NCBI GenBank assembly: GCA_964452935.1 | Contig: CAYVNO010000009.1 | Coordinates: 2,106 to 66,105 of the forward strand | Length of the DNA stretch: 64,000 nucleotides | Reading direction: 5' to 3' | Source of the DNA: an uncultured Methanosarcinales archaeon | GTDB taxonomy: Archaea; Nanobdellota; Nanobdellia; Woesearchaeales; DSVV01 | Shown: in pieces, positions 1-64,000 of the stretch | Layout: the number at the start of each line of letters is the position of its first letter | Position numbering within the stretch: the first letter of the stretch is position 1 | Made by a program: the position numbers and the translations under genes | The notes under the pieces: model-generated | Database searches by the model: none | The model's input: only the letters and a program-made list of their open reading frames with translations | Told to the model about the DNA's origin: nothing

Positions 1-1209
1 GTCATGTGCAACCAGAGCAGAGACATCAGCTAACGCTCGAAAAGCTTTTTTTAATGTCCCAAGTGCTACTCTAGTTTCATCTAACGCACCTTCTCTTTCT
101 GTTAACAATCTTCTACTTGTTTCAAGTTCTTTTCTTAACCTATCATACCCCCTACTAAATGCAAACATAAATGCGTCACACTTACTTTTTAGATAACTAA
201 AAAGAAACACGCTTTTTGGTAAAGTTAAATCTAAGACTGATCTCTGTGCACCGTAGATTGATCCACTTTGTAAAAGAGTAAACCCATCAACATTGAAATC
301 ATCTGTGATATAAACAGGAGTAATTTCTCCTTCTGGTTTTGTATCTGAAATAAGAAAATTCACTCCGTGTCTTAAAGAGAACAAATCTTTTAGTTGATCC
401 TGAGATGGGTTTCTAGGAAGTTTCAAATGACTGAAACCGGAAATAGAATCTGGATTAACATATAATCCTACTTTTTCTCCCCCAATGTATAATCCGTCAT
501 CTCTAAACTCAAAATCAAATCTTTCATCAGAATACATAAGGTGGCTAAATAACATATCTGCAATTCCTGCTTGAAATATCTTATGATGTGCACCCATTGA
601 TTTACCGTCCCCCATCATGTTATCGACATCTAGTATTGAACCTCTTGTAAATGCTTCTGCAAGGTGATCTATTCCTAAAATTCTTTGAGAGGTATAAGTA
701 CAAACATAATCTAGATATACTTCTGCAAGTCTTGAAGAAGGATGTGCTGTATTAATTGATAAGATATTATTATGATCAGGAGCATGCTCTTTCAGTTTTT
801 TTAAAGAAGGTGTTCTAGATCCTAACACTCTCGCTGCAACCTTTAAAGAAGCTTTTATCTCAGAAGACGCCAAGTCAGAACTTCTTCTACCAATATCTTC
901 CATTACAGCAATAGCATTCTTGTTCCCCTTTTCTCTTTCTCTTTCTTTTCTGATTGTTCTCCAAACCAATGTTTGAACGTTGTGAATATCAGGAATATCA
1001 CCAAAAGGAATATATCCTTCCCAAATAAGTGGAACAAATGTGTCTTCATATAAGCATATTCTTTTAAATCCTGCATCCATTCCATCAAACAATTCATCTA
1101 AGGATCCTCTCCCATATTCTGCTTCCCAAAAACCAGTAACAGCCCTAACATTAGTAGTAGTTCTAATCTGCATCGGCTGTCCAAGCCTGTTTCTTTCTAT
1201 CTCTCCCAT
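1..1209 (-). CDS. Partial ORF running off the left edge; probable sensor histidine kinase
   Basis: Not in the ORF track. The frame from ATG 1209 (MGEIERNRLGQ...) is stop-free down to base 1 and ends in a coiled-coil-like stretch followed by ...ALADVSALVAHD, resembling the start of a HisKA H-box. Confidence 0.55.
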   Translation of the reverse strand, partial: MGEIERNRLGQPMQIRTTTNVRAVTGFWEAEYGRGSLDELFDGMDAGFKRICLYEDTFVPLIWEGYIPFGDIPDIHNVQTLVWRTIRKEREREKGNKNAIAVMEDIGRRSSDLASSEIKASLKVAARVLGSRTPSLKKLKEHAPDHNNILSINTAHPSSRLAEVYLDYVCTYTSQRILGIDHLAEAFTRGSILDVDNMMGDGKSMGAHHKIFQAGIADMLFSHLMYSDERFDFEFRDDGLYIGGEKVGLYVNPDSISGFSHLKLPRNPSQDQLKDLFSLRHGVNFLISDTKPEGEITPVYITDDFNVDGFTLLQSGSIYGAQRSVLDLTLPKSVFLFSYLKSKCDAFMFAFSRGYDRLRKELETSRRLLTEREGALDETRVALGTLKKAFRALADVSALVAHD

Positions 1210-1316
1210 TATTCACAACCAAAACAAGGTAATAGACTTCAATTTATATTAATTATCATTTCCAACACACAAAATAATAAAAAATTATATATACTTCAAA
1301 GATTCGTCACAATGTT

Positions 1317-2423
1317 ATGACGAAAACAGATATAGTCATTCAAACAATAAAAAAAGACAAACTAGAAGAATTCCTCCAGTTTTCAGAAATTATTTACAAA
1401 AACAACGAAGTCTGGGTTGAACCTTTGCTAATCGAAGAAAAAAGATTCTTCAGTAAAAAAAACCCTTACTGGAATCACGCATTATGCAAACTATTTATAG
1501 CAAAAAAGAAAAATAAAATAGTTGGAAGACTTGCAGTTTTCATTGATAAAAAATATACAAAAATAAGCAAAGAAAAAGTTGGTTACTTTGGATTCTTTGA
1601 ATGTTTCAACAACATAAACATAGCAAAAGAGTTATTCAAAGAAGCATTTAAATGGTTAAAAAATAAGAAAATAAAAACAATAAGAGGACCAATCAACGGA
1701 ACAATTACAAGAGAAACAGGTTTCTTAATACACGGATTTAGCATAAGCCCAGAACCATTGATGAACTACAACCCAAAATATTACAACACTTTAATGAGAA
1801 AACTAAATTTCAAAAAAAAGGTTGACATGTTTGCATACAAAATAAACTTAGACAAAGTAAAGTTCAAAAAACCGTTAAAGAACATAACAATAAGAGAGCT
1901 AAACAAAAGCAACATGCAACAAGAAAAAAAGAAAGCCAACCAAATAATAAACAAAGCAATGTATGGTACACATCAATTCCAGTTCGTACCATACTCTCAG
2001 AAAGAGTTCGACTACATGGCAGGAGAGATGGTGCACCTAAACAAAGATTTTATTCTATTCGCAGAAAGAGATAACAAACCAATCGGAGTTATAATTGTAA
2101 TCCCTAATTATTATCCAATAATAAAAAAATTCCACGGAAAACTTGGACTATGGAAACTATTATGTCTATTATGGAACCTAAGAAAAATAAAAGACGCAAA
2201 AGCAGAAATAATCTGTGTCCTCCACCATGATGAACATAAAGGAGTCGGAACTTATTTAATGGATTCAATCATTAAAAACCTAAAGAAAAGAAAATACAAA
2301 ACAATGGAATACTCATGGGTCTATGATTATAATATTCCTTCTATAAAACTAGCAAAACACTACAAAGGAGAACTGTATAAAAAATATAGATTATATGAAA
2401 GAAAAGTCACAAAGAAATTCTAG
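1317..2423 (+). CDS. YghO-like tandem GNAT N-acyltransferase
   Basis: WVEPL, VGRLAVFID, GYFGFFEC, RGPING, MNYNPKYY, HKGVG and EYSWVYDYN motifs typical of this family. Confidence 0.75.
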   Translation: MTKTDIVIQTIKKDKLEEFLQFSEIIYKNNEVWVEPLLIEEKRFFSKKNPYWNHALCKLFIAKKKNKIVGRLAVFIDKKYTKISKEKVGYFGFFECFNNINIAKELFKEAFKWLKNKKIKTIRGPINGTITRETGFLIHGFSISPEPLMNYNPKYYNTLMRKLNFKKKVDMFAYKINLDKVKFKKPLKNITIRELNKSNMQQEKKKANQIINKAMYGTHQFQFVPYSQKEFDYMAGEMVHLNKDFILFAERDNKPIGVIIVIPNYYPIIKKFHGKLGLWKLLCLLWNLRKIKDAKAEIICVLHHDEHKGVGTYLMDSIIKNLKKRKYKTMEYSWVYDYNIPSIKLAKHYKGELYKKYRLYERKVTKKF

Positions 2424-3100
2424 TATTCAGCTATAACAGTCTCTCCTGCTTTTACTCTCTCTCCTGGTTTAACTAAAACTCTAACATTCTTACAAGGAAA
2501 GACCATATCAACTTGTGAACCAAATTTAATCATACCATATCTTTGCCCTTTAACAACATCCTCTTTCTCCCAAACCCATGTAACAATTCTATTCACAGCT
2601 AAATCAGCTATCTGCGTCACATAAACAGGTAAATCACCTTTAAATAAAACAGTCTTTCTCTCATTCTCAATCAAATAAGCAGACCCACTATAATAAGGCA
2701 TTAATCCTAACATCTCTCTTATCCAAGTCAAAGTCATTGCTCTGTTTTTATGTTTAAAATGAGTAATCTTCTTTACCGAACCAGAAATCGGTGCTCTCTG
2801 CACATGAACATCAATCGGAGTCATAAAAACACCAACTAAATACTTATCACCTTTGAAAGCCTTTGTTTCAATTATCTCCTTCAAAGTAATCTTCTTTCTT
2901 TTTTTAACAGCAATAGGAACACTATTCCTTTTTACTTTCTTAACATAAACAACTCTTCCATCTGCTGCACTAATAATATTTCTCCCTGCAGGAGTTTCTC
3001 TACTTGGATCTCTGAAAAAGTATATTCTATGCCAAAATAAATACAAAAACACCAAAACAAAAACAACCACTCCAACAAAAACATAAATCATCTTAAACAT
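2420..3100 (-). CDS. psd: Phosphatidylserine/archaetidylserine decarboxylase proenzyme
   Basis: N-terminal TM helix, FFRDP, SAADG, FMTPIDVHVQRAP, NER and the FGS self-cleavage motif. Confidence 0.85.
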   Translation of the reverse strand: MFKMIYVFVGVVVFVLVFLYLFWHRIYFFRDPSRETPAGRNIISAADGRVVYVKKVKRNSVPIAVKKRKKITLKEIIETKAFKGDKYLVGVFMTPIDVHVQRAPISGSVKKITHFKHKNRAMTLTWIREMLGLMPYYSGSAYLIENERKTVLFKGDLPVYVTQIADLAVNRIVTWVWEKEDVVKGQRYGMIKFGSQVDMVFPCKNVRVLVKPGERVKAGETVIAEY

Positions 3101-4625
3101 GCCTCACTTTTATCTTTTTTTGATACGGAAATTTACTAAACTCAAATAAATTAACATTAACAATATCTAAATTCTTATGTTCTCTTCTTATATTCTCATA
3201 ATCCTGTCTAAAATCAGGGTTTGTTTTCAATAAAGACTTCTCAATCTCTTTAACATACAACCTCTTCAAAGATTTTGAAGACTTAACTCCCTTCTTCAAC
3301 TGAAAATCAACAACTAACATCTCATTCTGCTTTTTATCAAACTCTACTTTTAACCTAAAATTCTCAGTTGTCGTTGACAATATCCTTCTGTTAGAATAAA
3401 TCCCTTCTTTTATATTCTCAGGATAAATCAAAGACCCACAAAAAGATATTGTACCATCACTCCTACCAATAATAAAAATAAACGGAAGAGGGGTATCTAA
3501 CTTCATTTTAATTCCATGCTTCTTTAACAACCCACTCATTTTATTATGAGAAACAATGCCCCCTTTGTCTTTTATATTATATTTAATCAAAGGGGTCAAA
3601 GTATGTAAACTAGTTGTAGTAAAAAGAAGTTCATCTTTTTTATTTGTATAGATATAATACTGTGTAGGATCATACTGAAAGATCATTGGCAACACATTAA
3701 TATCACCAAATAGCTCTTTAGCAAACTTTTTATTCTTCCTAGCAATTCTCCTTATCTTAACACCATCTTTTGTCTCATTTATTCCAGTAATACCAATATC
3801 AGAAGCACCAAACGCAGAATACACCTTGCCTTTTGTACCAATCTTTTTATACATATAATCTCTCCACTCCTCTGTTATCGGTTCTCCACCTGTCAATAAA
3901 CTAATCCTATACTTCTTCCAATTTATTCTCTTTTTAATTCCTTTCTCTATAACATCCTTCAAAAAATAAGGATTACCAACAATAATTGTCTGCTCAAACT
4001 CTTTATTCAAATCCTTAAATATCTCCAAAACCTCATCCTCAATTAACCCAGGATTAATTATAGTAGTCTCTTTATCAGCTATTCTCAATAAATTAATTCC
4101 ACTAACCCAAGACCCTAAAGCAAACCCATTTATCAAAAGAGTGTGATACTTATCAGTGTCATACAACATCTGCATTCCGAGTGTAGCAAAATTCTTTGCA
4201 TGATTTTCTTCAGCCCTTGATTTTGCCCAAGTACAAGGTTTACCAGAAAAACCAGAACTTCTAACTAACAACCCTGCTTTCTTCAAACCCTTATCAACAC
4301 ACAAATGCTTTAAAGACTTTGCAACCTTGACATAACTCTTTTTATCAATATGTGGGACATATTTCATAAAATGGTCCATAGACTTTATTTCTTCATGATT
4401 AATTTTATTATTATCTAAGAATTTCTTATAATGTGGAACTTTAACAGCTGCCTCTTTAAACATGTACAACGCCTTCCTTTTGCCAACCTCCTCTAAAAAG
4501 TGAGGATCTGTACCTAACAAAAACTTCTTAAACCTTTTAGTATCAGAAGCATGATAATTAACTAATCTCTCAAATATATTCACTGGAATTACTCTGGACA
4601 AGATTCTAGTCCACAAAACATTCAC
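3093..4625 (-). CDS. Phenylacetate-CoA ligase (PaaK)-like adenylate-forming enzyme
   Basis: SSGFSGKP P-loop, GGEP, FGASD, PLIKYNIKD and GRSD motifs. Confidence 0.75.
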   Translation of the reverse strand: MNVLWTRILSRVIPVNIFERLVNYHASDTKRFKKFLLGTDPHFLEEVGKRKALYMFKEAAVKVPHYKKFLDNNKINHEEIKSMDHFMKYVPHIDKKSYVKVAKSLKHLCVDKGLKKAGLLVRSSGFSGKPCTWAKSRAEENHAKNFATLGMQMLYDTDKYHTLLINGFALGSWVSGINLLRIADKETTIINPGLIEDEVLEIFKDLNKEFEQTIIVGNPYFLKDVIEKGIKKRINWKKYRISLLTGGEPITEEWRDYMYKKIGTKGKVYSAFGASDIGITGINETKDGVKIRRIARKNKKFAKELFGDINVLPMIFQYDPTQYYIYTNKKDELLFTTTSLHTLTPLIKYNIKDKGGIVSHNKMSGLLKKHGIKMKLDTPLPFIFIIGRSDGTISFCGSLIYPENIKEGIYSNRRILSTTTENFRLKVEFDKKQNEMLVVDFQLKKGVKSSKSLKRLYVKEIEKSLLKTNPDFRQDYENIRREHKNLDIVNVNLFEFSKFPYQKKIKVRHV

Positions 4626-5587
4626 CTCTTTTTCTTCTTCAAAAGTTTTCTAACATGAGCTAACTCTTTCCTCAACTTTATAATTTCATCACGTATCGAA
4701 GTCTTTCTCTTACTAGTTTTCTTCTTAACATGCTTCTTCTTTAATTTCTTTAAAAATGATAAGATTGCTAAAGATAACTCCTCTGGCTCTTGCAACGGAA
4801 CCCTATGATAAGCTCCAACTAACACTTTCAACTCCGAATTCTTAATCAACCAATGCAACTCCTCAGAGAATTGCACAGGAATTGTTGTATCCTCACTACC
4901 AGCAATTATTTGCACAGGAATCCTTAAACTTTTTAACATCTCCTCTGTCTGCTGAAGATGATTAAATGAATACTCTTGCACAGAATCGATTGTAGATAAA
5001 ATGCTCTTCAAGGGTGTAACATGGATTGCATTCCAAAATATCCCTAACCTACTTTTACTCATCTCTTTTGTAAAATCCAACTCCCTCATTAACGGAAAAT
5101 GATGCTTTCTAAAATGTTCATGTTCTGCTACAAACCTCACTAAAGTCGCAACCCAGGGATTAACATTAAACTCTTTATGATGTTCAAATGGGTATCTATG
5201 AGCAGTCTCAACCAAAATCATGGCACTAGGCATACTTTTTGGATACATTCCACAATAATTAATTGCAACAGCACCACCTAAACTATGCCCAATCAAAACA
5301 AAATTCTTAATCTTCTCTTTATCAAGTATACATTTTAAATCCTTTGAAAAATTCTCAAAATTATATGGTTTCATACCAACCGGGATCTCAGATAACCCAT
5401 GCCCCCTTAAATCAAATGCTAAAGTTGAATAATCCATCCTATCAAAGAACTTGATCTCTTCTTTCCAAACAGTCCAATTAGCACCAATACCATGAAGAAA
5501 GACAAGAACAGGCTGTCTAGTATTCTCTTTCTTATACCTATAATAGATTCTAATCTTATCAAACGATTCTATAAACCTCTCCATCAT
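4622..5587 (-). CDS. Alpha/beta-fold hydrolase
   Basis: FLHG, DLRGHG, GHSLGG nucleophile elbow, GSED, AYH; basic C-terminal tail. Confidence 0.85.
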   Translation of the reverse strand: MMERFIESFDKIRIYYRYKKENTRQPVLVFLHGIGANWTVWKEEIKFFDRMDYSTLAFDLRGHGLSEIPVGMKPYNFENFSKDLKCILDKEKIKNFVLIGHSLGGAVAINYCGMYPKSMPSAMILVETAHRYPFEHHKEFNVNPWVATLVRFVAEHEHFRKHHFPLMRELDFTKEMSKSRLGIFWNAIHVTPLKSILSTIDSVQEYSFNHLQQTEEMLKSLRIPVQIIAGSEDTTIPVQFSEELHWLIKNSELKVLVGAYHRVPLQEPEELSLAILSFLKKLKKKHVKKKTSKRKTSIRDEIIKLRKELAHVRKLLKKKKR

Positions 5588-5690
5588 AAACCTCTTTTTT
5601 ATTTAACACTACTACTCGATTATTAAATTATATAAAAGTATCGATTACTTATCATATATAACTTCCACACCATTCACCCCTATTTAGTAG

Positions 5691-5708
5691 AAGGAAAGTT
5701 ATATATAG
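5691..5708 (+). promoter_or_regulatory. BRE/TATA-like promoter of the por operon
   Basis: AAGGAAAG followed by TTATATATA about 45 nt upstream of the TTG start; GGGGAT SD-like sequence before the start. Confidence 0.4.
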
Positions 5709-5747
5709 TATCCTGTGGCTAAATATACAACCATAAAGGGGATTTAA

Positions 5748-6299
5748 TTGTTAAAAGAGATAAGAATTCATGGCAGGGGTGGCCAAGGAGCTGTAACTAC
5801 AGGACAAATATTAGCAATTGCTGCATTCTACGATGGAAAACAAACCCAGACATTCCCAATGTTTGGTGTTGAAAGGGCAGGAGCACCTGTACAAGCATTT
5901 GTAAGACTATCAGAAAAACAGATCAGCCTAAGATCTCAAATATATGAACCAGATATAGTTCTAGTACTAGAACCAACACTCATAGAAGCTGTTAATGTTC
6001 TTGAAGGCCTAAAAAAAGGAGGCACAGTAATAGTAAACACAAACAAATCAAAAGAAGAACTTAATTTAGGCAAAGATTATACTGTCCACACAATTGACGC
6101 AACAACTATCGCACTAAAAATATTCAAAAAACCGATAGTAAATACCGCAGTTCTAGGATCATTCAGCGCACTAACAAAAATGGTCTCATTAAAATCACTA
6201 AAAAAAGCAATCGATGATGTTTTCCTAAACACAAAAGGAAAAAAGATTGCAGAATTAAACAAAACAGCTATTGAAGAAGTTTACAAAGCAGCAAAATGA
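5748..6299 (+). CDS. porG: Pyruvate:ferredoxin oxidoreductase gamma subunit
   Basis: EIRIHGRGGQGAVT and FGVERAGAPV motifs. Confidence 0.93.
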   Translation: MLKEIRIHGRGGQGAVTTGQILAIAAFYDGKQTQTFPMFGVERAGAPVQAFVRLSEKQISLRSQIYEPDIVLVLEPTLIEAVNVLEGLKKGGTVIVNTNKSKEELNLGKDYTVHTIDATTIALKIFKKPIVNTAVLGSFSALTKMVSLKSLKKAIDDVFLNTKGKKIAELNKTAIEEVYKAAK

Positions 6300-6583
6300 A
6301 AAAGAAAGCAAAATCCAAGACATGTAAAAAAGACAAACTACTTCCAGGAGCAGTAATTAACAAACCAGGGAACTCATTAAATAACAAAACAGGGGGCTGG
6401 CGTTCATTCTACCCAGTCAGAGATCAAAAAAAATGTACTAAATGTGGCTTTTGCTGGATGTTTTGCCCAGATAATGCAATAGATGAAAAATTCGACGCAA
6501 ATTTAGATTATTGTAAAGGTTGCGGAATATGCGTTAAAGTCTGTCCTTTTGGTGCTATTTACATGAAGAAGGAAGAAAAATGA
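6296..6583 (+). CDS. porD: POR delta subunit (2x[4Fe-4S])
   Basis: KTGGWRSFYP, CTKCGFCWMFCP, YCKGCGICVKVCP. Confidence 0.92.
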   Translation: MKKKAKSKTCKKDKLLPGAVINKPGNSLNNKTGGWRSFYPVRDQKKCTKCGFCWMFCPDNAIDEKFDANLDYCKGCGICVKVCPFGAIYMKKEEK

Positions 6584-6882
6584 TTATCACATATATTGTC
6601 TGTAAAAACAAACAAGAGTCAGAAAAAATATCAAAACACCTGCTCGACAAAAAACTTGTCGGGTGTGTAAACATGTTCCCAATAACATCGCAGTTTTGGT
6701 GGAAAGGAAATATTGAAAAAGAGGAAGAACATGTTATCATTGCAAAAACATTTGAAAACAAATTCAAAGAAATAACAAAAGAAGTTAAAAAATTACATTC
6801 ATATGAAACACCAGCAATACTAAAGTTTAATGTTGAAGCAGAAAAAGAGTATGAAGAATGGTTAAGAAGAGAGGTTAAATAA
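6580..6882 (+). CDS. cutA: Divalent-cation tolerance protein CutA
   Basis: KKLVGCVN, SQFWWKG, LHSYETPAI. Confidence 0.9.
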   Translation: MIITYIVCKNKQESEKISKHLLDKKLVGCVNMFPITSQFWWKGNIEKEEEHVIIAKTFENKFKEITKEVKKLHSYETPAILKFNVEAEKEYEEWLRREVK

Positions 6883-6885
6883 GAA

Positions 6886-8061
6886 ATGGTGAAAAAAGTA
6901 ATCGAAGCCAGTATGGCAGTCGCAATTGGCGCAAAACTATGTGAACCTGATGTGATACCCATGTATCCCATCACACCTCAGAGAGGCTAAGCAATAGCTT
7001 ACCTCGTGGAAACACATATAGTAGAGCGACTTTCCGACTTCATAAACAACGGAGAACTAAACTGCAACATGATTCACTTAGAGAGTGAATTCGCTGCATT
7101 AAGCGCAGCTATTGGTGTGAGCGCAACTGGTTCTAGAGTTTTCACAGCAACCGCATCTCAAGGATTAGCATTAATGAACGAAGTTCTTCATGCTTCTGCT
7201 GGAATGAGATTCCCAATAGTAATGGCTGTCGCAAATCGTGCTCTATCCGCTCCAATTAACATCTGGAACGATCATCAAGACTCAATCTCTGCAAGAGACA
7301 CAGGTTGGATACAACTTTATGTAGAAAGTGCACAAGAAGCATTAGACACAACAATTATGGCATTCAAAATTGCAGAGAATAAAAAAGTTTTAACACCAGT
7401 AATGGTTTGTCTAGACGGATTCACACTAAGTCATGTTTATGAACCTGTTGATATACCTATCCAATCTCAAGTTAGAAAATTCCTTCCAAAATTTAAACCA
7501 GATATCTTCTTAGATCCAAAAAAACCAATAACAATGGGGCCTTTAGCATTCCCTGACGTATATATGGAAATAAAAAAAGAACAACAAGACGCAATCCTTA
7601 ACTCATTACCAATAATAAAAACAGTTAACTCACAATTCTATAAATCATTCAAAAGAAAGTATGGAGATGGATTAATAGAAACATACAAAACAAAAGATGC
7701 AAACACTATTTTAATAGCAATGGGAACTGTATGTAGTACTACTAGGACAGTTATAGATGAATTAAGAAAAGAAAAGAAAACTAATAAAGTAGGATTACTA
7801 AAAATAAAGTGTTTCAGACCATTTCCAGAAGAAGAAATAAAAAAAGCTCTAAAAAAAGCTAAAAAGATCGTAGTCATGGATAAAGATATGTCATATGGTT
7901 ATGAAGGAGCATTATACTCAGAAATTAAGTCCGCATTATACGGAGAAAAAAAGGAAATTAAAGGTTGTATTATTGGTTTAGGAGGGAGAGATGTAACTCC
8001 AAAACACATAAAACATGCATTAACAAATAAAGGAAAAGAGAAAACAGAGTGGTTGTTGTAA
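6886..8061 (+). CDS. porA: POR alpha subunit, interrupted by a 30-nt insert (predicted exons 6886-6981 and 7012-8061, 381 aa)
   Basis: ATG 6886 gives MVKKVIEASMAVAIGAKLCEPDVIPMYPITPQ, then an in-frame TAA at 6988-6990. The same frame resumes with THIVE...ESEFAA...TATASQGL...NRAL. Removing 30 nt restores YPITPQTHIVE. Confidence 0.9.
6982..7011 (+). other. Putative BHB-type micro-intron in porA mRNA
   Basis: AGAGGCTAAGCAATAGCTTACCTCGTGGAA. Exon CCTC pairs with intron GTGG (3 of 4 bp), bulges AG^A and AA^A, inner stem GAGG/CCTC plus TAAGC/GCTTA. Confidence 0.7.
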
Positions 8062-8074
8062 AGGTGACAAAAGC

Positions 8075-8410
8075 TTGACATTTGTTCATCATCTGCTGAA
8101 AGAGGATGACTTCAAAGAGAAGTGTGCATATTGTGGTAGTGAGCTCAATGAAGAAGAATGGAAAGAAATCCATGACTCAAGAATACAATACCACAATATA
8201 ACCTGTGAATGCGGAAAAAGAAATACAATAAGAATAGACTCAAAAGATGTTAACCACAACAAATGGGCACAAGATGAGTTTATGAAAAGAAAAACAACAG
8301 AAAAAGAGAGATTAGGAAGACTAATAAAACTAGAAAATTTAACAGGAGACGCACACAAACACATAGCAGAAAAGATTATAGAATCAAGATCAAAAGAACC
8401 AAAGGATTAA
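8075..8410 (+). CDS. Small Zn-ribbon-like hypothetical protein
   Basis: CAYCG...CECG; AGGTGA SD 7 nt before the TTG start. Confidence 0.6.
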   Translation: MTFVHHLLKEDDFKEKCAYCGSELNEEEWKEIHDSRIQYHNITCECGKRNTIRIDSKDVNHNKWAQDEFMKRKTTEKERLGRLIKLENLTGDAHKHIAEKIIESRSKEPKD

Positions 8411-8414
8411 TAAA

Positions 8415-9338
8415 ATGAAACCGGAAAAAGATACAATTTGTGGATTATCAAAAACAGAGCTATTCGCATCAGGACATAAAGCATGTGCTGGATGTGGTGC
8501 AGCATTAGTTCCAAGATTTGCTCTAAAAGCAGCAGGGAAGAACACAATAGTCTGCAACGCAACAGGATGTCTAGAAGTATTTTCAACAGCATATCCTGAA
8601 ACTTCATGGAGAGTTCCATGGATCCATGTAACATTTGAAAATGCAGCTTCCGTTGCATCAGGAATAGATAGAGCACTACAAATGCAAAAGAAAAGAGATA
8701 AAACAAACCTAATAGTCTTTGGTGGAGATGGAGGAACATTTGACATTGGACTACAATTCATCTCAGGAGCAATCGAAAGAGGACATAAATTCACATACAT
8801 CTGTTACGATAATGAAGCCTACATGAACACAGGAATACAACGTTCTGGTTCAACACCTAAATATGCGGCAACAACAACCTCTCCGGCAGGTAAAAAAATT
8901 CACGGAAAAACAGAATTCAAAAAACCAATGCCATTTATTGTAGCTGCTCACGGAAACGTCTATGTTGCAACAGCCAATATAGCATTCCCACAAGATTTTA
9001 TCGCAAAAGTAAAAAAAGCACTGAAATATGATGGCCCATCTTACATACAAATCTACGCACCGTGTCCAACAGGATGGAAACACCCATCTAATATGACAAT
9101 CGAGGTAGCAAAACTTGCATACTACACAAACCTCTACCCACTATATGAGATAGAAAAAGGAGTTCTAACATTAAACAGATTTCCATCAGACCCAAAACAA
9201 GTAGAAGAATTCTTTAAAATACAAGGCAGATTAAAACATCTATCTGAAAAAGAAACAAAAGACATGCAAAAGAAAGTAGACTCACAATTTAAAACAATAA
9301 AACATCTGAGTGATATGAAAACAAGATTTATTCTATAG
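8415..9338 (+). CDS. porB: POR beta subunit
   Basis: GHKACAGCG, ATGCLEV, GGDGG TPP motif, YDNEAYMNTG, PCPTGW. Confidence 0.95.
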   Translation: MKPEKDTICGLSKTELFASGHKACAGCGAALVPRFALKAAGKNTIVCNATGCLEVFSTAYPETSWRVPWIHVTFENAASVASGIDRALQMQKKRDKTNLIVFGGDGGTFDIGLQFISGAIERGHKFTYICYDNEAYMNTGIQRSGSTPKYAATTTSPAGKKIHGKTEFKKPMPFIVAAHGNVYVATANIAFPQDFIAKVKKALKYDGPSYIQIYAPCPTGWKHPSNMTIEVAKLAYYTNLYPLYEIEKGVLTLNRFPSDPKQVEEFFKIQGRLKHLSEKETKDMQKKVDSQFKTIKHLSDMKTRFIL

Positions 9339-10002
9339 TTGTCCCTTTAAACTCTTCTCCTTTCAAATATCTCTCTAAATTATTAATATTATCTCCATTC
9401 ATTATAACGACTCTCAACCCACACTCTTCTGCATTCTTTGCTGCAACAGGATCAAATGGCAAATTCAAACCAGGCTTCCACTCTCCACCAACAATCTCTT
9501 TAAATTCACTCCAAGATAACTTCACCATAGGTTTTGCATCATCAAACTGCTTAGGATCTTTATCAAAAACATAATCAACATTGGTTAAATTAATCACAGT
9601 ATCGGCTTTCAAATTCTCTGCTAAATAAACAGCATCATTATCTGAGCTACAACCAGGCATCCAACCAGAAGCTATTATTATTTTTTTATCTGTCTCGATC
9701 TTCTCTTTAGGATTATAAACAACATATTCATACGCTTCCTTACCAAAAACAGTCCTTATTAACTCAGCATTCAATTTTGTTGCAGCAATACCCACCCAGT
9801 CACAATCCTCTTTACTTGGCTCAGAAATCTCAATTGCAGCATTAATATATTCTCTTGCAATATGTCCACCACCACAAACAATAACAATCTTATTCTCTTT
9901 ACTAAAATCTAAAACCATCTTTTTAATTCTTTTAATATGTTCAATATCAATCTCTTTTGGATTAATTATTGATCCACCCAATGACACTATAATCGTTTTC
10001 AT
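9328..10002 (-). CDS. pyrH: Archaeal-type UMP kinase
   Basis: SLGGS, CGGGHIAREYI, DWVGIAATKLNA, TNVDYVFDKDP, PFDPVAA. Confidence 0.92.
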   Translation of the reverse strand: MKTIIVSLGGSIINPKEIDIEHIKRIKKMVLDFSKENKIVIVCGGGHIAREYINAAIEISEPSKEDCDWVGIAATKLNAELIRTVFGKEAYEYVVYNPKEKIETDKKIIIASGWMPGCSSDNDAVYLAENLKADTVINLTNVDYVFDKDPKQFDDAKPMVKLSWSEFKEIVGGEWKPGLNLPFDPVAAKNAEECGLRVVIMNGDNINNLERYLKGEEFKGTTIE

Positions 10003-10054
10003 TTTAATTCGCCCCCTGGTGAATTAAGAATTTGCTTTAGCAAATTAATCACCC
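10003..10054 (-). promoter_or_regulatory. Two-hairpin leader element (copy 1) before pyrH
   Basis: GTGATT-AATTTGC TAAA GCAAATT-C-TTAATTCACC AGGG GGCGAATTAA-AATG; homologous to 53493-53540. Confidence 0.6.
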
Positions 10055-10399
10055 ATTTATTCCTATAATTATTACACCTGCCCAAATAGCTATAAAACCA
10101 ATGCACTTATATAAATTCATCCTCTCCTTAAGATAATACACTGACAACAATAAAACCCAAACATAAGTCAAAGCTGTAAGGGGGTACAAAACACTCAACT
10201 CCCCACCCCTTAAACCAGCAATAAAAAACACAGTACCGAATACATATAAAAAAGCACCTAAGATAAGATAAAAGTTCTTTATTAATGAAATAATATCTAA
10301 TTTTAATTTATCCGCCCCTAATTTAAAACATAGTGCTCCACCAGCACCAACAAATGTACTGAAAGTAACTAAACCGAATGCCAATAAACTAGTTGACAA
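10049..10399 (-). CDS. Small 4-TM EamA/SMR (ArnE/F-like) transporter subunit
   Basis: Four hydrophobic helices and GELSVLYP motif; paralog of the adjacent gene. Confidence 0.75.
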   Translation of the reverse strand: MSTSLLAFGLVTFSTFVGAGGALCFKLGADKLKLDIISLIKNFYLILGAFLYVFGTVFFIAGLRGGELSVLYPLTALTYVWVLLLSVYYLKERMNLYKCIGFIAIWAGVIIIGING

Positions 10400-10760
10400 C
10401 TGGCTTCACCTCTTCACTTCCAAACCCAACAAAAGAAACACCCATAATAATTAATACAATACCTAACCACTTCAAAAAACCAACACCTTCTCCCAAAAAC
10501 CAATTAGAAAGCAAATTCACCCAAACAAAACTCAACGCAATAACAGGGTACAAAACACTCAACTCCCCAAACTTCAATGCAACAACAAACAAAACTGCAG
10601 CAATCCCATACAAACACAAACCTAAAAGAATTTGCCAGTTCAACATACTCAATAATGTATCTCCAAATTTACCAACCCCTAATTTATAGAATAATTGAGC
10701 ACTTGCCGTAAGAAATGTACAAAACGCTACTAGAAAAATTGCCCATAATTTAGTCTTCAT
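10389..10760 (-). CDS. Small 4-TM EamA/SMR (ArnE/F-like) transporter subunit
   Basis: AQLFYKLG, GELSVLYPVIALSFVWV, FLGE. Confidence 0.75.
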   Translation of the reverse strand: MKTKLWAIFLVAFCTFLTASAQLFYKLGVGKFGDTLLSMLNWQILLGLCLYGIAAVLFVVALKFGELSVLYPVIALSFVWVNLLSNWFLGEGVGFLKWLGIVLIIMGVSFVGFGSEEVKPVVN

Positions 10761-10770
10761 AATAACCTCT

Positions 10771-12546
10771 TTAATCTTTTAATAAGATCTCAACAACAGC
10801 TGCAAACGCTGGTCTTGTTATAAACACACCTATTGTAACACCCAGTATTGTTGTAATAGCAAAACCTTTTAACAAACCAGCTCCTGCCCATAACAACGGA
10901 ATCATTGCAACACATGTTGTAAAATAAGCAGCCATAATTATAAAAAAGGCTCTCTTTATCTTATCCTTCCAACTTAATACAGCAGTCCTACCCTTTCTCA
11001 ATACTTCATCTGCAATAACAATCTGGTGATCAACACCCGTACCCACCGCAATCAAAATACCTGCAATCGCTGCTAGATCTAGATTCCAACCAATCAATGC
11101 TGCTAATCCTAATAATAAAAAGATCTCACAACCCATCGTGAACATAACAGGCAATGAAACACTTAATTTTCTATATCTAATATAGACAACAACAGCAACA
11201 GAAACAATTGCTAACACTGCCACTAATAAAATATTCTTAATAAATTCTTGCCCCAATAAAGGAGAGATTGTATCAATTTTAACAATATCTAGTTTAACTG
11301 GTAAACTTCCTGTAATTAATAATGTCTGTAATTTTTTCATATTCAACGCACTATTTTGTATAGCCTCTTGATAAGTTCTGCCAACACCTGGTCCAGAAAT
11401 TGCAATATCTGTTGAAGGCTTTCCTTTCAAATCAGCACCTATTCTTAAAGTATCAACTAACTCGTCATCTAGATATAAATCCAAAGAAGAATTCAAATAC
11501 TGATAACCACCTTCATCTATAACTAACAAGTCTTCTGTTACACTTGCCTGTCTTTCAGCAGCCTCTGTACTTAGAGTAATACTAAAACTAAATGTACAAT
11601 AATGTTCATCACCTGAAGCAGTACAAGGCCTTCTTGGATCAGAAGCAAAACTACAATCAGCACTTCTACAAACAAACTTAATATCTTCTCCACCCATAAA
11701 TACAGATTCACTACCAATCTTTGCTTCAAATTTACCCTGACTTCCAATTAATGTCTTAACCTCTTCCTCATTTGCTCCTGCAATCTCAACCAGGATAAAC
11801 AAATCTCCAGCCAAATCCTTGGAAGTTCTAATAACAATATCACTCAATCCATAAACATTTAATCTTTGCTTTAAATTCTCAATAACAATTTCTAAATCAG
11901 CATCAGTTATCTCCTCTTCAGGTTGTAATAAAACTCTTGTTCCTCCTTCTAGATCTAACCCTTTCTTAATATTAGTTGAAGGAGCATCATAAACTTTAAT
12001 ACCAATATCTAAAACACCAATAATCTCTTCTTCTGTCTTATTCACAAAAACAGTCTTATTAACTGTCTCATTAACTAAAACAGTTGTACCATTAATTGTT
12101 TGATTTACCTCAACAACTTCAGGAACAATAACCTCTTCTGTCTCATTCAGAACAGTTACTAAAACTTCCGGTTGTACAGTTAGTGTATATACTTTAGGTT
12201 GTTTAAAGAATGAATAAGATCTTCCTGACTGTGTTTTTTCATAATTACTTAACGTTTCAATTCTAACAATAGTATTTGCTTCTAAATTAGATGTTAGCTC
12301 TGCATAATGTTCAGAACTCTCTACCTTAACCCCATTTATTTTAGTTATAATCTCCCTTAACATAGGTTTATCTCTTGCATGGGGACTATCCATTCCTGCA
12401 ATATAAGCGGCACTATCTTTTTCCACAGATCTAATTGCAACACCCTCTGGCGAGAAGTTTGGCCTGATCATAAGAACAGCTAAAACTAGTAAAACTAGTA
12501 AAAGAATAACCCTCCAGTTTTTTAACATCTGTTTTAGCTTACTCAT
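10771..12546 (-). CDS. secD: Protein translocase subunit SecD (archaeal type)
   Basis: GLDLEGGTR, RLNVYGLSD, GSLPV, GTGVDHQIVI, LKGFAITT. Confidence 0.92.
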   Translation of the reverse strand: MSKLKQMLKNWRVILLLVLLVLAVLMIRPNFSPEGVAIRSVEKDSAAYIAGMDSPHARDKPMLREIITKINGVKVESSEHYAELTSNLEANTIVRIETLSNYEKTQSGRSYSFFKQPKVYTLTVQPEVLVTVLNETEEVIVPEVVEVNQTINGTTVLVNETVNKTVFVNKTEEEIIGVLDIGIKVYDAPSTNIKKGLDLEGGTRVLLQPEEEITDADLEIVIENLKQRLNVYGLSDIVIRTSKDLAGDLFILVEIAGANEEEVKTLIGSQGKFEAKIGSESVFMGGEDIKFVCRSADCSFASDPRRPCTASGDEHYCTFSFSITLSTEAAERQASVTEDLLVIDEGGYQYLNSSLDLYLDDELVDTLRIGADLKGKPSTDIAISGPGVGRTYQEAIQNSALNMKKLQTLLITGSLPVKLDIVKIDTISPLLGQEFIKNILLVAVLAIVSVAVVVYIRYRKLSVSLPVMFTMGCEIFLLLGLAALIGWNLDLAAIAGILIAVGTGVDHQIVIADEVLRKGRTAVLSWKDKIKRAFFIIMAAYFTTCVAMIPLLWAGAGLLKGFAITTILGVTIGVFITRPAFAAVVEILLKD

Positions 12547-13565
12547 TTTTTCTTCCTCTCAAGATAAAATCTCAATAAACAAACATTCTGTATCCAAGTA
12601 TTCATCATGTCTGCCAATAAACCAATAAAAATAATTGTCATAATTTGTGATAAAACATCTGAATTAGAAAAGATCAAAGCAACAGTAATCGCAACTAGAG
12701 TAGTCATACTCATAACTATACCAGTCTTCATCGCACCATAAACCCTATCTAAAACACTTCCTTGTTCTCCTTTCAATACTCTTATTGTCAACAACATATT
12801 TGTATCAACACTATAACCTATTAGCATTAAAAATGCCGCAATACCTGCAGTAGATAGTTTCATACCAAAAATATTAACAACAGCTAAAGTAATAACAATA
12901 TCAGAAAAGGCAGCTAAAATAACTGCAAAACTTGGAACAGGTGACCTAAAGTATAAGAACACAATTATCCCCATAAATAAGAACGCTAATAATAACGCCT
13001 TAATAGTTTGTTTGAAAAAACTAGTCCCTAAACTAGACCCCATTACCTCTATACTATAATCATTCCTATCTCCACCAATTTTTTCATGGATTAAAGTTAT
13101 AAAACTATCAATAATATCTTGGTCAGTCATATCTGCCTCAATTATAACACCACTCATTGCACCAGTCGCTGTAGTCAACTTTCTAACATTAATATCATAC
13201 TCACTCATCTCATTAGATAAATAAGAAGATAACTCACCAATATCCACACTATCAACATGAGGAATAGTAAGAGTTACTCCACCTTTTAAACTAACACCTT
13301 TGTTTAGAAAATCTCCAGTTGTTGCATACTGGAAACCAATCTGACCTAACGCTAATAAGAGTATAATAAAAGGTATAATCATTAAAACCTTATACTTATT
13401 CACAAATATATTCTCAATAGATCTAAGAAAACCCTTGCTTCTCAACGGCTCACTAGCAGAAACCTTCTCTTCCTTAAATTCAGGCTTCTCAGGCTCTGTA
13501 TCCTGTATCTCATCTCCCTCAGCCTTTGATTTATGCCTTAGTCTACGCTCTCTTCGTTTACTCAT
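12543..13565 (-). CDS. secF: Protein translocase subunit SecF (likely start 13565; ORF track starts at 13616)
   Basis: GVSLKGG, SSLG, IGYSVDTNMLL, DMMNTW. Confidence 0.92.
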   Translation of the reverse strand: MSKRRERRLRHKSKAEGDEIQDTEPEKPEFKEEKVSASEPLRSKGFLRSIENIFVNKYKVLMIIPFIILLLALGQIGFQYATTGDFLNKGVSLKGGVTLTIPHVDSVDIGELSSYLSNEMSEYDINVRKLTTATGAMSGVIIEADMTDQDIIDSFITLIHEKIGGDRNDYSIEVMGSSLGTSFFKQTIKALLLAFLFMGIIVFLYFRSPVPSFAVILAAFSDIVITLAVVNIFGMKLSTAGIAAFLMLIGYSVDTNMLLTIRVLKGEQGSVLDRVYGAMKTGIVMSMTTLVAITVALIFSNSDVLSQIMTIIFIGLLADMMNTWIQNVCLLRFYLERKKK

Positions 13566-13619
13566 ACACTCACAGAAATCGGCTTTATTTTTAAAGCTTT
13601 TGGAATATTTAACCATGAA

Positions 13620-16484
13620 TCAACGCTGTATAAAATCAAAGAACCCATTATCTTGTATATGTGTATAAGCAGATCTAGATAAATTACCCTCCAACACACT
13701 TATAATTTTAGCATCACTATGTCCGAAAAATCTAAGATAAGCCATTGTCTCAAGAGATTTATCAGCTATCTCCATTCTCAAGGACTCATATCTTGCTTCA
13801 ACCCCCGAAACAATCGAACTTAACCTATCCTTCAACTCATCTCGCTCTCTTTCCAACTCGTTCTTATCAGTCCCAGGCAAAATTAATTCATTCCCCCTAA
13901 AATGAGCTGTATCAGAAGTCAAATTCCTCCAGTTAGTTCTCCAACCAACTTTTGAAGGAAACTTAACAGTATATTTATTTTTACTTGCATCAAATTTAGC
14001 CACAACTCCTTTTGTACCCTTTGGAATAAGACTATTCCTCTGATTCCAATATTTTTCATTCCACCCCTCCATTACATCATTGAAATTCACAACAACTTCA
14101 TCACCCTCTCTAAGATGTAAACATGGAATCAAATCAACTCGTTCTACTCTCTGCATCTCTGCCCCATTTAATTTATATCCATCATACTGATAATCCTCCT
14201 TTTTTACCAAAGCTAAAAAACGAGGCTCATACCCGTTATAATAAGAATCAAACTTTCCAACAACACCTACAGGCAATTTATTTACAGTAGTACCATCTGA
14301 ATATACTCCTCCATTCAGAGCCCTAACTGTCACCAAGAAATCTCCTCTTCTTAACGGACCGTCAACAGGAACATATGTATCAGAACTCAAATTTAACAAC
14401 CTATTCTTAAATTTATTAAAACTAGTTTGTGAAGAAACATATCTTGGAACATTAACTAAGACTCCAAACTCTTCCATTAATTGGTGATTAATCTCATCAA
14501 CCATCTCCCTATAATTCAAACGAGAAACCAAACCATCAACAACTTTAAAGAGAGACTCATCCATCAACTGTCCACTAAAAAAGTTATTACTTACATTAAT
14601 AATAGAAAATAACATACCAATTGCTGAATCAGAAACACCAAGCCCATACAAATCATAAATCCATTTTTGAACATGACCTCTAATCTTTGAATCTTTCTCT
14701 CGAATCTCTGCCTCTGCTTCATATATAATGCTATCTAATGCCCCAACAATATCATCTCTTACTCTCATTTCCTCATCAAATCCCTCAAAATGTTCTGTAT
14801 AATCATCATCTCCTGGTTTGAATAAACAAAGATAATCAGTAGGAATATCCAACACCAAAGGAATTCCATCATCCTCAGAAGTAACTTGTGGAAACTCGAC
14901 CTCTGCCCTACCTCGAGAACTTCTTAACACTCTCCCCCATGTTCCTCTTCCAACAAAATCGTGCAAATGATTACGTCTAACAAAAATCTCATCTCCATCC
15001 TTAATACCTCCATAAGGAGTATACATAAGATGTTTAAGATCAACACCACCAACAGCCTTTCGAGGATCATTGAAATAGTCTAAGACATTCCCTTCCTTAA
15101 CATCATATACAACCTTAATCTTTGCTTTACCACCTGCCACACTCAAGACCCGAGCACGACTACCATTCTCTACTGAATAATCTCCACCAACAATCTCAAC
15201 ATAATCATTATTTTTAATACCAAAAGGATTACCAAACTCAACTCTCTCAAGCACTTGTAAATCATCTACATCAAAATGATGATAATCCCAAGTAGAAGAA
15301 AAACTAACTTTCCACTTACCAGTATGAAGAAAACTACTTAAATTTGCAATAGAACCTAAAGGATACCTACTAGTTGCTCTCTCAGTCCTAACTATGTCCT
15401 TCTCCTTGAACTCACTTGGATTTCTATCAACCTGCCTATACAACTTCAAGTTTAATACCCTCAATTTACGTCTAAAAACATTATAATCTCCCTTAGAATG
15501 AAAACTTCTATTCTTATCAAACACAACACCAACTCTATCTTCTAATAAATCACATATTTTTCCAACAATTCCCCTATAACCCATCTTGATTGCATGCAAA
15601 GCCTCAAACTCTTTTTTCATCTTTGATAACATTCCTTTACCATAAGCAATCATAATAGTATGTTCTCTAACTTCTTCATCAACCACTGCTACACTCTCAA
15701 CACCATTCAAGACACCAGAAGCAAGATAAAATGAGTAAGGTAAAAGAGAGGACAGTGGTCTAGAAACATCACCCACCATTCCGATAATCTCACCTCTCTT
15801 CCTCCCTCTTGCCCTTCTTAAACTCGTTGCAATAGTTGCAAGCTGTGCAAGTTCATCAGAATGACCCACATTAATATACTCCAACCTATCCTCAAAACCT
15901 CTAACTAAATCATAAACAACAGACGACACCATTCTTAAGTTGGGATCTAACTCAACAGTATCAAAAATGTCTTGTTCATCGACTATTAATTTCCTCTCTA
16001 AAGTATTCTTTTGATCATCATCAACCTGAAAATCACCAGGTAAAACAATATCAAGATCATCAAAAGAATGAATCCTATTAACATATCCCTTACCAATAGA
16101 CTCAACAACAGAAAAAACATCATCCGCATCAATTCCTGTGCAAGAGATAGGAACACCTAACTCCCTTCCAAATTTCCCAGCAAAAACACTAGCAGCTAAC
16201 ACAGAACTACTTGGTTCAGTTTTTAATAAATCTTTTATAAATCCTTGATCATAATTATTATCCAATAAATATAACAATAAAAAAACATGCAACAATCCAG
16301 TACTAGAAAGTCTTTTGATAGTATCAATAGAATAAACCTTTCTTTCTTTCAAGATCCTTGCAATCCTTAACTTAGGATCAAAATCAGGAGAACTAAGATC
16401 AAACTCCTCCTCTGGCTCAACTACAGCCGTCGCTTGAGTATACAGAGCTACAGCCTCTGCAACATCACATTCTTCTGCAGCCAT
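13620..16484 (-). CDS. Large hypothetical protein with about five SH3/KOW-like beta modules
   Basis: Recurrent pattern (F/I/L)xxGDxV...G..G.V......V.F, e.g. IKDGDEIFV..GTWGRV..AEVEF and LREGDEVVV..GTKGVV..YTVKF. Confidence 0.6.
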   Translation of the reverse strand: MAAEECDVAEAVALYTQATAVVEPEEEFDLSSPDFDPKLRIARILKERKVYSIDTIKRLSSTGLLHVFLLLYLLDNNYDQGFIKDLLKTEPSSSVLAASVFAGKFGRELGVPISCTGIDADDVFSVVESIGKGYVNRIHSFDDLDIVLPGDFQVDDDQKNTLERKLIVDEQDIFDTVELDPNLRMVSSVVYDLVRGFEDRLEYINVGHSDELAQLATIATSLRRARGRKRGEIIGMVGDVSRPLSSLLPYSFYLASGVLNGVESVAVVDEEVREHTIMIAYGKGMLSKMKKEFEALHAIKMGYRGIVGKICDLLEDRVGVVFDKNRSFHSKGDYNVFRRKLRVLNLKLYRQVDRNPSEFKEKDIVRTERATSRYPLGSIANLSSFLHTGKWKVSFSSTWDYHHFDVDDLQVLERVEFGNPFGIKNNDYVEIVGGDYSVENGSRARVLSVAGGKAKIKVVYDVKEGNVLDYFNDPRKAVGGVDLKHLMYTPYGGIKDGDEIFVRRNHLHDFVGRGTWGRVLRSSRGRAEVEFPQVTSEDDGIPLVLDIPTDYLCLFKPGDDDYTEHFEGFDEEMRVRDDIVGALDSIIYEAEAEIREKDSKIRGHVQKWIYDLYGLGVSDSAIGMLFSIINVSNNFFSGQLMDESLFKVVDGLVSRLNYREMVDEINHQLMEEFGVLVNVPRYVSSQTSFNKFKNRLLNLSSDTYVPVDGPLRRGDFLVTVRALNGGVYSDGTTVNKLPVGVVGKFDSYYNGYEPRFLALVKKEDYQYDGYKLNGAEMQRVERVDLIPCLHLREGDEVVVNFNDVMEGWNEKYWNQRNSLIPKGTKGVVAKFDASKNKYTVKFPSKVGWRTNWRNLTSDTAHFRGNELILPGTDKNELERERDELKDRLSSIVSGVEARYESLRMEIADKSLETMAYLRFFGHSDAKIISVLEGNLSRSAYTHIQDNGFFDFIQR

Positions 16485-16485
16485 C

Positions 16486-17964
16486 TTATTCTACCTCTCT
16501 CTGACTATGAAAATCCATAACATCCTCATTAGTAACTGTCAAATCCAAAGGTTCAAAATCATAACAATCGCAAGGAGTATTCAACCTTCTTGTTCCAATC
16601 CTATTCTCATTATCATATCTAAAGGTTTGTTCACCATTAAACGGCTCACCAAACTTTCCTGGTTCATAAATCGTAAAAATATCAAGCACAGCAGCAATCG
16701 CTGCAATTGCATTTGTTGTAACAACAGCTGCATCAGGATTATCAGCACAACTCGCTCTCCTTATCATCTCTTCCTTTCTACCTTTTTCATAAATCTTGAA
16801 CAAACAATCCTGACATCTTGTCTTTCCATCAACCTGTAAATTCCATCTTCCTAAATAAGGTTTAGCACCAGCACTAACTAACGGAATATCATTGACAACA
16901 GCATACGCAGTAACAATCGCTCTTGTATACCAATTATCAACAAAATCAAGAACTAAATCATAATCCCTCTCTGTCTGAAAATCCGGAGTAAGTTTAACAT
17001 CATATCCATCTGATTTTGTTCTTCCTCTACTCATCTTAACAATCTTCTCTGCAAGATGTAACGCCTTAGAACAACCAACACCATCCTCTCCAATACTATC
17101 ATAACCTAAAATCTGTCTATGTAAATTAGTTGCATCAAAACGATCATAATCAAAAACATCAACTCTTCCAAAACTAATCTTTGATAATAAAATCGCACCC
17201 CATCCACCTAAACCTCCTGCACCAATCAAAGCAACATCTAAATCTCTATAAATTCTGGAGTCATACCTAGGAATAACTTCTCCTTTTCCAGGAAACCCTA
17301 CCCTCTTTTCTCCACCAAGTCTATACCTAAAAGGTTTTATAAGAAAATTCTTCTCTTCTCCAAAAATAATCTTTCTAACCTCTTCTGCAAGAACACCACC
17401 CATCAACAAAGCCATAAACTCATCTTGCTCATGACCTTCAAACATCGGCATAAAATAAGCAGGATCTTTATTCCCAAAATCACAAAGCATTGTTTTAGTA
17501 TACCCCCACATAGAAGAAGTACTTAAAACAGGAATTCCTTTCTCTTTTCCATAACTATATGCTAACCTTTTTGATCTCATTGAATTAGTTGCATCAATAA
17601 TAACATCAGAACTCTTTAAAACCAACTGATCAATCCTTGTCTCTAAATTTGTCGGATACCCTTCAATATTAATACCTGGATTAATCAAATTTAACAATCT
17701 AGAATAACCCAAAGATTTTGGACCACTAGGAACATCAATGTCAAGAAACATCTCACCATTAACATCTTCTCCGTCGACAAGAACAATATTACCAACACCT
17801 AAAGCTGCTAAACACAACGCACTGTAAACACCTTGATGACCTAAACCAACAACAACAGCCCTAGCATTATTAAGTTTTCTCTGCCCTTCAATCCCCCATA
17901 TACGGAGCTGTCTATCATAATACTGAATATCGATGTCCTCGTCAATCACATCATCATGAGCCAT
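16486..17964 (-). CDS. Tandem ThiF/E1-like ubiquitin-activating enzyme
   Basis: Domain 1: YDRQLRIWGIEGQRKL..VVGLGHQG (degenerate). Domain 2: IGAGGLGG, D..NLHRQ, CQDC, RASC, PCDC. Confidence 0.85.
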   Translation of the reverse strand: MAHDDVIDEDIDIQYYDRQLRIWGIEGQRKLNNARAVVVGLGHQGVYSALCLAALGVGNIVLVDGEDVNGEMFLDIDVPSGPKSLGYSRLLNLINPGINIEGYPTNLETRIDQLVLKSSDVIIDATNSMRSKRLAYSYGKEKGIPVLSTSSMWGYTKTMLCDFGNKDPAYFMPMFEGHEQDEFMALLMGGVLAEEVRKIIFGEEKNFLIKPFRYRLGGEKRVGFPGKGEVIPRYDSRIYRDLDVALIGAGGLGGWGAILLSKISFGRVDVFDYDRFDATNLHRQILGYDSIGEDGVGCSKALHLAEKIVKMSRGRTKSDGYDVKLTPDFQTERDYDLVLDFVDNWYTRAIVTAYAVVNDIPLVSAGAKPYLGRWNLQVDGKTRCQDCLFKIYEKGRKEEMIRRASCADNPDAAVVTTNAIAAIAAVLDIFTIYEPGKFGEPFNGEQTFRYDNENRIGTRRLNTPCDCYDFEPLDLTVTNEDVMDFHSQREVE

Positions 17965-17986
17965 GTTCTACTCCATCACCCTCTAA

Positions 17987-19900
17987 CTATACTTCCAAAA
18001 CTTTATATCCACCATGAACAAGACCAACATATCTTTCTAACAAATCACTCTTCTCCTCTGGACTTCTAGCAGTAATAAAGCCTCTCATAAAACTCATTGT
18101 AAAATCATCATCAAGATCTTCAATCTCATCAACAATATTTCTAACCATTGCATCATATTGATATTTCTGTCTAAAAAAAGTGTGTTCCCCAACAACTTCA
18201 GGATGATCAGCAACAATCTCTCCAACTCTCAACACAGAAGCCCTTAACCCAAAATAAGGTTCAAACTCCTCTACATCCTCAACACCTTCACTAGCTTCAA
18301 TCGCAACAGAAACCCCCCTATAGTTTGCACCAAGATAATCAAGTAACTCATCCACATAAGTCGAATACCTACAACTCTCACCTCTAAAATGCATTAAATA
18401 AGAACTTAACTCCATCACAAACATACCCACAACATCCTCACGAGTATATTTATCCTCTGTTTTATCTACTTGATCTTCTAATTTCTCTTGAATTACCCAA
18501 GGAAGATCATTAACACAACTTCTAGATGGAGTAACAACCTGCCCTCCCTGCATAACCATGTCCACTAATGTATCCTCTCCATCATCAATATCATCTTGCC
18601 CATACCATTCATTCAACTCACCAGGAGTAATCAACGAATTAATTCTATCTTGAACACTTGATCTACGAATTACTCTACGAACTGGTTGTCTAGGAACTGT
18701 TCGATTATCTTGATCATACCAAAACCGCCCTGAACCTAGACTATTAATACCACCACCATAAAACCCTTCTTCTATAGGTTCAGTAGCACGTGTTTGCCAT
18801 ACATGAGGACCAACAACCAACCCTCCTGCTTGTGCATACCTACGACGAGGTATACGAGGTCTTGGTTTAGGAGGTAAAACAAGTCTCTCTTGAACCAAAT
18901 CACTAACTTCATCCATTGTAAGAACATGTCTTCCATCATCAAAAATCTCTATCGGCACATTTTCAACAGTACCATATTTCACCTGACCACTTAATTTATA
19001 TTTATCCTCATAAGCAATCTCAACATAAGGTTCTCCTAACTTATCATCATAAACAAAACTAAATGCAACACTAACTAACCTTGGCTCAAACGTCCTCTCA
19101 TCCATAATATCTAACAGTCTTGCAAAAAAATCAGATTTATTAAAACTATCAAGATCTGGTTTTAAACCAAAATCATTTAACAACGCAAAAAAAGCCTGAT
19201 CATTAGGAAAAACAAACTCCCTAACAAAATCCTCTAGATCATGTCCTCTCAAAACCTTACCTTCTTCAGTAAATTCTTCTTTTATCCTATCCTGAATCAA
19301 AAGATAAGGCGAATCAAACCTTTGCCTTGTTACCTCTGCCACTTTGTTAAGAAGTTTAGGAAACTCATGATCATCTTTTGAACTATGCTCAACACCACAC
19401 ACAGATCCTGGATGCACATGAAACATTCCACATAAAACAAAATCAGTCCCCATTTCACTATTTATCCTCTGCATCTCATAACCTGCCATCGGAAACTGCT
19501 CAGCAAATTTAACCCCATCTGTATAAACCTTTAACCCTTTTGGAACAACAAACTCAGATAAATCAAATGAAAAATCACCCCTAGTCATAGCATATAAACC
19601 ACCAGATTCAACAGGTCTATCATCAATCTCTCTTACAGCAACACCAATAGATTTACCAAACTGATAACATCTTCTTGATATCCTAACTTTTTCAGGAAGA
19701 TAATCAGTAACAGGAGGAATTACAGGCTTCTCTGGTCTACCTTCAAACCCAGTTATCATATCAAGAGCATGTGCAGCCATAGCACTATTAGTAAGAATAG
19801 AAGGTCCTGTAAAATCACAACTACCGCCAACACAACTATCTTCTTCTCTTTCACGTCTTCTTTTTTCAGACCTTCTCATTCTTGCTCCTCTACCACTCAT
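17987..19900 (-). CDS. JAB/MPN+ metallo-isopeptidase-domain protein
   Basis: VESGGLY ... GMFHVHP ... HSSKDD matches the E...HxH...SxxD JAMM motif; adjacent to the E1. Confidence 0.65.
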   Translation of the reverse strand: MSGRGARMRRSEKRRREREEDSCVGGSCDFTGPSILTNSAMAAHALDMITGFEGRPEKPVIPPVTDYLPEKVRISRRCYQFGKSIGVAVREIDDRPVESGGLYAMTRGDFSFDLSEFVVPKGLKVYTDGVKFAEQFPMAGYEMQRINSEMGTDFVLCGMFHVHPGSVCGVEHSSKDDHEFPKLLNKVAEVTRQRFDSPYLLIQDRIKEEFTEEGKVLRGHDLEDFVREFVFPNDQAFFALLNDFGLKPDLDSFNKSDFFARLLDIMDERTFEPRLVSVAFSFVYDDKLGEPYVEIAYEDKYKLSGQVKYGTVENVPIEIFDDGRHVLTMDEVSDLVQERLVLPPKPRPRIPRRRYAQAGGLVVGPHVWQTRATEPIEEGFYGGGINSLGSGRFWYDQDNRTVPRQPVRRVIRRSSVQDRINSLITPGELNEWYGQDDIDDGEDTLVDMVMQGGQVVTPSRSCVNDLPWVIQEKLEDQVDKTEDKYTREDVVGMFVMELSSYLMHFRGESCRYSTYVDELLDYLGANYRGVSVAIEASEGVEDVEEFEPYFGLRASVLRVGEIVADHPEVVGEHTFFRQKYQYDAMVRNIVDEIEDLDDDFTMSFMRGFITARSPEEKSDLLERYVGLVHGGYKVLEV

Positions 19901-19962
19901 TTTCCACACCTTTCCTCTGAAAAAATAATTCTTTTCTCAAACATTTGCACCAACTCCATAAA

Positions 19963-21441
19963 TTATGATCGAGCAGTCTTCATAACACGACCACTTCTAC
20001 TAACATGTTTAGGCAGCACATCATAAACCTCATAGCCATTACTCATCGCCTCTTCCCTTGTCAAAGGTTTAATACCATTTTTCTCAAAAACATCATCTAC
20101 CTGTCCTGGACCATAAACTAACCCAACAGGTTCATGCCTTTTTATAGAAGAAGGGTTTAGCTGATGTCTAATAACATCAACGCCTGCATTCAATTTTCTA
20201 ACTAACTCAGATGGAGAATCCCCATAACTACGATGATTAGCTCTTGAATCACAAATCGGATCAAAAGGCATTGGATCACGATGTTTAATCTCTAAACTAA
20301 GAACATGTTTAGCAGGATCAACAACAACAGGATCAGAACCTGAATACACCTTATTATTACGCCAATAACAAGATAACTTAAGAGCAATTTTCATAGAAGG
20401 GTATGGCCAATAATTCTCACCATTCCTGCCATCCTGTATCGCAAACTTAGGAATTTGTTTATAAACATAACATCCCTCATCACGCCTAATAAAACCACAA
20501 CCACCAAAATCATACTCTTGCTTTCCTAACAAAGCATTTATCATTTTTTCATCCAAAAAACTCCCTCTGCCTATTGAAACATGATTCTCAGTAGAATGTT
20601 CAAGTGCCTGAAAGTGTAAACCCTCAATCATCCTAGACATAAGCTGCTCTGTTAAGTTAGAAAAATAATAGGATACAGAGTTTGAAGGAACATAATATCT
20701 CCCATTTAACACAAAAACCATATCTCTTCTTCTCTTTGACGGAACATCACTCTGAGAAATCTTATTCAAAGTATACACCCTATTACTATTAACATATAAC
20801 GGCTGATGACCAATAATTCCTCCAAAAACAGACGGCAGAATATCACTTTCATTGAGTCCCATATCCTTCAAACCATATTTAACACCAACAACAGAATCTG
20901 TCTTTAACTCTTTTCTTTTTTTTTCTAAAAGTTGTTCTCTTAATCTTACATTAACTTCTGTCTCATCTGGTTCTCCAACACCAAACTCTTCCTCTAACCT
21001 TAGTCTCATCGTATTCCTAGCTCTCTCCAAAGGAGTCTCTGTCTCTGTCTCTCCAGTTAACTGTCTAAGCATAGCACTCCCCAAATCACCATATTGGGCA
21101 GCTACTAAGAATGGAACTAACTCATTAACTAAAAAACCAAGCACAAGAACAGAATATCTACCTGAACTATCAAGTTTAGATCTATACTGTCCAACAATAG
21201 AACGCTTAACAAAAGCATCACACTCTTCATCAATAGTTCTTCTTTGTGATTCAATATCTAAAGACTCAAAATAATGAAAAGGCATGGAAGAAGTCAAACC
21301 AAAAGATCTGTCACCAACAATAACTCTATGTAAAGAACCCCTATCATCAGAATCAGAAATACTATAAACTCTATCTCCAAAAAATACAAAAGAGGATTGC
21401 CTCTCGACAATCGCATCCAAAAAAGTTGTTATTTTTGTCAT
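19963..21441 (-). CDS. Hypothetical protein, possible C-terminal E2-like domain
   Basis: C-terminal YP...P.V....H......PICD recalls the UBC HPN..ICL region; operon context. Confidence 0.4.
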   Translation of the reverse strand: MTKITTFLDAIVERQSSFVFFGDRVYSISDSDDRGSLHRVIVGDRSFGLTSSMPFHYFESLDIESQRRTIDEECDAFVKRSIVGQYRSKLDSSGRYSVLVLGFLVNELVPFLVAAQYGDLGSAMLRQLTGETETETPLERARNTMRLRLEEEFGVGEPDETEVNVRLREQLLEKKRKELKTDSVVGVKYGLKDMGLNESDILPSVFGGIIGHQPLYVNSNRVYTLNKISQSDVPSKRRRDMVFVLNGRYYVPSNSVSYYFSNLTEQLMSRMIEGLHFQALEHSTENHVSIGRGSFLDEKMINALLGKQEYDFGGCGFIRRDEGCYVYKQIPKFAIQDGRNGENYWPYPSMKIALKLSCYWRNNKVYSGSDPVVVDPAKHVLSLEIKHRDPMPFDPICDSRANHRSYGDSPSELVRKLNAGVDVIRHQLNPSSIKRHEPVGLVYGPGQVDDVFEKNGIKPLTREEAMSNGYEVYDVLPKHVSRSGRVMKTARS

Positions 21442-21467
21442 CTATCATTCAATCCCTCTCAAAAAAG

Positions 21468-22178
21468 TTAAGCATGGTAATCCTCACGTCTTTGATAACC
21501 TTTTCCAGGACTAATCTCAGCTGATACAACCACATCGAGTGCACTATAAACTTCAATAGGTCTTCCTCCCCGCTCAATTAAAACATGATCTGAAGTCAGA
21601 TCTGATGTAGGTATTACTGCTGGATTACCATCATCTCCCCTAACAAATGTACACAATGTAAGGAAACTATTCAATGAAGAATTTCCTGTAACCTGTTGTC
21701 CATTTGCTGTAACTGTGTATCCATCATGATAAGCTCTAGGCCCTTGTTCTGCAATAACTGCCTTAATAAGAGGACCATCACCTGTTACCTCCTGTCTAAG
21801 TCTATCAACAGGCTCCCTTTGTAATCTATCATCGCCGAGAGTTCGTGCTTCAAAAAAAACAGTAGCTCCTTTTTTTACCGGTTCACCAATAGCATATTTA
21901 ATAACTTGTTCAGCAGTATAACCAAGAACAATATCCCTTTCATCTCCAGTAAAAGAGTATATAAATTTTGAATGCTCGCCACCGTCTTCACAACCTGAAT
22001 AAAAGTTTACCATAATTGGCGTATCACCTACATCTGCTAAACTAAGAGGTGTACTTGAAACATATGAGCTATCTTCTAAACTCCTTGCTCTTTTTCCTCT
22101 ACAATCATCAACCTGAGGTGCATCTTGTTTTGGACCACCTTTATTTTTTCTTCTCCTTCTTCTTCTTTTTTCTGCCAT
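21468..22178 (-). CDS. Hypothetical protein, possible beta-grasp ubiquitin-like modifier
   Basis: TAEQVIKYAI helix, YTVTANGQQV..SSL, final strand LDVVVSAE then PGKG plus a 9-aa extension; operon context. Confidence 0.4.
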   Translation of the reverse strand: MAEKRRRRRRKNKGGPKQDAPQVDDCRGKRARSLEDSSYVSSTPLSLADVGDTPIMVNFYSGCEDGGEHSKFIYSFTGDERDIVLGYTAEQVIKYAIGEPVKKGATVFFEARTLGDDRLQREPVDRLRQEVTGDGPLIKAVIAEQGPRAYHDGYTVTANGQQVTGNSSLNSFLTLCTFVRGDDGNPAVIPTSDLTSDHVLIERGGRPIEVYSALDVVVSAEISPGKGYQRREDYHA

Positions 22179-22235
22179 TTTTCTAAACCTCCCATATGAT
22201 TATCTTACTTTTCATTCACCACTTTTTCAAAATTA

Positions 22236-23219
22236 TTAAGATAAATTGTGATACTTAATCACTCCCCTATCTTTATATATAATGCCTGCTGTCATTACCT
22301 CATCAGGATCTCCATCAACACCTAAATCTTTCATTTGATAAACTAATCTTGTATCAAGATTTGGGTCAACATAAGTTACAACTGCAATATCCCACACCTC
22401 ATCTGGATCATCCATTGACGGTGCTTCAATAACATGCCTTAATACCAAAGGAACCTGAAAATCTTTTCTCCCAAAAATAGGGTCAGGAACAATTATATGT
22501 CCATCATTAGCACAATGAGTTCTCCATTCTCCTTTATTTAACCTACTTTTTTTAAGCTGATCTAATACAAGACTCTCCAAATGAAGATAGGATAACAAAA
22601 CCATATCCGGCACTCCTGGTCCTTTTGTTTGTAACCCGCCAGCACATGCAAACTCTTCATAATCTTTCCCAGCACCAGCACTGACACCTAGCGGATCACT
22701 AGTAATATCAAATTCCAAATCACCTAACCTAAAATTACCATCTAACTCATCAGCTGTCGGATAACCAGACGCAACAACAGGTATTTCCCTTTCTGAAGAA
22801 GAGCCCCAAGGATTTGCAAAACCTATAGCTCTTGCAGGACAATGTTCAGGATCTTCTGGCCTTCTAAAAAATACAAAACTCCCATCTCTATTTTCTGATG
22901 CTGCCCTATCAGCCTCTTCTTCAGCTGCTTTTGTCTTCATTCTTGCAGCCTGATCTAGCCATCCTTGTTGCATCCTATCAAAATAATCATCAATTGTAAC
23001 TCCTCTACCTAAAGTTCTATCAACATACCTCTCAACATAAAAATCAGCCCAGGTTTCACGACCAAGATGTATCCTATTATGACTATATGCTAAATAAACA
23101 GTAGGTCCACCATCCATAGACAACTCAACATGTGGTCCACCCTTTCTTCTAACAATTCTATGATTGACCTTATTCCTTTTCTTTGCTTTCTCATCTTGAA
23201 ACATTTTAGTCTGACCCAT
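22236..23219 (-). CDS. Hypothetical protein, first gene of the E1/JAB cluster
   Basis: 327-aa ORF co-oriented with the cluster; no family recognised. Confidence 0.6.
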   Translation of the reverse strand: MGQTKMFQDEKAKKRNKVNHRIVRRKGGPHVELSMDGGPTVYLAYSHNRIHLGRETWADFYVERYVDRTLGRGVTIDDYFDRMQQGWLDQAARMKTKAAEEEADRAASENRDGSFVFFRRPEDPEHCPARAIGFANPWGSSSEREIPVVASGYPTADELDGNFRLGDLEFDITSDPLGVSAGAGKDYEEFACAGGLQTKGPGVPDMVLLSYLHLESLVLDQLKKSRLNKGEWRTHCANDGHIIVPDPIFGRKDFQVPLVLRHVIEAPSMDDPDEVWDIAVVTYVDPNLDTRLVYQMKDLGVDGDPDEVMTAGIIYKDRGVIKYHNLS

Positions 23220-23324
23220 TATAAACCAGCAATATATAAATTATATAAATAATCCAAGCAAAGAAAGAGCTAACTATTTATATATTTTACTCAGTAGGGG
23301 TAAAAATACCGCCCACAAACAGAG

Positions 23325-23350
23325 TTTTCGTCACAACCTTATGACGAAAA
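23325..23350 (-). terminator. Hairpin immediately after the valS stop
   Basis: TTTTCGTCA/TGACGAAAA 9-bp perfect stem. Confidence 0.45.
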
Positions 23351-23351
23351 T

Positions 23352-25760
23352 TCACTTTTTCTCTTCAACTAAATCAATCTCAATATTAAACTTCCCAACC
23401 TTATAAGAAATAATCTTTGCCTTTGTTGTAGCAATTAAATCATCTTTCACAGATTCCAACATCTTTTTTTCATCAGAAGAACAAGTAATACTTAAAACCT
23501 CAATCTCTGTTTTCAAAGAAACCTTTGCATCTGATTTCATTTTCCTAACAGCTGCAACAACATCAACCATTAAATCCCCAACCTTCTCAACATCTTCATC
23601 AATCAACTTAACATCAGACTCTGGCCATTTAGAAATATGAATACTATCGCACTTCTCTTTCTTAGAAAAGTATTGTTGATAAACACCCTCAGTTACATAA
23701 GGCATTATTGGTGCTAATAATTTCAAACATGTTAAAACAGAAGTGTATAAAGTAAACTGCGCAGATTCCCTAGCTTTTTTTCCTCTTTTCTCAACATTAT
23801 ATATCCTATCTTTGATAATTTCTAAATAATTATCACAAAGAGTATGCCAGAAAAACTTCTCAACATTCATCTTTGTTTTTGCATACTCATACTCTTCAAA
23901 AGTATCTGTACTATCAATAATAATTCTATTTAGTTTTGATAACATCCATCTATCAATAACTTCTAACTCACATTTTTTAGGAGTGTAATCCGTCAAATGC
24001 ATTAACGCAAACCTTGAAGCATTCCAAAGCTTTGTTACCATTTTTTTACCAGTAACAATATCTTTTTCCTGATAAGGTAAATCTTCTCCTAACTTCGAAC
24101 CAGCAGCCCAAAATCTTAAAGCATCTGCCCCATATTTCTCAATAACCTCTTGAGGCCTAACAACATTCCCTTTACTTTTGCTCATCTTTTTCCCTTTTGG
24201 GTCTAAAGCAAAACCAGAGATCATAATATTTTTCCAAGGATTTTTATTTTCATGTAATTGTGACTTCACCATTGTATTAAACAACCAAAAGGTGATAATA
24301 TCATGTGCTTGGGGTCTTAAATCCATCGGAAATAATTTTTTATAAACAGAACTTCCTTTCATAAGTTCAACTGCTAATTGTGGTGTTAACGACGAAGTTG
24401 CCCAAGTATCCATAACATCCCCTTCTGGCTCAAACTTATCACTTCCGCATTTACATTTCTTCTTTGGTTTATCAACTAACGGATCCACTGGAAGATCTTT
24501 AACATTAGCAATTATAATCTCTCCGCAACTCTTACAATACCAAACTGGGAATGGAACACCATAATGTCTCTGTCTAGAAATACACCAATCCCATTGCAAA
24601 CCTTTGATCCAGTGATCTAATCTAACTTTCATATATTCCGGAAACCATTTCATCTGTTTCCCGCATTCAAAAAAATGATCTTTCAAATCTAAATATTTAA
24701 TAAACCACTGCTTTGTATTCAGAATCTCAACCTCTGTTCCACATCTTTCATGAACATTAACAGGGTGAGTAATTTTTTTCTCCTTAACCAATAAGTTATT
24801 CTTTCTTAAATCTTCAATAACTTCTTTTCTTGCCTCTTTTAATTTCAAACCCTCATATTTTCCTGCATTTGCATTCATCTTTCCATCTTCTGTTACTGAC
24901 ATTATTAGAGGTAACTTATGGGCTTTATACCATTCAATATCTGTCTGATCTCCAAAAGTACAACACATTACAACACCAGTTCCTTTTTCAGGATCAGCTT
25001 TCCTATCCGCAATAATTGGAACCTTTCTCTCAAACAAAGGAACTCTTGCCTTCTTACCAATAATCTGTTTATACCTTTCATCGTCAGGATTAACAAAAAC
25101 AGCAACACAACTTGACAACAACTCAGGTCTTGTCGTAGCTATAATTAAATCACAATCATCCATCTTGAAAATAATATCATTAAACTGACTCTCTAACTCC
25201 TTATCCTCTAACTCAACTTGTGCTATGGCAGTTTGGCACTGAGGACACCACATTGTTGGCGCCTCTTTTCTATACTCTCTTCCTGCTTTATACAAATCAA
25301 TAAAAGATTTCTGAGAAATTCTTCTTGAATGTTCATCAATAGTTGAATAAAAAATATCAAAATCACAACTTATTCCAATTTTTTTCCAATCTTCAATATA
25401 TTGTGGCCTTAATTTATCAATTGTTTTCAAACAGAGTTTAATAAAATCCTGTCTTTTCATCCTCTTTGACTTTACTTTATTCATCTTCTCAACAAGTTTC
25501 TCTGTTGGCAACCCATTATCATCAGTACCAAAAGGATAGAAAACATTAAACCCTTTCATTCTTTTATATCTAATAACAAAATCTTGTTGAGCATAACTGA
25601 ATGCATGACCCATATGCATCTCCCCTGAAACAGTCGGAGGAGGAGTATCTACAGAATAGATTGGCTTCTTACTAGTAGGATTAAACTTAAAGATGTTTTT
25701 ATCTTTCCAAAAAGCCTGTATCCTTGGCTCATCTGATTTAAAGTCATATTTGTCTTGCAT
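23352..25760 (-). CDS. valS: Valine-tRNA ligase (archaeal type)
   Basis: DTPPPTVSG, HMGH, DWCISRQR, LRPQAHDII, KMSKS. Confidence 0.97.
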   Translation of the reverse strand: MQDKYDFKSDEPRIQAFWKDKNIFKFNPTSKKPIYSVDTPPPTVSGEMHMGHAFSYAQQDFVIRYKRMKGFNVFYPFGTDDNGLPTEKLVEKMNKVKSKRMKRQDFIKLCLKTIDKLRPQYIEDWKKIGISCDFDIFYSTIDEHSRRISQKSFIDLYKAGREYRKEAPTMWCPQCQTAIAQVELEDKELESQFNDIIFKMDDCDLIIATTRPELLSSCVAVFVNPDDERYKQIIGKKARVPLFERKVPIIADRKADPEKGTGVVMCCTFGDQTDIEWYKAHKLPLIMSVTEDGKMNANAGKYEGLKLKEARKEVIEDLRKNNLLVKEKKITHPVNVHERCGTEVEILNTKQWFIKYLDLKDHFFECGKQMKWFPEYMKVRLDHWIKGLQWDWCISRQRHYGVPFPVWYCKSCGEIIIANVKDLPVDPLVDKPKKKCKCGSDKFEPEGDVMDTWATSSLTPQLAVELMKGSSVYKKLFPMDLRPQAHDIITFWLFNTMVKSQLHENKNPWKNIMISGFALDPKGKKMSKSKGNVVRPQEVIEKYGADALRFWAAGSKLGEDLPYQEKDIVTGKKMVTKLWNASRFALMHLTDYTPKKCELEVIDRWMLSKLNRIIIDSTDTFEEYEYAKTKMNVEKFFWHTLCDNYLEIIKDRIYNVEKRGKKARESAQFTLYTSVLTCLKLLAPIMPYVTEGVYQQYFSKKEKCDSIHISKWPESDVKLIDEDVEKVGDLMVDVVAAVRKMKSDAKVSLKTEIEVLSITCSSDEKKMLESVKDDLIATTKAKIISYKVGKFNIEIDLVEEKK

Positions 25761-25824
25761 AGTTTAAAAAGAACACATTGAATATTTATAAATTTAATGG
25801 AAGAACTACAAAGCCAACACATGC

Positions 25825-25921
25825 GACACTGCTGTCAAGCGAAGTCCAAATTTTCAACATTAAACTTATTATAATTACTAAACACATCAAACCACTCAAT
25901 AGAACGGAGCACAGCAGTGTC
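25825..25921. repeat. 11-bp inverted repeat in the valS/sigma divergent intergenic region
   Basis: GACACTGCTGT (25825-25835) and ACAGCAGTGTC (25911-25921). Confidence 0.6.
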
Positions 25922-26006
25922 ACGAACCAAAGCCATTGGCATAGTCTCTAAATCAATATAAACAATATAGTATATATTTATAAATAAACCCCAATTACTT
26001 TAATAT

Positions 26007-27671
26007 ATGGGAATCGGAGATATAACCACAGACATGGATGATAATCTAGAATATATGGAACAAGAAGAACTAGAAGAAGCAAGTGATCTAGAAGAGATAG
26101 ACGATGCAGAAAACCCTGTTGACATACCAAAAGAAGGAGAAGTATCAGAAGGAGACAACGGTTCATCAGTTGGCTTAGAAGCATTAACTCATATCTATAG
26201 AAAGCAGCTAGAACCACAAGAAAGCCCATATGAAAAAGAACATAAAAAAGCAGATAGAGAAGAAATATCTAAAAGCCCAACATATGCATATATGAGGGGG
26301 ATGGGAAAATATCCACTCTTATCAAGAGATGATGAAATAGAACTAGCAAAAAGAATAGAAGCTGGCCTAACTTACGGAGAATTTATTCTTATAAATGAAG
26401 AAACACTAGAATACGCAGTAGAAGCATACATAACAGCAGTTGTAAAAAAACCAAAAGATGAAAAACCAATTAGAGAATATGTTGAAAATGCAGAAACATC
26501 TGACGCAGTTATATATGTAAGAGAATTATATGAAGCCGAAAAAAGACAACACGGCAAAAGAGTTCCTGCATTAAATCAGTTAAGAAATCAAATCTATGCT
26601 TATTTCAAAGAAGCAGTTCTAGAACAAATAACAGCAGAAACTGTAGAGACAACCGCAAGTTTTTTTCATAGAAAAAGTGGAAGAAGAGAAAGAGAAGCAT
26701 ACATCAGCGAACTAGGAACAAATAAGCATAATACAAAAAGAATAGTAGAAACAACTAAAAAATATGCTAGAACACTACCAATCCACAAATTATTCGAATT
26801 ATACCAAGAACTAGATGAAAGACATGATAACGGGAATAACACATTAGACACAATAACAAGTATGCACCTTTTTGAAAGAAGAAATATATACAACGATAAA
26901 CTAGGAAATTATAAAACACATGATAGTCTTGCAGCAAAAGAAGATTTAATAACGGCAAATCTCAGACTTGTCGTAAGTATCGCAAAAAGATACACATATC
27001 ATGGAATCCCACTTTTAGATCTAGTCCAAGAAGGAAATATAGGTTTAATGAGAGCTACTGAAAAGTTCGAACACCGAAGAGGATACAAATTCTCAACATA
27101 TGCTCATTGGTGGATCAGACAAGCAATAACTAGATCAATCGCAGACACAAAAGGAACAATAAGAATTCCTGTACACCTAAGAGAAGTAATAAATAAAATA
27201 GACAGATTTGAGAGAAATTTCTTAACAACTGAAGGAAGAGGACCAACTATAGATGAAATCGCAGCCCAGATAGAAAAACCACTCAAAAAAACAAAAGAAA
27301 TCCTAGAATCCATGAGACTAGGAAAAACATACTCATTAGATGCAAAACCTTCAGGAACAGGAGAAGAAGAAACAAGTACGCTCGGAGATTTTATACCAGA
27401 CACTAATGTAGCTAGTTCAGATGAAATATTAACAGAAAATCAACTCCGTGATAGAACAAGAGAAGTACTCTCAAAACTAACACCAAGAGAAGAAAGAGTT
27501 CTAAGATTAAGAATGGGGATAGGAGTAGAAGGTGGAACCCAATCACTAGAAGAAGTAGGACAAGAATTCCAAGTAACAAGAGAAAGAATCAGACAAATAG
27601 AAGCAAAAGCATTAAGAAAACTCAGACACCCCTCTAGAGCTGAGCTACTGAGAATATTTGCTGAAGACTAA
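26007..27671 (+). CDS. rpoD: RpoD-like (group 1) sigma-70 factor
   Basis: Region 1.2 [24 protein letters not shown]; region 2 [28 protein letters not shown]...[15 protein letters not shown]; region 3 IRIPVH; region 4 [28 protein letters not shown]. Confidence 0.93.
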
Positions 27672-27709
27672 ACAATAAACTTAATAAATCACTCATTCTT
27701 CCAATTTCT

Positions 27710-28930
27710 ATGGACAATTCTAACCAACCATGGATTCATAAATATAAACCAAACACTCTAGAACACCTAGAAGCACACAAAGAAGCAGTTAGATCTTTAA
27801 AACTATTCATAAACAATTTCAAAAAAGAAAGAAAAAAAGCAGTTCTAATTCATGGACCTTCTGGCTGCGGGAAAACAGCAGCAGCTCACGCATTAGCAAA
27901 CGATCTAAACATAGAAATCATTGAAATAAATGCATCTGATGTTAGAAATGAAAAAGCAATCTCTTCATTACTAGGAAACGTAACAAAACAACAATCATTA
28001 TTCTCAAAAGGAAAAATCATTCTTGTAGATGAAATTGATGGAGTTTCTGGGAAAAAAGACAGAGGAGGAATTAACGCATTAGTTTCAATAATAAAAACAA
28101 CAGGGTTCCCAATAATAATGACTGCACAGAATCCGTACGATAAAAAATTCAATAAACTAAGAACAGCCTCAACATTAATACAATTCGAACCATTAGATTA
28201 CATGTCTGTATTCAATATCCTAAAAAGAATTTCAAGAGAAGAAGATATAAAACACAACGACACAGACGTGAAAGTACTCTCTAGATATATCGGCGGAGAC
28301 GCAAGAGCAGCAATAAACGATCTACAAACATTAACACAATCAAAAAAAGAGTTAACAAGAAAAGATATCGACACATTAGCACAAAGATTCCAGACAGAAT
28401 CAATTCTAAAAGCTTTAGTAAAAGTATTCAAAGTTACTGATCCACAAATCGCACAAAGAGCATTTGATAATATAAACGAAGACTTTGATCAAACAATGTT
28501 ATGGCTAGATGAAAACCTCCCAACAGAATACAAAGATCCAGAAGATCTAGCAAGGGCATACGATTGTCTAAGCAGAGCAGATGTTTTTAGAGGAAGAATT
28601 AGAAGATGGCAGTATTGGAGGTTTCTTGTTTATATGAAAAACATGATGACATCAGGCGTGGCTTTAAGCAAAAGACAAAAATATCCTGGCTTCACATCAT
28701 ACAAACCTACTCAAAGAATTCTCACACTATGGAAAGCAAAGATGAAATACATGAAAAGAAAAGCCATAGCAAAGAAAATAGCAGAAAAAACACATTCTTC
28801 ATCAAAAGAGGTAATTCAAAACACACTCCCATTCATAAAAGAGATGATAAAACAAGACCAAAAAATGGCTTCTGAACTAGAAGAATACTTTGACTTAGAC
28901 AAAGACGAAGTAATGTGGATGAAGAGATAG
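27710..28930 (+). CDS. rfcL: Replication factor C large subunit
   Basis: PWIHKYKP, GPSGCGKT, EINASD, DEIDG, GDARAAINDLQ, WLDEN, GRIRRWQYW. Confidence 0.95.
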   Translation: MDNSNQPWIHKYKPNTLEHLEAHKEAVRSLKLFINNFKKERKKAVLIHGPSGCGKTAAAHALANDLNIEIIEINASDVRNEKAISSLLGNVTKQQSLFSKGKIILVDEIDGVSGKKDRGGINALVSIIKTTGFPIIMTAQNPYDKKFNKLRTASTLIQFEPLDYMSVFNILKRISREEDIKHNDTDVKVLSRYIGGDARAAINDLQTLTQSKKELTRKDIDTLAQRFQTESILKALVKVFKVTDPQIAQRAFDNINEDFDQTMLWLDENLPTEYKDPEDLARAYDCLSRADVFRGRIRRWQYWRFLVYMKNMMTSGVALSKRQKYPGFTSYKPTQRILTLWKAKMKYMKRKAIAKKIAEKTHSSSKEVIQNTLPFIKEMIKQDQKMASELEEYFDLDKDEVMWMKR

Positions 28931-28974
28931 CTTTTTAAAATTATCCGGAATTCTTCCTACTCAAACCAAAATTC

Positions 28975-29005
28975 TTCCGATTTCCAACAAGATATTTCCG
29001 ATTTT
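28975..29005. repeat. 31-bp dispersed repeat, copy A
   Basis: TTCCGATTTCCAACAAGATATTTCCGATTTT; 27/31 identical to 41421-41451. Confidence 0.75.
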
Positions 29006-29124
29006 TTCACAATAATACATATAAAAAACACAAATCACCAATTCTCAATGTCATTACAAACAGAAAATTTTATATATAAGTATATATTAAACAGATATAA
29101 CTATATACCTAAAATAAATACAAA

Positions 29125-29394
29125 ATGGCAAAAACAATACAAATCGAAAAAACACATTCCCCCACATTAAATACTATCTATATGGTAGAGGAAACACTAA
29201 AAGATGGAGAATTAATAACACTCGCAGAATTAAAAAGAAAACTTCCAAAGAAAGTTATGCACAACACATTACTACAAATACTTGATTATCTACAAATCAG
29301 CGGGAAAATATTAATTGGTACAAAAGGAATACTATGGATTTTTACAGAAAGAAAAGAGCTGAACAGATTAATAGAAAAAGGAACAGAGGTTTAA
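29125..29394 (+). CDS. Winged-HTH protein, probable antitoxin
   Basis: PTLNTIYMVE..ITLAELKRKLPKKVMHNTLLQILDYL; directly upstream of a RelE-like ORF. Confidence 0.65.
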   Translation: MAKTIQIEKTHSPTLNTIYMVEETLKDGELITLAELKRKLPKKVMHNTLLQILDYLQISGKILIGTKGILWIFTERKELNRLIEKGTEV

Positions 29395-29705
29395 CTAGAA
29401 ATATAAGAATCATTCTCCTAGACAACGCAGAAAAAATATACAAAACAACAAAAGATAAGAAATTACTCAATTCTATAAAACAAAAGATTGAATTTATCAA
29501 AAACAACCCATTCTATGGAAATAATATACCAAAAGACAGAATGCCAAGAAGTTACAACTGTCAAAACCTGTGGAGAACTCATTTACATGACTACTGGAGA
29601 CTATTATATACAATCAAAGGAGATGAAAAAGAAATAATATGCTTCATCGTAGATATTCTCAACCATAAAGATTATAATAAGAAATTCGGCTATAGAAAAA
29701 AGTGA
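29334..29705 (+). CDS. RelE/ParE-like toxin (start uncertain)
   Basis: IEFIKNNPFYG, NLWR..L..YWRLLYTI, IVDILNHKDY. Confidence 0.6.
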   Translation: MDFYRKKRAEQINRKRNRGLTRNIRIILLDNAEKIYKTTKDKKLLNSIKQKIEFIKNNPFYGNNIPKDRMPRSYNCQNLWRTHLHDYWRLLYTIKGDEKEIICFIVDILNHKDYNKKFGYRKK

Positions 29706-32458
29706 AAATCTTTATAAACCTCCCTTCCCACCAAATTTCTACAATGCTAACCAACAAACCAGAACCAAAACAATTTGTTATGCCAATTCTTATTTTTATT
29801 TTGATTGTATTCTTTATGTCAATATCAACAATAGTTAAACTAATCACAGACTATTGGTGGTTTCAAGCACTAAACTTTGAACAGATATTCCTAATATCAT
29901 TAAAAGCCAAGTTATTCCTATTCTTAATAACAGCTTCAATATTCTTCGTATTTGCCATATTAAACCTAATAATATGCTCATTTTTTAACAAAACAAAGAT
30001 TAAATTCAAACTTAAGCTATTAATAACTCTAATAATTTCAATTTTAATTGGAGCAGCATACTCACAGAACTGGTTCTCAGTCCTACAATACTTAAATCAG
30101 ACACCATTCAATCTACAAGATCCAATATTCTTTAAAGACGTTGCATTCTATATCTTCTCATTACCATTTATCTTAACAGCATGGAAGTTTGCAATAACTG
30201 TGATAGTCATAACAGCAATCCTAATAACTCTAGACTACCTTTCATCAGCATTATTAGATAAGGTAAAACAACCAAAAGTCATTGACCCAGAAAAACCACA
30301 ACAAAAACCTGATCTATTAAAACAACTTTTATCAAACAATAAAGCGGTCTACCACGTCTTCATCCTAGGTTCAATCTTTTTCGCATTATTAGCTATCTAC
30401 CATTATGTATCTAGATTCTCAATAATGTATTCAGAAGCAGGAATTGTAGTCGGAGCAGGATACACAGATGTTCACATATTTCTTCCAATCCTAAAACTAC
30501 TATCAATCTTAGCAATAATAATAGCACTATTCTTCTATGTCTGGATATTTTACATATCCAAACATCAAAAAATAAGAAAGAGACATATCCTAATGTATAT
30601 AGTGATTGTTTACTTACTAACATTCTTCATAGCACCATCAGTAATACCAGGGATAGTACAGTCATTAAAAGTCTCACCAAACGAAATGAATCTAGAACAA
30701 CCATTCATTGAGAACAATATAAGATTCACAAGAATAGCATATAATCTAGACAATGTAGAAGAAATAGATTTTGATGTACAACTATCATTAACACCAGAGA
30801 TACTAGAGAATGAAACTGAAATAATAGACAACATAAGAATCCTAGACTGGAGACCACTAACACAAACATACAAACAAACACAAGAAATTAGATTATATTA
30901 CGACTTATCAGAGATAGATATCGATCGTTACAACATAGACGGAAAATATACCCAAGTACTACTCTCAGCAAGAGAGCTAGATCAACAACAAATTGCAGAA
31001 AACGCAAAAACATGGGTTAACCTTCATGAAGTATATACGCATGGATTTGGAGTTGTAATGAGTCCTGTAAACGCAGTAACAGATCAAGGTCTTCCAAACT
31101 ATTTAATCAAAGATATCCCACCAACAACAGAAGAACCAATCCTTGAAATAGACAACCCAAGAATATACTATGGAGAAAAAGACAATGATTATGTTCTTGT
31201 AAACACTAAAACAGATGAGTTTGATTATCCAAAAGGAAACACAAACGAATACATAAATTACGACGGCAACGGAGGAATAGTACTTGACACATTCACAAAA
31301 AAACTATTAATGGCCATTAGATTCATGGATATAAAGATCCTACTCTCAACAGACATTACATCAGAATCAAAAATAATGTTTAATAGAAACATACAAGACA
31401 GAATTTCAAAGATAACTCCATTTTTATTATTAGATGAAGATCCATATTTAGTAATAAATGAAGGAAAGCTATTCTGGATACAAGACGCATACACAATATC
31501 TGGAAATTTCCCTTACTCTGAAAAGATAGGTGGAATAAACTACATGAGAAACCCAGTTAAGATAATCGTTGACACATATAACGGAGATGTAACATATTAC
31601 ATCATAGACGACAGTGACCCACTCATGGAAACATACTCAAATATATTCCCAGAAGAATTCAAAACATATGAAGAATTCCCTGAAGGATTAAAAGAACACA
31701 TAAGATATCCAGAAGGGTTATTCAAGGTTCAGACATACATCTACAACGATTACCACATGGATGACGCAACAGTGTTCTATAACAAAGAAGACGCATGGGA
31801 AACACCTAGTGAAGTTTATGGAACAGGACAAGAAGTAGATGTAGAACCATATTACATAATTACAAAACTACCCGAAGAAGAAACAGAGGAATTCATCCTT
31901 ATGACCTCGTTCACACCATTAAAAAAAGATAACATGATCGCATGGATGGCAGCGAGATCAGACGGAGACAACTACGGAAAGTTATTACTATACAAATTCT
32001 CTAAAGACAAACTTGTCTATGGACCATTACAAATAGAAGCTAAGTTTGACCAAGACTCAGAGATATCACAACAACTAACACTATGGTCTCAACAAGGATC
32101 AAGAGTAACAAGAGGAAATCTGTTAGTGATTCCAATCAAGGACAGCATCCTATACATTGAACCACTTTATATCCAAGCAGAAACAGGACAACTACCTGAA
32201 CTAAAAAGAGTTCTTGTTTCAGATGGTGAAAGAGTAGTCATGGAAATAGATTTAGCAACTGCCCTAGAAGCATTGTTTGGTAAAGCAACAACAAAAACTA
32301 CAACTACAACACTCCAAGAAGATAAAACAAACGAAGAGTTAATCTCAGAAGCACAAACATACTACAATAATATGGAAAACAATGCAGGAACTAACTGGAC
32401 AGCATACGGAGAAAACTTTGACAGACTCGGAGAAATACTAGGAAAACTAATAGAATAA
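29702..32458 (+). CDS. UPF0182 (COG1615) family membrane protein
   Basis: TDYWWF, DPIF.KDV.FY.F.LP, GAGYTDV, NIRILD, YTHGFG, PRIYYGE, WIQDAYT, RGNLLVIP; true start may be 14-26 codons downstream. Confidence 0.9.
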   Translation: MKIFINLPSHQISTMLTNKPEPKQFVMPILIFILIVFFMSISTIVKLITDYWWFQALNFEQIFLISLKAKLFLFLITASIFFVFAILNLIICSFFNKTKIKFKLKLLITLIISILIGAAYSQNWFSVLQYLNQTPFNLQDPIFFKDVAFYIFSLPFILTAWKFAITVIVITAILITLDYLSSALLDKVKQPKVIDPEKPQQKPDLLKQLLSNNKAVYHVFILGSIFFALLAIYHYVSRFSIMYSEAGIVVGAGYTDVHIFLPILKLLSILAIIIALFFYVWIFYISKHQKIRKRHILMYIVIVYLLTFFIAPSVIPGIVQSLKVSPNEMNLEQPFIENNIRFTRIAYNLDNVEEIDFDVQLSLTPEILENETEIIDNIRILDWRPLTQTYKQTQEIRLYYDLSEIDIDRYNIDGKYTQVLLSARELDQQQIAENAKTWVNLHEVYTHGFGVVMSPVNAVTDQGLPNYLIKDIPPTTEEPILEIDNPRIYYGEKDNDYVLVNTKTDEFDYPKGNTNEYINYDGNGGIVLDTFTKKLLMAIRFMDIKILLSTDITSESKIMFNRNIQDRISKITPFLLLDEDPYLVINEGKLFWIQDAYTISGNFPYSEKIGGINYMRNPVKIIVDTYNGDVTYYIIDDSDPLMETYSNIFPEEFKTYEEFPEGLKEHIRYPEGLFKVQTYIYNDYHMDDATVFYNKEDAWETPSEVYGTGQEVDVEPYYIITKLPEEETEEFILMTSFTPLKKDNMIAWMAARSDGDNYGKLLLYKFSKDKLVYGPLQIEAKFDQDSEISQQLTLWSQQGSRVTRGNLLVIPIKDSILYIEPLYIQAETGQLPELKRVLVSDGERVVMEIDLATALEALFGKATTKTTTTTLQEDKTNEELISEAQTYYNNMENNAGTNWTAYGENFDRLGEILGKLIE

Positions 32459-32470
32459 TTTTTTCTTTTC

Positions 32471-33415
32471 TTATTTCAGCGTTGTTATAGGCCTTGACTG
32501 TAAGATATATATCTTATCCTTAAAAGCCCACTCAATATCCTGAGGAAAGTCATAATGATCTTCAATCAATCTGCCAATAGATGTTAATTCCATAATCTCT
32601 TCTGGATTCAAAACTTCTTCTTCACCATGAAAAATATCAACTTTCTCTGTCTTTCCATCTTTCTTAAATAATCCCCACTCTTGATTATTTATGTGCTTTT
32701 GGTTAGAAACTCCATTCTTTTTATCAACCATATAACTATCTGGAGTAATTGAACCAGATACCAAAGATTCACCTAACCCATAAACTCCTTCAATAACCAT
32801 CTCTTCCCTGTTATTTGTAACAGGATTCACAGTAAACATAACTCCAGCCTTATCCGCGTCAACCATTACCTGGATAACAACAGCTATCAATACATCCTCA
32901 TGCTCAAAATTATTCTTTTCCCTATAAAAAATAGCCCGTGGAGTAAACAGCGAAGCCCAACACCTTTGCACATCCCTGATAACATTCTCCACACTTCTAA
33001 CATTCAAATACGTATCCTGCTGACCAGCAAAACTTGCCTCAGGCAAATCTTCAGCAGTTGCAGAACTTCTTACAGCAACAAACTCAAACCCCTCCTCTAA
33101 CAAAACATTATATGCTGCACTAACTTCATCTTTAATATCTGCTGGTATTTCCTTAGCTAAAATCAATTTTTGTATCTTTTTAGAAGCCCTATCTAACTGT
33201 TTAGTGTCTTCAATATTTAATTTCGCTAAAATAAAATTAATTTCATCTTTTATCCCAACACTTTTAATAAATTTTTCATACGTTTGTGCAGTTACACAAA
33301 AACCATTTGGAACAGGAATATTATTATTAAATAATTCACCCAGATTAGCACCTTTTCCACCAACTACTCCCACATCATTCTTCCCTATATCTTTAAACCA
33401 TAAAATATCCTTCAT
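32471..33415 (-). CDS. Stand-alone ATP-grasp (PEP synthase N-terminal) dikinase subunit
   Basis: VGGKGANLGEL, VPNGF, AVRSSATAED..ASFAGQQDT, GLGESLVSG..PD, PQDIEW, ILQSRPIT, then stop: no His domain and no PEP-binding barrel. Confidence 0.93.
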   Translation of the reverse strand: MKDILWFKDIGKNDVGVVGGKGANLGELFNNNIPVPNGFCVTAQTYEKFIKSVGIKDEINFILAKLNIEDTKQLDRASKKIQKLILAKEIPADIKDEVSAAYNVLLEEGFEFVAVRSSATAEDLPEASFAGQQDTYLNVRSVENVIRDVQRCWASLFTPRAIFYREKNNFEHEDVLIAVVIQVMVDADKAGVMFTVNPVTNNREEMVIEGVYGLGESLVSGSITPDSYMVDKKNGVSNQKHINNQEWGLFKKDGKTEKVDIFHGEEEVLNPEEIMELTSIGRLIEDHYDFPQDIEWAFKDKIYILQSRPITTLK

Positions 33416-34545
33416 TTTTTACCATCCCAACTCTCTCCTTCAACCTTTTTCGCAGGACATCCTGCCCAATGTTCCCCAGAAGGAACATCTTTTAGAACAA
33501 CACTATTATCGTCGATAACAGCGTTCTTTCCAACAGTAGTTCCAGCCCTTATTAATACATCATGACCAATTCTAACATCATCTCCAATAATGGTTCTACC
33601 ATACATTGAATAATTAACCCCATACTCGTGGCCATCGATATATCCTCCCTTACCAATTGTCGCATTATCTCCAATTGAAATATATTCTGGATGAATATGG
33701 TCTGGCATAGAATTTCTTCCAATAAAAACATTCTTCCCTATCTTCACACCAACCATTCTATAGGCCATTTTCTTCAAAAATTGTATTCCTAATAGATTAA
33801 AAAACTCCATAACCATACCATTCAAATAAATCCTTAAAACATTCCTTGCTCTCCACCAATCATTTCCAGCATTTCCTCTATCTCCACCATAAAGAATCTT
33901 AATCAATCTCTCAGACTTATTTTTTCTAAAATCATCTTGCTTCTTTTTAGCTGTTTCATAATACTTTTCAGGCTTTTCTCCACTCATCTTAAAATATTTA
34001 TCAATTTCATCCTTAGAGAACTTCTTAATCAATCTTGCATCCTTTGATCCCCAAAACTCTCCTTCCTTAGTCTCTCCCCTCATATTAGTGTATAATCCAA
34101 CAATACTATTCTTATTAACATAACTCCCAGGATATAACTTAGCACCGCCAGAAACCAACACATTCTCATCTACAAAAATCTTCCCTAAAACCAACTTTAG
34201 CTTCCCATCTTCCTCTTTAAACTCATGTGCATAATACTGGCTCAACCCACCAATTAATGTATTTCCTTTGATAGTTATCAACTCAGGAAAATAAACATCA
34301 AAATAATTATACATAGGGATACAAACTTCATCTCCTAAATTCAAACCAGTAGACTTCAACAAGAAACTCTTAAACCACATTGGAGGTATTTTTTGTGTAA
34401 CAATAACAACTAATTTATTATACCAAGCCCTAAAAGGCCTTAAATTGATATTCTTCTTATTAGAAATCTCAATCTCGACAACCCTTTTCTTCCCATCTAA
34501 TAACTCTTTCAAAGCATTCTTTATTCTTTGTTTGTCTTGATTCAT
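33412..34545 (-). CDS. Tandem left-handed beta-helix acetyltransferase with two YvoF-like units
   Basis: Two units: FDVYFPELITI..N.LIG....AHEF and PDHIHPEYISIG.NATIG....GHEY, plus hexapeptide repeats and KDVP...WAGCPA. Confidence 0.75.
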   Translation of the reverse strand: MNQDKQRIKNALKELLDGKKRVVEIEISNKKNINLRPFRAWYNKLVVIVTQKIPPMWFKSFLLKSTGLNLGDEVCIPMYNYFDVYFPELITIKGNTLIGGLSQYYAHEFKEEDGKLKLVLGKIFVDENVLVSGGAKLYPGSYVNKNSIVGLYTNMRGETKEGEFWGSKDARLIKKFSKDEIDKYFKMSGEKPEKYYETAKKKQDDFRKNKSERLIKILYGGDRGNAGNDWWRARNVLRIYLNGMVMEFFNLLGIQFLKKMAYRMVGVKIGKNVFIGRNSMPDHIHPEYISIGDNATIGKGGYIDGHEYGVNYSMYGRTIIGDDVRIGHDVLIRAGTTVGKNAVIDDNSVVLKDVPSGEHWAGCPAKKVEGESWDGKK

Positions 34546-36038
34546 TTCATCACCCTAACTACACCATGATTAGCATTTACTTCAACTAAATCTCCTGTCT
34601 TTAAAACTTTTGTTGCAATTTTAGTACCAATTATACATGGAATTCCTAATTCCCGAGAAACAATAGCTGCATGACACGTCAACCCACCTTCATCTGTAAC
34701 AACAGCCACACTCTTTTTCATTGCTGGTAGAAACTCAGGTCTTGTCATAGTTGTCACAAGCACACAACCTTCCTCAACTTTCTCAATATTCTTAACATTC
34801 TTACAAACATTAACCTTACCAACAACCTTCCCAATAGAAGCACACATCCCATTAATCTCTTTCATATCATCGTCCTGCTTCTGTTTGTCTAACATTTTAA
34901 TAAATTCATCAAAGTCCTTACCAATTAAAATACTCCTATCCTTGTTAACATAAACAAAAGCACTCTTTTTCCTTCTTTCTGCAAGCATCTTCTCATCAAC
35001 ACCATCCAGAACCTCATCAGGCAATAAATATTTCAAATTCTCAGATTTCGTATTCTTCCTTCTTGCAATCTCCATAACATACTTCTCCATTGCCACACAA
35101 CCTTTTAAAACCAGAATTTTTCTATCATCCTGCCAATAAGTCACAAACTCGGTTAAATCTAAATACATCTTTAACTCATCAGACAACTCAAGCTCTTTAT
35201 ACAACCTTTTTTTATTCTCAACATTCTCTTTTAACACATTCTCATCTATAAATGGAATATCATCATTCATTTTAATATGCTCTTTCAAATCATTAACTAA
35301 ACCATCAACATCCAATTCCTTGCCACCTGCCCATGTAGCTTTAATCCAAGAAAAGTCCTTCACAAATCTCCCAACTAATTTCTTCAATTCCCCTTCAACA
35401 ATAATTTCATCGACAGAAGAATCATTAAACATTTTCAATAATTTATTATCTTGCCTAATCAACTCAAGCATCTTATGTAACATATTATTGATATCCATAT
35501 TAAAGGATCTCTTAGTTGGCTGAGATAATAAGGTGAAATAAGTTGTAAATTCCTTTTCTAACTTTTTCTTCTGTAAATCTTTTAATAACAAGTCCTTAAC
35601 TAAAACATCAGTTGTTAGAGCAAACCCTTCAATTGCATGAGAAGTATCAAAAGCACCATAAAACAATTTAGAAAATTCAACATACCCTTTAAGTAGTCTA
35701 TCATCACTCAACTCATTAATCTTAGACAACTTAGTTTTAATATGATTTAACATAGGTTTACCTTCTTCTTTACTCTGATTCCATAAAAATTTAGTATAAT
35801 CCTTATCTTTTTTATACCTCTTAACAATATTATCTGCCACATTATGAAGATCTGCCCTATTATAATACAAATCACAATAATCATCTCTATAAATCATAAT
35901 AAACTTTGAATGATTAAACCCCAAAGACTTCTTCATACCAAAAATAGCAGTAACAGGACCAGCATGAATAAAAGCAGGCACTGCATTAATCCCCTGCACA
36001 TACCATCTTTCCTTTACTAATAATTTGAATTTCTTCAT
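34542..36038 (-). CDS. Variable domain + phospho-His swivel domain protein (paralog 1 of 13)
   Basis: WQDDRK; DEGGLTCHAAIVSRE. Confidence 0.85.
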   Translation of the reverse strand: MKKFKLLVKERWYVQGINAVPAFIHAGPVTAIFGMKKSLGFNHSKFIMIYRDDYCDLYYNRADLHNVADNIVKRYKKDKDYTKFLWNQSKEEGKPMLNHIKTKLSKINELSDDRLLKGYVEFSKLFYGAFDTSHAIEGFALTTDVLVKDLLLKDLQKKKLEKEFTTYFTLLSQPTKRSFNMDINNMLHKMLELIRQDNKLLKMFNDSSVDEIIVEGELKKLVGRFVKDFSWIKATWAGGKELDVDGLVNDLKEHIKMNDDIPFIDENVLKENVENKKRLYKELELSDELKMYLDLTEFVTYWQDDRKILVLKGCVAMEKYVMEIARRKNTKSENLKYLLPDEVLDGVDEKMLAERRKKSAFVYVNKDRSILIGKDFDEFIKMLDKQKQDDDMKEINGMCASIGKVVGKVNVCKNVKNIEKVEEGCVLVTTMTRPEFLPAMKKSVAVVTDEGGLTCHAAIVSRELGIPCIIGTKIATKVLKTGDLVEVNANHGVVRVMK

Positions 36039-37484
36039 TTAATCACCAATAATCTTAATTAACCCATGATTAGCTTTTACTTCGACATTCATCCCATCCT
36101 TTAAAACCCTTGTAGCAACCTTAGTCCCAATCACACAAGGGATCCCTAACTCTCTGCTTACAACAGCAGCATGAGAAGTAATTCCACCTTCATCTGTAAC
36201 AATCGCCCCAGCCTTTTTCATCGCAACAACAAAATCAGGAGAGGTCATAGTTGCAACAAGGATCTCACCTTGTTGTAATTTATCACACTCTTTTGGATTC
36301 ATCAATACTCTTACTTTCCCAATAGCCCTACCTTGATTCGCACACATGCCCTCAATCTCACTCACACCGCCATCTTGTGTTACACCAAAAACATCTCTCT
36401 CCTTCTTCTCAGCAGCTTTACCTAACAATATTTCTACATCCGGATCATCATCTCTATAAATCAACGCACAATAATCGGATTGCTTTTTCAATAAGTCAAT
36501 TGGAACATCCCCCCCATTTAGAATACTAACTATTTGTTTAGGAAATGCATATCTCAACAAATCATAACTAATATTTTTACGCCTTGCAACCTCCTTGCAA
36601 GATTCATCAAGATAAAAATTTGACTCTAATGCAACCGCTTTTCTACAATCCTGCACATAACCAAATTCATCAATTAACCAGACTAACTTCTTAGTTTGTT
36701 CATCAAAATCTAATTTAAGCATAATATCTTCTTTATCTTTTTTTAACTTTTGAAGTCTTTCTTCAAATCTATTCAAACTTGTAACATCGACATGATCTTC
36801 AATATGCTTTTTCACAACACCCCTAAAATAATCAATTCCTAGTTTAGAAGTCTCAAAAAAACCATTCATTACCCAATAGTACTTTTCAGAATGATTAACC
36901 AGGAGTGTTTTCACTTCTTCATCATCAATACCATTCTCCTTTGCAAGTTTAGTGATCTTAAGAATCTCAGCCTCTTCTTCAGTCGTATAAGAACTCTTTG
37001 TTGTAGTAACAAGAGTGTTAAAATATAATTTATGTTGTTCAGCATTCAACTTTTTCTTTAAAATTAACTCAGCAGTAAATGTGATGGGCTCAATAATTTG
37101 AGTTATGGCCCACCATTCTGCATGCAATTTATCGTGTTCTTTGTATAATTTGAGTAATTCACTATCATCTAAATCAATAAAATTTAATTCAGATAATTTT
37201 TTTATTAATAATTTAAGCTCATCTTCCTTTGATCTCCATTTACCCATAATAATTTTAAAATTATCATCATCCAGGAAATCAGGAAGCATCTTTTTTCCAT
37301 AATTAATCATTTCATCAAGATCACATCCTGCCCTAATGAAACCTCTTCTATAAAAAGTATAAAGCATAGAAGCATAACAGCCACCAAAGTTCTGTTTTAA
37401 AGGATACATTGCTCCAAGAACACCTTTATGCAAAAGATGTATTGCACCAGGTCTTTCCCACACCCACCAATTAATATTTTTCAT
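36039..37484 (-). CDS. Variable domain + phospho-His swivel domain protein (paralog 2)
   Basis: KYYWVMN, VQDCRK; DEGGITSHAAVVSRE. Confidence 0.85.
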   Translation of the reverse strand: MKNINWWVWERPGAIHLLHKGVLGAMYPLKQNFGGCYASMLYTFYRRGFIRAGCDLDEMINYGKKMLPDFLDDDNFKIIMGKWRSKEDELKLLIKKLSELNFIDLDDSELLKLYKEHDKLHAEWWAITQIIEPITFTAELILKKKLNAEQHKLYFNTLVTTTKSSYTTEEEAEILKITKLAKENGIDDEEVKTLLVNHSEKYYWVMNGFFETSKLGIDYFRGVVKKHIEDHVDVTSLNRFEERLQKLKKDKEDIMLKLDFDEQTKKLVWLIDEFGYVQDCRKAVALESNFYLDESCKEVARRKNISYDLLRYAFPKQIVSILNGGDVPIDLLKKQSDYCALIYRDDDPDVEILLGKAAEKKERDVFGVTQDGGVSEIEGMCANQGRAIGKVRVLMNPKECDKLQQGEILVATMTSPDFVVAMKKAGAIVTDEGGITSHAAVVSRELGIPCVIGTKVATRVLKDGMNVEVKANHGLIKIIGD

Positions 37485-37543
37485 TCATAAACACCTTTTC
37501 TCAATAAACTCTCTCAAATATATAAATATTATGCCAGAAACAG

Positions 37544-38989
37544 CTATTTAATCTTGTTTACTAGACCATTCTTAAAGTCCATTTCAACTAAATCTCCACT
37601 ATCAAGTATCTTTGTCGCTACCTTTGTACCAATGATACACGGAATCTTCAACTCTCTCGAAACAATTGCTGCGTGACATGTTAAACCTCCTTCATCTGTA
37701 ATCACCGCTTTTGCTTTTCTCATCATAGGCATAAACTCTGGCCTAGTCATAGTTGTAACTAAAATACTTCCTTCTTCAAATTTATCTCTTTTTGTATCTA
37801 AAACTTTACACACTTTACCACTAACTTTCTCCCCACTAAAAGAAACCATTCCTTTAAACTCACATTTCATAATGTTTTCCATATAAACATTGTAAAGTTC
37901 TTCTGCCTCTTTACCAACAATAATTTTTTCTCCATCTTCATCAAAATAATTAACAAAAACATCTTTCCTTTTTAATATCTCGTTAACATCAATCTTTTTT
38001 CCCAATAAAAAATCAATCGCCTCTTTCTCTGTAAAACACATTAGATCCCCAACATTAGTCTTCTTTCTTCTAGAAATCTCCACAATGATCTTATTCATTG
38101 AAAAAACTCCCCTAATCATGCCTTCTTTCCTTATATCAATGAGTTCACCAAATCTTGAAATCAAACTAAACAACACCTTATCCTCTTCATCCAACTTAAC
38201 ATCTTTAATAATTTCTTTTTTATACTTAGCAACCTTTTTCTCACTCTCTTCAGTCTCTTCTAACTCCCTAATTAACTCATTCTTAGACTTCTTCTTCAAC
38301 TCATTCTTAACTCGTATCGAGACATCTTTCTTAGTTAACTCTGAAGCACCACAATAATTAGAATCAATCCAAAAATATTTTGAATGGAATTCATCAACAC
38401 TCATTTTCCCTAAACAAACACCAATAAAATCCATCTTCTCTTGTGTCAAAAAGCTTCTTCTCTCAGGTGTAGACAACAAAACCAAAGTCTCAGCAACATC
38501 TCTATCATTTAATTTATACTTTTTCTTAATAAAATCATGCAATTTCTCTGTATAAGGATCAACAATCTCCCAAAAAGTGCCATAAACAACAAAATCAGAT
38601 AATATTTTAATAAACTTCTTATACAATTTAGCCAACTCAGTATCAGAAAGATCTCTCAAGTCAGTATTAACAATCTCTTCATTTACCTTAATCAGATTTT
38701 CCCTAATTTTCCACCATGGTTTAATCAAATTTTCAAAATAATCATTATCCTTCTTAACTTCCCCATAAACTTCACTAAACAAATCAAACTTCTCATTTTG
38801 TGGAGTTAACTCTGTCGCAATTCCGTCTTTATACAAAGCACATGAATACTGCAAAACAGGTTTTCCTAAAACCAACTTCTGCTGGGCAAAACAATTCATA
38901 ATATAATGAAACAACTGAAAAGAACCAGGAGCTTCCTCTCTCCACCAAACAGTATTCTTTAATCTGTCTTTAACTTTTCTAAAACTCAT
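37544..38989 (-). CDS. Variable domain + phospho-His swivel domain protein (paralog 3)
   Basis: KYFWIDSNY, LIDIRK; DEGGLTCHAAIVSRE. Confidence 0.85.
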   Translation of the reverse strand: MSFRKVKDRLKNTVWWREEAPGSFQLFHYIMNCFAQQKLVLGKPVLQYSCALYKDGIATELTPQNEKFDLFSEVYGEVKKDNDYFENLIKPWWKIRENLIKVNEEIVNTDLRDLSDTELAKLYKKFIKILSDFVVYGTFWEIVDPYTEKLHDFIKKKYKLNDRDVAETLVLLSTPERRSFLTQEKMDFIGVCLGKMSVDEFHSKYFWIDSNYCGASELTKKDVSIRVKNELKKKSKNELIRELEETEESEKKVAKYKKEIIKDVKLDEEDKVLFSLISRFGELIDIRKEGMIRGVFSMNKIIVEISRRKKTNVGDLMCFTEKEAIDFLLGKKIDVNEILKRKDVFVNYFDEDGEKIIVGKEAEELYNVYMENIMKCEFKGMVSFSGEKVSGKVCKVLDTKRDKFEEGSILVTTMTRPEFMPMMRKAKAVITDEGGLTCHAAIVSRELKIPCIIGTKVATKILDSGDLVEMDFKNGLVNKIK

Positions 38990-40473
38990 TTTAACCTAAC
39001 AATCCCTCTGTCCGCATCTACCTCTACCAAATCACCATCTTTTAAAACTTTTGTGGCTATTTTTGTCCCAATAACACAAGGAATCCCTAGTTCTCTAGAA
39101 ACAATCGCTGCATGTGAAGTAACTCCACCCTCCTCTGTCACAATCGCAGCTGCCTTTTTCATTCCAACAACATAATCCGGCCTTGTCATGATTGCTACCA
39201 AAATATCTCCTTTTTTCACCTTACCGACCTCTGTCGCACTTTTACATATCTTTACTCTTCCAACTACCTTACCAACAGAAGCACACAAACCATTAATCTC
39301 TTTAATTCCAGAATGATCTTGATTCCCTAAAATCAACTCTTTCAAATCCCTTATCTTCTCAATATTTGTAATAACTTCCACACCATCATCATCCCAGTAT
39401 GTTACACATTCCTTAACCCTTTCTTTTACTTCACTCTTCCCAACTACTTTCTCCAAAAAATTAGAGATCTCATCCATACTAATAAATTTCATTTCATCTA
39501 AACTAAAACCAAATCGTTTCCCAATCTCCTCTGCCAACATAAACATATAATTAGCATTCCAGTACGTTGCTCTCTTTCTTTCATCTTGCCAAAAAGTAAA
39601 ATCCTCAGATATAGTCAACAAAGTAACTAAATAAGGATCTAACTCCAATTTCTTAATTAGTTTCTCTTTCGCTACTTTATTTCTTTCTGGCGTACCCTTA
39701 ATCTTTTCAATCTCTTCATTAATATCTCTGCCAGAATCAATTGTCTCTTTAATCTCTTTCAGAAAGAAATCCTCCTCTAAAACAAATGCATCGAAATAAT
39801 TATTCCTAGACCAAAAGTATTTCTTAACATAGTCTTTCATCTCTTTCTCTCCTTTCCCACTTTTAACTAATAAAGCAATTTTCAATAAATCAATCTCTGC
39901 AACATTAATAAAAGATTGGTGTACAGGGGCACTTAAAACAGAAAATATTTCAGGAAACTTATCATCCATCTCCTTCTCTTCTAGAATCTCTTTAATCTTA
40001 TCAGCAATTATTATATCTGTACCTAAAGCAAACCCATCAATAATCGAACTAGAAGAAAACCTATCAAAACCAATCTCCTTGAACTCAATAAACAACTCAA
40101 TCAGCTCCTTATCACTCAACTTCTTCAAATCCAATTTACCAATCTCTAAACATTTAGAATAAAACCTCTCATCTGCATCTTCCCACCCCTTAATCAAATC
40201 TTTACTAATATTGGGATTAACTTCTGCTAGTTTCATAATATTCAAAGAGATTCTTCTAATATCTTCCATATCAATATACCAGTCAGCCCTTCCATTCTTA
40301 AAAAAACAAACCCTTATTCCTTTCCCACAATCTCTTTTTTTAGATTCATTCCTAATCTCAGACTGAGCAATTGACTCTAATAATAACAAACAGCCATCAA
40401 ATCTCTGATGATACCATTTCTTACCCCTTAAATCATTCCATCTTTCCTTTAATAATCCTTTTTTGAATCTCAT
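38986..40473 (-). CDS. Variable domain + phospho-His swivel domain protein (paralog 4)
   Basis: KYFWSRNNY, WQDERK; EEGGVTSHAAIVSRE. Confidence 0.85.
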   Translation of the reverse strand: MRFKKGLLKERWNDLRGKKWYHQRFDGCLLLLESIAQSEIRNESKKRDCGKGIRVCFFKNGRADWYIDMEDIRRISLNIMKLAEVNPNISKDLIKGWEDADERFYSKCLEIGKLDLKKLSDKELIELFIEFKEIGFDRFSSSSIIDGFALGTDIIIADKIKEILEEKEMDDKFPEIFSVLSAPVHQSFINVAEIDLLKIALLVKSGKGEKEMKDYVKKYFWSRNNYFDAFVLEEDFFLKEIKETIDSGRDINEEIEKIKGTPERNKVAKEKLIKKLELDPYLVTLLTISEDFTFWQDERKRATYWNANYMFMLAEEIGKRFGFSLDEMKFISMDEISNFLEKVVGKSEVKERVKECVTYWDDDGVEVITNIEKIRDLKELILGNQDHSGIKEINGLCASVGKVVGRVKICKSATEVGKVKKGDILVAIMTRPDYVVGMKKAAAIVTEEGGVTSHAAIVSRELGIPCVIGTKIATKVLKDGDLVEVDADRGIVRLK

Positions 40474-40692
40474 TTTACACCAACAATCTAAACAATAACA
40501 AACACACTACAATAAACAACAAAGTCCAAAAAAAGATACCTACATTTAACTTGAACTTTCTCTTATTCAAATGATAGTTCATAATAGTTGCTTTCATAAA
40601 CATAAGTAACCAAAATACAGTTATAAATGGTTGTAGTTATAAATATTACTACAGACATAAGATTTATATATCAGAACAACTTAATTACACAT

Positions 40693-41412
40693 ATGACCAC
40701 TAAATTTGAAGCCTTAATTGAAGCAGGACTAACAACAAATGAAGCTAAAGTATACTTAGCAATGCTTAATATTGGCTCATCTAGCGTAAACGCAATAAGT
40801 AGAAAAGCAGGAGTTCATAGAGTAAATGCCTATGACATTATCGAAAGACTCATACAGAAAGGCCTTGTAAGCTCCGTAGTAAAAGGGAATAAAAAATTCT
40901 ATGAACCATCTTCACCAGAAAGAATTCTAAGAATACTTGAACGTAAACAAGCCGAAGTAAACGAAGTTCTCCCAGAATTAATGCTAGACTTTAATATGCG
41001 AAAAGAAAAACAAGACGTGTTTGTATTCAAAGGCCCAGAAGGAGTAATGACTGCATACAACATGATGATCGAACAAGGCAAAGACATCTACGCATTAGGA
41101 GGACAAAAACAAAACAGAAAATACTTAAAACATAGACATATAAAATTTGACAAAGAAAGAAAGAAAAGAGGAATGCATGTTCACGGACTATATTATGAGT
41201 CAGTTAGAAGTAAAAAAATAGGAGATAAAACATGGCACATAAGATATCTACCAGATGAATTCAACAGCCCAGTCATGATAGATATCTGCGGCGACATATC
41301 AATAGTACTTCTTTCAACAACAGATATAATGGCAATTGTCATAAAAAACAAAGATGTAGCAGAAGGCTACAGAAGACACTTCAAATTCATGTGGGAATTC
41401 GCTAAGGAATAA
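40693..41412 (+). CDS. TrmB-family transcriptional regulator (likely start 40693)
   Basis: GLTTNEAKVYLAML, HRVNAYDIIERLIQKGLV; C-terminal effector-like domain ending FKFMWE. Confidence 0.85.
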   Translation: MTTKFEALIEAGLTTNEAKVYLAMLNIGSSSVNAISRKAGVHRVNAYDIIERLIQKGLVSSVVKGNKKFYEPSSPERILRILERKQAEVNEVLPELMLDFNMRKEKQDVFVFKGPEGVMTAYNMMIEQGKDIYALGGQKQNRKYLKHRHIKFDKERKKRGMHVHGLYYESVRSKKIGDKTWHIRYLPDEFNSPVMIDICGDISIVLLSTTDIMAIVIKNKDVAEGYRRHFKFMWEFAKE

Positions 41413-41420
41413 CAAAAATA

Positions 41421-41451
41421 TTCCGATTTCTTCCAAGATATTTCCGGTTTT
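41421..41451. repeat. 31-bp dispersed repeat, copy B
   Basis: TTCCGATTTCTTCCAAGATATTTCCGGTTTT. Confidence 0.75.
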
Positions 41452-41513
41452 CGACGACAAAGCTTTTTAAAGAATAAAATAATACACAGATAAATGTATA
41501 TAAAGTCCAAAAA

Positions 41514-41852
41514 TCACATTTTTGCAAGCAAGACCTTCTTTTTCAACTTTTTTGGAGATCTCTTTAAACTTTTTTCAATTAACTCTAACTCCAATCTCAA
41601 AAAAGTTTTAACAATAGGATTTTTAGAATCTAAATTATACAACTTGGTCTTTCCAAATCTTCTTGTAACCTTAACTAACCCCAACCATTCAACCTTTTTC
41701 CAGAAATTAAACAACGATGTTCTTGAAATCTTTGCACCCTTTGCAATCTCAGTCTTAGAAAAATCCATCCCTTTATTCTCTATCAAAAAATCAACCATTC
41801 TAAAAAAAGGAGTATCCCCAATATATTCCAATAATAAACTTTTATCTGCCAT
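41514..41852 (-). CDS. Winged-HTH DNA-binding protein
   Basis: GDTP..RMVDFL, FSKTEIAKGAKISRTSL, TRRFGKTKLYNL; likely start MADKS at 41852. Confidence 0.75.
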   Translation of the reverse strand: MADKSLLLEYIGDTPFFRMVDFLIENKGMDFSKTEIAKGAKISRTSLFNFWKKVEWLGLVKVTRRFGKTKLYNLDSKNPIVKTFLRLELELIEKSLKRSPKKLKKKVLLAKM

Positions 41853-41906
41853 AGGAACAAGTAATAGTCCAATGTTTATAAATATTATCATTCAAAGTAC
41901 AAACTG

Positions 41907-42182
41907 GTGAACTTTTATATGTGGAACACAAGAATAATCAAAGGAAAGATCCCACATAAACTAAGCAGATTAGGTAAATTCAAACATTCTCACACATCTT
42001 TTGATAACCTACAAAAAGGTTTCCCAAAAGAGATAAGAAACAGAGTAAAAGACGCAGCAATAGAATTAATCAAAGAGAATATCCTAATAAAAAAACCAAC
42101 GAATTATGGTCTAGAAATCTCAATTAATACAGAAAAATCAGCAGAAATAATAAAGTATATCAAAGAGTTCTTAGAAGAATAA
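41907..42182 (+). CDS. Small basic hypothetical protein
   Basis: HSHT..DNLQKGFP...ELIKE..LIKKPT.YG; start uncertain. Confidence 0.5.
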   Translation: MNFYMWNTRIIKGKIPHKLSRLGKFKHSHTSFDNLQKGFPKEIRNRVKDAAIELIKENILIKKPTNYGLEISINTEKSAEIIKYIKEFLEE

Positions 42183-42233
42183 TCACATTTAAAAATACAT
42201 ACTCATTTCTCTACATATTCAGGAGGGATAAAT

Positions 42234-43181
42234 ATGGGAGTAATTAAAGATGAAAGAATAAAGCATCAAAGAGTTATTTATATTGAACCAAAAAATCTAG
42301 AAGGAGATATGGGACTAGATGAAGTTGTTGATTCTCTAAGAGCAGAAGGAGTTGATGTTAGATACTTACAAGATGAAGCAAATTTTGAAGTTCTAGAAGG
42401 AGATGTATCACCAAAAGATGCTTGTACAAGAACAAAAATTCTACTTAAAGAAATCAATGGACATCAAAGAGCACTTAAATATGCAGTAGGAAAAAAGAAA
42501 GAATGGCAAAGAGTTATGGAACAAATTGGTGGAGAAATTGAACAAGAAGGAATTGATATAGAAATAAAAGATCACATAGAATTAAATGAAGACTTTGTTC
42601 CAAAAGGAGATTATACTAAATTCTTAGGGTACAATGGAAGCGGAAAATCCTTCTGTATGATCCTAGAAACAAAAGGAGACATATGGGAATCACTAGATCA
42701 TTCAATAAATGAAATGGGTAAAAAAACTAGCAAAGACTTAGAAGGAATAGAAGCACGTGTCGTGTTTATAGCATTCCATACTCAACTAGAACAACACAAA
42801 GACAAAAAACCATTGCTAGGTTATGAACTAGTTTTCAAATACGGTGAAGACAAAAAACCACAAGTAGATATTTATGAAGTAACAATAGATGAGCTAGAAC
42901 CAGAAGAAGGATCACCAGTAGTTAACAGAGAAAGAAGTGTAACAGAAACAAGAAGTTTAAACCCATCAACAGAACAAACAGAGATATTGAATACATACAC
43001 AAAAGCTTCAATGGTTTTTGCTAGATATCTAAGATCAAAACTACATGAATTAGAAGGACTAGGAAGATCACTAAGAAACAGAACAAGGGATGCATGGACA
43101 GCATACAACAGTGAACCAGAAACAGAAAGAGACAGAATATTCCAAACAGATGAAGCAGTCCATTACAAACAGTGGACTTAA
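42234..43181 (+). CDS. Hypothetical protein
   Basis: 315-aa ORF with a GGAGGG SD; no family recognised. Confidence 0.7.
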   Translation: MGVIKDERIKHQRVIYIEPKNLEGDMGLDEVVDSLRAEGVDVRYLQDEANFEVLEGDVSPKDACTRTKILLKEINGHQRALKYAVGKKKEWQRVMEQIGGEIEQEGIDIEIKDHIELNEDFVPKGDYTKFLGYNGSGKSFCMILETKGDIWESLDHSINEMGKKTSKDLEGIEARVVFIAFHTQLEQHKDKKPLLGYELVFKYGEDKKPQVDIYEVTIDELEPEEGSPVVNRERSVTETRSLNPSTEQTEILNTYTKASMVFARYLRSKLHELEGLGRSLRNRTRDAWTAYNSEPETERDRIFQTDEAVHYKQWT

Positions 43182-44542
43182 TTTATTTTCTTTACTTTTC
43201 CATTCTCTGCATCAACTTCTACTAAATCATTATCATTTAGAATACCTAAAGCATTCTGTACACCAATCAAACATGGAACTCCTAACTCTCTAGAAACAAT
43301 CGCTGCATGACATGTTATTCCACCCTCTTCTGTAATTATTGCAGCACACTTTTTCATAACAGGTAGATATTCTGGCCTTGTCATAAGAGCAACTATTATA
43401 TCTCCTTCTTCAAACTTCTCAAAATCTCTTTCCCTCAACAAAATCTTAACTTTCCCCTCAACTTTACCTTTACAAGCAACAACACCTTTCAACTCATTAA
43501 TATCTTTCAAAGTCTCTTCAAAAGTTTTAATATAAACTAACGCCTCATCTCCACCCAAAATAATGTATTTATCTCCCTCTTTATAACTTGCAATATATTT
43601 CTTCCTCTTCTCTAACTCATCAAAAAAATCATCATCAAACAATCTCTCTGCCTCACTAATACAAGCCCACATAATCAACTCTTGAGGTTTACCTAATCTC
43701 ACACACACCTCTTCAAGCATCCTTCCCAAAAAATAATTAATCTTCATAGACATCTCTTTTCTAATCTCTCTCCAATAAATCAACCTATTGAAAAAATATA
43801 CTACATTCATAACTTCTTCACATAAATCATACTTCTCCAATAATTCCTTCTTTCTATTCTTAATCTTATCGTAATAACTCAAATCAACTTTAACATCTTC
43901 TAACTCCTTCAAAACTTCCTCTTTAGTCAACAACTTTGACTCAAAAAAATTAGTTTTTATATGTTTGTACTTCTCAACATGCTTCTCAACATCTTTACAG
44001 CCCTTCTTTTTTATCTCAATCAAATCTAGTTTCTCTTTCTGAATAATATTTGGTTCTTCTAACAAACATAGTTCTTTAAACTCATCCAAACTGATCTCAG
44101 ATTTATATTTATCAAAAACTTCCTGCACTACATCATCTGTCAACGGATCAAAAAACTCAATCGTCGCAGCAATACTCCATAAATAGTTAGTCTTAGAATA
44201 AAAATCAACAATCTTCTTCATTAATTCCTTATCATTCAACTTTTTAATATTCTCAAGATCATCAATAGCCTTCTGAACAACTGCTGCCCTCTTTTTCCAC
44301 TCATCAATCAAAGAATCAACATGTTTCTTGTCTTTAATCTGCTTATCAATTATTTCATTGGCTTTCTTTCTAAAAGCACTTATCCTCCAAAAACCATAAT
44401 TATGTGTTCCCCTATTCAACATAACACAATTTTCTTCACCGAATAAATTAAACGCACCATGATAACCATAAGTAATCAACCAAGGAACAGCCTCAACACC
44501 CTGTCTATACCATTTATCCCCTTTGACTGTCTTGAGATTCAT
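43178..44542 (-). CDS. Variable domain + phospho-His swivel domain protein (paralog 5)
   Basis: WREIRK; EEGGITCHAAIVSRE. Confidence 0.85.
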   Translation of the reverse strand: MNLKTVKGDKWYRQGVEAVPWLITYGYHGAFNLFGEENCVMLNRGTHNYGFWRISAFRKKANEIIDKQIKDKKHVDSLIDEWKKRAAVVQKAIDDLENIKKLNDKELMKKIVDFYSKTNYLWSIAATIEFFDPLTDDVVQEVFDKYKSEISLDEFKELCLLEEPNIIQKEKLDLIEIKKKGCKDVEKHVEKYKHIKTNFFESKLLTKEEVLKELEDVKVDLSYYDKIKNRKKELLEKYDLCEEVMNVVYFFNRLIYWREIRKEMSMKINYFLGRMLEEVCVRLGKPQELIMWACISEAERLFDDDFFDELEKRKKYIASYKEGDKYIILGGDEALVYIKTFEETLKDINELKGVVACKGKVEGKVKILLRERDFEKFEEGDIIVALMTRPEYLPVMKKCAAIITEEGGITCHAAIVSRELGVPCLIGVQNALGILNDNDLVEVDAENGKVKKIN

Positions 44543-45525
44543 ACTTTCCTCACTCTCCCGTTATCAGCATCGACCTCTATTAAATCTCCATCCTTGAAAG
44601 AAAGTGTCGCTGATTTTGTCCCAATCACACAAGGTATTTTCATCTCTCTGGATATTATAGCCGCATGACATGTAATCCCTCCTTCATCTGTAACAATCGC
44701 TGATATTTTATCCAATAAAACATGATGATGGGGATTTAACATCGGAGTTACAATTATATCTCCATTCTCAATCTTCTCAATATCATCTAAGCTAAGAACA
44801 ACTTTTGCTTTTCCCTTAACAAAACCATTAAAAGTGCTAACACCTTTAACTTCAGAGATCCCAAACTCATTACCAATATCACCTAACTCTTTAGTCTCAA
44901 TATTATCTGCTTCTTCACCAACATAAAAATTAGAATCTTCATTAATAATCTTCCAAACATAATGCTTTTTTCTCTTTTTCATGTCATTAACATTAAATTC
45001 TTCATTAATTAACTCTTCAGGAAATATATATCCAACAAGAGTCCTATCAATCCCAGTCTTATTATGCAAAGCATCCAACAACCTATGGAAAAATTGTGTC
45101 TTTATCTCATTCATTACAGACTCTGGTCCCCTAATAAACTCTGCCTGTTCTTTAATTGGTTTTATCTGTTCTTCATCTAAAGCAAAACCACAAAAATGGC
45201 CCAATAAACAATAAGACCATGCTTCAAGATATTTTTTATGAAATAAAGAAAATACATCTAAAGGATCTCCAGTTATAATTTCTCTTAACTCATTCTCCAC
45301 AATCATCGCTTTATCAAATATGGGCTTTAATTTATCAACATTCTCTCTAAGAAAACAAAAAAACTCTTCTAACTGTTTTTTATCAACATATCTTGTAACA
45401 ACACCATTTTTATTAACAGCTAAAACACTTTTTAGAGGGAAAAGTGGAATCATCCCATAAGCATTCTGATTAAAAAACACTTCCAATAAAAAATAATTCC
45501 TAGTCACAACTTTCTCCCACTTCAT
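44539..45525 (-). CDS. Short variable domain + phospho-His swivel domain protein (paralog 6)
   Basis: 328 aa; lacks the central Y.W..N and QD.RK segments; DEGGITCHAAIISRE. Confidence 0.8.
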   Translation of the reverse strand: MKWEKVVTRNYFLLEVFFNQNAYGMIPLFPLKSVLAVNKNGVVTRYVDKKQLEEFFCFLRENVDKLKPIFDKAMIVENELREIITGDPLDVFSLFHKKYLEAWSYCLLGHFCGFALDEEQIKPIKEQAEFIRGPESVMNEIKTQFFHRLLDALHNKTGIDRTLVGYIFPEELINEEFNVNDMKKRKKHYVWKIINEDSNFYVGEEADNIETKELGDIGNEFGISEVKGVSTFNGFVKGKAKVVLSLDDIEKIENGDIIVTPMLNPHHHVLLDKISAIVTDEGGITCHAAIISREMKIPCVIGTKSATLSFKDGDLIEVDADNGRVRKV

Positions 45526-46943
45526 ATCTTCCTCACTCTCCCGTTATCTGCATCTACTTCTACTTTATCTCCATCTTTCAATATCTTTGTTGCAACTTGC
45601 GTTCCAATTATACAAGGAACTCCAAGCTCCCTTGAAACAACAGCAGCATGACAACTAATTCCACCTTCATCTGTTACTATCGCAGCTGCTTTCCTCATCA
45701 ACGGAACATACTCCGGCCTAGTCATTGGCGCAACTAAGATATCACCTTTCTTAAATTTATCAAAATCATCATGAGTATTTATTACTTTAACAACACCTTC
45801 CACTTTCCCTTTACAAGCAACATTTCCTTTAATCTCTTCCTGTTCTCTAAACTTCTCATCCAAAGCTTCAATAATCTCCTTACTACCATCACCAATAAAA
45901 TATTTCATCTTTCCTCCACCAAGTGAAACACACATCATAGACTTAAATCTTTTCTTAAGTATATCAACATATTCATCTGTAAACTTTAAATCCTTTAATT
46001 CATTATAAACCATATAACATAAATACTTTTTCTCAATCCCAGTCCTCTTATTAACATAATCCATAAATTGATCATAACAATAAGTTGTTTTCTGCGTATT
46101 TATCTTCCTAATTTCTCTAAAATAAGTCATTTCTGAGAAAAAATAGAATAAATTCTGTAATTCTATAGGCACATTGTATCTCTTTATAATCTTCTTTTTC
46201 TGTTTTAATAACAAATCAATCTTTCCACTAATCTCCTTCTTTAATCTACTCAATCCACCTTTAGACCTAAGTTTTTCCAACTCTTCATAAAAATAATCCT
46301 CTCCAACAACATATGAATTTGCCCAATCATTGTTCTTCCAAAAATATTGTTCTTGTAACTCTTTAATCTGAGGACTAACATCATCCAAATCAACTAACTC
46401 AATCAACTTCAGCTCAATCTCTTCATGAACAAACAAATTCTCAGGGGATACCAGCACCTTCACATCTTCCTTACTCATCTTTAAGCCACTTTTCCCTATC
46501 TCCTCATCTAATAACTGTTCCCCACAAGGATCAAAAGGTTCAACAAAAACACCAATAACCCATAAATCATACAATAGTTCAGAATACTTAGCTTGGAAAG
46601 CAATAAACTCCTTCTCATCCATTCCTTCAACACCATTAGAAATCACATAATCAAACATCTTATCAACTTTCTTTTCAATTTCCTTCCAATCTTTAATTAA
46701 TTTATCAATAAATTTCTTGCTTTTCATAGCCTTTTCAACCATCTCTTTTGAAACTTCAATCTCTCTATCCAAATCAAAACAACCATCGTGGAAATTGTTA
46801 TAATAGTTAAGAACTAACTTGAATTTCCCTAAATTATTAGAAAAAGCAGTAACAGGTGCAGAAGAAGAATAAGGATTAGCACCACACGCCTGCCTGTACC
46901 ATCTATGTTTCTTAATATATTCAACAACTTCTTCTTTTTTCAT
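45522..46943 (-). CDS. Variable domain + phospho-His swivel domain protein (paralog 7)
   Basis: QYFWKNND, FREIRK; DEGGISCHAAVVSRE. Confidence 0.85.
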   Translation of the reverse strand: MKKEEVVEYIKKHRWYRQACGANPYSSSAPVTAFSNNLGKFKLVLNYYNNFHDGCFDLDREIEVSKEMVEKAMKSKKFIDKLIKDWKEIEKKVDKMFDYVISNGVEGMDEKEFIAFQAKYSELLYDLWVIGVFVEPFDPCGEQLLDEEIGKSGLKMSKEDVKVLVSPENLFVHEEIELKLIELVDLDDVSPQIKELQEQYFWKNNDWANSYVVGEDYFYEELEKLRSKGGLSRLKKEISGKIDLLLKQKKKIIKRYNVPIELQNLFYFFSEMTYFREIRKINTQKTTYCYDQFMDYVNKRTGIEKKYLCYMVYNELKDLKFTDEYVDILKKRFKSMMCVSLGGGKMKYFIGDGSKEIIEALDEKFREQEEIKGNVACKGKVEGVVKVINTHDDFDKFKKGDILVAPMTRPEYVPLMRKAAAIVTDEGGISCHAAVVSRELGVPCIIGTQVATKILKDGDKVEVDADNGRVRKI

Positions 46944-48340
46944 AACTTCCTCACTCTCCCACTCTTCAAATCAACCTCTACTTTATCTCCATCTTTCAAC
47001 ATATCAGTTGCATACTTTGTTCCAATCACACACGGAACTCCTAGCTCCCTAGAAACAACTGCAGCATGACACGTAACTCCTCCTTCATTTGTTATTATTA
47101 ACTTAGCTTTCTTCATCAAAGAAATCATATCAGGCCTTGTCATAGAAGAAACCAGAACATCCCCTTCCTTAAACTTATCAGCATCATCCATAGTCATAAC
47201 AACAGAAACATTACCATTAACAACATCTTCATCACATCTACAAGCAACCAACCCATTCAACTCTTTAACATCAACCTTTGGCATGACTAAATCAAATAAC
47301 TCTTTGGCTTTCTCACCAGTCTCTAAATGTAATTTTCTATCATCTTTCATATAAACAAAACACAACTCTCTACGATCATGTAAAACCTTCTTATCCACCT
47401 CACCATTCAACACACCTTCAATCTCAGGAAACATAGTATATTGTAATTCCTCCAGAGTATAAGAAGTTCTTCTAACAACCTCATTCAATAATAAATACTG
47501 ATAATGCAAAGCTTCTAAACAAAACTCTTTCCTCTGATCCTGCAAATGTATAAAGAAATCAATATATTTCACTAATAACCTTAATTCATCATTATCAATC
47601 TCATCCAATATTCTCTCTTTCTCTTTCTTCAACTCAATAAGTCCTTCCTCAATCTTTGAAATCTTTTCTTCAGCATTATCAATCTTCTTAACCGCTCCTG
47701 TAACATAATTCTCATCTAAATAAATAACTCTCGTATAATTATTCTCAACCCAATGGAATCTCTTAACATGTTCTTTAACTAAATCGTCATTAAACCTTAA
47801 AGCAATCCTCAACAAAGATAATTCACACTCATTACTAAAAGATAATTTAGTAGGAGAACTCAGTGTAATATATCCGTCCCGACCATCCAACAACTTCTTT
47901 AAGTGCTCCTCTGCAAAAAAACCAAAACTATTTGTAACCAGCGGAAAAGCGTAAGCAATTGCATACGCATTATCAAACCTCTCAAACAATTTCAAGAAAT
48001 CTTCATCACTTAACGACTTCAAATCAGTTGAACAGATTTCTTCCTCAACTTTCCTCAACTCCTCAACCTGCCCACACCATTTTTCATAATAAGGAATTAA
48101 AAACTTCTTATCCATCAACAAACTCTCAAATATTTTCCTACCTATTTCTTTACAATCATTCATCTCCCAGATCCAATTCCCAACATTCCCTCTAAAGATA
48201 TTCGCAGTAATCTTAAATGAAAAAGGAAACTCATCCTGAAGCAAAGTCATCCCAGCACAAAACGGAGAGAAAAAGGTGTGTAAATTACCAGATAACTCTT
48301 CAATATACCATTCGGGGTTTGAAAAACCTAAAACATTCAT
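46940..48340 (-). CDS. Variable domain + phospho-His swivel domain protein (paralog 8)
   Basis: RFHWVENNY, LQDQRK; NEGGVTCHAAVVSRE. Confidence 0.85.
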   Translation of the reverse strand: MNVLGFSNPEWYIEELSGNLHTFFSPFCAGMTLLQDEFPFSFKITANIFRGNVGNWIWEMNDCKEIGRKIFESLLMDKKFLIPYYEKWCGQVEELRKVEEEICSTDLKSLSDEDFLKLFERFDNAYAIAYAFPLVTNSFGFFAEEHLKKLLDGRDGYITLSSPTKLSFSNECELSLLRIALRFNDDLVKEHVKRFHWVENNYTRVIYLDENYVTGAVKKIDNAEEKISKIEEGLIELKKEKERILDEIDNDELRLLVKYIDFFIHLQDQRKEFCLEALHYQYLLLNEVVRRTSYTLEELQYTMFPEIEGVLNGEVDKKVLHDRRELCFVYMKDDRKLHLETGEKAKELFDLVMPKVDVKELNGLVACRCDEDVVNGNVSVVMTMDDADKFKEGDVLVSSMTRPDMISLMKKAKLIITNEGGVTCHAAVVSRELGVPCVIGTKYATDMLKDGDKVEVDLKSGRVRKL

Positions 48341-49806
48341 TCTATCAACTTTATCGACGCATGATTTGCATTAACTTCAACCAAATCACCATCCTTAAAC
48401 ATCTTTGTTGCCTTGCTAGTCCCAACAACACAAGGTATTTTTAATTCTCTTGAAACAATAGCAGCATGGCAAGTTATTCCACCCTCATCTGTAACAATCG
48501 CTCCTGCTTTTTTCATACCAACAACATAATCAGGAGAAGTCATAGGAGCTATTAACACATCCCCATCATCAACTTTAGTAACATGCATTGCACTCATAAC
48601 AACCTTAGCTTTGCCTTGATACCTTCCAACACATGCACAAACTCCATACAACTTATTCTTTGCATCCTCTGCCTCAGGATTATCATTAATCTTTTCTTTA
48701 ATAAAATCCTTAACTTTATCATGTTCTAAAAACTCTGTTTCACCATCTTTATCCCACAAACAAACACTTAACTTAAATCTCTTCTTCAAATCATCTTTAG
48801 AAACAACATCTCCATCCAACCCTTTTTTGATCTCTTTATGATTCATAAACCTCACAAGAACATTATCAACACTGAACCGTTTAGCCAACTCATCAATCAA
48901 CGGGATAATCAAATAATGAGATTTTGTAAACAACTCTTTCTTATAATCCATCATATAAGTCGCTAATTTAACATAATCAAACAGTTCCTGTAACTCTTTA
49001 GAAATACCGCAATCACTAATAAATTTGTCTTGTTTCTTCTTTAGATTCCCATCATAACTTAACATTTCATTCAACTGCTTCTTACAATCCTTCTTTAATA
49101 AATTCTTCAAGACAGTAATAAAATGTTTAACATCCCATACTTGTACCCCATAATCATAAGGAATCCAACAATACTTTGAAGTATGATCATCAATCTTCTT
49201 CATAATATCTTTATTCTTCTCAAAATCCTTCTCCAAATTATTCTCTTGTATTTCAACTGCAATGTTTAATAATTCTTCCTCATCTTTCCTAATAAAAGAG
49301 CTCTGAGAAGGCGTACTTAACACAGTTATTATTTCATTGATATTATCTACCTTTCCTTTTAACATGCCTTTAATATGTTGAAGAACAATATCTTTTGTAA
49401 CTAAAGGCAATGGTTCTCCATAAACAGTAGATATCTCATACGAAGAAATGTAATCTTCATATAACTTCCACAAACCCTCGTTACTCAATTTACTAAAATC
49501 AGATTTATTTATCCTTTCAGATATCTTCATTAACTTCTTAATCTCTTTCTTAAACTCTTTATAAGAATAATTCAACAAACTGGGATCATTAATAACTTTA
49601 TCAGAAACAAACTTATACAAATCATCAATTACCTCTTTCTTTCCATACCAAATCATTACTCCTTTTGTATAAACAACAAAATAGTCCTCAAACGATTTCC
49701 CAAACCACACCTTTCTAGCAGTATTTGAATAAACCTTTCCAATAACCTCTATAAAAGGCGATAAATAACAATGTGTTTTCCTTTGTAAATAAATCCATTC
49801 AGTCAT
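48337..49806 (-). CDS. Variable domain + phospho-His swivel domain protein (paralog 9)
   Basis: KYCWIPYDY, MMDYKK; DEGGITCHAAIVSRE. Confidence 0.85.
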   Translation of the reverse strand: MTEWIYLQRKTHCYLSPFIEVIGKVYSNTARKVWFGKSFEDYFVVYTKGVMIWYGKKEVIDDLYKFVSDKVINDPSLLNYSYKEFKKEIKKLMKISERINKSDFSKLSNEGLWKLYEDYISSYEISTVYGEPLPLVTKDIVLQHIKGMLKGKVDNINEIITVLSTPSQSSFIRKDEEELLNIAVEIQENNLEKDFEKNKDIMKKIDDHTSKYCWIPYDYGVQVWDVKHFITVLKNLLKKDCKKQLNEMLSYDGNLKKKQDKFISDCGISKELQELFDYVKLATYMMDYKKELFTKSHYLIIPLIDELAKRFSVDNVLVRFMNHKEIKKGLDGDVVSKDDLKKRFKLSVCLWDKDGETEFLEHDKVKDFIKEKINDNPEAEDAKNKLYGVCACVGRYQGKAKVVMSAMHVTKVDDGDVLIAPMTSPDYVVGMKKAGAIVTDEGGITCHAAIVSRELKIPCVVGTSKATKMFKDGDLVEVNANHASIKLIE

Positions 49807-51137
49807 TTTAACTTCCTCACAATCCCATTTTCTGCATCAACAACTACTTCATCATTATCAAACAACAACTTAGTAGCATTTTTTGTTCCAACAATGCATG
49901 GTTTCTTCATTTCCCTAGCAACTATCGCTGCATGTGAAGCTATTCCACCTTCATTTGTCACAAAAGCTGCTGCTTTCTGCATCGCAGGTAAGAATGTAGG
50001 ATGTGTAGTATTTGCAACCAACACATCACCTTCTTTTACTTTCTTAAGATCATGATAACTATTAACCAGCACAACCTTACCTGCAACTTTCCCTGTAAAA
50101 GCAACTAATCCTTTAATACTTAACCCAAGCTCACTTTCATCAATATCATTAATTATCTTAACATATTTCTTAGGAACACCATCCAACACTTTTATCTTCA
50201 TATTCTCGTCGACAGTCACAACAAAACCACTATTTTTCCTCTTAATAACCAAATCAATATCTAATTCCTCTTTTTTCAAACACTCTTCAATCTCATCTAA
50301 AGTCAAATAACCAACATCGTCATATTGGATACTAAATTTCTTTGCAAACTTTTCAAAAAGAAAGACCCAGGAATATGTGTGAAATCTTCTTAAATCATCT
50401 CTCCAATCTTTAAAGAACAATACATACTTTGCCATATCTAAGAAATGATTCTCTTCATCGCTAAGTTTTAACTGTTTCTTAATATCCTCTAATTTCAATT
50501 TCTTTTTCTTCTTATCAACTACACCAAGACTCTTAACCCATTCTTCATCAATCTCCCTATACCAAACAACAGACCAATTTCTTAAGAACTGATACTCATC
50601 AACTAATTTACTAACATTAACATTTTTCCTCAACTTCTCCTGAATCTCATGTAATGCAGTTTTCTTCCAAGGAGTACAAATAGCATCCAAAGCTCTCTGA
50701 TCTTTAATCCCTAATTTCTCAAAATCATGTTGCCATGCCTCAATAGCTAACCAAGAAGTAATACTAAAGATATAATTAATAATCATAAACTGTTCTTTGA
50801 AATCATAAAAAGCATTTAACATCTCCTTAGAATTACCTCGTAACTGTTTCTTTGCTTTCTCACTCAAACTCTTTATCTCCCCTTTCAATAACTTTCCTTC
50901 GTTATAATAATTCTTAATCTGTTGTGGAGAATTAAAGAACTTTTTATACAAATATCTTCCCAATCCCAACGAATCAACACCAATATAATGAGTTAACACT
51001 TTTTTATCTAAAACAGTGAAAAATAACTCTTTATTCTCACCAGTAAACTCTTTAATATGCTCATAAAAAACAATATCAATACCTGAAATAGTAGTTAAAT
51101 CAACTCCTTCTCTTGACAATAACTTCTTCCACTTCAT
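49803..51137 (-). CDS. Variable domain + phospho-His swivel domain protein (paralog 10)
   Basis: FKDWRD; NEGGIASHAAIVARE. Confidence 0.85.
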   Translation of the reverse strand: MKWKKLLSREGVDLTTISGIDIVFYEHIKEFTGENKELFFTVLDKKVLTHYIGVDSLGLGRYLYKKFFNSPQQIKNYYNEGKLLKGEIKSLSEKAKKQLRGNSKEMLNAFYDFKEQFMIINYIFSITSWLAIEAWQHDFEKLGIKDQRALDAICTPWKKTALHEIQEKLRKNVNVSKLVDEYQFLRNWSVVWYREIDEEWVKSLGVVDKKKKKLKLEDIKKQLKLSDEENHFLDMAKYVLFFKDWRDDLRRFHTYSWVFLFEKFAKKFSIQYDDVGYLTLDEIEECLKKEELDIDLVIKRKNSGFVVTVDENMKIKVLDGVPKKYVKIINDIDESELGLSIKGLVAFTGKVAGKVVLVNSYHDLKKVKEGDVLVANTTHPTFLPAMQKAAAFVTNEGGIASHAAIVAREMKKPCIVGTKNATKLLFDNDEVVVDAENGIVRKLK

Positions 51138-52510
51138 ACCTTCTTCACCTTCCCGTTATCCGCATCTACCTCAACTTTATCTCCGTCTTTAAACACCTTT
51201 GTTGCAACTTTAGTACCAATCACACAAGGCTTTCCCAATTCTCTAGAAACAATTGCTGCATGGCAGGTAATCCCCCCATCATCTGTAACAATTGCTGCAC
51301 TTTTCTTCATAGCAACAATATGTTCAGGTCTTGTCATTCCTATAACAAGCACATCCCCTTCTTCAAAATCATCGGCATCTTCTACCTTCAACACAACCTT
51401 AACATTACCAACAGCCTTTCCAGGAGAAGCACAGAAACCATCCACTTCATCACCCTTAACATTAACTTTAGATGCTTTCTCAAACATATTCTTAGCTTCA
51501 TCACCTATGATCATCTCAACTCCCTCTTTTCTATATACCCACATAACACCTTTCTTTCTCTCTGATAACACATCAACATCTAACTTTCCATTCAACACAT
51601 CTTTAATCTCATCATATTTTGCATATTTTAATAAATCAACATCTACCTTACTCCTCCTAGAAACCTCATCCAAATATTTCTGTGCAAAACTTGAGTGCAT
51701 TAATGTTCTTAATTTTCTATCATCCTGCCACTTAACAAACATCTCTGTTAACTTAACTATCGCCTTTATCTCATCATCAAATTTATACTTCTCAATCAAC
51801 TCTTTTTTCTTCTTAATATTCTCAGTTATATCCAATTCATTACTACTCAAATCACCTTTAATCGCATTCAAAACCTCGTCCTTACAATAAGGCTTTGATC
51901 CGCAATAATTAGAATTAATCCATCTATACTTTGCAATATGTTTATCAATCAAACTAATATCTTTTTTAATCTCAATCAACTCATCATTATACTCTTTCAA
52001 AAATGATTCATTAACAGGTTTTGTTAAAACCTCAAACACTTCCTGCACATTAGAACAATATTTCCCCAACTTCTCAAACAATAATTTATCTGCACCAAAC
52101 ATAAACGCATCCAATAAACCAGGAAAATATAACTTAAAAGTCAGATACTCAAAAAAATCAGTATAAACCTTTACTAACTCTTCATCACCTAACGTCCCTA
52201 AATCCAAAGCCATAAGATCATCATACTTTCTTCTCAAATCAACAAGACCCAGATTCCATTTTGCAATAAGCTTCTCAAAATATTTTCCATCTTCTAAATG
52301 TTTAGCAATAATTGCATTAGTAATTTTCATCTGCATCTCTACATGAGTACAATAATCAAGAACCATATCTTTATAATAACACATAGAAAAATCATACTCA
52401 AACTGAGGAAGAAAAGATGTAGGAAAACCAAGAGCCATAGGCAAAGTAAAAAAAGGAGCACCATCTACATGTTCTACACACCACTCCTTATCAAAATCAA
52501 TCTTTTTCAT
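51134..52510 (-). CDS. Variable domain + phospho-His swivel domain protein (paralog 11; likely start 52510)
   Basis: KYRWINSNY, WQDDRK; DDGGITCHAAIVSRE. Confidence 0.85.
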   Translation of the reverse strand: MKKIDFDKEWCVEHVDGAPFFTLPMALGFPTSFLPQFEYDFSMCYYKDMVLDYCTHVEMQMKITNAIIAKHLEDGKYFEKLIAKWNLGLVDLRRKYDDLMALDLGTLGDEELVKVYTDFFEYLTFKLYFPGLLDAFMFGADKLLFEKLGKYCSNVQEVFEVLTKPVNESFLKEYNDELIEIKKDISLIDKHIAKYRWINSNYCGSKPYCKDEVLNAIKGDLSSNELDITENIKKKKELIEKYKFDDEIKAIVKLTEMFVKWQDDRKLRTLMHSSFAQKYLDEVSRRSKVDVDLLKYAKYDEIKDVLNGKLDVDVLSERKKGVMWVYRKEGVEMIIGDEAKNMFEKASKVNVKGDEVDGFCASPGKAVGNVKVVLKVEDADDFEEGDVLVIGMTRPEHIVAMKKSAAIVTDDGGITCHAAIVSRELGKPCVIGTKVATKVFKDGDKVEVDADNGKVKKV

Positions 52511-52511
52511 C

Positions 52512-53492
52512 TTACATATTACACTGAGCAGCAATAATTGTCATTGTATCTGCCTGAAGTTCCCAAGGCGTACTTCTTCCAAACACACCAACAGGATGTT
52601 TCATACCTGCAATTATCACATAAAACTCGTTATCAGTTAGCTGCATCAATAAATGACCAACAATATTTCCTGCCATAATCTCAGGAAAAACCAAAACATT
52701 AGCATCTCCTTTGACAACTAAATCATCTGCCTTTTTTACAGCAGCATCTGGACTCAAAGCAGCATCTGCCTGCATCTCACCATCTATCACTAAACTAGAA
52801 TCTCTCTCCTTACATATCTTCAACGTCTCCCTAATAGGTTCTAAAACAGGATGTTCTCCAGAACCATGTGTTGAATGAGATAATAAAGCAACCTTTGGAT
52901 CAAAACCCAACCCCTTAACAACATTAACAGCATTAAAAACAATATCTGCCCTCTGCTCAGGCGTTGGTGCAATATTAATTGAACCGTCTGTAAAAAATAT
53001 TAATTTATCATTCTTCTTATCAACCATTGCAGTAATCTCAGAAACAGTTTTAATCCCATCTTTTGTTTTTATTAATTGCAATGCAGGCCTCATAATATCT
53101 GAAGTAGGACAGATACATGAACTAACAACAGCATCGGCCATCCCTTTTACAACCATCATACAACCAAAATAATTAACATCCTTAATCATCTCTTTTGCTT
53201 TCTCTAAATCAACGCCTTTATGTTTTCTTAACTCAAACAACCCTTCGGCTAATTCACTCATTAATTTCTCATCTTTGTAATCTACAATCTCACACTTAGA
53301 AATATCAACACCTAGCTCTTCTGCTTTTTTCCTAACATTACCATTTTCTTCAAGAAGAATAAAATCAGCAACACCATGTTTTAACAACTTATCAACAGCT
53401 TTTAACGGCCTACCATCCCAAGCCTCACAAACAACAATCTTTCTTCTCTTCTCTTTAGCCTTATTAACAAACAATTCCATAACATTTACCAT
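52512..53492 (-). CDS. pta: Phosphate acetyl/butyryltransferase
   Basis: YFGCMMV..GMADA, RPALQLIK, PKVALLSHST.GS, IDGEMQADAAL, ANVLVFP...GNI; divergent C-terminus. Confidence 0.85.
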   Translation of the reverse strand: MVNVMELFVNKAKEKRRKIVVCEAWDGRPLKAVDKLLKHGVADFILLEENGNVRKKAEELGVDISKCEIVDYKDEKLMSELAEGLFELRKHKGVDLEKAKEMIKDVNYFGCMMVVKGMADAVVSSCICPTSDIMRPALQLIKTKDGIKTVSEITAMVDKKNDKLIFFTDGSINIAPTPEQRADIVFNAVNVVKGLGFDPKVALLSHSTHGSGEHPVLEPIRETLKICKERDSSLVIDGEMQADAALSPDAAVKKADDLVVKGDANVLVFPEIMAGNIVGHLLMQLTDNEFYVIIAGMKHPVGVFGRSTPWELQADTMTIIAAQCNM

Positions 53493-53540
53493 TTTGTTCG
53501 CCTCCAGTGAACAAAAATTCGCTTTGGCGAATTAAATCAC
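53493..53540 (-). promoter_or_regulatory. Two-hairpin leader element (copy 2) before pta
   Basis: GTGATTT-AATTCGC CAAA GCGAATT-TTTGTTCAC TGGAG GCGAACAAA-ATG. Confidence 0.6.
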
Positions 53541-53574
53541 ATTTATAAAAGAATACATACATCATATATAAATA

Positions 53575-54948
53575 TTACTCAATCTTTCTCACTCTCCCTT
53601 TATTAGCATCTACCTCAACTTCATCTTCACTCTTAAAAACCTTTGCAGCATCCCTAACACCAACAATACAAGGAATACCTAATTCTCGAGAGACAATTGC
53701 TGCATGACATGTTAATCCGCCTTCTTCTGTAACAATCGCAGCCGCTCTCTCCATCGCAGGCAAAAAATCTGGGTGCGTAGTAATCGCTATCATTATATCT
53801 CCATACAAAACATCATTCAAATCTCCAACGCCTCTAACGATCTTTACTTTACCTTTAGCCATTCCTTTAGATGCACCTAATCCTCTTAATTCATTAACAT
53901 CTTTAACATTCAACTCAAAATTAAACATCTCTTTTGCTACTTTCTCAATATCATCAACAATACAAACAGTCTTTCCATTATCGGCAAACATCATAAAACC
54001 ATTCATTCTTTTATTCACTAAATCTAAATCTACATTTTTTCCATTCAAAGATTCTATTATCTCATCCTCAGTTAAATAAGCCAATTCTTCAATTCTAACT
54101 CCAACTCTTTTAGCCATCTCTAAAAACAAAGGTCTAATAAAGAATATAGTCCTTCTTCTGTAATAATCCCTCATATCTTTCATATAAGCTAAATATCTCA
54201 TCCTATCAAAAACAAATTTGTCTTCGTCATTCAAATTCAACTCTTTAATCGCTTCTTCATAACTCATTCCAATCTCTTCATCAGTATTAATATGACCAAT
54301 AAACCCTAACAAATCCTTCTCATCCCAAGGTTTATTATGCAAATCCAAACAAGGCATCCACTCACATTCCTTCAACAATTTCCTAACTTCATCCCTATTG
54401 TTCTTATCAATCTTAACAGCTCTCTTTCTCAAAGCACTTACAAAATTCTCTTTCTCAGGACTAAACAAAACATTCAAATAAACCCCTCTTTTCTCATTAT
54501 TAACCCCGACAAGTTTCTCAAACAATAAGTTAGCAACCTCTCCAAAAGAATCATTTGCTTTATGAAAATGCCAAACACCAACAGTAAAATCAATCATTCT
54601 CTTTTGATAACCTAAATAATATTTTATCAACTCGGTCTTAGAAAAACCAGAAGGATCTTTCTCAAAAACATCTTTTGAATAATTTAGATAATCATCAGCA
54701 ACCTGAAAAAAGATATTAGTTAACTCTTCATACAACTTCTTATCAAAAACAACTTTAACTAACGCATTGCATACATTCTTAATCTCTTTCTCATCACAAT
54801 AACATACAATATTCTTATTGTCAGGAAAAAGAAAGATATCTAATCCGCCAGGAATAACTCCATCTAACCCTTCTTTCAAAAAACATTTCCAAATATTCTC
54901 ACAATACTGAACACTATACTCTCTTGAAAACTCTCTCTGCCAACTCAT
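53575..54948 (-). CDS. Variable domain + phospho-His swivel domain protein (paralog 12)
   Basis: MKDMRD; EEGGLTCHAAIVSRE. Confidence 0.85.
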   Translation of the reverse strand: MSWQREFSREYSVQYCENIWKCFLKEGLDGVIPGGLDIFLFPDNKNIVCYCDEKEIKNVCNALVKVVFDKKLYEELTNIFFQVADDYLNYSKDVFEKDPSGFSKTELIKYYLGYQKRMIDFTVGVWHFHKANDSFGEVANLLFEKLVGVNNEKRGVYLNVLFSPEKENFVSALRKRAVKIDKNNRDEVRKLLKECEWMPCLDLHNKPWDEKDLLGFIGHINTDEEIGMSYEEAIKELNLNDEDKFVFDRMRYLAYMKDMRDYYRRRTIFFIRPLFLEMAKRVGVRIEELAYLTEDEIIESLNGKNVDLDLVNKRMNGFMMFADNGKTVCIVDDIEKVAKEMFNFELNVKDVNELRGLGASKGMAKGKVKIVRGVGDLNDVLYGDIMIAITTHPDFLPAMERAAAIVTEEGGLTCHAAIVSRELGIPCIVGVRDAAKVFKSEDEVEVDANKGRVRKIE

Positions 54949-56435
54949 ACCTTCCTCACCTTTCCATTGGAAGCATCAACCTCTACCAAATCACCATCTT
55001 TCAAAACCTTTGTAGCTATTTTCGTACCAATTACACAAGGAATACCTAACTCTCTTGAAATAACTGCAGCATGTGCTGTAATCCCTCCTTGTTCTGTAAC
55101 AATCGCTGCCGCTTTATTCATTATCGGAACAAAATCAGGTGTTGTCTGATTTGTAACTAATATTTCTCCTTTCTTAAATCCGCATCCTTTCGGATCTCTA
55201 ACAACTCTCACTACACCTTCAACTAAACCAGAACAAGCTGTAACACCTTCTATAACATCTACATCCCCCAACTCTTCAATAAAATCAGATTCATCTAAAT
55301 ATTTATCATAATCTTTCCCTTCATAAACTGCATACCCTTTAGGAGTGCCATAAACAAAATTCTTTTTTGACCTTAATTTCAACTTCTTCAAATCAAAAGT
55401 CTTTTTAAGAAAAATATATTTTATCTCTGGCTCAACTGTATGATATAACAACTCAAAGTTAATTCCCATTCTTTTAGCCATCTCTTTTATTATCAAATCA
55501 AAGAAATGAGCAAACCTAACAATCCCCATCTTTCTATAATCTTGTATATGTGTCATAAGAGACGACATTTTTATAACTCTATTTAGATAATCATCACCAA
55601 TCGTTTTCAATAACTTCTCTCTCTTTTCATTATTCTCCACAAAAACATGGATATAATCTTCAAATGATCCATTAAACAACTTTTTAGCAAAATCTTTCAC
55701 AGAAAGGACTTTTGGGAAATAACTGTTTTCTACCCAGTAATACCTTTCTTTATGTGAACATAATCTTTCCCAATTCTTCTTATCCTTTTTCAAAGATTCA
55801 TAAAACTCATTAAAATTATCTTTCTTCTTCACATCATCTGAAATCTTAGATAAAGAGATCATCTCTTCATTTGAATAAGAAGGAATCGTCGGAGCAGTTA
55901 ATATTGTTATAATCTCATAAATCTTTTTTTTATCTTTAACATCTAATCTAGAAATAATAAAATCAGACAACCAATCAGATTCTCCAGAAGATAAAAAACA
56001 GTCTGCTAGATAACCAGATCCTGCTTGCCGTAGATTTGCATGATAAATCTTCTTATAAACTTCAAACAACTCTTTATCACTTAACTCACTATAATCCATT
56101 CCTTCAACTTCTTCATACACTGAAAGATTATAATCATGATCTTTCTCCCACCGATTATACAAGATCATAAAGAATCTAAGATCTTTTTTACATTTCTCAA
56201 GAAACAAATTCCTAACTCTTGTAAGCTCTCTGTTGTCCCAAAACCAATCAAACATTAACCCTTTCTGAATAGAATATCCAGATTTAAATCCAAAAGGATA
56301 AAGTTTATTCATAGTATAAACTCCACCATGGATCCCCTGCATAAAAATCAAATGTAACGGACCAGGATATGCTTTCTCTAACCATTCCTTCTTTGGATTA
56401 TTAGTCTTTACCTTTCCTTTTGGTAATCGTTTCAT
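54945..56435 (-). CDS. Variable domain + phospho-His swivel domain protein (paralog 13; likely start 56435)
   Basis: RYYWVENSY, IQDYRK; EQGGITAHAAVISRE; TTTATATA box about 25 nt upstream of MKRLP. Confidence 0.85.
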   Translation of the reverse strand: MKRLPKGKVKTNNPKKEWLEKAYPGPLHLIFMQGIHGGVYTMNKLYPFGFKSGYSIQKGLMFDWFWDNRELTRVRNLFLEKCKKDLRFFMILYNRWEKDHDYNLSVYEEVEGMDYSELSDKELFEVYKKIYHANLRQAGSGYLADCFLSSGESDWLSDFIISRLDVKDKKKIYEIITILTAPTIPSYSNEEMISLSKISDDVKKKDNFNEFYESLKKDKKNWERLCSHKERYYWVENSYFPKVLSVKDFAKKLFNGSFEDYIHVFVENNEKREKLLKTIGDDYLNRVIKMSSLMTHIQDYRKMGIVRFAHFFDLIIKEMAKRMGINFELLYHTVEPEIKYIFLKKTFDLKKLKLRSKKNFVYGTPKGYAVYEGKDYDKYLDESDFIEELGDVDVIEGVTACSGLVEGVVRVVRDPKGCGFKKGEILVTNQTTPDFVPIMNKAAAIVTEQGGITAHAAVISRELGIPCVIGTKIATKVLKDGDLVEVDASNGKVRKV

Positions 56436-56488
56436 ATAAATAACAATACTAAATTCATATATAAACTTTATCAAGAATAAGTATAGAG

Positions 56489-56623
56489 GAATTGCTATTT
56501 GTGTCCTCAGGTCGAAATTCAATAAAATAGCTGGAGATAGTTCGTTGTGAGGGGTTGCTCCCTACGGGAACACAGAACTTTAGAAAATATCATACAGAAT
56601 TTCGAAGACACTTTTAGCAATTC
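56489..56623. ncRNA. Candidate 135-nt rod-shaped structured RNA or palindromic element
   Basis: Nested stems GAATTGCTA/TAGCAATTC, GTGTC/GACAC, TCGAAATTC/GAATTTCGA, AGTTC/GAACT, TGTG/CACA, TCCC/GGGA. Confidence 0.45.
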
Positions 56624-56648
56624 TACTAAACAATAAGAAAATCAAAGC

Positions 56649-56682
56649 GTTGCTGCAGTATCGGCTAAGGCACTGCAGCAAC
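56649..56682 (-). terminator. GC-rich hairpin followed by a U-rich tract, downstream of 56697-58211
   Basis: GTTGCTGCAGT/ACTGCAGCAAC 11-bp perfect stem; TTTGATTTTCTT follows on the minus strand. Confidence 0.55.
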
Positions 56683-56696
56683 ACTTATGAACATGA

Positions 56697-58211
56697 TTAA
56701 ACAGCAATCTTAAATCCCATCTGAGTAGGCAATCTTAATGTTTCATCTCTATGACCCTTGTACCAAGACCTTTCAAAAGCTCTATTTGCTAAATCTCTAT
56801 TATTAAAATAAAACCTATTAGCAGCAGATCTATTTTCAGGAGAAGTATTTCCCCTAAGCATACTTGCATACATTGAATTAATTGTATTATCAGTTCCTGC
56901 TGTCCTAAAGTGAGTTCCATACTTTACATAAATATTATTTCCTCCTCTTGTGTCAACACCTTCCGTAGGTTTTAACATACTTGAAGTTCCCATAATATTG
57001 TAAGTCCTATGACCATCTCTTATCGGTTGATTTAATGCAATTCCATTCTGTCTTCCAACTTTTTTTGATCCAACATCTAAATCAATCTGATCAGCACCTA
57101 ATCCTTTGAATATATAATATAATGGACCACTAATACTTTTTCCAGGATTTGGTGTACCTTCTGAAATAATTTTATTTCCAGCATACATTCTAACTCTTCT
57201 ATCATATAAAGCTGCATTCCTAACATTATTTGCACCAGTACTATGACCAAATAAACCAACAGGAACACCAGTCTTAAAATAACCTAACTCAACTAAGTCT
57301 CCAACTTGTTTGGAAACTATATGTGGATCGTCTTTATTAGAATTATGATCTAAAACAACAGCCCTAACATTTTGTTTCAATAACTCATTTTGTAAAGCAA
57401 ACAATGAACCAATTTCTAACCCTAAACCTTTCAATAAAACAGCCATATAATCTCCTTTCTTTAAATTCTTCATTATCTCACTATTTCTTGCTCTAACAAT
57501 AGGCGTACCTACAAAGTTCTCCATAGCTAATTTAATTTGATAAGGAATATTCATAAGAACATCGTCAATAGCTTGTAACCATCCTCTTTTTCCAATACCA
57601 TCTTTTGCAACCTGTGCTTTAGCTCTTGCTCTTAATTCATTATATGGTCTTAAAGTAATATCAGTATCAGCCTCAACTAACAAACCACTAAAATAAACTT
57701 TTGTTCCATCTTTTAATTTAATAACTTCCTTTGCCTCTTTTTTGCCATCATTAATAACTCCTTCAAGAGTCCTATGTTTATTGGCTTTTTTATTCGCCCA
57801 ATGTTCCCCAGCAATTTCTTCTAATCTAGATAACATCTCCTTTCTATCAGCTCTTTCTTGTGCTCTTCTCTCCCCTTCTAATCTTGCTCTCTTAGATTTA
57901 TACTTAACATTTCCATTCTCTTTCAATCTTGCTGCCTTTCTATCGGCATAAGCTTGTTTTCTATGTTTAATGGCCTCTTTATAATCCCTTAAGTTCGGAT
58001 CCTGAATAGTTTTACCATTCGCATCCTTAACACCTAAATGACCATTCTGATCTGGTTTATTATCATATTGTTTACCCTTAGAATTCCTTCCACCATTATG
58101 TACCTTGGCCTTACTCCATCTTTTTTTAGCCTTATCTTTAGCACTAGCCTTTGCATTCTTAGTACTATTAGAACTCTTACTCGATTTTCTCGCAGTTTTT
58201 GCCTTAGCCAT
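56697..58211 (-). CDS. Lys/Arg-rich N-terminus fused to a divergent alpha/beta-hydrolase-like domain
   Basis: VLLKGL, GLFGHSTGA, GTPNPG, GTHF. Confidence 0.6.
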   Translation of the reverse strand: MAKAKTARKSSKSSNSTKNAKASAKDKAKKRWSKAKVHNGGRNSKGKQYDNKPDQNGHLGVKDANGKTIQDPNLRDYKEAIKHRKQAYADRKAARLKENGNVKYKSKRARLEGERRAQERADRKEMLSRLEEIAGEHWANKKANKHRTLEGVINDGKKEAKEVIKLKDGTKVYFSGLLVEADTDITLRPYNELRARAKAQVAKDGIGKRGWLQAIDDVLMNIPYQIKLAMENFVGTPIVRARNSEIMKNLKKGDYMAVLLKGLGLEIGSLFALQNELLKQNVRAVVLDHNSNKDDPHIVSKQVGDLVELGYFKTGVPVGLFGHSTGANNVRNAALYDRRVRMYAGNKIISEGTPNPGKSISGPLYYIFKGLGADQIDLDVGSKKVGRQNGIALNQPIRDGHRTYNIMGTSSMLKPTEGVDTRGGNNIYVKYGTHFRTAGTDNTINSMYASMLRGNTSPENRSAANRFYFNNRDLANRAFERSWYKGHRDETLRLPTQMGFKIAV

Positions 58212-58346
58212 ATAATATCTATCACATAGCTCCTATATAAATGTTTCGTTTTGTAACTACATAACAGTAATAACATATATATCCTTTCTATATAGAAAAT
58301 AATTCAACAGCAACATTAATATATAACATCTCAACTACATACATAA

Positions 58347-59837
58347 ATGACAATATCAATAGAAGAGATGGCAACTTTCTGTAAAGCCAAAGGCTTTGTC
58401 TATCAAGATAGTGAGATCTACGGCTCTTTATCAGGATTCTGGGACTTTGGTCCTTTAGGTGTTGAACTAAAAAATAACATAAAACAACACTGGTGGAAAA
58501 CATTTGTTCAAAACAGACAAGATGTTGTTGGTATGGATGGTTCTATCATAACCCACAGAAAAATATGGGAAGCATCTGGACATGCAGACTGCTTTGCAGA
58601 TCTAATCCTAACATGTGCAAAATGTAAAAACAAATTAAGAGCAGATATTCACATAGAAGAAGTTCTAAACATTCCAGGAGATGGACTTACAGCAGAGCAG
58701 GTAAATGATATTGTAGAAAAAAACAACTTAAAGTGTCAAAAATGTAACGGAGCATTCTTAAAAGTAAACGATTTCAACCTAATGTTTGAAACACAAGTTG
58801 GCCCATCAAAAGAAAAAACAAATACAACATTCTTAAGACCAGAAACAGCACAACTAATTTTTGCAGACTTTCATCTAATAAAAGAAAACGCAAGACTAAA
58901 ACTACCATTTGGAATTGCACAAATCGGAAAATCATTTAGAAACGAGATCTCACCAAGAGATTTCTTATTCAGAACAAGAGAATTTGAACAAATGGAAATA
59001 GAATTCTTTGTGCATCCTGATAGAATTAATGAATGTCCATTCTTTAATGAAGTAAAGGATATGAAGATTAACATTATCACATCGGCAATGCAACAAAAGA
59101 AACAAAAACATAAAGAGATTACAGTCGACAAACTAACAGAATTCACAAGTAAGTGGCATGCATACTGGTTATCAATTAATTATAAATGGTTTTTAGACTT
59201 AGGAATAAAACCAGAAAATATCAGGATAAGAGAACACCTAGAAAAAGAACTTGCTCATTATGCAGGAGCATGCTTTGATTTAGAATATAACTTCCCTTTT
59301 GGTTGGAAAGAAATTCATGGAAACGCAGACAGAACACAATTCGATATAAAACAACATGTTAAAGCCAGCGGCAAGGACATTAATGTATATGATGAAGAAA
59401 CAAAAGAAAAAATAATCCCTTATGTTGCTTCAGAACCTTCGCAAGGTGTTGAAAGAGCATTTCTCTCATTCATGTTTGACGCATACAATCATGACCCAGA
59501 AAATAAAGAAAGAAATTGGGTTGTTTTAAAACTACATCCAAAATTAACTCCAATAAAAGTTGCAGTCTTTCCATTAGTTAACAAACTAAATGATAAAGCA
59601 AAAGAAATATTCAACTTATTAAAAACAGAATTTGTCTGCACATATGATCGAGGAGGGGCAATCGGAAGAAGATATGCAAGAGCAGATGAAAGAGGGATCC
59701 CTTGTTGTGTAACAATAGACTTTGACACAATTGAAAAGGACAACTCTGTAACAATCAGAGACAGAGACACAACCGAACAAGTTAGAGTAAAAATCCCTGA
59801 ACTAAAAAAATTTCTTAGAGAAGCCCTAGAAAAGTAA
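58347..59837 (+). CDS. glyS: Glycine-tRNA ligase (alpha2 type)
   Basis: SEIYG, DFGPLG, FNLMF, LRPETAQ, FRNEISPR, REFEQME, ELAHYA, IGRRYARADE. Confidence 0.97.
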   Translation: MTISIEEMATFCKAKGFVYQDSEIYGSLSGFWDFGPLGVELKNNIKQHWWKTFVQNRQDVVGMDGSIITHRKIWEASGHADCFADLILTCAKCKNKLRADIHIEEVLNIPGDGLTAEQVNDIVEKNNLKCQKCNGAFLKVNDFNLMFETQVGPSKEKTNTTFLRPETAQLIFADFHLIKENARLKLPFGIAQIGKSFRNEISPRDFLFRTREFEQMEIEFFVHPDRINECPFFNEVKDMKINIITSAMQQKKQKHKEITVDKLTEFTSKWHAYWLSINYKWFLDLGIKPENIRIREHLEKELAHYAGACFDLEYNFPFGWKEIHGNADRTQFDIKQHVKASGKDINVYDEETKEKIIPYVASEPSQGVERAFLSFMFDAYNHDPENKERNWVVLKLHPKLTPIKVAVFPLVNKLNDKAKEIFNLLKTEFVCTYDRGGAIGRRYARADERGIPCCVTIDFDTIEKDNSVTIRDRDTTEQVRVKIPELKKFLREALEK

Positions 59838-60044
59838 TCACTTAAATCTCAGAAACAAATAAGATGCTAATAGAGCTGGCAATACATAATACTTAACATG
59901 GTGTGGAATGAAGAATATACCTACTGCTAACAAAACAAACACAGTATTTACAATATATATGTATTCTTTATCTTTTGTTAAAGATGCCTCTAGAACCCTC
60001 TTTCTATCATACTCTAATAAAGCACCAGACATCACATGTGTCAT
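59838..60044 (-). CDS. Small 2-TM membrane protein (likely start 60044)
   Basis: MTHVMSG... with a GGAGGGTG SD; two hydrophobic segments. Confidence 0.5.
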   Translation of the reverse strand: MTHVMSGALLEYDRKRVLEASLTKDKEYIYIVNTVFVLLAVGIFFIPHHVKYYVLPALLASYLFLRFK

Positions 60045-60191
60045 TTTACACCCTCCGTAGATTCTATAGGCATACATATATATAAATCTTTCGCTTTTGT
60101 TATGCAGAATTGTATAACAAAACACACAGATCAATAAATTTATATATTCCTCAACCCAAAATCACAATATCAACTTAAAAAGAGGGATAAT

Positions 60192-61103
60192 ATGATAATA
60201 AACAAACATACAACACCAATATTCTTAATAGTAGCAATTGTTGCTATTGTAGCTTTAATTTCAAACGCTAACTTTTCAGGAGACCTTGCTGGACAAGCAT
60301 ATGAAAAGATACCATGCACAGATTCAGATGGCAATGACCCATCAATTGCAGGAAAATATCACGGAAGTTTTGGAACCAAGGGAACAATCTCTGGAACAGA
60401 ACATTGTAGAAAAGACGGAGAACCAACAGACACTTGTATTGGCGAAGGCTGCGGAATGGCAGAATTCTATTGTGAAGATGAATTTAAACTAAGAAAACAA
60501 GTATACGAAGGAGGAACATGTGATCAAGGAGTTTTTACAAAAGAAGAAGTTGTTGAGGAGCCTGTAGAAGAAGAGATTGAAGAAGAACCAATCGAAGAAG
60601 AGGAAGTTATAGAAGAACCTATTGAAGAAGAAGTTGAAGAGGAGCTTTGTACTGAAACTGATGATGGTCAAGATTATTATAATTATGGAAAAAATGAAGG
60701 TTATATGGCTGGTACATGGACTGACACTTATGATGACATGTGTAGGGGTTCACCTTATTATGACTTAGTTGAATACTATTGTGATGGAAAAGATATTATA
60801 GCTATAACTGTAGATGTTCCTGAAGGTTACATGTGTCAGGATGGTGCTTTTATTCTTAAAGAAGAACATGAATACACATGTACTGACAGCGACGGTGGAC
60901 AAGATTATTATACATTAGGCATTACTAGTGGTTATATTGGTGATACGTGGTATGAAGATACTTATGATGATATGTGTAGGGGAGAGCCATATAATGATCT
61001 AGTTGAATACTATTGTGATGAAGATATCGATGAGATCAAAGGCGTACCTGTTGATCCTCCTGAAGGATATAAATGTGAAGACGGCATCTTTGTTCTAGAA
61101 TAA
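60192..61103 (+). CDS. Exported Cys-rich repeat surface protein with acidic linker
   Basis: N-terminal signal/TM; three CT(D/E)(S/T)DxGxD...G...C...L.EYYC...C.DG.F-type modules; EEPIEEE linker. Confidence 0.75.
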   Translation: MIINKHTTPIFLIVAIVAIVALISNANFSGDLAGQAYEKIPCTDSDGNDPSIAGKYHGSFGTKGTISGTEHCRKDGEPTDTCIGEGCGMAEFYCEDEFKLRKQVYEGGTCDQGVFTKEEVVEEPVEEEIEEEPIEEEEVIEEPIEEEVEEELCTETDDGQDYYNYGKNEGYMAGTWTDTYDDMCRGSPYYDLVEYYCDGKDIIAITVDVPEGYMCQDGAFILKEEHEYTCTDSDGGQDYYTLGITSGYIGDTWYEDTYDDMCRGEPYNDLVEYYCDEDIDEIKGVPVDPPEGYKCEDGIFVLE

Positions 61104-61147
61104 ATTTTTTTATTCTTTCCTATTTCTAAAAAAAAGAAAATAAAAAA

Positions 61148-61978
61148 TTAAAGTCCAAACAATGCAACTAACTGAGGATAACCAAAGACCTCAATCCCTG
61201 CTGCGATTACAATAACAACAAAACCAATCCCTAAAATAATCCAAGCATCTGTCATAACATGGTGGAACTTCTTAGAAAACAAATCTTCTCTTAACAAAGC
61301 CTTTGACATAACTCCACCAGTAATTGCTGCAGTAAAATAACTAAACGCTTCTGTTATCATGTGAGGTAAAAAGGGTAATAACCCAACTGCAAAAGCCAAA
61401 AGAGGATTCTTTGCACCTGCAACTGCAGACATCTTTGCATAATAAGCAAATATAACTCCCCAAACAGTTGCATTCCAAGTAATAAATAGAATTGAACCTG
61501 CACCATACACAAGAGATAAAACCAAACAAACAAACAAAACAATTATATTATTAATCAAGATTGACATAAATGTTGCTCCACCTGTTGCCTGTCCTGCGAT
61601 ACCTATTAAGTTCAGTTGGGGTGCAAACATGTGCATCAAAGAGTTCATAGGCAATATTAAAGATACCACACCAAACGTCAAAAACACACCTAAAAACATG
61701 AATATATAGATCTCAAATATATCTTTATGATCATTAAACAATTGTTTAATATGAAACTTCTTCTCCCTTATCTCAACATTCTCTTCATGCTGCAATAACT
61801 GATTCAAAGAGGGAATTAACAATATCGAAGTAAATGCAACAGTCATAAGACCAGGATTACTACCAAATATCAATCTAGCAGAAAATATACCAACAATAGA
61901 GTATATTACACCTAAAATAAAAGCATGCCTTGGCTTTTTTTCAATCCATTTCTCTTTAAAAACCTGTTCCAATACCAT
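61148..61978 (-). CDS. SpoIIM (DUF95)-like membrane protein (likely start 61978)
   Basis: ILINN, WNA, LPH...EA..Y, AAGIE motifs; multiple TM helices. Confidence 0.75.
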   Translation of the reverse strand: MVLEQVFKEKWIEKKPRHAFILGVIYSIVGIFSARLIFGSNPGLMTVAFTSILLIPSLNQLLQHEENVEIREKKFHIKQLFNDHKDIFEIYIFMFLGVFLTFGVVSLILPMNSLMHMFAPQLNLIGIAGQATGGATFMSILINNIIVLFVCLVLSLVYGAGSILFITWNATVWGVIFAYYAKMSAVAGAKNPLLAFAVGLLPFLPHMITEAFSYFTAAITGGVMSKALLREDLFSKKFHHVMTDAWIILGIGFVVIVIAAGIEVFGYPQLVALFGL

Positions 61979-61998
61979 GAATAACACCTCTTTTATAT

Positions 61999-62075
61999 AG
62001 CAAAGTGCACAATTAATATAATATTGCACTTTGCTTATTATGAGAAGGCATCAATATATATATAATATGCCTTCT
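61999..62075. repeat. Two adjacent inverted repeats, each with a 15-nt AT-rich spacer
   Basis: AGCAAAGTGCA-caattaatataatat-TGCACTTTGCT and AGAAGGCAT-caatatatatataat-ATGCCTTCT. Confidence 0.7.
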
Positions 62076-62161
62076 AATATAAATCTCTATTCAAAAGGAT
62101 ATATAAAACTTTCCACAATATTTATAAATAATCCTTGAATTCAGACTCTAGGTGAATATAT

Positions 62162-62671
62162 ATGGCAATATCGGAATTACAACCAAGGCAAGGAAAAGTC
62201 AATGTAGTAGCTGAAATAGTTGAAAAAGGCGAACCAAGGGCTATTGAAAAAGAGAACTTCTCAGGTAAAGTCTGCGATGCAAAAATCAAAGACTCATCTG
62301 GAGAAATAAAGCTAACATTATGGAACGAACAAGTTGATAAATTCAACGTAGGAGACATAATAAAAGTAGAAAATGGTTATGTTAACGAATGGCAAGGAGA
62401 ACTACAGTTATCCTCAGGAAAATTCGGAAATATTGAATTAGTTGAAAAATCAACAAAAGAACCAACTGCAGAACAATCAGAAACAACAGATGAAAAAACA
62501 GAAGAACAACTGATTGAAAAAGAAGGAGAAAAGACTGATTCAGGAGAACACATTTTAACAGAAGATGAAAAAACAGAATCAGAATTACTCAGCGAAGAAA
62601 AAGAAAAAGATGACCATGGAGAAAAGATTCTAACTCCAGACGAACAAGTAGAAGAAGAAATAATTGAGTAA
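62162..62671 (+). CDS. Single OB-fold ssDNA-binding protein (SSB/RPA-like) with acidic tail
   Basis: IKDSSGEIKLTLWNEQ, VENGYVNEWQGELQLSSGKFG. Confidence 0.85.
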   Translation: MAISELQPRQGKVNVVAEIVEKGEPRAIEKENFSGKVCDAKIKDSSGEIKLTLWNEQVDKFNVGDIIKVENGYVNEWQGELQLSSGKFGNIELVEKSTKEPTAEQSETTDEKTEEQLIEKEGEKTDSGEHILTEDEKTESELLSEEKEKDDHGEKILTPDEQVEEEIIE

Positions 62672-62727
62672 ACATAAATCATTTAAATCATAGTCAAGAC
62701 AGACAATACAGACTGAGCTCAATGGGG

Positions 62728-62758
62728 ATTTCATAAGCAAAAGCTTACGAGACCATAA
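62728..62758 (+). other. tRNA intron 1 (31 nt), acceptor stem position 4/5
   Basis: Helix ATGG/CCAT (4/4), bulges GG^A and AA^A, inner stem TTTC.TAAGC/GCTTA.GAGA. Confidence 0.8.
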
Positions 62759-62785
62759 ACGTAGCTCAGACTGGGAGAGCGCTAG

Positions 62786-62806
62786 TTTGCTTTCATGCAA
62801 AGCGAA
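62786..62806 (+). other. tRNA intron 2 (21 nt), position 30/31
   Basis: Strict BHB: outer AG/CT, helix CGCT/AGCG, bulges AG^T and AA^A, inner TTGC/GCAA. Confidence 0.85.
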
Positions 62807-62813
62807 ACTGAAG

Positions 62814-62870
62814 ATTCCAGTCCTGTAAGGTTTAGATCTGATGACTGCCTCGGCAGGATGATTATCAGAG
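62814..62870 (+). other. tRNA intron 3 (57 nt), canonical position 37/38
   Basis: Helix CTGA/TCAG, bulges AG^A and AG^A, closed by the anticodon stem once intron 2 is removed. Confidence 0.85.
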
Positions 62871-62887
62871 ATCTAGATGTCCTGGGT

Positions 62888-63535
62888 TCAAATCCCAGCG
62901 TCCCCATTTTTTAATTTCTTATATTTTTTAAGATTCTTAGGGTTAGAAAAACCAATTTCATTAAACCATTTATCAACCATATAATCTCCATTAAGAGAGA
63001 TCTTATACAGTCGATTATAGTTTCCTCGCTTATGACTTCGAAAACCTATTCTAAAGTTAGTAGAAAGAATTTCTTTCAACTGATTAGCAAGACCCATACT
63101 AATTGTATTAAGCTCAATCGAAGGATAATCTTTTCTATAACCTTTGTTAGCTAAGAACAAAGAACCATCTGTATCAACTATCCCCTTCAAACACTGAGTT
63201 AATAAACGCGGATCACAAATAATCTGTTCTGGGATAGTAACGTTTTTACATTTATCTTTATTTGGAACCATTTTAAGTTCTAAAACTAAGAATTCAACTA
63301 ATTTCCTAGAGTTAACTCTTAACCTTATAGCGCCTTGTCTAAAAAACAAATGAGACTTAAGATTGAACACATCCAATACCAAATCTCTTAAATAATTATA
63401 ATAGTCTTTCTCTTCATACATATTTCCTGCAATTTCAACATAATACTGACTAATATCTGGTTTATACCTAATACTACCATCACCAATTACAACACCTACA
63501 AACTCTGCAAGTTCCTTTGACATCTTATAATCCAT
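62888..63535 (-). CDS. Free-standing double-motif LAGLIDADG endonuclease-like protein (likely start 63535)
   Basis: LAEFVGVVIGDGS and CLKGIVDTDGS; the last codons overlap the tRNA 3' end on the opposite strand. Confidence 0.85.
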   Translation of the reverse strand: MDYKMSKELAEFVGVVIGDGSIRYKPDISQYYVEIAGNMYEEKDYYNYLRDLVLDVFNLKSHLFFRQGAIRLRVNSRKLVEFLVLELKMVPNKDKCKNVTIPEQIICDPRLLTQCLKGIVDTDGSLFLANKGYRKDYPSIELNTISMGLANQLKEILSTNFRIGFRSHKRGNYNRLYKISLNGDYMVDKWFNEIGFSNPKNLKKYKKLKNGDAGI

Positions 63536-63704
63536 ACAAATCCAAAACAACTTCTCATATATAAGCTTCACAGCTACATGTCCAGTGTAAAATAGCATGC
63601 TTCAGAAGCCTTCTAAACCAAAAATTCAAGCAATACAACCCAGTGGACATTAGGTGTCCAGTGCTATCTAAAAATTTATATACACAAACAGTTAATAAGA
63701 TAAT

Positions 63705-63959
63705 ATGATAACAATAGACCTATTAGGTTACATCGCAGGAATTCTTGTAGTAATCTCATTACTACCTCAAGCAATCAAAAGTTGGAAAACAAAATCAACA
63801 AAAGATATCTCTTTATGGAGATATATTATTTACACAGTTGGATTAATTCTATGGGTAACATATGCCATATTAATAAAAAACGGACCAGTCGCAGCAATGA
63901 ATTCAATTGGTTTATTATTGGCAATCTCAATTTTATACTTAAAGCTCAAACATGGTTAA
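63705..63959 (+). CDS. SemiSWEET/PQ-loop family small transporter
   Basis: LLPQAIKSWKTKSTKDIS, LWVTYA, three TM helices. Confidence 0.88.
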   Translation: MITIDLLGYIAGILVVISLLPQAIKSWKTKSTKDISLWRYIIYTVGLILWVTYAILIKNGPVAAMNSIGLLLAISILYLKLKHG

Positions 63960-64000
63960 TCAAACAATTGGTACTGAACTATGCCTATTTAATACCCTAT

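Follow-up and report, generated by a model that had tools for sequence, protein, structure and literature searches.

A Probable Splicing-Endonuclease-Type Micro-Intron in the porA Coding Sequence of a Marine Woesearchaeota-Type Archaeon, with Inserts at the Same Codon in Relatives

Introns in the protein-coding sequences of archaea are very rare, with cbf5 of Crenarchaeota as the classic case, as a sequence-only reading of the DNA studied here had also stated; a 2020 paper (PMC7714728) names cbf5 as the single archaeal mRNA coding-sequence intron on record, and a paper of 2025 (PMC12397907) cites only cbf5 papers on this subject. The cbf5 intron (Watanabe 2002; Yokobori 2009, PMC2738675) is likewise of the endonuclease type and likewise lies in a protein-coding sequence, and it has been gained and lost among relatives and is removed by the tRNA-splicing machinery, in which it resembles the porA case as we propose it below. 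In Haloferax volcanii, a bulge-helix-bulge (BHB) intron in the HVO_1309 mRNA, again a substrate outside tRNA and rRNA, was shown to be spliced in vivo and in vitro (PMC7714728), but this intron lies in the 5′ UTR and therefore leaves the reading frame uninterrupted, unlike the insert in porA, whose splicing we infer. In parallel, relaxed introns of the HBh′, hBH, and BHL classes have been described in tRNA genes of Thermoproteales, ARMAN, and other DPANN (PMC5829648), with the motif class and the cut rule that we find again in porA; our case differs in having an mRNA as host, so that the exon part of the helix encodes Pro-Gln and has to satisfy the protein as well. In openly searchable articles, our literature search turned up no endonuclease-type intron described for porA or for another DPANN protein gene. 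In eukaryotes, a protein endonuclease excises a small intron from the HAC1/XBP1 mRNAs by cutting at stem-loops, and the exons are then sealed by a tRNA ligase, which in animals is RtcB, with a change of reading frame as the result, but that endonuclease is Ire1 and not Sen/EndA, and the splicing belongs to a regulated stress response.

The porA gene described here lies in a 64,000-nt stretch of DNA, analysed as a whole and called the window in what follows, from the genome (G000) of a tiny marine archaeon with 1.66 Mb of sequence at about 90% completeness. All genes of its por operon are on the forward strand: a porG-like γ subunit gene (5748–6299; Pfam POR, 143.6 bits), a porD-like δ subunit gene with two 4Fe-4S motifs (6296–6583; Pfam Fer4, 58.6 bits), a cutA1-like gene within the operon (6580–6882; Pfam CutA1, 101.1 bits), porA itself, and a porB-like β subunit gene (8415–9338; Pfam TPP_enzyme_C, 77 bits). 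Exon 1 of porA runs from the ATG at 6886 to 6981, has 32 codons ending in YPITPQ, and aligns with the N-termini of uninterrupted orthologues, whereas exon 2 (7012–8061, with codons at 7012–8058 followed by the stop) starts with THIVE and matches Pfam POR_N (profile positions 20–221) and PFOR_II. Given that the POR_N match begins at profile position 20 exactly on the first residue of exon 2, the start of the domain that this match lacks falls where exon 1 lies. Between the two exons, the gene reads TAT CCC ATC ACA CCT CAG, then AGAGGCTAAGCAATAGCTTACCTCGTGGAA, then ACA CAT ATA GTA GAG, so that an insert of 30 nt at 6982–7011, with an in-frame TAA at 6988–6990, splits the motif YPITPQ/THIVE; the insert could be placed equally well at 6983–7012, because an A flanks both sides. 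Its removal restores the same YPITPQTHIVE as in uninterrupted orthologues, joins ACACCUCAG to ACACAUAUAG across the predicted spliced junction, and gives CAG/ACA (Gln-Thr) within a PorA of 381 aa (32 + 349 codons). The sequence-only reading had described exactly such an insert, with the same excision product and with intact flanks and operon, and all of this is borne out by our count of codons, by the two open exons, and by the Pfam matches of the neighbouring subunits. The DNA contigs of X1 and X2 end and begin within 6990–7017, and we conclude nothing from this.

The fold that had been described for this insert is also present. The 5′ strand of a central 4-bp helix (CCUC, exon bases −6 to −3, 6976–6979) pairs at 3/4 positions with its 3′ strand (GUGG, intron bases −6 to −3, 7006–7009), the GUG of the latter being the GTG at which ORF finders let the gene begin. 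Next to it come a 5′ bulge AG/A (6980–6982), with a predicted cut at 6981/6982 in the same position as in the tRNA-Phe introns, and a hairpin h′ at 6983–7005 (GAGG-c-UAAGC, loop AAUA, GCUUA-CCUC), whose support is the fold itself and covariation in homologues, and finally a 3′ site AA/A (7010–7012) with a predicted cut at 7011/7012 and without a closing outer helix. An outer exon-exon helix was looked for by hand at the 3′ site, and no consistent pairing of the bases before the CCUC strand with those after the site was found; the motif therefore belongs to the relaxed HBh′ class and not to the canonical hBHBh′ one. Thus, from the earlier claim of a BHB-type intron, the splicing-endonuclease type is supported by comparison, whereas the full bulge-helix-bulge falls away with the unclosed 3′ bulge. 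The free energy of the porA hairpin alone is unremarkable (z = −1.0 against shuffles), and it is the comparative evidence, that is, the orthologues, the same-codon inserts, and the shuffles, which carries the porA insert beyond chance. At gathering threshold, tRNA was the only Rfam match in the window, and an insert of 30 nt falls short of the ribozyme core of hundreds of nucleotides that a group I or group II intron requires. An intein was rejected as well, on account of the in-frame TAA and of homologous insert lengths that are in large part not multiples of three.

In the relatives, the same codon of porA is interrupted again and again. Among the 10 closest porA orthologues, taken from 41 relatives, nine read YPITPQTHIVE without interruption, and the tenth, G034, has its own 30-nt insert at the identical codon; aligning porA with its relatives, as the sequence-only reading had advised, thus brought out recurrence at one site, with the closest relative, the sister genome G004, having no insert in porA. 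An order-wide pattern scan that left the interior of the insert unconstrained found a same-site insert in 6 of 401 genomes, from four families; a scan of all species genomes gave 17 stretches, 15 of them porA, and a metagenome scan, again with an unconstrained interior, gave 17 stretches, every one of them at the porA site. In total, 23 distinct versions were collected at the identical codon, from records labelled Woesearchaeota, Nanoarchaeota, and Aenigmatarchaeota as well as from metagenomes, with lengths of 21, 27, 28, 29, 30, 31, 32, 33, and 36 nt. No more than 12 of these versions have a length divisible by three, and it takes the exact removal of the insert to obtain flanking exons that are open and conserved.

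All these versions share a common geometry, namely a 4-bp helix between exon bases −6 to −3 and intron bases −6 to −3, a 3-nt bulge that contains the 5′ cut, an abutting hairpin, and a 3′ cut two bases past the helix. The central helix pairs at 4/4 positions in 22 of the 23 versions, the sole one with a defect being that of G000, which carries a U·U mismatch. When strict geometry is defined as a 4/4 helix, a 3-nt bulge, and an abutting hairpin of at least 4 bp, it is found in 16/23 versions (20/23 with one base of slack allowed) and in none of 2001 shuffled introns, and unconstrained folds give the pattern ((((...( exactly in 9 of 12 versions. In a MAFFT alignment of 12 sequences, 84.6% of the cells pair as against 67.8% when shuffled, a value that 0/500 shuffles reach, and in eight of the nine hairpin pairs both partners vary; covariation scores 0.457, compared with 0.155 for shuffles (again reached by 0/500) and at most 0.226 with slid partners. 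The inner helix of the porA insert is conserved as a structure and not as a sequence. The exon-intron helix covaries too, given that the metagenome version L079 has CCUC opposite GAGG and the others have CCAC opposite GUGG.

The same cut rule operates in a tRNA gene of the same window, where the tRNA-Phe(GAA) gene (62724–62906, forward strand) contains three introns of the non-canonical class (62728–62758, 62786–62806, and 62814–62870), each with a 4/4 helix at the prescribed positions, just as the sequence-only reading had asserted. ARAGORN calls a 74-nt tRNA-Phe(GAA) after removal of these introns and no tRNA on the genomic sequence, and it finds only 5 uninterrupted tRNA genes in the 1.66 Mb of G000, an archaeon that depends heavily on the tRNA-splicing pathway. 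The hairpin of the porA intron differs from that of the first tRNA-Phe intron in 1 of 15 bases. As for the enzymes, one EndA gene was found in G000 (contig C17; PF01974, 97.6 bits; PF02778, 66.7 bits), and no β or second subunit was found in this genome at its completeness of about 90%. The encoded protein has 176 aa, aligns end to end and without insertion with the M. jannaschii α4 enzyme (1a79), does not have the 6-residue insertion of the N. equitans α subunit, and looks, by its sequence, like the plain α4 type. According to PMC5829648, α4 endonucleases do not cut relaxed HBh′ motifs, for which the broad-specificity enzymes reported are (αβ)2, ε2, or those with an extra loop; nevertheless, G000 has tRNA introns at the non-canonical positions 4/5 and 30/31, and its enzyme must therefore handle such sites. 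The RtcB gene of G000 (502 bits) is itself interrupted.

This rtcB interruption of 32–33 nt is found at one site in 4 of 28 family genomes and fits the cut rule loosely, with 2/4 central-helix pairs and no proper bulge-helix-bulge placement achieved for it. A 13-nt insert breaks the kae1 gene of G000; its central helix pairs at 4/4 positions, and the exons form a helix of 13 bp with each other. Under the strict pattern this insert is a single observation, seen only in G000 among the 28 family genomes. In G004, the genes for EF-2, cysS, and rtcB are interrupted by similar micro-introns. A homology screen for interrupted genes, with G004 and 800 kb from the start of G024 as references, is confined to ORFs of 90 aa or more and detects only introns absent from the reference, so the three interrupted protein genes of G000 are a lower bound. 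Most of its matches were dropped by eye, because they were intein differences, low-complexity tails, or “shadow” ORFs on the antisense strand. In SRP54 of G000, an apparent insert of 40 nt was rejected, since it is a stretch of N between duplicated flanks and marks a gap in the scaffold. The interruptions seen appear biased towards the first 70 codons. Structure-only scans of G000 gave, when loose, a useless 140,404 and then 54,738 candidates, and, when strict, 15 clusters with only porA resembling a gene; since the strict scan missed both rtcB and kae1, its negatives mean little. A TruB_N (cbf5) match was not found in G000 at its completeness of about 90%.

Taking all of this together, we consider it highly probable that 6982–7011 is a splicing-endonuclease-type intron in the porA coding sequence, old in its PorA clade and precisely lost several times; the endonuclease-type shape at the same spot in many relatives makes it very probably an intron that is removed from the mRNA. 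The initial interpretation, that this lineage splices mRNAs with its tRNA endonuclease and ligase, gains comparative support from the recurrence, the frame-breaking lengths, the compensatory changes, the shared cut rule, the presence of EndA and RtcB, and the further interrupted genes, so that mRNA splicing in the lineage is a supported, if sequence-based, proposition, from which we infer that porA RNA is cut and joined in the cell, with EndA and RtcB as the putative enzymes. In the proposed mechanism, the CCUC of the exon (bases −6 to −3) in the porA transcript would pair with the GUGG of the intron (bases −6 to −3), and the remaining intron would fold into the hairpin abutting this helix, leaving the 3-nt bulge AG/A at the 5′ junction and AA/A at the 3′ one, which together make up a bulge-helix-bulge of the relaxed HBh′ type. 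EndA would cut after the second base of each site, and RtcB would ligate the exons into CCU CAG/ACA CAU, giving the 381-aa PorA with YPITPQTHIVE intact, while an unspliced mRNA would yield a peptide of 34 residues only.

Other readings would do without splicing. If porA were a split gene, the exon 1 peptide would end in the insert, PorA would restart at the GUG at 7006, the pieces would assemble, and the hairpin would serve translational coupling; in keeping with this, ORF finders call a 351-aa ORF from GTG 7006 for porA, GUGGA stands in frame ahead of exon 2 in 22/23 versions, and an in-frame stop follows soon after exon 1 in every one. However, L079, when read by hand, has no ATG, GTG, or TTG in the exon 2 frame between the preceding stop and exon 2, and its GAGG, which is matched by the exon CCUC, replaces GUGG and abolishes the putative GUG start. 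Moreover, the break would cut the best-conserved motif of this domain in two, no coupling model requires the exact spacing of helix, 3 nt, hairpin, helix, and 2 nt, and the same geometry occurs in tRNA introns, where translation cannot explain it; we give the split gene very little credence. Translational bypass, with the ribosome skipping the insert in the manner known from phage T4 gene 60, would resemble the porA case in its short untranslated gap inside a reading frame, with a hairpin and a stop, and indeed the porA hairpin starts right behind the take-off region and the stop comes within 1–8 codons (as the immediately next codon in G051 and G197). Bypass of the gene 60 type needs matching take-off and landing codons and removes no RNA, whereas in porA the take-off CAG or CAA is unmatched by the GAA, GAU, or GAG ahead of exon 2, and hopping explains neither the exon-intron helix with its compensatory change nor the identical geometry of the tRNA introns, which leaves it the slimmest of chances.

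An inactivating insertion or an assembly artefact, with porA a pseudogene in G000, would agree with the in-frame TAA, with the central-helix mismatch absent from the other 22 versions, and with the sister G004 having no insert, but it hardly agrees with both exons and the remaining operon being intact, with the covarying structure of the insert, or with a PorA tree of 31 rows over which same-codon inserts persist in exon proteins of 60–76% identity and no other damage. Assembly error, which the sequence-only reading had itself raised, is countered by independent DNA contigs of four runs from two studies, all of which carry the insert with 0 differences, and we regard loss of function or artefact as very improbable. 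Finally, the insert might be removed by a nuclease and ligase other than EndA and RtcB, or the cut might mainly regulate or destroy the mRNA. That the only EndA resembles the strict α4 type, that the porA 3′ site lies outside a closed bulge, that rtcB is itself interrupted, and that the rtcB insert conforms only loosely to the rule would all suit this idea, but relative to the helices the cuts fall at precisely the positions seen in the three introns of tRNA-Phe, which no enzyme other than EndA is known to process, and the tRNA introns at 4/5 and 30/31 must be handled by the enzyme that G000 has, so that other enzymes or a regulatory cut also seem highly unlikely. Counted against the intron reading itself were the U·U mismatch of G000, the lack of an outer helix, the α4-like EndA, the interrupted rtcB, and the ordinary hairpin energy.

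Compared with cbf5, the porA intron as proposed here has other hosts, porA and, in the family, also rtcB, kae1, EF-2, and cysS, and belongs to another lineage, with records labelled Woesearchaeota, Nanoarchaeota, and Aenigmatarchaeota instead of Crenarchaeota. Its inserts are very small (21–36 nt, and 13 nt in kae1) with a relaxed HBh′ motif, a single EndA was found where cbf5 splicing is linked to a hetero-oligomeric enzyme, and cbf5 splicing was shown on RNA, whereas the porA case is known from the comparison of DNA. More speculatively, and with some doubt on our side, Woesearchaeota-type archaea may carry a small, shifting set of 13–36 nt endonuclease-type micro-introns that are exchanged between tRNA genes and the 5′ regions of essential protein-coding genes (so far porA, kae1, and rtcB in G000, and EF-2, cysS, and rtcB in G004), with mRNA splicing as a routine matter. 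In this reading, mobility would be suggested by the near-identical hairpins of the porA intron and of a tRNA-Phe intron that is present in G000 and absent from the tRNA-Phe gene of G004. The intron in rtcB would make the ligase dependent on its own product, as a built-in feedback on splicing capacity.

If the intron reading is true, a second, unrelated superphylum uses its tRNA machinery to splice the transcripts of core genes, and the spliced genes would be those for pyruvate oxidoreductase, the RNA ligase itself, Kae1, EF-2, and CysRS. An apparently plain α4 EndA would then have to act on relaxed motifs, contrary to the rule as it now stands. Genes of this kind come out of gene calling truncated or split, as here, where the start of PorA is set at the GTG of the splice helix, and intact genes may therefore go unnoticed when the metabolism of DPANN is reconstructed from genomes. 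The patchy distribution, in which sister genomes differ in their interrupted genes, would offer a natural system for the gain and precise loss of introns without a spliceosome.

A POR-type 2-oxoacid:ferredoxin oxidoreductase operon, delineated by ORF and Pfam searches of the window, occupies positions 5748-9338 and encodes, in this order, the gamma subunit (Pfam POR), the delta subunit (Fer4), a CutA1-like protein (6580-6882, between porD and porA), the alpha subunit PorA (ATG at 6886, stop at 8061; POR_N and PFOR_II), a cysteine-rich ORF of 111 aa with no Pfam match (8075-8410, between porA and porB), and the beta subunit (TPP_enzyme_C). The porA frame reads from its ATG to ...YPITPQ and then runs into AGA GGC TAA, while the THIVE... 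frame reopens at 7012 and continues to the stop; thus, the stop-containing insert seen in the sequence-only reading is real, measures exactly 30 nt (6982-7011, or equally 6983-7012, because an A flanks both sides), and its removal joins 32 codons of exon 1 to 349 of exon 2 in the 381-aa PorA then proposed. Given that the POR_N match in exon 2 begins at profile position 20 on the first residue of this exon, the head of the domain is absent from it. The best explanation, which we hold to be very probable, is that the insert is an endonuclease-type micro-intron in the porA mRNA.

Folding and a pairing check returned the same structure as had been drawn before. Exon bases CCUC (6976-6979) face GUGG (7006-7009) in a central helix of three out of four pairs with a U·U mismatch, the 5' site is the bulged AG^A at 6980-6982 (^ marks the cut), the hairpin GAGG-c-UAAGC/AAUA/GCUUA-CCUC adjoins GUGG, and the 3' site is AA^A at 7010-7012. 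This is the layout of an archaeal splicing-endonuclease substrate, for which we used the order h, H, bulge, h', loop, h', H, bulge, h (h, outer exon-exon helix; H, central helix between exon bases -6 to -3 and intron bases -6 to -3; h', inner hairpin), with cuts that follow the second base of either bulge; we took this order from the canonical tRNA intron at 37/38 and then checked it on the tRNA of the window. The outer helix h is absent in porA, and therefore the motif takes the relaxed HBh' form, as it is named in the available text of PMC5829648; the claim of a BHB intron stands as to the endonuclease-substrate layout, but not as to a full bulge-helix-bulge.

The insert recurs in other genomes. 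Close porA orthologues were found at 10 loci among 41 relatives (60-76% identity to exon 2), and their alignment, which had been proposed as a check, gave an unbroken YPITPQTHIVE in nine of them and, in G034, a relative from another family, its own 30-nt insert at the identical codon; none of 16 more distant homologues was broken at the motif. An order-wide scan in which only the flanking codons were fixed found inserts of 30, 31, or 32 nt in 6 of 401 genomes from four families. When all species genomes were scanned with CCACAR and GTGGA also fixed, 17 stretches were returned, 2 of them chance matches in bacteria and the other 15 porA, in records titled Woesearchaeota, Nanoarchaeota/Nanoarchaeia, Aenigmatarchaeota, and, once each, "Nanohaloarchaea", "Methanosarcinales", and "archaeon". 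Metagenome contigs, scanned with no constraint within the insert, gave 17 stretches, all at the porA site, with one ending at its locus edge so that its upstream part is unreadable.

Taken together, the inserts amount to 23 distinct versions, one each of 21, 27, 28, 31, 33, and 36 nt, four each of 29 and 32 nt, and nine of 30 nt; 11 of the 23 would shift the frame if retained. The central helix is fully paired in 22 versions, the exception being that of the window itself, and the strict geometry is found in 16 of the 23 (20 if one base of slack is allowed) and in none of 2001 shuffled introns. Hairpin sequences vary freely with pairing kept: in a MAFFT alignment of 12 versions, not fitted to structure, 84.6% of the cells are paired vs. 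67.8% after shuffling (a value reached in none of 500 shuffles), both partners vary in eight of nine hairpin pairs, and the covariation score reaches 0.457 vs. 0.155 for shuffled alignments and at most 0.226 for slid partners.

A PorA tree of 31 rows, after excluding 7 too-short rows, 9 duplicates, and 2 chance loci, was rooted at its midpoint; its 23 intron-bearing rows were fished by pattern and its 8 intron-less rows came from relatives only, a biased sampling from which frequencies are not readable. Intron-bearing genes lie on both sides of the root with the intron-less rows nested among them, and at least four intron changes are needed, three of them forced by well-supported branches. Sister pairs join the porA of the window's genome (intron) to that of its closest relative, G004 (none), and that of another relative, G025 (none), to a metagenome gene (intron). 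The simplest reading would be that the intron is ancient within this PorA clade and has repeatedly been lost with precision.

An assembly error is excluded, since DNA contigs from four runs of two studies carry the insert with zero differences, as a test in independent DNA had called for, although the best of these runs may represent the sample that the assembly came from. Dozens of independent assemblies carry the insert too. Two of these four runs have public contigs that break off and resume within 6990-7017, and the other two span the intron; these breaks could reflect strain variants at the site. A self-splicing intron or an intein is likewise excluded by the size and the stop codon.

That porA has simply become a pseudogene is unlikely, given that across the tree neither exon has lost its open frame or its conservation. 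Translation of the exon 2 part on its own would start at the GTG at 7006, which ORF finders take as the beginning of a 351-aa protein, but it is contradicted by L079, a metagenome version of the intron having the proline codon CCU, as in the window, with GAGG on the intron strand; paired changes thus preserve the exon-intron helix and abolish the GUG start candidate. Such a start would also leave the fixed geometry unexplained. Ribosomal bypass of the insert would call for matched take-off and landing codons, but these are absent. As regards the micro-intron itself, EndA and RtcB are the putative acting enzymes.

The same cut rule applies to the tRNA gene at 62724-62906, which reaches just 29.5 bits in Rfam and is missed by ARAGORN on the genomic sequence (zero tRNA genes called in the 64-kb window). 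As previously claimed, one rule covers its three introns, at 62728-62758 (AUGG/CCAU), 62786-62806 (CGCU/AGCG), and 62814-62870 (CUGA/UCAG, at the canonical 37/38 position), each with four of four helix pairs, and after their removal, ARAGORN calls a 74-nt tRNA-Phe(GAA). The inner hairpins of the porA intron (6988-7002) and of tRNA-Phe intron 1 (62734-62748) differ in 1 of 15 bases, and the stem motif they share, when its loop is allowed 3-6 nt, is present in only six places in the genome, a hint that introns may move between mRNA and tRNA genes.

This genome has one EndA gene (176 aa, both Pfam domains), and no second subunit was found in the approximately 90% complete assembly. The nearest solved structures are an M. 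kandleri construct, the M. jannaschii α4 enzyme, and the N. equitans α subunit; the alignment with the M. jannaschii enzyme runs end to end with zero insertions, and six residues of the N. equitans subunit are missing. According to the available text of PMC5829648, α4 enzymes had been regarded as strict, and DPANN α4 enzymes with an extra C-terminal loop accompany disrupted tRNA genes. Whatever its type, this EndA must, judging from the tRNA genes, handle non-canonical sites, because ARAGORN finds just 5 uninterrupted tRNA genes in the 1.66 Mb assembly, a count that rises to 15 with canonical introns permitted; disruption seems to affect nearly all tRNA genes.

The RtcB gene (502 bits) is itself interrupted: on contig C7:194-263 (L160), ...AMPDAHQGY halts and GFSIGGV... 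resumes 32 nt on in another frame. Inserts of 32-33 nt at this site, between DAHQGY and GF.IGGV, are present in 4 of 28 family genomes from three genera, namely this one, G004 (L159), G019 (L161), and G011 (L162); with long exon-exon pairing on the flanks and two of four central pairs, the rtcB insert fits the cut rule only loosely. Three further cases came from a reciprocal comparison with the whole of G004 and 800 kb of another relative, G024, the latter showing no insert. The kae1 gene of the window's genome (C8:10079-10126, minus strand, L163) has a 13-nt insert (CUGC/GCAG, 4/4), seen in this one of the 28 family genomes and giving the G004 peptide on removal; its 13-bp exon-exon outer helix arises from synonymous codon choices and is absent in the uninterrupted G004 gene. 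In G004, EF-2 (C3, about 231,170) has a 33-nt insert in its P-loop codons, between AICAHI and DHGKT (GCAC/GUGC, 4/4, inner helix abutting the central one) and cysS (C2, about 151,150) one of 32 nt (central helix 3/4) whose cutting gives CGPTVY; both, on the minus strand in reversed coordinates, follow the porA cut rule, and their products match the uninterrupted proteins of the sister genome.

A 40-nt "insert" at an SRP54-like gene start (C14 of the window's genome, minus strand) was rejected as an assembly artefact, being a scaffold gap with an N run and duplicated flanks. In an SMC-like gene (C7:38115-38184, minus strand, same genome), the first 10 or so codons are duplicated at a distance of about 70 nt, and a stable hairpin lies in between.

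All five host sites (porA, kae1, rtcB, EF-2, and cysS) lie within the first 70 codons, inside highly conserved motifs, although the reciprocal screen covered both protein ends; part of this 5'-end bias may be detection bias. Intron sets turn over quickly, since the sister genomes differ in their interrupted genes and the G004 tRNA-Phe has neither intron 1 nor 2 of its counterpart while carrying others.

In the available text of PMC7714728, crenarchaeal cbf5 is the one other archaeal mRNA on record with a BHB intron, to which that paper adds an intron in a Haloferax 5' UTR; PMC12397907 (2025), as far as its available text goes, cites the same cbf5 papers. The full-text literature, with subscription journals and supplements outside it, yielded no report of endonuclease-type introns in porA or DPANN protein genes, and a 2026 preprint treats Asgard tRNA introns, not mRNAs. 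The putative porA intron joins a kind described so far for a single gene of a different phylum; it shares with cbf5 a BHB-type intron in an mRNA but differs in gene, phylum, relaxed HBh' form, and being inferred from sequence, and, unlike that of Haloferax, it sits in coding sequence. It looks like one of a few introns of this type that interrupt essential genes in the lineage, in which RtcB, the expected exon joiner, would need its own mRNA spliced.

Follow-up and report, generated by a model that had tools for sequence, protein, structure and literature searches.

A putative bulge-helix-bulge (BHB) intron in porA of a Woesearchaeota-like archaeon and its resemblance to an intron of tRNA-Phe

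Background

Two short inserts on one archaeal contig, one in the protein gene porA and the other in a gene for tRNA-Phe, share a 15-nt core. The question is whether a single mobile intron has spread between a protein gene and a tRNA gene, or whether the two inserts are introns of the same kind that happen to resemble each other. The window analysed here is a stretch of 64,000 nt of contig CAYVNO010000009.1 (assembly GCA_964452935.1), from a 90%-complete genome of 1.66 Mb. The host is a marine, Woesearchaeota-like archaeon (DPANN).

The core reads TAAGCAATAGCTTAC at 6988-7002 in the porA insert and TAAGCAAAAGCTTAC at 62734-62748 in the first tRNA-Phe insert, both on the + strand. A sequence-only reading had described the two 15-mers as identical at 14 of 15 positions, with the single difference at a loop base, and had given the inserts as 30 and 31 nt long, each ending in AA before an exon A (AA^A). 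All of this was borne out. Both inserts also begin with A, and the core occupies the same offset in each, intron bases 7-21.

Results

Table 1. Features of the por cluster and of the tRNA-Phe gene in the window, with predicted intron elements
Feature	Position	Strand	Basis
por cluster	5748..9338	+	ORFs and Pfam (POR, Fer4, CutA1, TPP_enzyme_C)
porG	5748-6299	+	por cluster
porD	6296-6583	+	por cluster
cutA1	6580-6882	+	por cluster
porA, pyruvate:ferredoxin oxidoreductase alpha subunit, interrupted	6886..8061	+	Pfam POR_N E=2.6e-66, PFOR_II E=4.8e-32
porA exons	exon 1 6886-6981; exon 2 7012-8061 incl. stop	+	alignment A1
Central 4-bp helix, exon strand (CCTC; in 11 relatives CCAC)	6976..6979	+	fold, alignment
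5' bulge AGA of the porA intron, cut after 2nd base	6980-6982	+	geometry
porA intron, 30 nt, in-frame TAA at 6988-6990	6982..7011	+	removal restores motif; same-site inserts in relatives
porA intron hairpin, contains 15-mer 6988-7002	6983..7005	+	minimum-free-energy fold
Intron strand of the central helix, GTGG	7006-7009	+	GTGG in 12/12 porA introns
3' bulge AAA of the porA intron, cut after 2nd base	7010-7012	+	geometry
111-aa ORF between porA and porB	8075-8410	+	Pfam: no family matched
porB	8415-9338	+	por cluster
tRNA-Phe(GAA), three introns	62724..62906	+	exons 62724-62727, 62759-62785, 62807-62813, 62871-62906
tRNA intron 1, 31 nt, acceptor stem between positions 4 and 5, holds 62734-62748	62728..62758	+	fold
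tRNA intron 2, 21 nt, between positions 30 and 31; CGCT/AGCG; bulges AGT, AAA	62786..62806	+	fold
tRNA intron 3, 57 nt, canonical 37/38; CTGA/TCAG; bulges AGA, AGA; closed by anticodon stem	62814..62870	+	fold

Three predicted introns in tRNA-Phe

ARAGORN called no tRNA on the raw window, and the Rfam tRNA match (29.5 bits, 62759-62901) leaves 82 bases in the anticodon arm unshown. Once the three inserts of Table 1 are excised, ARAGORN reports a 74-nt tRNA-Phe(gaa). The canonical intron 3 has the strict hBHBh' form and sets the cut rule that we applied to the other introns, with each 3-nt bulge cut behind its second base. The same rule restores the acceptor stem, whose 3' strand CGTCCCC requires GGGGACG; the tRNA-Phe gene of the sister genome (G004) has GGGGACG uninterrupted and the same leader, CAAT. 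The central helix of intron 1 pairs ATGG, made up of two leader bases and G1 and G2, with CCAT, between bulges GGA and AAA. Intron 2, which is missing from the tRNA-Phe of the sister genome, folds into a 4-bp helix, a 3-nt bulge and a hairpin. All three introns have perfect 4-bp helices and 3-nt bulges.

The insert in porA

Outside the insert porA is open, with 78% identity to its nearest orthologue. In alignment A1 the insert adds ten codons (RG*AIAYLVE), precisely those that intact homologues lack, and excising it yields YPITPQ|THIVE, a conserved PorA motif, aligned to those homologues without a gap. As DNA the insert is real. In runs X1 and X2 short contigs do end within the hairpin, at 7017/6990 and 7011/6992, which would fit an assembly or sequencing artefact, but 1171-nt contigs from two studies (X3 and X5) run through 6737-7500 without a gap or a difference, and the same position is interrupted in eleven other genomes. 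We give an artefact practically no chance.

The hairpin of the porA intron consists of a GAGG/CCTC helix (6983-6986 with 7002-7005), a bulged C6987 and an apical stem TAAGC/GCTTA with loop AATA. According to the sequence-only reading, the flanking intron bases complement the local exon in both genes. This holds for tRNA-Phe intron 1, where CCAT (62753-62756) pairs perfectly with ATGG (62722-62725), but for porA it has to be corrected: GTGG pairs with CCTC at three of four positions, with a U-U mismatch, and the fold of this copy does not form the central helix. The correction matters because 11 related genomes have CCAC in place of CCTC, a perfect match. The intron of the present genome may be spliced poorly. 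We found no helix 3' of the second bulge, and the hairpin closes the 5' bulge only; with no outer helix closing the 3' bulge, the porA structure is a relaxed BHB form that falls short of strict hBHBh'. Two 3-nt bulges and the 4-bp helix are otherwise in place, the helix being perfect in the 11 relatives and 3/4 paired here, and cutting after the second bulge base gives functional-looking products from both genes.

The same site is interrupted in 12 of the 43 scored orthologues, those of the window genome and 11 others, by inserts of 27-32 nt (27 nt in G095; 28 in G276; 29 in G152 and G572; 30 in G034, G165, G335 and G323; 31 in G416 and G197; 32 in G051). In all 6 introns that keep the frame, TAA is the third codon. 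Unconstrained folds of 10 of the 11 relatives folded, and of G572, show the CCAC/GTGG helix followed by a 3-nt bulge and a hairpin; the window's copy is the exception. In alignment A2, 85.3% of cells are paired versus 66.8% in shuffles (31-50% in slid controls), and changes on both sides occur in 13/13 pairs, which was equalled by 0 of 500 shuffles; across the porA copies the helix of the intron hairpin shows two-sided changes in 9/9 pairs. The Pro codon before the site is CCA in 11/12 intron-bearing genes versus 6/31 intron-less ones, and the exon strand at this site is evidently constrained. Among the 120 best PorA homologues listed, 5 start right after the intron site, 4 of them with M-D/E-THIVE at the intron's GTG.

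The intron is precisely absent in close relatives, and its presence is patchy even within single genera (g153, g259, g178). It is also absent from G004, the sister genome in the porA tree (support 99). Apices in relatives read TAAGT-AAAT-ACTTA, TAAG-TCAAT-CTTA and similar, and the TAAG...CTTA apex is, to judge from these copies, inherited within porA. From the comparison of these genes, the porA intron is best described as occupying a single site in 12 or more genomes of the order, with diverging sequence, conserved structure and a very patchy presence and precise absence.

A different possibility is that the insert stays in the RNA, either in a pseudogene or in a message whose ribosomes read through the insert or hop over it. 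The imperfect central helix in this genome could be taken that way. The gene is otherwise intact, however, and its exon 1 (32 codons) differs from that of the sister genome at one position. Excision is also favoured by the position of the insert, the same in 12 genomes, by its compensatory changes and by the constraint on the exon codon, and readthrough cannot account for the inserts that shift the frame, which are 6 of the 12. Programmed bypass is known from phage T4 gene 60, in which matching take-off and landing codons surround a stop-containing gap. No such matching pair flanks the porA insert, which has CAG before it and ACA after it. Retention of the insert in the RNA is accordingly an explanation that we regard as very improbable.

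Splicing enzymes and predicted introns in rtcB

The genome has one match to EndA, a single, complete 177-aa alpha4-like protein; it has N-terminal and catalytic domains and aligns colinearly with 1a79 of M. jannaschii (E=1e-36). The alpha4 type of endonuclease is described as strict (PMC5829648), and since the only EndA found is of this kind, the relaxed porA motif counts against splicing. RtcB is present too, but its gene carries a frameshifting 32-nt insert (contig C7:212-243), for which a clean BHB could not be drawn; because rtcB is itself interrupted, the supply of ligase is here only putative. In four other genomes (G102, G083, G093, G134) rtcB has BHB introns of 30, 32, 33, 33 and 12 nt. 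Excision of each restores MPDAHEGYGFPIGG-type motifs, and the central helix covaries (GTC/GAC versus GCC/GGC). By their sequences, BHB introns in protein genes are not confined to porA.

Searches for further copies of the core

At up to two mismatches, the 15-mer has 4 matches in the window versus 0.48 expected, a number reached in 0 of 100 shuffles; a single palindrome at 47951-47966, matched on both strands, accounts for two of the four. Across the 1.66-Mb genome, exact matches are limited to the porA and tRNA-Phe copies. The sequence-only reading had proposed a mobile intron family with a 15-nt core. Beyond these two copies the proposal found no support: covariance model and pattern searches of up to 401 genomes of the order yielded no intron-like third copy. 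In this genome the covariance model (R1) recovered its two training copies and no other; it gave no hit in the 5 closest relatives and only porA sites across 151 genomes of the order, the scoring covering 150 or 44 first-look candidates per genome. The pattern search with up to one mismatch gave about 120 matches in the 401 genomes, and none of the 49 loci inspected was intron-like.

Discussion

Probably, both inserts are BHB introns, the porA intron belongs to porA, and the likeness of the cores does not mark a dispersed mobile element. Their cleavage and ligation are inferred from geometry, conservation, covariation and the presence of genes for EndA and, interrupted, for RtcB. Four exon bases just upstream of the 5' splice site would pair with the 4-nt stretch of the intron that stops two bases short of its 3' end, leaving a 4-bp helix flanked by two 3-nt bulges. 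EndA would cut each bulge after its second base and RtcB would then join the exons. From tRNA-Phe three introns would be removed; the acceptor-stem intron depends on two bases of the leader, and its excision should therefore come before 5' trimming by RNase P. From the porA mRNA 30 nt would be removed, restoring the motif of the thiamine-diphosphate domain, while on unspliced RNA ribosomes would be stopped by the in-frame TAA (or, in relatives, by a frameshift).

The shared core is most likely a two-copy resemblance of apical hairpins in this one genome, a coincidence among short A/T-rich hairpins. The alternative is that, after the split from G004, tRNA-Phe acquired between its positions 4 and 5 a copy of the porA intron or of its apical hairpin, with the basal helices then refitted to the new exon. 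Such copying would be intron transposition across RNA classes. It is suggested by the 14/15 match at the same offset and by the shared ends of the inserts. Pairs of BHB-like hairpins in a genome scan match at 14/15 with a frequency of 4-7e-5 per pair, and among 512 BHB-like candidates the porA hairpin has one match of 14, tRNA-Phe intron 1, the next best being a single match of 12; we estimate the genome-wide probability of such a core match by chance at about 0.005-0.03. The sister genome, with no porA intron and an uninterrupted tRNA-Phe acceptor strand, also fits copying. A direction from porA to tRNA would agree with the apex being ancestral in porA, where TAA is an in-frame stop: the triplet has a reason in a coding intron and none in a tRNA intron. 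In Thermoproteales, BHB introns have been inferred to transpose among tRNA genes (PMC4090602, citing Fujishima 2010).

The two introns are, however, identical at only 17/31 positions (55%), below the 70-80% whole-intron identity at which families of transposed introns, similar in length, are called (bioRxiv 10.64898/2026.10.13.758758), and such families have several members per genome or lineage, where here there are two copies and no further intron-like one was found in searches of up to 401 genomes. All 12 of the 12 bases in the two basal helices differ, versus 1/15 in the core, which neutral divergence after the copying of a whole intron does not predict. Moreover, a fresh copy with GTGG could not pair with ATGG and would inactivate the only tRNA-Phe gene found. 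We hold copying to be unlikely. The suggestion of one small intron type in tRNA and protein genes stands in the sense of one mechanistic type (helix, 3-nt bulge, helix), but not in that of one element spreading and re-tailoring its guide helix. Equally doubtful is a wider scenario, in which BHB micro-introns colonised protein genes (porA, rtcB) in this DPANN order, maturation of mRNA by EndA and RtcB is routine, and one intron or hairpin was copied here between a protein gene and a tRNA gene.

The closest known case is the BHB intron in the pre-mRNA of cbf5, a pseudouridine synthase gene, of Crenarchaeota (Watanabe 2002; Yokobori 2009, PMC2738675). Like it, the porA intron is a tRNA-type intron in a protein gene, defined by its junction structure and gained or lost among relatives. 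It differs in the phylum of its host, a Woesearchaeota-like DPANN lineage, in the genes concerned (porA, and rtcB in relatives), in the very small size of the introns (12-33 nt) and in that the only EndA found here is a single alpha4-like gene; the title of Yoshinari 2006 links archaeal pre-mRNA splicing to hetero-oligomeric endonucleases. No cbf5 (Pfam TruB_N) was found in this 90%-complete genome. In Haloferax volcanii the HVO_1309 mRNA has a BHB element in its 5' UTR, and the statement in that 2020 paper is that, besides this case, the cbf5 intron was the sole earlier report of a BHB intron in archaeal mRNA (PMC7714728). The HVO_1309 mRNA and, by prediction, that of porA are both substrates of the archaeal splicing endonuclease; the former has the element in its untranslated leader, whereas the porA intron interrupts the frame inside a conserved catalytic-domain motif.

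Several introns per tRNA at non-canonical positions, as in tRNA-Phe here, are known from Thermoproteales, where related intron sequences at different sites are read as transposition (Fujishima 2010, as cited in PMC4090602 and bioRxiv 10.64898/2026.10.13.758758). Those families have many members with at least 70-80% whole-intron identity, unlike the present pair, with its 15-nt likeness and a protein gene as one partner. The porA and rtcB introns also recall, in their predicted tRNA-ligase route, a eukaryotic system, and differ from it in showing no sign of regulation. The XBP1 and HAC1 mRNAs undergo protein-only splicing at small stem-loops, a ligase of the tRNA-splicing pathway joins the exons, and loss of the short intron restores or changes the frame; the nuclease is IRE1, not the tRNA endonuclease, and the splicing forms part of a regulated response to stress. 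PMC8718801 mentions XBP1 as well as RtcB.

Conclusions

The porA intron matters because only one archaeal protein gene was previously known with such an intron; the literature searched describes none in DPANN archaea, in porA or in rtcB. If cross-class copying were true, BHB-intron mobility between RNA classes would be traced for the first time. How introns are gained and lost is described as still an open matter in a 2026 preprint on Asgard tRNA introns (bioRxiv 10.64898/2026.10.13.758758), and the patchy presence of the porA intron within genera offers material for studying it. Splicing of the porA and rtcB introns, if it occurs, would mean that the tRNA machinery splices mRNA more widely in Archaea than thought and that an alpha4-like endonuclease acts on relaxed motifs; gene callers would then systematically truncate or split such genes, and an rtcB mRNA dependent on RtcB for its own maturation would close a feedback loop.

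An insert in porA and its counterparts in relatives

The source genome, G000 (1.66 Mb, 33% G+C, 49 contigs, about 90% complete), carries a por cluster inside which cutA1 is also located, and its best PorA homologues are named by their sources as Candidatus Woesearchaeota or Nanobdellota. The window corresponds to C9:2106-66105 of G000. The 10 extra codons of its porA are exactly missing in intact homologues, between YPITPQ and THIVE. Among the 120 best listed PorA homologues, five are N-terminally truncated at the insert point; four start M-D/E-THIVE and the fifth (P0096) starts a few residues downstream. To judge from the sequences, M-D/E-THIVE starts are what a gene caller would give from a GTG within such an insert. 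The porA region is present in eight DNA runs from two studies, and the contigs spanning the insert show zero differences. Short contigs of two runs (X1 and X2) break in the intron hairpin (6990-7017), possibly because of low depth or graph branching; contigs of X3 and X5 continue through it. The ORF between porA and porB has two Cys pairs and no Pfam match.

Features of the por cluster and of tRNA-Phe, by position in the window
Feature	Position	Strand	Remark
por cluster	5748-9338	+	order: porG, porD, cutA1, porA, 111-aa ORF, porB
cutA1	6580-6882		
porA	6886-8061	+	10 extra codons when read through TAA
porA insert	6982-7011	+	30 nt
15-mer, porA copy	6988-7002		
111-aa ORF	8075-8410	+	
tRNA-Phe intron 1	62728-62758		removed under splice rule
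15-mer, tRNA-Phe copy	62734-62748		
tRNA-Phe intron 2	62786-62806		removed under splice rule
tRNA-Phe intron 3	62814-62870		removed under splice rule

Of 401 genomes of the order searched at the protein level, 159 have a match at E <= 1e-60. From the close orthologue group (at least 53% identity) 46 loci were fetched and 43 scored; the porA loci of G102, G121, G223 and G145 were left unscored because the search pattern missed the site, and three unpublished genomes also lay outside the survey. An insert occupies the identical porA codon boundary in 12 of the 43, with lengths of 30, 30, 30, 30, 30, 27, 28, 31, 29, 32, 31 and 29 nt. Six of the twelve shift the frame, and in all six that keep it the third codon is TAA. 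Every insert ends in GTGGA[A/T/G] followed by A, and in 11 of the 12 the exon has CCAC plus A[G/A] directly before it; G000 has CCTC. When folded without constraints, the porA site takes up CCAC/GTGG pairing with a 3-nt bulge and a hairpin in 10 of the 11 relatives tested and likewise in a further genome, G572; the G000 copy is the exception. In an alignment of 11 porA copies with tRNA-Phe intron 1, 85.3% of the cells are paired versus 66.8% in shuffles and 31-50% in slid controls, and changes on both sides are found at 13/13 pairs, a result reached by 0/500 shuffles. For the Pro codon within the exon strand, CCA is used by 11 of 12 porA genes with the intron and by 6 of 31 without it, a comparison whose tests are inflated by kinship.

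The 11 intron-bearing rows in a tree of 42 exon-2 proteins require 10 state changes, gains and losses not being separable by the tree, and at least six changes are forced by well-supported branches. Clustering of the intron label does not exceed that of shuffled labels (mean 10). Intron-bearing and exactly intron-less genomes occur together within each of three genera (g153, g178 and g259). In a phylum-wide sample of 401 genomes the porA orthologue group is almost confined to the same order, and the four porA orthologues from other orders have no internal stops.

Probable introns of tRNA-Phe

ARAGORN found no tRNA in the raw window, and Rfam gave a weak tRNA match with 82 bases unshown in the anticodon arm. 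The canonical 37/38 intron sets our splice rule: where a 4-bp helix stands between two 3-nt bulges, each bulge is cut after its second base. Removing three introns accordingly leaves a product of 74 nt that ARAGORN calls as tRNA-Phe(GAA). Intron 1 separates position 4 from position 5, and two leader bases form part of its central helix. The 3' half of the gene, allowing up to three mismatches, was matched in 0 of 40 relatives. In the sister genome G004 the orthologue was located via its D-arm; it has the same acceptor stem and is without the 4/5 and 30/31 introns. This gene (L101, on contig C4) carries an intron at the canonical 37/38 position and another, of 33 nt, in the T-loop, and lacks introns 1 and 2 of the window. 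Across the whole of G000 about 15-21 tRNA genes are detected by ARAGORN and Rfam, many with non-canonical micro-introns.

Splicing enzymes and inserts in rtcB

One gene for the splicing endonuclease EndA (177 aa, both Pfam domains) was found in G000, and its product is colinear with the homotetrameric enzyme of M. jannaschii (1a79). The rtcB of G000, for the splicing ligase, is interrupted between HQGY and GFSIGG by an insert of 32 nt that shifts the frame (C7:212-243, locus L068, outside the window); no canonical or clean bulge-helix-bulge (BHB) could be fitted to this insert. RtcB is found in 150 of 151 genomes of the order, seven of them with internal stops or an N-terminal split, and six of these seven loci were fetched. 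Canonical BHB introns lie inside the Tyr codon of the HQGY-GFSIGG motif in G102 (30 nt) and G083 (32 nt). In G093 and G134 a BHB intron (33 nt each) follows the His codon, with a 3-bp helix that covaries; in G134 another intron, 12 nt long, is also present. The introns of these four genomes (12-33 nt) have clean BHBs and lie at or near the G000 insert site. The rtcB of G161 has an in-frame stop of unexplained origin, and that of G164 is poorly assembled. About a dozen genomes (G091, G122, G035, G108, G111, G127, G139, G039, G145, G078 and G159) have rtcB frames of 936-1013 aa in which the Pfam profile is matched only from 43-49 on; these look like an intein in rtcB. A search of G000, a genome about 90% complete, did not find cbf5 (Pfam TruB_N).

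Is there a mobile intron family?

The sequence-only reading had noted a 15-nt core common to the porA insert and tRNA-Phe intron 1. This observation is confirmed: both 15-mers are present, and a single loop base differs. From it a mobile micro-intron family, spread between tRNA and protein genes, had been proposed. The two copies in G000 stand, but no further intron-like copy was found in the genomes searched, and the mobile-family reading is weak. Exact copies of the 15-mer in G000 number two, and none of 11 near-matches there folded into a BHB hairpin. A covariance model of the porA-type intron was built from 12 copies, which therefore match it by construction. In G000 it returned the two known copies and two weak matches only (C3:27594-27630 and C39:3770-3814), which we rejected as introns since neither folds as a BHB and the C39 site is in an open frame. 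Across 151 genomes of the order it found, among the candidates scored in each, porA sites only, plus one weak match (G121:C1:681985), rejected because the frame is open across the site and the hairpin is weak. In the five closest relatives the model found nothing.

Allowing at most one mismatch, 94 of 401 genomes contain the 15-mer, at about 120 places in total, about twice the reversed-pattern control, and none of the 49 loci inspected has intron geometry in a conserved gene. Two loci in G147 (L137 on C124 and L138 on C188) have TAAGCAYAAGCTTACTCTTCNGATAGTC in common, a repeated element with a one-mismatch 15-mer. When the porA hairpins of G034, G165 and G335 were searched in these genomes, matches were at control level; a conserved match from this search, TAAGTACGCACTTAA, is coding sequence. 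A strict genome-wide scan for BHB micro-introns that, once removed, would join two open frames gave 16 passes versus 10.2 in random-position controls, no usable enrichment, and a relaxed BHB scan was uninformative (22,139 passes versus 22,748). A palindrome at 47951-47966 (TATGCAATTGCTTAC / TAAGCAATTGCATAC) matches the 15-mer with two mismatches on both strands and folds without BHB context. Outside the window, another palindrome, ATAATGCCGA-(5-7 nt)-TCGRCATTAT, stands at nine intergenic places in G000 (C3:59708, 71454; C12:29431, 35758; C14:9109; C26:12545, 15465; C32:1605; C33:10364), usually with a TATA-like sequence before and TAAGACATT after. It was rejected as an intron and resembles an operator or a site linked to a promoter.

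Could the porA and tRNA introns be linked by a copying event? A 14/15 match has a probability of 4-7e-5 per pair among BHB-like hairpin pairs; with roughly 100-500 candidates available, the chance of a single such partner comes to about 0.005-0.03. The core has an equal offset in both introns, and G004, sister to G000 in the porA tree (support 99), is without the porA intron as well as the 4/5 and 30/31 introns of tRNA-Phe. These points favour copying, which we consider unlikely overall. The two introns are identical at 17 of 31 positions, their basal helices differ at 12 of 12 bases, and the apex TAAG...CTTA is a trait of the porA intron lineage.

Conclusions

Papers cited in the literature consulted include Watanabe 2002, Yoshinari 2006 and Fujishima 2010. 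We found no report in the literature of BHB introns in porA, rtcB or DPANN protein genes, although supplementary tables (for example of Asgard or EndA papers) might list such genes. The literature consulted comprised PMC7714728, PMC5829648, PMC4090602, PMC11291895, PMC13149111, bioRxiv 10.64898/2026.10.13.758758 and PMC2738675.

The reading of the porA and tRNA inserts as introns, which would be removed by splicing, is strongly supported by sequence comparison. A large share of the tRNAs of G000 is either unassembled or concealed by introns, and tRNA intron positions appear, from the genes compared, to turn over fast between genera.

What the first reader, a model, noticed from the sequence alone, without database searches (positions are those of the whole stretch)
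13620..23219. Six-gene ubiquitin-like conjugation cluster inserted between secF and valS
The co-oriented genes are: hypothetical, candidate Ubl, candidate E2-like, JAB isopeptidase, tandem E1, and a large SH3-like repeat protein. E1 and JAB are well supported by motifs, and no ThiS/MoaD/MoaE/ThiI sulfur-relay genes are nearby. Established: prokaryotic E1-E2-JAB-Ubl operons include anti-phage systems (Bil, type II CBASS). This gene set and architecture match none that I recognise, so it may be an undescribed protein-conjugation or defence system.
Basis: partly seen in the sequence, partly recalled or inferred. Interest (0 to 1): 0.8.

Follow-up and report, generated by a model that had tools for sequence, protein, structure and literature searches.

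The report
Ubiquitin-like tagging operon in DPANN archaeon
A small symbiotic-type archaeon carries a compact operon for a ubiquitin-like tag, its trimming protease, an activating enzyme and a carrier enzyme, built like recently found bacterial antiviral tagging systems but made of protein families that no database yet names.

Summary
Six co-oriented, tightly packed genes lie at 13620-23219 on the minus strand, between valS and secF. Two relatives have valS directly next to secF, so the block is an insertion.

Five genes form a cassette conserved in 13 DPANN (Woesearchaeota/Nanoarchaeota-labelled) loci:
- **Ubl:** a beta-grasp protein with an invariant C-terminal Gly225 followed by an 11-residue tail.
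- **E2:** a UBC-fold protein with an invariant Cys397 and an HP motif.
- **JAB:** a JAMM peptidase with an intact E..HxH..SxxD motif.
- **E1:** a single chain with a degenerate plus an active ThiF domain.
- **Partner:** a 954-aa protein with probable SH3-like modules.

The first gene (327 aa) is an orphan and not part of the cassette.

Only the E1 matches Pfam, NCBIfam, PADLOC or PHROGs. The E2 family has 473 representative clusters and no Pfam model in the 44 members scanned.

Gene order, two-domain E1 and tail-carrying Ubl parallel bacterial type II BilABCD. The E1 lacks Bil's helical Cys domain, and sequence-level membership was not shown.

Related cassettes carry a cysteine-desulfurase-like gene and radical-SAM genes, or AAA+ unfoldases. 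The biological role is therefore open: defence, proteolysis or sulfur transfer.

Verdict: a new archaeal variant of a known kind of system.

The parts
22236..23219 (-). 327-aa orphan ORF, co-oriented, 57 nt upstream of the Ubl gene. Probably not part of the cassette.
   Evidence: It has no match in the related loci. It has no Pfam, NCBIfam, PADLOC or PHROGs family. It has no database homologue and no Atlas hit.
21468..22178 (-). Ubl precursor (236 aa). It has a basic N-terminal tail and a beta-grasp fold whose last strand (residues 209-223) follows an insertion of about 100 residues.
21471..21506 (-). Predicted maturation site: the Gly225 codon (21504-21506) followed by the 11-residue tail KGYQRREDYHA (21471-21503), which is presumed to be removed by the JAB peptidase.
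   Evidence: The conserved motif 'VVSAxIxPG' is followed by a tail of variable length and sequence in 11 of 11 family members. In the wider family the small ORF upstream of the E2 ends in GG plus a 1-13 residue tail in 10 of 18 loci and in a single G plus tail in 5-6 of 18. Cleavage itself is inferred.
19963..21441 (-). E2-like protein (492 aa). It has a UBC core (helix about 92-117, sheet 309-374, helices 400-457) interrupted by a helical and small beta insertion. The candidate catalytic residue is Cys397 (codon 20251-20253).
17987..19909 (-). JAMM/MPN+ metallopeptidase (640 aa). The JAB domain spans about 90-180 and is followed by family-specific regions. Motif codons: E101 (19607-19609) and H164 to D179 (19373-19420).
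   Evidence: E101, H164, H166, S176 and D179 are invariant in 16 of 16 sequences. All 27 PDB chains hit by the profile are JAMM deubiquitinases: BRCC36 1.6e-5, archaeal Rpn11-like 0.004, RPN11, BilC 0.11, CSN5 and AMSH.
16486..17964 (-). Single-chain pseudo-dimeric E1 (492 aa). An N-terminal degenerate ThiF domain (about 11-170) is followed by an active adenylation domain (about 240-452) with Cys406 in a short crossover loop.
   Evidence: Pfam ThiF scores 4.5e-51 in 2 stretches, placed by NCBIfam. In domain 2, G248, G250, D272, N280, R283, Q284, D340, D343, C384, C406, C465 and C467 are invariant, and G253 is at least 90% conserved, across 15 sequences. Domain 1 keeps GxGxxG but lacks NxxRQ and the second Asp. 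The best PDB matches are MoeB, ThiF and the SUMO E1, at about 1e-19.
13620..16484 (-). 954-aa partner protein with four probable SH3-like beta-barrel modules in two pairs (residues about 420-550 = nt 14835-15227, and about 708-856 = nt 13917-14363). It is a candidate adaptor or target.
   Evidence: A member of this family follows the E1 in 13 of 13 loci. Only sub-threshold hints exist for the fold: SH3_15 in 3 of 14 members (best E 0.038), DUF2098, SH3_12 and SH3_13. Seventeen of 19 weak PDB hits (PsaE and two HECTD1 chains) fall on one module, with E 0.04-1.4. An internal duplication aligns 300-465 with 655-847, z = 5.0 against 200 shuffles. No structure was predicted.

Best explanation
This is a five-gene ubiquitin-like protein-conjugation cassette of DPANN archaea, laid out like bacterial BilABCD.

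**Proposed mechanism.**
1. The 236-aa beta-grasp protein is made as a precursor.
2. The JAMM peptidase cuts after Gly225 and removes the 11-residue tail.
3. The active (second) ThiF domain of the single-chain E1 adenylates Gly225. The degenerate first domain plays the part of the second protomer of a ThiF/MoeB dimer.
4. The Ubl passes as a thioester to E1 Cys406, in a short crossover loop.
5. It then passes to Cys397 of the UBC-fold E2.
6. It is finally attached to lysines of targets. The 954-aa protein with SH3-like modules acts as substrate adaptor or as the principal target.
7. The same JAMM peptidase can reverse the modification.

**Shown here:** folds, motifs, invariant residues, gene order, conserved linkage and the insertion.

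**Inferred:** every chemical step, the role of the 954-aa protein and the biological purpose.

**Likely purpose.** My best guess is an accessory conflict or stress module. That could be antiviral tagging as in Bil, or tagging for an AAA+ unfoldase as the sister cassettes suggest. A housekeeping pathway is less likely.
For: **Components.**
- Ubl: beta-grasp model and invariant Gly225 followed by a variable tail.
- In sister cassettes the small ORF upstream of the E2 ends in GG plus a tail in 10 of 18 loci. The same is true in the genome's own second system.
- E2: UBC fold. Cys397 is invariant and the HP motif is at least 90% conserved in 97 sequences.
- JAB: a complete JAMM motif is invariant in 16 of 16 sequences, and the profile hits only deubiquitinases in the PDB.
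- E1: two ThiF stretches. ATP, Mg and Cys residues are kept only in the second.

**Linkage.**
- 13 of 13 loci have E1, JAB and a member of the 954-aa family. 12 of 13 have the E2; the remaining contig is cut.
- Among 20 further loci fetched around E2-like hits (3 of them duplicates of earlier loci), 18 have the E1 adjacent and 17 have the JAB.

**Accessory nature.**
- The E2-like family was found in 32 of 401 genomes of the phylum and in 29 of 281 genera. The JAB was found in 4 of 41 close relatives.
- The genomic neighbours differ between genomes.
- Two relatives show an empty site with valS next to secF.

**Parallel with Bil.** Gene order, the IAD-plus-AAD E1 and pre-processing of the Ubl by the DUB are described in the passages read.
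Against: - There is no biochemical evidence of any kind.
- By sequence the E1 is closest to MoeB and ThiF, which are sulfur-carrier activators.
- 7 of 13 related loci add a cysteine-desulfurase-like gene and 8 of 13 add radical-SAM genes.
- The window's E2 has HV instead of the consensus HP.
- The window's Ubl ends in Pro-Gly rather than Gly-Gly.
- No known defence gene is adjacent, and PADLOC recognises nothing but generic E1 similarity.
- The fold of the 954-aa protein was not modelled.
Confidence: 0.68

Rival explanations
1. It is a sulfur-carrier pathway rather than protein tagging. The JAB exposes Gly225 and the E1 adenylates it. A cysteine desulfurase persulfide then converts it to a thiocarboxylate that feeds sulfur into a small molecule or RNA made with the radical-SAM enzymes. 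The UBC-like protein would serve as a persulfide or acyl relay. A dual role, as in the archaeal SAMP/UbaA system, is a softer version of this reading.
For: - A class-V aminotransferase (PF00266, about 1e-92) sits two genes upstream of the Ubl in 7 of 13 related loci.
- Radical-SAM proteins lie downstream in 8 of 13, one of them also with a B12-binding domain.
- The E1's best PDB and NCBIfam matches are MoeB, ThiF, TcdA and Uba4.
- MoaD and SAMP1 appear among the structural matches of the Ubl.
- From recalled knowledge, JAB-trimmed sulfur carriers are established (CysO/Mec+, QbsE/QbsD).
Against: - The window's cassette and its genome lack the upstream 670-aa partner. They hold only generic radical-SAM matches, E 2.6e-6 and 5.4e-5 over about 65-80 residues.
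- The five-gene core therefore stands without the sulfur and radical-SAM module.
- A conserved UBC-fold protein with an invariant Cys, and a fused inactive-plus-active E1, are hallmarks of conjugation cascades. They are not known in sulfur-carrier pathways; the absence of E2s from ThiS/MoaD pathways is stated in the passage read.
- Sister cassettes carry AAA+ unfoldases instead.
Confidence: 0.15
2. The cascade conjugates the Ubl as in the best explanation, but its purpose is regulated unfolding or proteolysis. It would be a DPANN analogue of ubiquitin-proteasome, SAMP-PAN or Pup-Mpa, not antiviral defence. In the window's subfamily the unfoldase gene has been replaced by SH3-module proteins.
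For: - A PAN-like ATPase gene (proteasomal ATPase OB domain plus AAA) lies directly upstream of the Ubl in L021 and L066. An AAA-only protein of the same size lies there in L080, and a cut copy in L074.
- A ClpX-like AAA_2 ATPase lies beside the JAB and E1 in L023 and L025, and downstream in L070.
- The JAB profile is closest to BRCC36-type and Rpn11-type deubiquitinases.
Against: - No AAA+ gene is in or next to the window's cassette.
- The distribution is patchy, 32 of 401 genomes. Together with the hotspot insertion, this fits an accessory or conflict module better than core proteostasis.
- The linkage to AAA+ genes was seen in only 7 of the roughly 30 distinct loci examined.
Confidence: 0.25
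3. The grouping has no joint function. It would be a ThiF paralogue and a JAB peptidase lying by chance beside unrelated large ORFs.
For: Four of the six genes have no database family. The complex prediction gave no verdict.
Against: - The same order is kept at 25-57% protein identity in 13 loci with different flanking genes.
- The E2-JAB-E1 triad is seen in 17 of 20 further loci.
- The gaps between genes are 1-57 nt.
Confidence: 0.02

Closest known systems
Bacterial type II BilABCD (Bil, 'bacterial ISG15-like') ubiquitination-like antiviral operons (Chambers et al., bioRxiv 10.1101/2023.09.26.559546, passages read; Gong et al., PMC11601603, sections 3 and 5 read)
   Same: Four genes lie in the order Ubl, E2, JAB peptidase, E1. 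[quoted passage not shown] The Ubl is made with a C-terminal extension after the reactive glycine that the JAB removes. The distribution is sparse.
   Different: - The E1 here has only about 20 residues between the CxxC site and the conserved NPxxxVV segment. It therefore has no room for Bil's roughly 80-residue helical CYS domain, and its Cys406 sits in a ThiF-like crossover loop.
- The E2 (492 aa) and the JAB (640 aa) are several times larger and carry insertions and extra regions.
- The JAB profile matches BilC only at E 0.11. The E2 and Ubl profiles match no PDB chain by sequence.
- The host is a DPANN archaeon.
- A large protein with SH3-like modules is an obligatory fifth gene in this subfamily.
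- An antiviral role has not been tested.
Bub ('6E'/DUF6527) bacterial ubiquitination-like operons
   Different: According to section 5 read, Bub operons fuse Ubl-E2 and JAB-E1, or E2-E1, and carry a DUF6527 serine protease. Here all four are separate genes, and no gene of the window, or of the related-locus genes scanned, gave a DUF6527 Pfam hit.
Eukaryote-like Ub/E1/E2/RING/Rpn11 operon of Caldiarchaeum subterraneum (PMC5654768 and PMC3082918, seen in search listings only)
   Same: It is an archaeal operon with a Ubl, an E1, a UBC-type E2 and a JAMM peptidase. The archaeal Rpn11-like chain 6fjv is among the JAB profile's hits (E 0.004).
   Different: No RING or other recognisable E3 is present here. 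The E1 here is a fused two-domain chain. The Ubl is 236 aa with an insertion and a Pro-Gly end. The proteins are not recognised by Pfam UBC or ubiquitin models.
Archaeal SAMP/UbaA and bacterial ThiS/MoaD with ThiF/MoeB
   Same: The E1's active domain is most similar in sequence to ThiF, MoeB and UbaA. The Ubl has a beta-grasp fold with a C-terminal Gly. A cysteine-desulfurase-like gene is linked in 7 of 13 related loci.
   Different: Those systems have no E2 and use homodimeric one-domain E1s. All NCBIfam scores for the E1 here lie far below the equivalog cut-offs (for example ThiF 130 against 275 bits, UbaA 92 against 450 bits).

Membership tests
Type II BilABCD | Operon with separate Ubl, E2, JAB and E1 genes in that order | tested here: met
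   The ORF order on the minus strand is 236 aa, 492 aa, 640 aa, 492 aa. The Bil order is taken from section 5 read.
Type II BilABCD | [quoted passage not shown] | tested here: met
   There are two ThiF stretches. NxxRQ, DxxDN and the Cys residues are conserved only in the second domain.
Type II BilABCD | Helical CYS domain of about 80 residues inserted in the crossover loop and carrying the catalytic cysteine | tested here: not met
   Only 18 residues lie between C387 and C406. The conserved segment after C406 follows at once in all 15 sequences.
Type II BilABCD | Sequence-level grouping of each protein with the BilA-D families | tested here: inconclusive
   The JAB profile matches BilC (8tyx_B) at E 0.11. 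No BilD chain is among the 60 E1 hits shown, out of 80 found. The E2 and Ubl profiles hit no PDB chain. No Bil profile library was available and the supplementary operon lists are closed.
Type II BilABCD | Protects the host against virus infection by tagging a virion protein | not testable with these tools
UBC/E2 superfamily | UBC fold: N-terminal helix, four-strand meander and C-terminal helices | tested here: met
UBC/E2 superfamily | Conserved catalytic Cys preceded by an HPN-like motif | tested here: met
   C397 is invariant and H379/P380 are at least 90% conserved in 97 sequences. The window's own protein reads H379-V380. Superposition of C397 on the catalytic Cys of known E2s could not be checked residue by residue.
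JAMM/MPN+ metallopeptidases | E..HxH..S..D zinc and catalytic motif | tested here: met
   E101, H164, H166, S176 and D179 are invariant in 16 of 16 sequences. All 27 PDB hits are JAMM enzymes. A Pfam Prok-JAB hit appears only in one paralogue, at E 0.0032 and below the cut-off.
E1 / ThiF-MoeB superfamily | Rossmann adenylation domain with GxGxxG, an Arg finger, an Mg-binding Asp and a crossover-loop Cys | tested here: met
   Pfam ThiF scores 173.7 bits against a cut-off of 28.1. The residues were verified and their conservation.
Ubiquitin-like beta-grasp modifiers | Beta-grasp fold ending in an exposed C-terminal Gly or Gly-Gly | tested here: met
   The fold is supported. G225 is invariant. 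GG plus a tail is seen in 10 of 18 sister loci. The window's own end is Pro-Gly and the fold carries an insertion of about 100 residues.
ThiS/MoaD-type sulfur-carrier pathway | Linked sulfur-transfer or acceptor enzymes (cysteine desulfurase, rhodanese, ThiG, MoaE, ThiI) and no E2 | tested here: not met
   The window has none of these genes and it does have an E2. However, 7 of 13 related loci carry a class-V aminotransferase, so the question stays open for those cassettes.
SH3-like beta-barrel repeats (954-aa protein) | Recognisable SH3, Tudor or MIB-HERC2-type barrel modules | tested here: inconclusive
   Only sub-threshold matches were found: SH3_15 in 3 of 14 members at E 0.038 or weaker, and PsaE or HECTD1 domains at E 0.04-1.4. 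Internal duplication has z = 5.0.

The most novel reading that the evidence does not exclude
DPANN archaea carry their own diversified lineage of complete ubiquitination-type cascades: a GG-ended Ubl, a UBC-fold E2, a single-chain inactive-plus-active E1 and a BRCC36/Rpn11-like JAMM peptidase. These cascades are wired to different output modules: PAN-like or ClpX-like unfoldases, radical-SAM enzymes with a cysteine desulfurase, or SH3-module scaffolds. If so, the window's cassette is one output type of an undescribed archaeal tagging system that directs effectors or degradation during conflict with viruses or hosts. It would also be an archaeal counter-example to the proposal that pseudo-dimeric E1 cascades arose in bacteria.
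Probability: 0.3. Interest if true: 0.85.

Novelty: new variant of a known kind. Interest (0 to 1): 0.62.

Why it matters
Complete E1-E2-Ubl-DUB cascades outside eukaryotes have so far been characterised in only a few bacterial families (Bil, Bub, CBASS Cap2/3) and in the Caldiarchaeum/Asgard-type operon.

This cassette shows that genome-reduced DPANN archaea hold a further family. It was found in 32 of 401 sampled genomes of the phylum, and its E2 family has 473 representative clusters. Its E2, Ubl and JAB proteins escape Pfam, NCBIfam, PADLOC and PHROGs.

The family combines a eukaryote-like fused inactive-plus-active E1 with a ThiF-like catalytic loop. That may be an intermediate architecture, which bears on how canonical E1s evolved and in which domain of life.

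Its variable partners (AAA+ unfoldases, radical-SAM enzymes, SH3-module proteins) give testable handles on what prokaryotic ubiquitin-like tagging is used for.

It also offers new profile models for defence-system and annotation pipelines.

Tried and rejected
- **Complex prediction** of the E1 with the Ubl (residues 40-225): no verdict, score 0.00 against a mark of 0.32. This is not evidence either way.
- **Word-indexed protein searches.** The E2 query found only itself. The Ubl profile found 3 proteins including itself. The 327-aa ORF found nothing. The exhaustive profile search was needed to see the E2 family.
- **ESM Atlas** for the 954-aa and 327-aa proteins: no usable hit and no stored model.
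- **PDB sequence searches.** The single JAB protein gave only chance-level hits. The E2 profile gave nothing relevant; the best hit is IsdI at 0.007, on the inserted region. The Ubl profile gave nothing.
- **PADLOC.** Only generic CBASS 'E1-E2' similarity on the ThiF domains of the E1 was found, and nothing for the other five proteins. I do not file it as CBASS: there is no CD-NTase and no E1-E2 fusion.
- **PHROGs.** Only two unknown-function ThiF-like families matched the E1.
- **Viral contigs.** A scan with the E1 alignment gave 23 loci. All were short or low-identity generic ThiF matches, and no cassette was found.
- **The 327-aa ORF as a diverged copy** of the 670-aa upstream gene of other loci, or of L018's 283-aa ORF: no similarity.
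- **The radical-SAM proteins as paralogues of the 954-aa protein.** The similarity is limited to one segment of 33-63 residues, so they share at most one module.
- **Whole-chain Foldseek E-values** were weak for both models (best 0.023 and 0.2). I relied on the composition of the hit lists and on VIA alignments instead.
- **Literature.** Searches for DPANN, Woesearchaeota or Nanoarchaeota with ubiquitin, E1-like, E2-like, JAB, JAMM or ThiF listed no paper describing such a system. The only paper with all three terms is the Caldiarchaeum genome paper. Supplementary tables of Bil and Bub operons could not be opened, so archaeal members listed there cannot be excluded.

Full report
**What is at the coordinates.**

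The minus strand of 13620-23219 holds six co-oriented ORFs of 327, 236, 492, 640, 492 and 954 aa, exactly as described. The gaps between them are 57, 26, 53, 22 and 1 nt. The last gene ends 3 nt before secF, and valS ends 132 nt before the first gene.

The flanks are valS (PF00133, 1.6e-91) and SecF/SecD (PF02355). GC content is about 0.36 in the block against about 0.33 beside it, with the same strong strand skew.

The only RNA-family hit in the window is a tRNA spanning 143 nt, which ARAGORN did not call; the length suggests an intron. Titles of the related contigs read Woesearchaeota, Nanoarchaeota or 'archaeon'. The host therefore looks like a DPANN archaeon. Its assembly has 1.66 Mb in 49 contigs and is 90% complete.

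**Database recognition.**

Only the fifth gene is recognised.
- Pfam gives ThiF at 4.5e-51 in two stretches.
- NCBIfam models (ThiF, MoeB, UbaA and others) match residues 11-170 and about 240-452, all far below their equivalog cut-offs.
- PADLOC gives only CBASS 'E1-E2' models on the ThiF parts.
- PHROGs gives two unknown ThiF-like families.
- The other five proteins have no Pfam, NCBIfam, PADLOC or PHROGs family.

**Conserved linkage.**

The JAB protein was found in 4 of 41 close relatives, counting the window's own genome. tblastn and phmmer showed the same neighbours there.

A scan of one genome per species with the E1 alignment returned 16 loci. Thirteen of them are DPANN loci with a two-domain E1. 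Iterated family HMMs gave these counts in the 13 loci:
- E1: 13 of 13.
- JAB: 13 of 13.
- A member of the 954-aa family right after the E1: 13 of 13, often followed by further copies.
- The 492-aa family: 12 of 13. The remaining contig starts inside the JAB.
- The 236-aa family: 10 of 13.

The 327-aa ORF has no counterpart anywhere. The unit is therefore a five-gene cassette.

The flanking genes differ between genomes. In 2 of 8 relatives examined, valS lies directly next to secF. In the closest relative (valS 77% identical) three unrelated ORFs fill a 2.9-kb gap. The cassette is thus an insertion into a variable spot.

**The Ubl.**

The family alignment shows a conserved last strand, 'GGVElVVSAxIxPG', with invariant Gly225. 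It is followed by tails that vary in length and sequence; the window's tail is 11 residues.

The AlphaFold model (11 sequences in the alignment) has pLDDT 82.2 and pTM 0.77. Foldseek's best rows are ISG15, a membrane-anchored ubiquitin-fold protein, Ubl3, Rad60 SLD2 and NEDD8, but at weak E-values of 0.02-0.5.

Strong independent support comes from sister cassettes. In 18 loci, the small ORF directly upstream of the E2-like gene ends as follows:
- '...(L/I)xVA(S/A)xQxGG' plus 1-13 further residues: 10 loci.
- A single Gly plus a tail: 5-6 loci.
- No such end: 2 loci, one of them cut by the contig end.

The window's own genome has a second small system on another contig whose 137-aa protein ends '...DEGGA'.

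**The E2-like protein.**

The exhaustive profile search found 473 representative clusters at E <= 1e-3, of which 97 are at <= 1e-30. None of the 44 members scanned has a Pfam family.

In a 97-sequence alignment G316 and Cys397 are invariant and His379/Pro380 are at least 90% conserved. This gives an 'HP...(17)...C' pattern reminiscent of the HPN...C of E2s. The window's protein itself reads His-Val.

The model has pLDDT 89.2. The structural searches gave:
- Foldseek: the best rows include Cdc34, UBC13 and UEV proteins at E 0.2-0.8.

The UBC core is discontinuous. It comprises a helix at about 92-117, the sheet at 309-374, a loop carrying H379 and C397, and helices at 400-457.

**The JAB.**

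Across 16 homologues only eight columns are invariant. Five of them are E101, H164, H166, S176 and D179, which is the JAMM motif.

The profile hits 27 PDB sequences, all of them JAMM deubiquitinases: BRCC36 1.6e-5, the archaeal Rpn11-like protein 0.004, RPN11, BilC 0.11, CSN5 and AMSH.

**The E1.**

Fifteen sequences keep the following residues in the second domain:
- GxGxxG: G248, G250 and G253 (G253 at least 90% conserved, the others invariant).
- D272.
- NxxRQ: N280, R283 and Q284.
- DxVDN: D340 and D343.
- The Zn-type cysteines C384, C465 and C467.
- Cys406 in 'RRASC', only 18 residues after C387.

The first domain keeps a GxGxxG but lacks NxxRQ, the second Asp and the cysteines.

The protein is therefore a fused inactive-plus-active E1 whose catalytic loop is ThiF/MoeB-like. 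The best PDB matches are MoeB, ThiF, the SUMO E1, TcdA and Uba4 at about 1e-19. BubCD (8e-9) and Cap2 (1e-8) are weaker.

**The 954-aa protein.**

No family matches it. Sub-threshold hints point to SH3-like barrels:
- SH3_15 in 3 of 14 members, best E 0.038.
- DUF2098, SH3_12, SH3_13 and a MOV-10 barrel, once each.
- Seventeen of 19 weak PDB hits (E 0.04-1.4) are PsaE or two HECTD1 chains, all on one module. That these are SH3-like barrels (the HECTD1 chains being its MIB/HERC2 domain) is recalled knowledge.

Four segments share a 'GDxV...G..G.V...V.F' pattern. The two halves align (300-465 with 655-847) at z = 5.0 against 200 shuffles, with a score of 70 against a shuffle maximum of 65.

**Wider family and accessory genes.**

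The E2-like family was found in 32 of 401 sampled genomes of the phylum and in 29 of 281 genera. Of 20 loci fetched around such hits, three duplicate earlier loci. In these 20, the E1 is adjacent in 18 and the JAB in 17, mostly in the order E2-JAB-E1.

Accessory genes differ by subfamily.

In the window's subfamily:
- 7 of 13 loci carry a class-V aminotransferase (about 505 aa, PF00266 about 1e-92) and an unknown Cys-rich protein of about 670 aa upstream.
- 8 of 13 loci carry one to three radical-SAM proteins downstream, mostly of 750-880 aa; two loci instead or in addition carry a 450-aa B12-binding-type one.
- Some loci add HD and inositol-monophosphatase-family genes.
- These radical-SAM proteins share only one segment of 33-63 residues with the 954-aa family.
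- The window's genome lacks the 670-aa gene and has only generic radical-SAM matches.

In more distant subfamilies:
- A PAN-like ATPase (proteasomal OB domain plus AAA) lies directly upstream of the Ubl in L021 and L066.
- An AAA-only protein of similar size lies there in L080, and a cut copy in L074.
- A ClpX-like AAA_2 ATPase lies beside the JAB and E1 in L023 (labelled Deltaproteobacteria) and L025, and downstream in L070.

No close relative of the E1 was found on viral contigs.

**Interpretation.**

The parts and their conserved residues fit a complete Ubl cascade:
1. The JAB trims the tail after Gly225.
2. The second ThiF domain adenylates Gly225.
3. Thioesters form on E1 Cys406 and then on E2 Cys397.
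4. The Ubl is transferred to targets, with the protein bearing SH3-like modules as adaptor or target.

All of the chemistry is inferred.

The layout matches bacterial BilABCD in three respects: the gene order Ubl-E2-JAB-E1, the inactive-plus-active E1, and a DUB that exposes the C-terminal glycine (section 5 of PMC11601603; passages of 10.1101/2023.09.26.559546).

One defining Bil feature was tested and not met. That is the helical CYS insertion of about 80 residues. Sequence-level grouping with Bil proteins was not shown.

I therefore say that it works like Bil but do not file it as a Bil member.

The sulfur-carrier rival draws real support from the linked desulfurase-like and radical-SAM genes in related loci and from the E1's ThiF/MoeB affinity. 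Against it stand the conserved E2, the fused E1 and the self-sufficient five-gene core of this window. A dual role, as in the SAMP system, remains possible.

The biological purpose stays open. The patchy distribution and the hotspot insertion favour an accessory or conflict role. The AAA+ linkage in sister cassettes favours tagging for unfolding or degradation.

**Novelty.**

Four literature searches combined DPANN, Woesearchaeota or Nanoarchaeota with ubiquitin-system terms. They listed no description of such a system. Supplementary operon tables could not be opened.

I rate it a new variant of a known kind. It is an archaeal, database-invisible lineage of E1-E2-JAB-Ubl cassettes with a hybrid E1 architecture and unusual partners.

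Noticed in passing
window 32471-56522 (minus strand): An array of 14 tandem paralogous genes (328-525 aa) each ends in a PEP-utilizers mobile domain (PF00391). They lie next to a PPDK_N gene (32471-33415), a hexapeptide transferase (33412-34545) and a phosphate acetyl/butyryl transferase (52512-53492). Three plus-strand genes at 40627-43181 interrupt the array. This is a striking expansion of unknown purpose.
   Followed up: no
window 26007-27671 (+): A 554-aa ORF carries all four bacterial sigma-70 regions (r1.2, r2, r3 and r4, E down to 1.8e-21) in what otherwise looks like a DPANN archaeal genome.
   Followed up: no
G000 contig C2, locus L028:1-2409: The same genome has a second, smaller Ubl system at a contig end. 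It comprises a 137-aa protein ending in GG plus one residue, a 383-aa E2-like protein and an E1 cut by the contig end, with no JAB between them.
   Followed up: partly
L011:2010-5622 and equivalents in L012-L014, L017-L019: The cysteine-desulfurase-like gene is followed by an unknown protein of about 670 aa with a conserved Cys-rich C-terminal region ('CPTGGCF...GGCCGGGN'). It has no Pfam family.
   Followed up: partly
L021:5271-6755, L066:10156-11649, L080:3135-4607, L023:7748-8860, L025:7386-8486, L070:14921-16384: PAN-like or ClpX-like AAA+ ATPase genes are embedded in sister Ubl-E2-JAB-E1 cassettes. One of these contigs is labelled Deltaproteobacteria.
   Followed up: partly
L075:15769-17424 and L078:15073-16458: Ser/Thr protein kinase genes lie shortly downstream of the E1 in two distant cassettes. 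They are followed by cytidylyltransferase-like and pyruvate kinase genes.
   Followed up: no
window 62759-62901 (+): An Rfam tRNA hit just above the gathering score (29.5 against 29 bits) spans 143 nt, which suggests an intron. ARAGORN found no tRNA in the window.
   Followed up: no
window 29334-32458 (+): A weak YoeB-like toxin ORF (E 1e-5, below the cut-off) lies directly upstream of a 918-aa UPF0182 protein.
   Followed up: no
L054:6840-9569 (G004, closest relative): In the closest relative the valS-secF gap holds three unrelated ORFs of 149, 275 and 392 aa, the last on the opposite strand. This intergenic spot is therefore variable among relatives.
   Followed up: partly

Follow-up and report, generated by a model that had tools for sequence, protein, structure and literature searches.

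Textbooks treat sigma factors as a hallmark of bacterial transcription; archaea initiate with TBP and TFB. In bacteria, regions 3.0 to 4.1 of sigma touch the core enzyme and the RNA exit path, and region 1.1 keeps free sigma from binding DNA. Plastid sigma factors encoded in the nucleus, and those of phages, act on a polymerase whose genes lie elsewhere. In DPANN archaea, sigma-70 homologues were first noted by Rinke et al. in 2013, as PMC6126073 relates, and the accessible text of Castelle et al. (2021; PMC8204110) describes sigma-70 genes as prevalent in Woesearchaeota (family fam00359). As far as that text goes, these homologues lie among archaeal genes, beside TBP, TFB and the archaeal polymerase, and have no known anti-sigma partner. 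In the literature we found no functional study of an archaeal sigma.

We analyzed a window of 64,000 nucleotides (contig CAYVNO010000009.1 of assembly GCA_964452935.1, positions 2,106 to 66,105) from an archaeon that GTDB places in the Woesearchaeales. Like the published homologues, the sigma gene described here sits among archaeal genes in a genome encoding TBP, TFB and the archaeal polymerase. It differs from them in an N-terminal half that has no close relatives and in its place between valS and rfcL, which is specific to the lineage. Sigma genes in Woesearchaeota are already published and the occurrence is not unique; it is less novel than the first-pass annotation had assumed (PMC8204110). 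Publications of 2013 and 2021 already describe the phenomenon, and the present gene is a further case. The gene is real and intact, is a member of the sigma-70 family, descends from a bacterial ancestor and has become domesticated in its Woesearchaeota-type (DPANN) archaeon; it belongs to the widespread, fast-evolving and already reported set of sigma homologues of this phylum.

Architecture of the protein and its likeness to RpoD

The gene (26007-27671, + strand) is an ATG-start open reading frame of 554 amino acids, with no stop inside its 554 codons and a group-1-like order of four Pfam sigma regions. Region 1.2 (residues 94-120; 26286-26366) matches Sigma70_r1_2 (PF00140) with 43.8 bits. 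Region 2 (residues 314-382; 26946-27152), which contains the clamp-helix-binding helix 2.2, the melting residues and the -10/-12 readers, matches PF04542 with 76.2 bits. Region 3 (residues 393-473; 27183-27425), including the acidic 3.2 linker or 'finger', matches PF04539 with 40.5 bits, and Region 4 (residues 487-541; 27465-27629), with the -35 recognition helix, matches PF04545 with 56.4 bits. The sigma-70 family is recognized by regions 2 and 4, and groups 1-2 by regions 1.2 and 3 in addition; all four score above their gathering thresholds, and the gene is intact and complete as the first-pass annotation had it. The superfamily model TIGR02937 (NCBIfam) gives 115 bits at a cut-off of 42.9. 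The label 'primary sigma-70' was overstated: the architecture is primary-like, yet no RpoD/SigA equivalog cut-off of NCBIfam is reached, the best being PRK05658 with 397 against 555 bits; TIGR02393 (RpoD_Cterm) gives 298.8 against 354.

The first 90 residues (26007-26276) form an acidic tail that resembles Region 1.1 by charge alone. Residues 1-60 hold 22 D+E and a single K+R, in line with the acidic N-terminus described before, and the protein has no Pfam match to the Sigma70_r1_1 domain (PF03979), a match that one archaeal relative (L020) does have. Between regions 1.2 and 2, the divergent non-conserved region noticed at first pass (residues 121-305; 26367-26921) has no Pfam match and is set apart as lineage-specific. 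With the N-terminal 305 residues as query against 1.84 billion representatives, the only match at E<=1e-10 was the protein itself; six weak matches (E 4e-6 to 9e-4) mostly covered the area of region 1.2. For residues 121-305, clusters of N-terminal or non-essential-region sigma sequences came up as weak atlas leads (scores 0.87-0.90). An N-terminal half of 305 residues without close relatives appears, from these searches, to be new here. A single-sequence AlphaFold2 model of the whole protein has a mean pLDDT of 37.8.

The remainder is closely RpoD-like. Residues 308-554 align with residues 373-613 of E. coli sigma-70 (HMMER), with 276.7 bits to RpoD chains and 55% identity over 249 aligned residues, and against bacterial RpoD the C-terminal half reaches 51-60% identity. 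The order of parts (region 1.2, non-conserved region, then 2, 3 and 4) is that of E. coli RpoD (PDB 4jk1 and others). The protein is identical to E. coli RpoD for -10, extended -10 and -35 reading and for melting, and for most activator-contact residues. The numbers we use for the E. coli residues that read the -10, extended -10 and -35 elements and melt DNA are those we take to be the established ones. At 18 of 18 region-2 positions checked the E. coli residue is present, D403, Q406, E407, N409, Y430, W433, W434, Q437, T440 and R441 among them; Y425, H455 and E458 are also identical. W433 and W434 are the WW melting residues of the first-pass annotation, and the -35 recognition helix that it named is likewise there, in Region 4, the equivalents of R584, E585, R586, R588 and Q589 being unchanged. 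From bacterial group 1 sigma factors the protein differs in having an acidic tail only, with the region 1.1 domain not detected.

The same residues are kept in nearly all of the 34 archaeal homologues. The E. coli residue is found in 34/34 (D403), 31/34 (Q406), 32/34 (E407) and 33/34 (N409). Y430, W434 and R441 are present in all 34, W433 and Q437 in 33 each; R584 occurs in 32, and E585, R586, R588 and Q589 in 34 each. Our protein keeps the bacterial consensus at 89 of the 106 columns whose conservation among the bacterial sequences is 90% or higher; these sequences come from 80 loci, all bacterial, a sample biased to Clostridia and to query likeness (best-segment identity 46-58% in most loci, 37-38% in three). 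This retention of functional residues, in the 34 homologues and at the 89 columns, points to selection on function. Regions 3.0-4.1 are relaxed: agreement with the bacterial consensus is 0.36-0.41 in archaeal copies against 0.62-0.76 among bacteria, and Region 3 is the most relaxed of all. The pattern, with promoter-reading and clamp-binding residues kept and regions 3.0-4.1 relaxed in archaeal copies, is, in these alignments, new here.

The insertion site and its surroundings

The gene lies between archaeal valS (23352-25760, - strand; NF009687, 1090 bits, cut-off 738) and rfcL, encoding the replication factor C large subunit (27710-28930, + strand; NF003229, 393 bits, cut-off 280), and is 38 nt from rfcL (spacer 27672-27709), the placement given in the first-pass annotation. 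Named relatives of rfcL are from Woesearchaeota or Nanoarchaeota. In 10 of 27 same-family relatives valS adjoins rfcL directly, with gaps below about 830 nt, and in none of the 27 does a sigma gene stand beside rfcL. The sigma gene thus sits inside a pair that adjoins directly in relatives, which is new here. The relatives' own sigma genes showed no synteny with valS or rfcL, apart from a weak valS-like fragment at one locus (L023).

Had a piece of bacterial DNA been attached to an archaeal contig during assembly or binning, such a gene would result, but nothing apart from the oddity of the gene and the low run depth (about 3-7) speaks for this. The contig (67,427 bp, without N) is even in composition throughout. 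In contigs assembled run by run from separate public runs, at this depth, the valS-sigma junction is spanned by 684-nt contigs of runs X3 and X4 (25528-26211) and the sigma-rfcL junction by contigs of X1 (26909-28894), X2, X3 and X4, in each case with 0 differing letters. The continuity of the junctions, which the first-pass annotation had asked to see, is therefore there, and the chimeric assembly that it named as its own undoing finds no footing. Codon use is host-like, the promoter is putatively of archaeal type, and most same-family relatives (18/24) have the same gene family. An artefact is refuted as far as contigs can show, and we regard it as highly improbable. What has been required of DPANN sigma genes against mis-binning, sigma-70 domains together with archaeal markers, is found here with valS and rfcL on the same contig and both junctions bridged.

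The gene being an insertion relative to the relatives' valS-rfcL, we considered that it belongs to a mobile element, a provirus or a defence system, for example as the MzaA-like sigma of the MZA anti-phage system. MzaA models do match (340.9 bits in NCBIfam, 200 bits in PADLOC), and left of valS five ORFs without Pfam, PADLOC or PHROG match (13620-16484, 17987-19909 and three at 19963-23219) surround a ThiF/E1-like gene (16486-17964) that matches E1-E2 models. The protein shares the sigma core with MzaA, and the NCBIfam match also spans its N-terminal half (residues 75-553); the score, however, falls far short of the cut-off (800) and is also lower than the RpoD score (397), and the PADLOC match is limited to the shared sigma core (residues 310-553). 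Mza components were found in 0 of the 9 neighbours tested, the ThiF-like ORF being the sole neighbour with any match. At the site there is no integrase and no tRNA, flanking repeats are short, low-identity pairs at chance level, and both immediate neighbours are housekeeping genes. We hold an origin of this kind to be very unlikely.

Distribution and history of the gene

In the phylum, 167 of 401 genomes have a PF04542 match, as do 145 of 281 genera, and sigma homologues occur in 18 of 24 same-family genomes; the distribution in DPANN, left for checking at first pass, is accordingly broad. Absence from relatives had been named as a ground against the claim. The homologues in 18 of the 24 genomes favor the claim, whereas the finding that no relative (0/27) carries the gene at the same locus goes against it. 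The archaeal copies that we found are at most 58% identical to our protein, which in the phylum survey has a region-2 score of 80.3 bits, among the 15 highest of the matches listed, and by this score it is one of the most RpoD-like archaeal copies. Of 8000 candidates scored from 5.8 billion clusters, the top 120 include none that is more than 60% identical, so a recent donor is not among the sampled sequences; with the nearest homologue at no more than 58-60% protein identity, synonymous sites are saturated.

For the tree we used non-duplicate matches of at least 200 query residues with at most 4 bacterial rows per taxon, and one locus (L028) was left out of part of the analyses. The protein pairs with the copy of a same-family genome, G002 (SH-aLRT 89, a branch that is not starred). 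In the free tree the archaeal copies do not form a single clade and the starred branches force at least 2 changes of domain, yet the AU test does not reject their union in one clade (p-AU 0.078), so that the tree singles out no donor and gives no count of transfers. Archaeal end branches are 0.2-2.0 long, those of bacterial RpoD 0.0-0.5. G004, the closest genome by rfcL (67%) and A' (83%), has only weak sigma matches. Together with the lack of synteny with the relatives' copies, this is also what an accessory or transient gene would show.

These data bear on whether the gene is a neutral or decaying passenger, acquired again and again from bacteria or from other DPANN, drifting and then lost, with the present copy functionless. 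The patchy distribution over 167/401 genomes, the lack of a conserved sigma locus, the long archaeal end branches, the at least 2 domain changes on starred branches and the missing close copy in G004 are what such a history would leave. The intact frame of 554 codons, a fully host-like synonymous codon use and a strong archaeal TATA box at the modal position are not, nor are substitutions that spare functional residues, 89/106 consensus columns being kept at 55% identity to E. coli, or the want of a donor above 60% identity among the candidates inspected. We consider a passenger quite unlikely.

Codon use agrees with this. Ranked among 1434 crude ORF-based gene calls, the gene has a synonymous-codon score at the 74th percentile, and its GC content is 0.346 against a genome median of 0.332, with GC3 at 0.177 (8th percentile of the genome's genes); the codon style is that of the genome's genes, as had been noticed for the neighbors, and host-like codon use argues for long residence. 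Upstream lies a putative archaeal TATA box, TTTATAAATA (25971-25986, + strand), starting 30 nt before the ATG, with a PWM score of 10.25 bits (85th percentile of 825 gene upstream regions). Genome-wide, TATA-like hexamers are most frequent in the -30 bin (427, against about 30-115 elsewhere), and the box being at the modal position suggests an archaeal-type promoter. The spacer before rfcL has a weaker TATA-like box, TTAATAAATC, at -29 (PWM 6.25 bits, 64th percentile of the same 825 regions); co-transcription of rfcL with the sigma gene was dropped on account of this box in the 38-nt spacer. The archaeal contig and genome, the bridged junctions, the ameliorated codons, the predicted TATA box and the relatives' homologues together bear out the retained horizontal acquisition proposed at first pass.

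Possible roles in an archaeal cell

The host genome (89.96% complete, 0.76% contamination) encodes an archaeal RNA polymerase A' (1164 bits, cut-off 819), a polymerase B split into B'' and B', TBP and two TFB genes. It holds one Rpb1_1 match, one Rpb2_1 match and a single sigma region 2. Searches with Rpb1_1, Rpb2_1 and the alpha-CTD in this 89.96% complete genome found no bacterial core polymerase and no bacterial alpha-CTD. Bacterial group 1 sigma factors have their core enzyme in their own genome, while none was found beside the archaeal sigma, whose gene instead has a putative archaeal TATA promoter and whose genome shows no excess of -35/-10 promoters. Near-consensus TTGACA-N16-18-TATAAT occurs 35 times upstream of genes against 33.5 +/- 5.9 in shuffled sequence (39 of 100 shuffles reach 35), and TTGACA ranks 66th of 180 same-composition hexamers upstream of genes. 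Perfect matches to TTGACA-N16-TATAAT precede rpl2 and hutU by 64-66 nt, one each; on both strands of the whole genome there are 5 perfect -35/-10 sites, against ~4 by a rough base-composition estimate. No sigma regulon is visible in the genome, and the absence of a -35/-10 promoter excess is new here.

Our preferred reading, which carries about half of our confidence, is that the protein is a sequence-specific factor acting on the archaeon's own transcription at few targets. Domain 2 would read a -10-type element of DNA and domain 4 a -35-type element. In one version, helix 2.2 would dock on the clamp coiled-coil of A', homologous to the bacterial beta' clamp helices, and sigma would work alongside TBP and TFB as an accessory factor of initiation; in the other it would bind DNA alone, as repressor or activator. 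Each version takes about half of the preferred reading. In either version the targets would be few and the bulk of promoters would not be served, as the lack of a -35/-10 excess upstream of genes suggests.

Docking is argued against by A' itself. R275, E295 and A302 of E. coli beta', which we take to be critical for sigma binding, align to I246, L266 and H273. A complex prediction with alignments (residues 88-392 of sigma, N-terminal 420 of A') gave 0.03 and 0.19, at a mark of 0.32, and carries no weight either way. Binding to DNA alone is argued against by the acidic N-terminus, which resembles region 1.1. The retained W433/W434 and helix 2.2 speak against action on the archaeon's own transcription as a whole: they would be expected for a bacterial-type core, and none is encoded. 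A more specific proposal, unlikely in our estimate, is hybrid initiation beside TBP/TFB, in which sigma would dock via helix 2.2 on the A' clamp and open few -35/-10-type sites, and would be fitted to the archaeal polymerase by its lineage-specific N-terminal half.

Alternatively, sigma could be handed to a bacterium, whether partner or prey, or could meet a bacterial core in fused or bridged cells, and compete with or replace the resident sigma. To our knowledge no bacterial host of this archaeal group is known. All residue classes for a bacterial holoenzyme (helix 2.2, melting aromatics, -10/-12 and -35 readers) are kept in our protein and in nearly all 34 homologues, and the archaeon's genome does not encode a bacterial core for them. 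The best PHROG match, phrog_351 (305 bits), is a viral sigma family. Plastid and phage sigma factors are likewise carried by a genome whose polymerase does without them, but their bacterial-type target polymerase is known, in the same cell or in a host, and for the archaeal sigma none is known. The available text of PMC8204110 leaves bacterial hosts of some DPANN open. No export signal is evident in the protein, whose N-terminus is acidic and not hydrophobic; its predicted specificity is that of a housekeeping sigma, which would redirect little, and the core- and RNA-exit-contacting regions 3.0 to 4.1 are the most relaxed in archaeal copies. We judge action on a bacterial polymerase unlikely.

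The gene at 26007-27671 is well suited to testing, being intact, very RpoD-like, short enough to express and preceded by a clear, though predicted, archaeal promoter. A sigma family retained by roughly four of every ten genomes sampled from the phylum, with its DNA-reading and clamp-binding residues constrained, would mean either that the archaeal polymerase can use sigma or that these cells act on bacterial polymerase. Either outcome, if true, would change how DPANN biology is read.

A sigma-70 gene between valS and rfcL

Positions 26007-27671 of the plus strand form one open reading frame of 554 codons, starting with ATG and encoding a sigma-70 family protein. Pfam matches above the gathering scores place region 1.2 at residues 94-120, region 2 at 314-382, region 3 at 393-473 and region 4 at 487-541, with no family matching residues 121-305. 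The first 60 residues include 22 acidic and one basic residue. Comparison with solved structures aligned the C-terminal 247 residues with residues 373-613 of E. coli sigma-70 without large gaps (276.7 bits), two segments of 16 and 22 residues being nearly or fully identical. The left neighbour is an archaeal-type valS (NF009687, 1090 bits) and the right neighbour, 38 nucleotides away, is rfcL, encoding the replication factor C large subunit (NF003229, 393 bits). The first-pass annotation had described the frame, the four regions, the acidic N-terminus, the two flanks and the 38-nt spacer correctly, as it had every checkable detail. Its term "primary sigma-70" holds for the build, which has regions 1.2, 2, 3 and 4, but not for the class: no curated RpoD model was reached (best score 397 bits, cut-off 555) and RpoD_Cterm gave 298.8 bits, below its cut-off of 354. 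Since these cut-offs were missed, we regard the gene as primary-like in build rather than as a certified RpoD.

The contig, which holds the window at 2106-66105, is 67,427 bp long, has zero N and a GC content of 0.335, in line with the other contigs of the assembly (1.66 Mb, 49 contigs, 89.96% complete, 0.76% contaminated). The genome encodes archaeal RNA polymerase subunit A' (1164 bits, cut-off 819), a B subunit split into B'' and B', TBP and two TFBs. Rpb1 domain 1 and Rpb2 domain 1 gave one match each, and a bacterial alpha C-terminal domain was not found in this 89.96% complete assembly. Named relatives of the rfcL product, at 52-58% identity, are 'Candidatus Woesearchaeota archaeon' and 'Nanoarchaeota archaeon'.

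The junctions were checked in four (X1-X4) of the eight public DNA runs, from two studies, that contain this stretch. Contigs of 684 nt in X3 and X4 span 25528-26211, covering the valS start, the spacer and the sigma start, and the sigma-rfcL junction is spanned in X1 (26909-28894), X2 (26909-27871), X3 (27461-27780) and X4 (27523-27758), all with zero differing letters. Because contig boundaries are common to X1/X2 and to X3/X4, each pair may be one data set filed twice, and the four runs are taken as two read sets, one possibly being the source of the assembly. The loose ends seen at 25540-25572 and 27600-27631 come from other organisms, whose conserved valS and sigma segments match here over 32-33 nt. 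The chimeric assembly that the first-pass annotation had raised was thus not found; the sigma gene is the archaeon's own, and an artefact is hardly credible.

In synonymous-codon score the gene ranks at the 74th percentile among 1434 crude ORF-based gene calls of this genome, in agreement with the codon style of its neighbours noted earlier. Its GC is 0.346 (median of gene calls, 0.332) and its GC3, 0.177, is below that of most genes. In 727 upstream regions of the genome, TATA-like hexamers number 427 in the -30 bin and about 30-115 in other bins, which is the archaeal pattern. A weight matrix trained on these sites (consensus TTTATATATA) detected a TATA box, TTTATAAATA, at -30 of the sigma gene (10.25 bits, 85th percentile of 825 genes); valS carries an identical 10-mer at -32, and rfcL a weaker TTAATAAATC at -29 (64th percentile). 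Codon use and the box at -30 together predict that the gene is set up for transcription by the archaeal machinery.

Placement and surroundings

valS divergently adjoins rfcL in 10 of 27 same-family relatives, with gaps of ~0 to about 820 nt, and none of the 27 has a sigma gene within 1.5 kb of rfcL. Here the sigma gene occupies the 1949 nt that separate the two start codons. Read most simply, it was relocated to or inserted at this site once the lineage had diverged from the sampled relatives. A search of the site for element ends, an integrase or a tRNA yielded none, and membership in a mobile element or defence system seems very improbable.

Other features of the window are recorded here in their own right. 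Thirteen tandem paralogous ORFs of 328-525 aa (34542-40473, 43178-52534 and 53575-56522 on the minus strand; also 32471-33415) each end in a PEP-utilizers mobile domain (PF00391), preceded by about 250-450 residues without Pfam match; among them lie one PPDK_N-only ORF and a phosphotransacetylase gene (52512-53492). Such an expansion is unusual for a 1.66-Mb genome. Five large ORFs (954, 640, 492, 236 and 327 aa; 13620-16484, 17987-19909 and 19963-23219, minus strand) matched nothing in Pfam, PADLOC or PHROG; they flank a ThiF/E1-like gene (16486-17964) weakly matching PADLOC E1-E2 models, and GC is slightly raised there (0.36-0.385). What looks like a type II toxin-antitoxin pair, in which a small ORF and a YoeB/ParE-like toxin ORF overlap (29125-29705, plus strand), separates rfcL from the gene of a 918-aa UPF0182 membrane protein. 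Rfam places a tRNA match across 143 nt (62759-62901, plus strand) at 29.5 bits, which narrowly exceeds the gathering score; this may be an archaeal tRNA gene with an intron, and ARAGORN found no tRNA in the window. Plus-strand GC skew is strongly negative over minus-strand genes and ~0 over plus-strand genes, and this tracking of gene strand points to a marked purine-rich coding-strand bias.

Distribution and history

The sigma-70 family gene of this Woesearchaeota-type archaeon is real and intact and has adapted to its host; genes like it are widespread in the phylum and have been described before. The protein as query matched in 26 of 41 genomes including its own (18 of 24 in the same family, 7 of 16 in other families of the order), and identity reached 58% over residues 310-547 in the best archaeal copy. 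Pfam region 2 matched 167 of 401 genomes of the phylum (three of the 401 are flagged unpublished) and 145 of 281 genera; matches exceeded the cut-off in 162 genomes, with two to seven in many. PMC8204110 describes this family (fam00359) as particularly prevalent in Woesearchaeota, rules out mis-binning for DPANN sigma-70 genes and reports no anti-sigma factors; a passage of PMC6126073 credits the first description of archaeal sigma factors to Rinke et al. 2013. A 2025 paper still says that archaea are without sigma factors.

Relatives' copies are often much longer and keep the order 1.2, spacer, 2, 3, 4; additions are unannotated N-terminal extensions (ORFs up to 1763 aa), ~320-residue C-terminal extensions and extra helix-turn-helix units. 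Very long fused ORFs occur at loci L185 (G337:C5), L186 (G009:C6), L007 (G017:C153), L019 and L191, including one of 1763 aa with about 1475 unannotated N-terminal residues and two of 1117 and 1141 aa with about 320 residues beyond region 4; further copies have HTH_3/HTH_31 or MarR-like matches that are weak and below threshold. In several genomes of the phylum, two to three region-2 matches spaced 1-3 kb or less from one another (G228:C3:17754-20145, G186:C6:9594-11686, G189:C31, G207:C42, G313:C48, G358:C8) are tandem sigma paralogues. In the genome under study, ORFs of 69 and 261 aa with further, weak Sigma70_r4 matches just above cut-off (C21:629-760, 25.2 bits; C20:29230-29370, 24.7 bits) may be stand-alone region-4-like HTH proteins.

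Among 5.8 billion protein clusters, of which the 8000 candidates sharing most words with the query were scored and the 120 best listed, the top matches are bacterial RpoD, with 51-60% identity confined to the C-terminal half; the N-terminal 305 residues matched only themselves among 1.84 billion representatives at E<=1e-10. Identity to same-family relatives is, by comparison, 71-83% for A' and 44-67% for RfcL; sigma evolves faster than these two and has not shared their course of inheritance. The genome closest by both (G004) has only weak sigma matches. A maximum-likelihood tree of regions 2-4 (quick search; 35 archaeal rows and 37 bacterial rows biased to Clostridia and query-like sequences; rooted on E. 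coli RpoS) placed archaeal copies on long branches around and inside a compact cluster of bacterial RpoD. The query's partner in this tree is the copy from same-family G002 (support 89, unstarred). The starred branches require two or more changes of domain, yet one clade of all archaeal copies was not rejected against the free tree (p-AU 0.078).

Residue constraint and promoter census

We tabulated 34 archaeal homologues (one from the unpublished G359) in E. coli numbering, with residue roles as in the sigma-70 literature. The E. coli residue is kept in helix 2.2, the contact to the beta' clamp helices (D403 34/34, Q406 31/34, E407 32/34, N409 33/34), at the melting and -11A residues (Y430 34/34, W433 33/34, W434 34/34, F427 33/34), at the -12 readers (Q437 33/34, R441 34/34) and in the -35 helix (R584 32/34; E585, R586, R588 and Q589 34/34 each); the query has it at every one of these positions. 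In a second count, which omitted G359 and took in the query, the 106 columns whose conservation in the bacterial sample is 90% or more divide in archaea into 42 at >=90%, 40 at 60-90% and 24 below 60%; the query keeps 89. Relaxed columns concentrate in regions 3.0, 3.1, 3.2 and 4.1 (agreement 0.36-0.41 in archaea, 0.62-0.76 in bacteria), whose limits are approximate. By this pattern both DNA-reading modules and the clamp-binding helix are under constraint, and the linker/'finger' and flap-side surface are not. That the gene is a neutral passenger appears quite unlikely.

The clamp coiled-coil of archaeal A' can be aligned with E. coli beta' 262-309; however, the beta' residues R275, E295 and A302, critical for sigma binding, correspond to I246, L266 and H273. 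PMC8204110 leaves the mechanism of DPANN sigma-70 open and raises bacterial hosts for some DPANN as a question. That the protein is an effector on a bacterial polymerase we consider unlikely. Our literature search found no functional study of an archaeal sigma.

Upstream of the genome's genes TTGACA occurs 23 times, ranking 66th of 180 same-composition hexamers and no commoner than others. There are 35 near-consensus -35/-10 pairs, where dinucleotide shuffles give 33.5 +/- 5.9 (39 of 100 reach the observed count), and the whole genome has five perfect pairs, about as composition predicts. None of these counts shows an excess, which speaks against the protein serving its own genome as a general sigma. 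Two perfect TTGACA-N16-TATAAT sites, at C7:10189 and C10:13123, precede the genes for ribosomal protein L2 and urocanase by 64-66 nt.

We give roughly even chances to the sigma influencing transcription in the archaeon itself, at a small number of sites, whether bound to the A' clamp or as a free DNA-binding regulator; part of the probability is allotted neither to this reading nor to its rivals. To the family, this gene adds its insertion site, an orphan N-terminal half, a residue-level constraint pattern and a negative promoter census.
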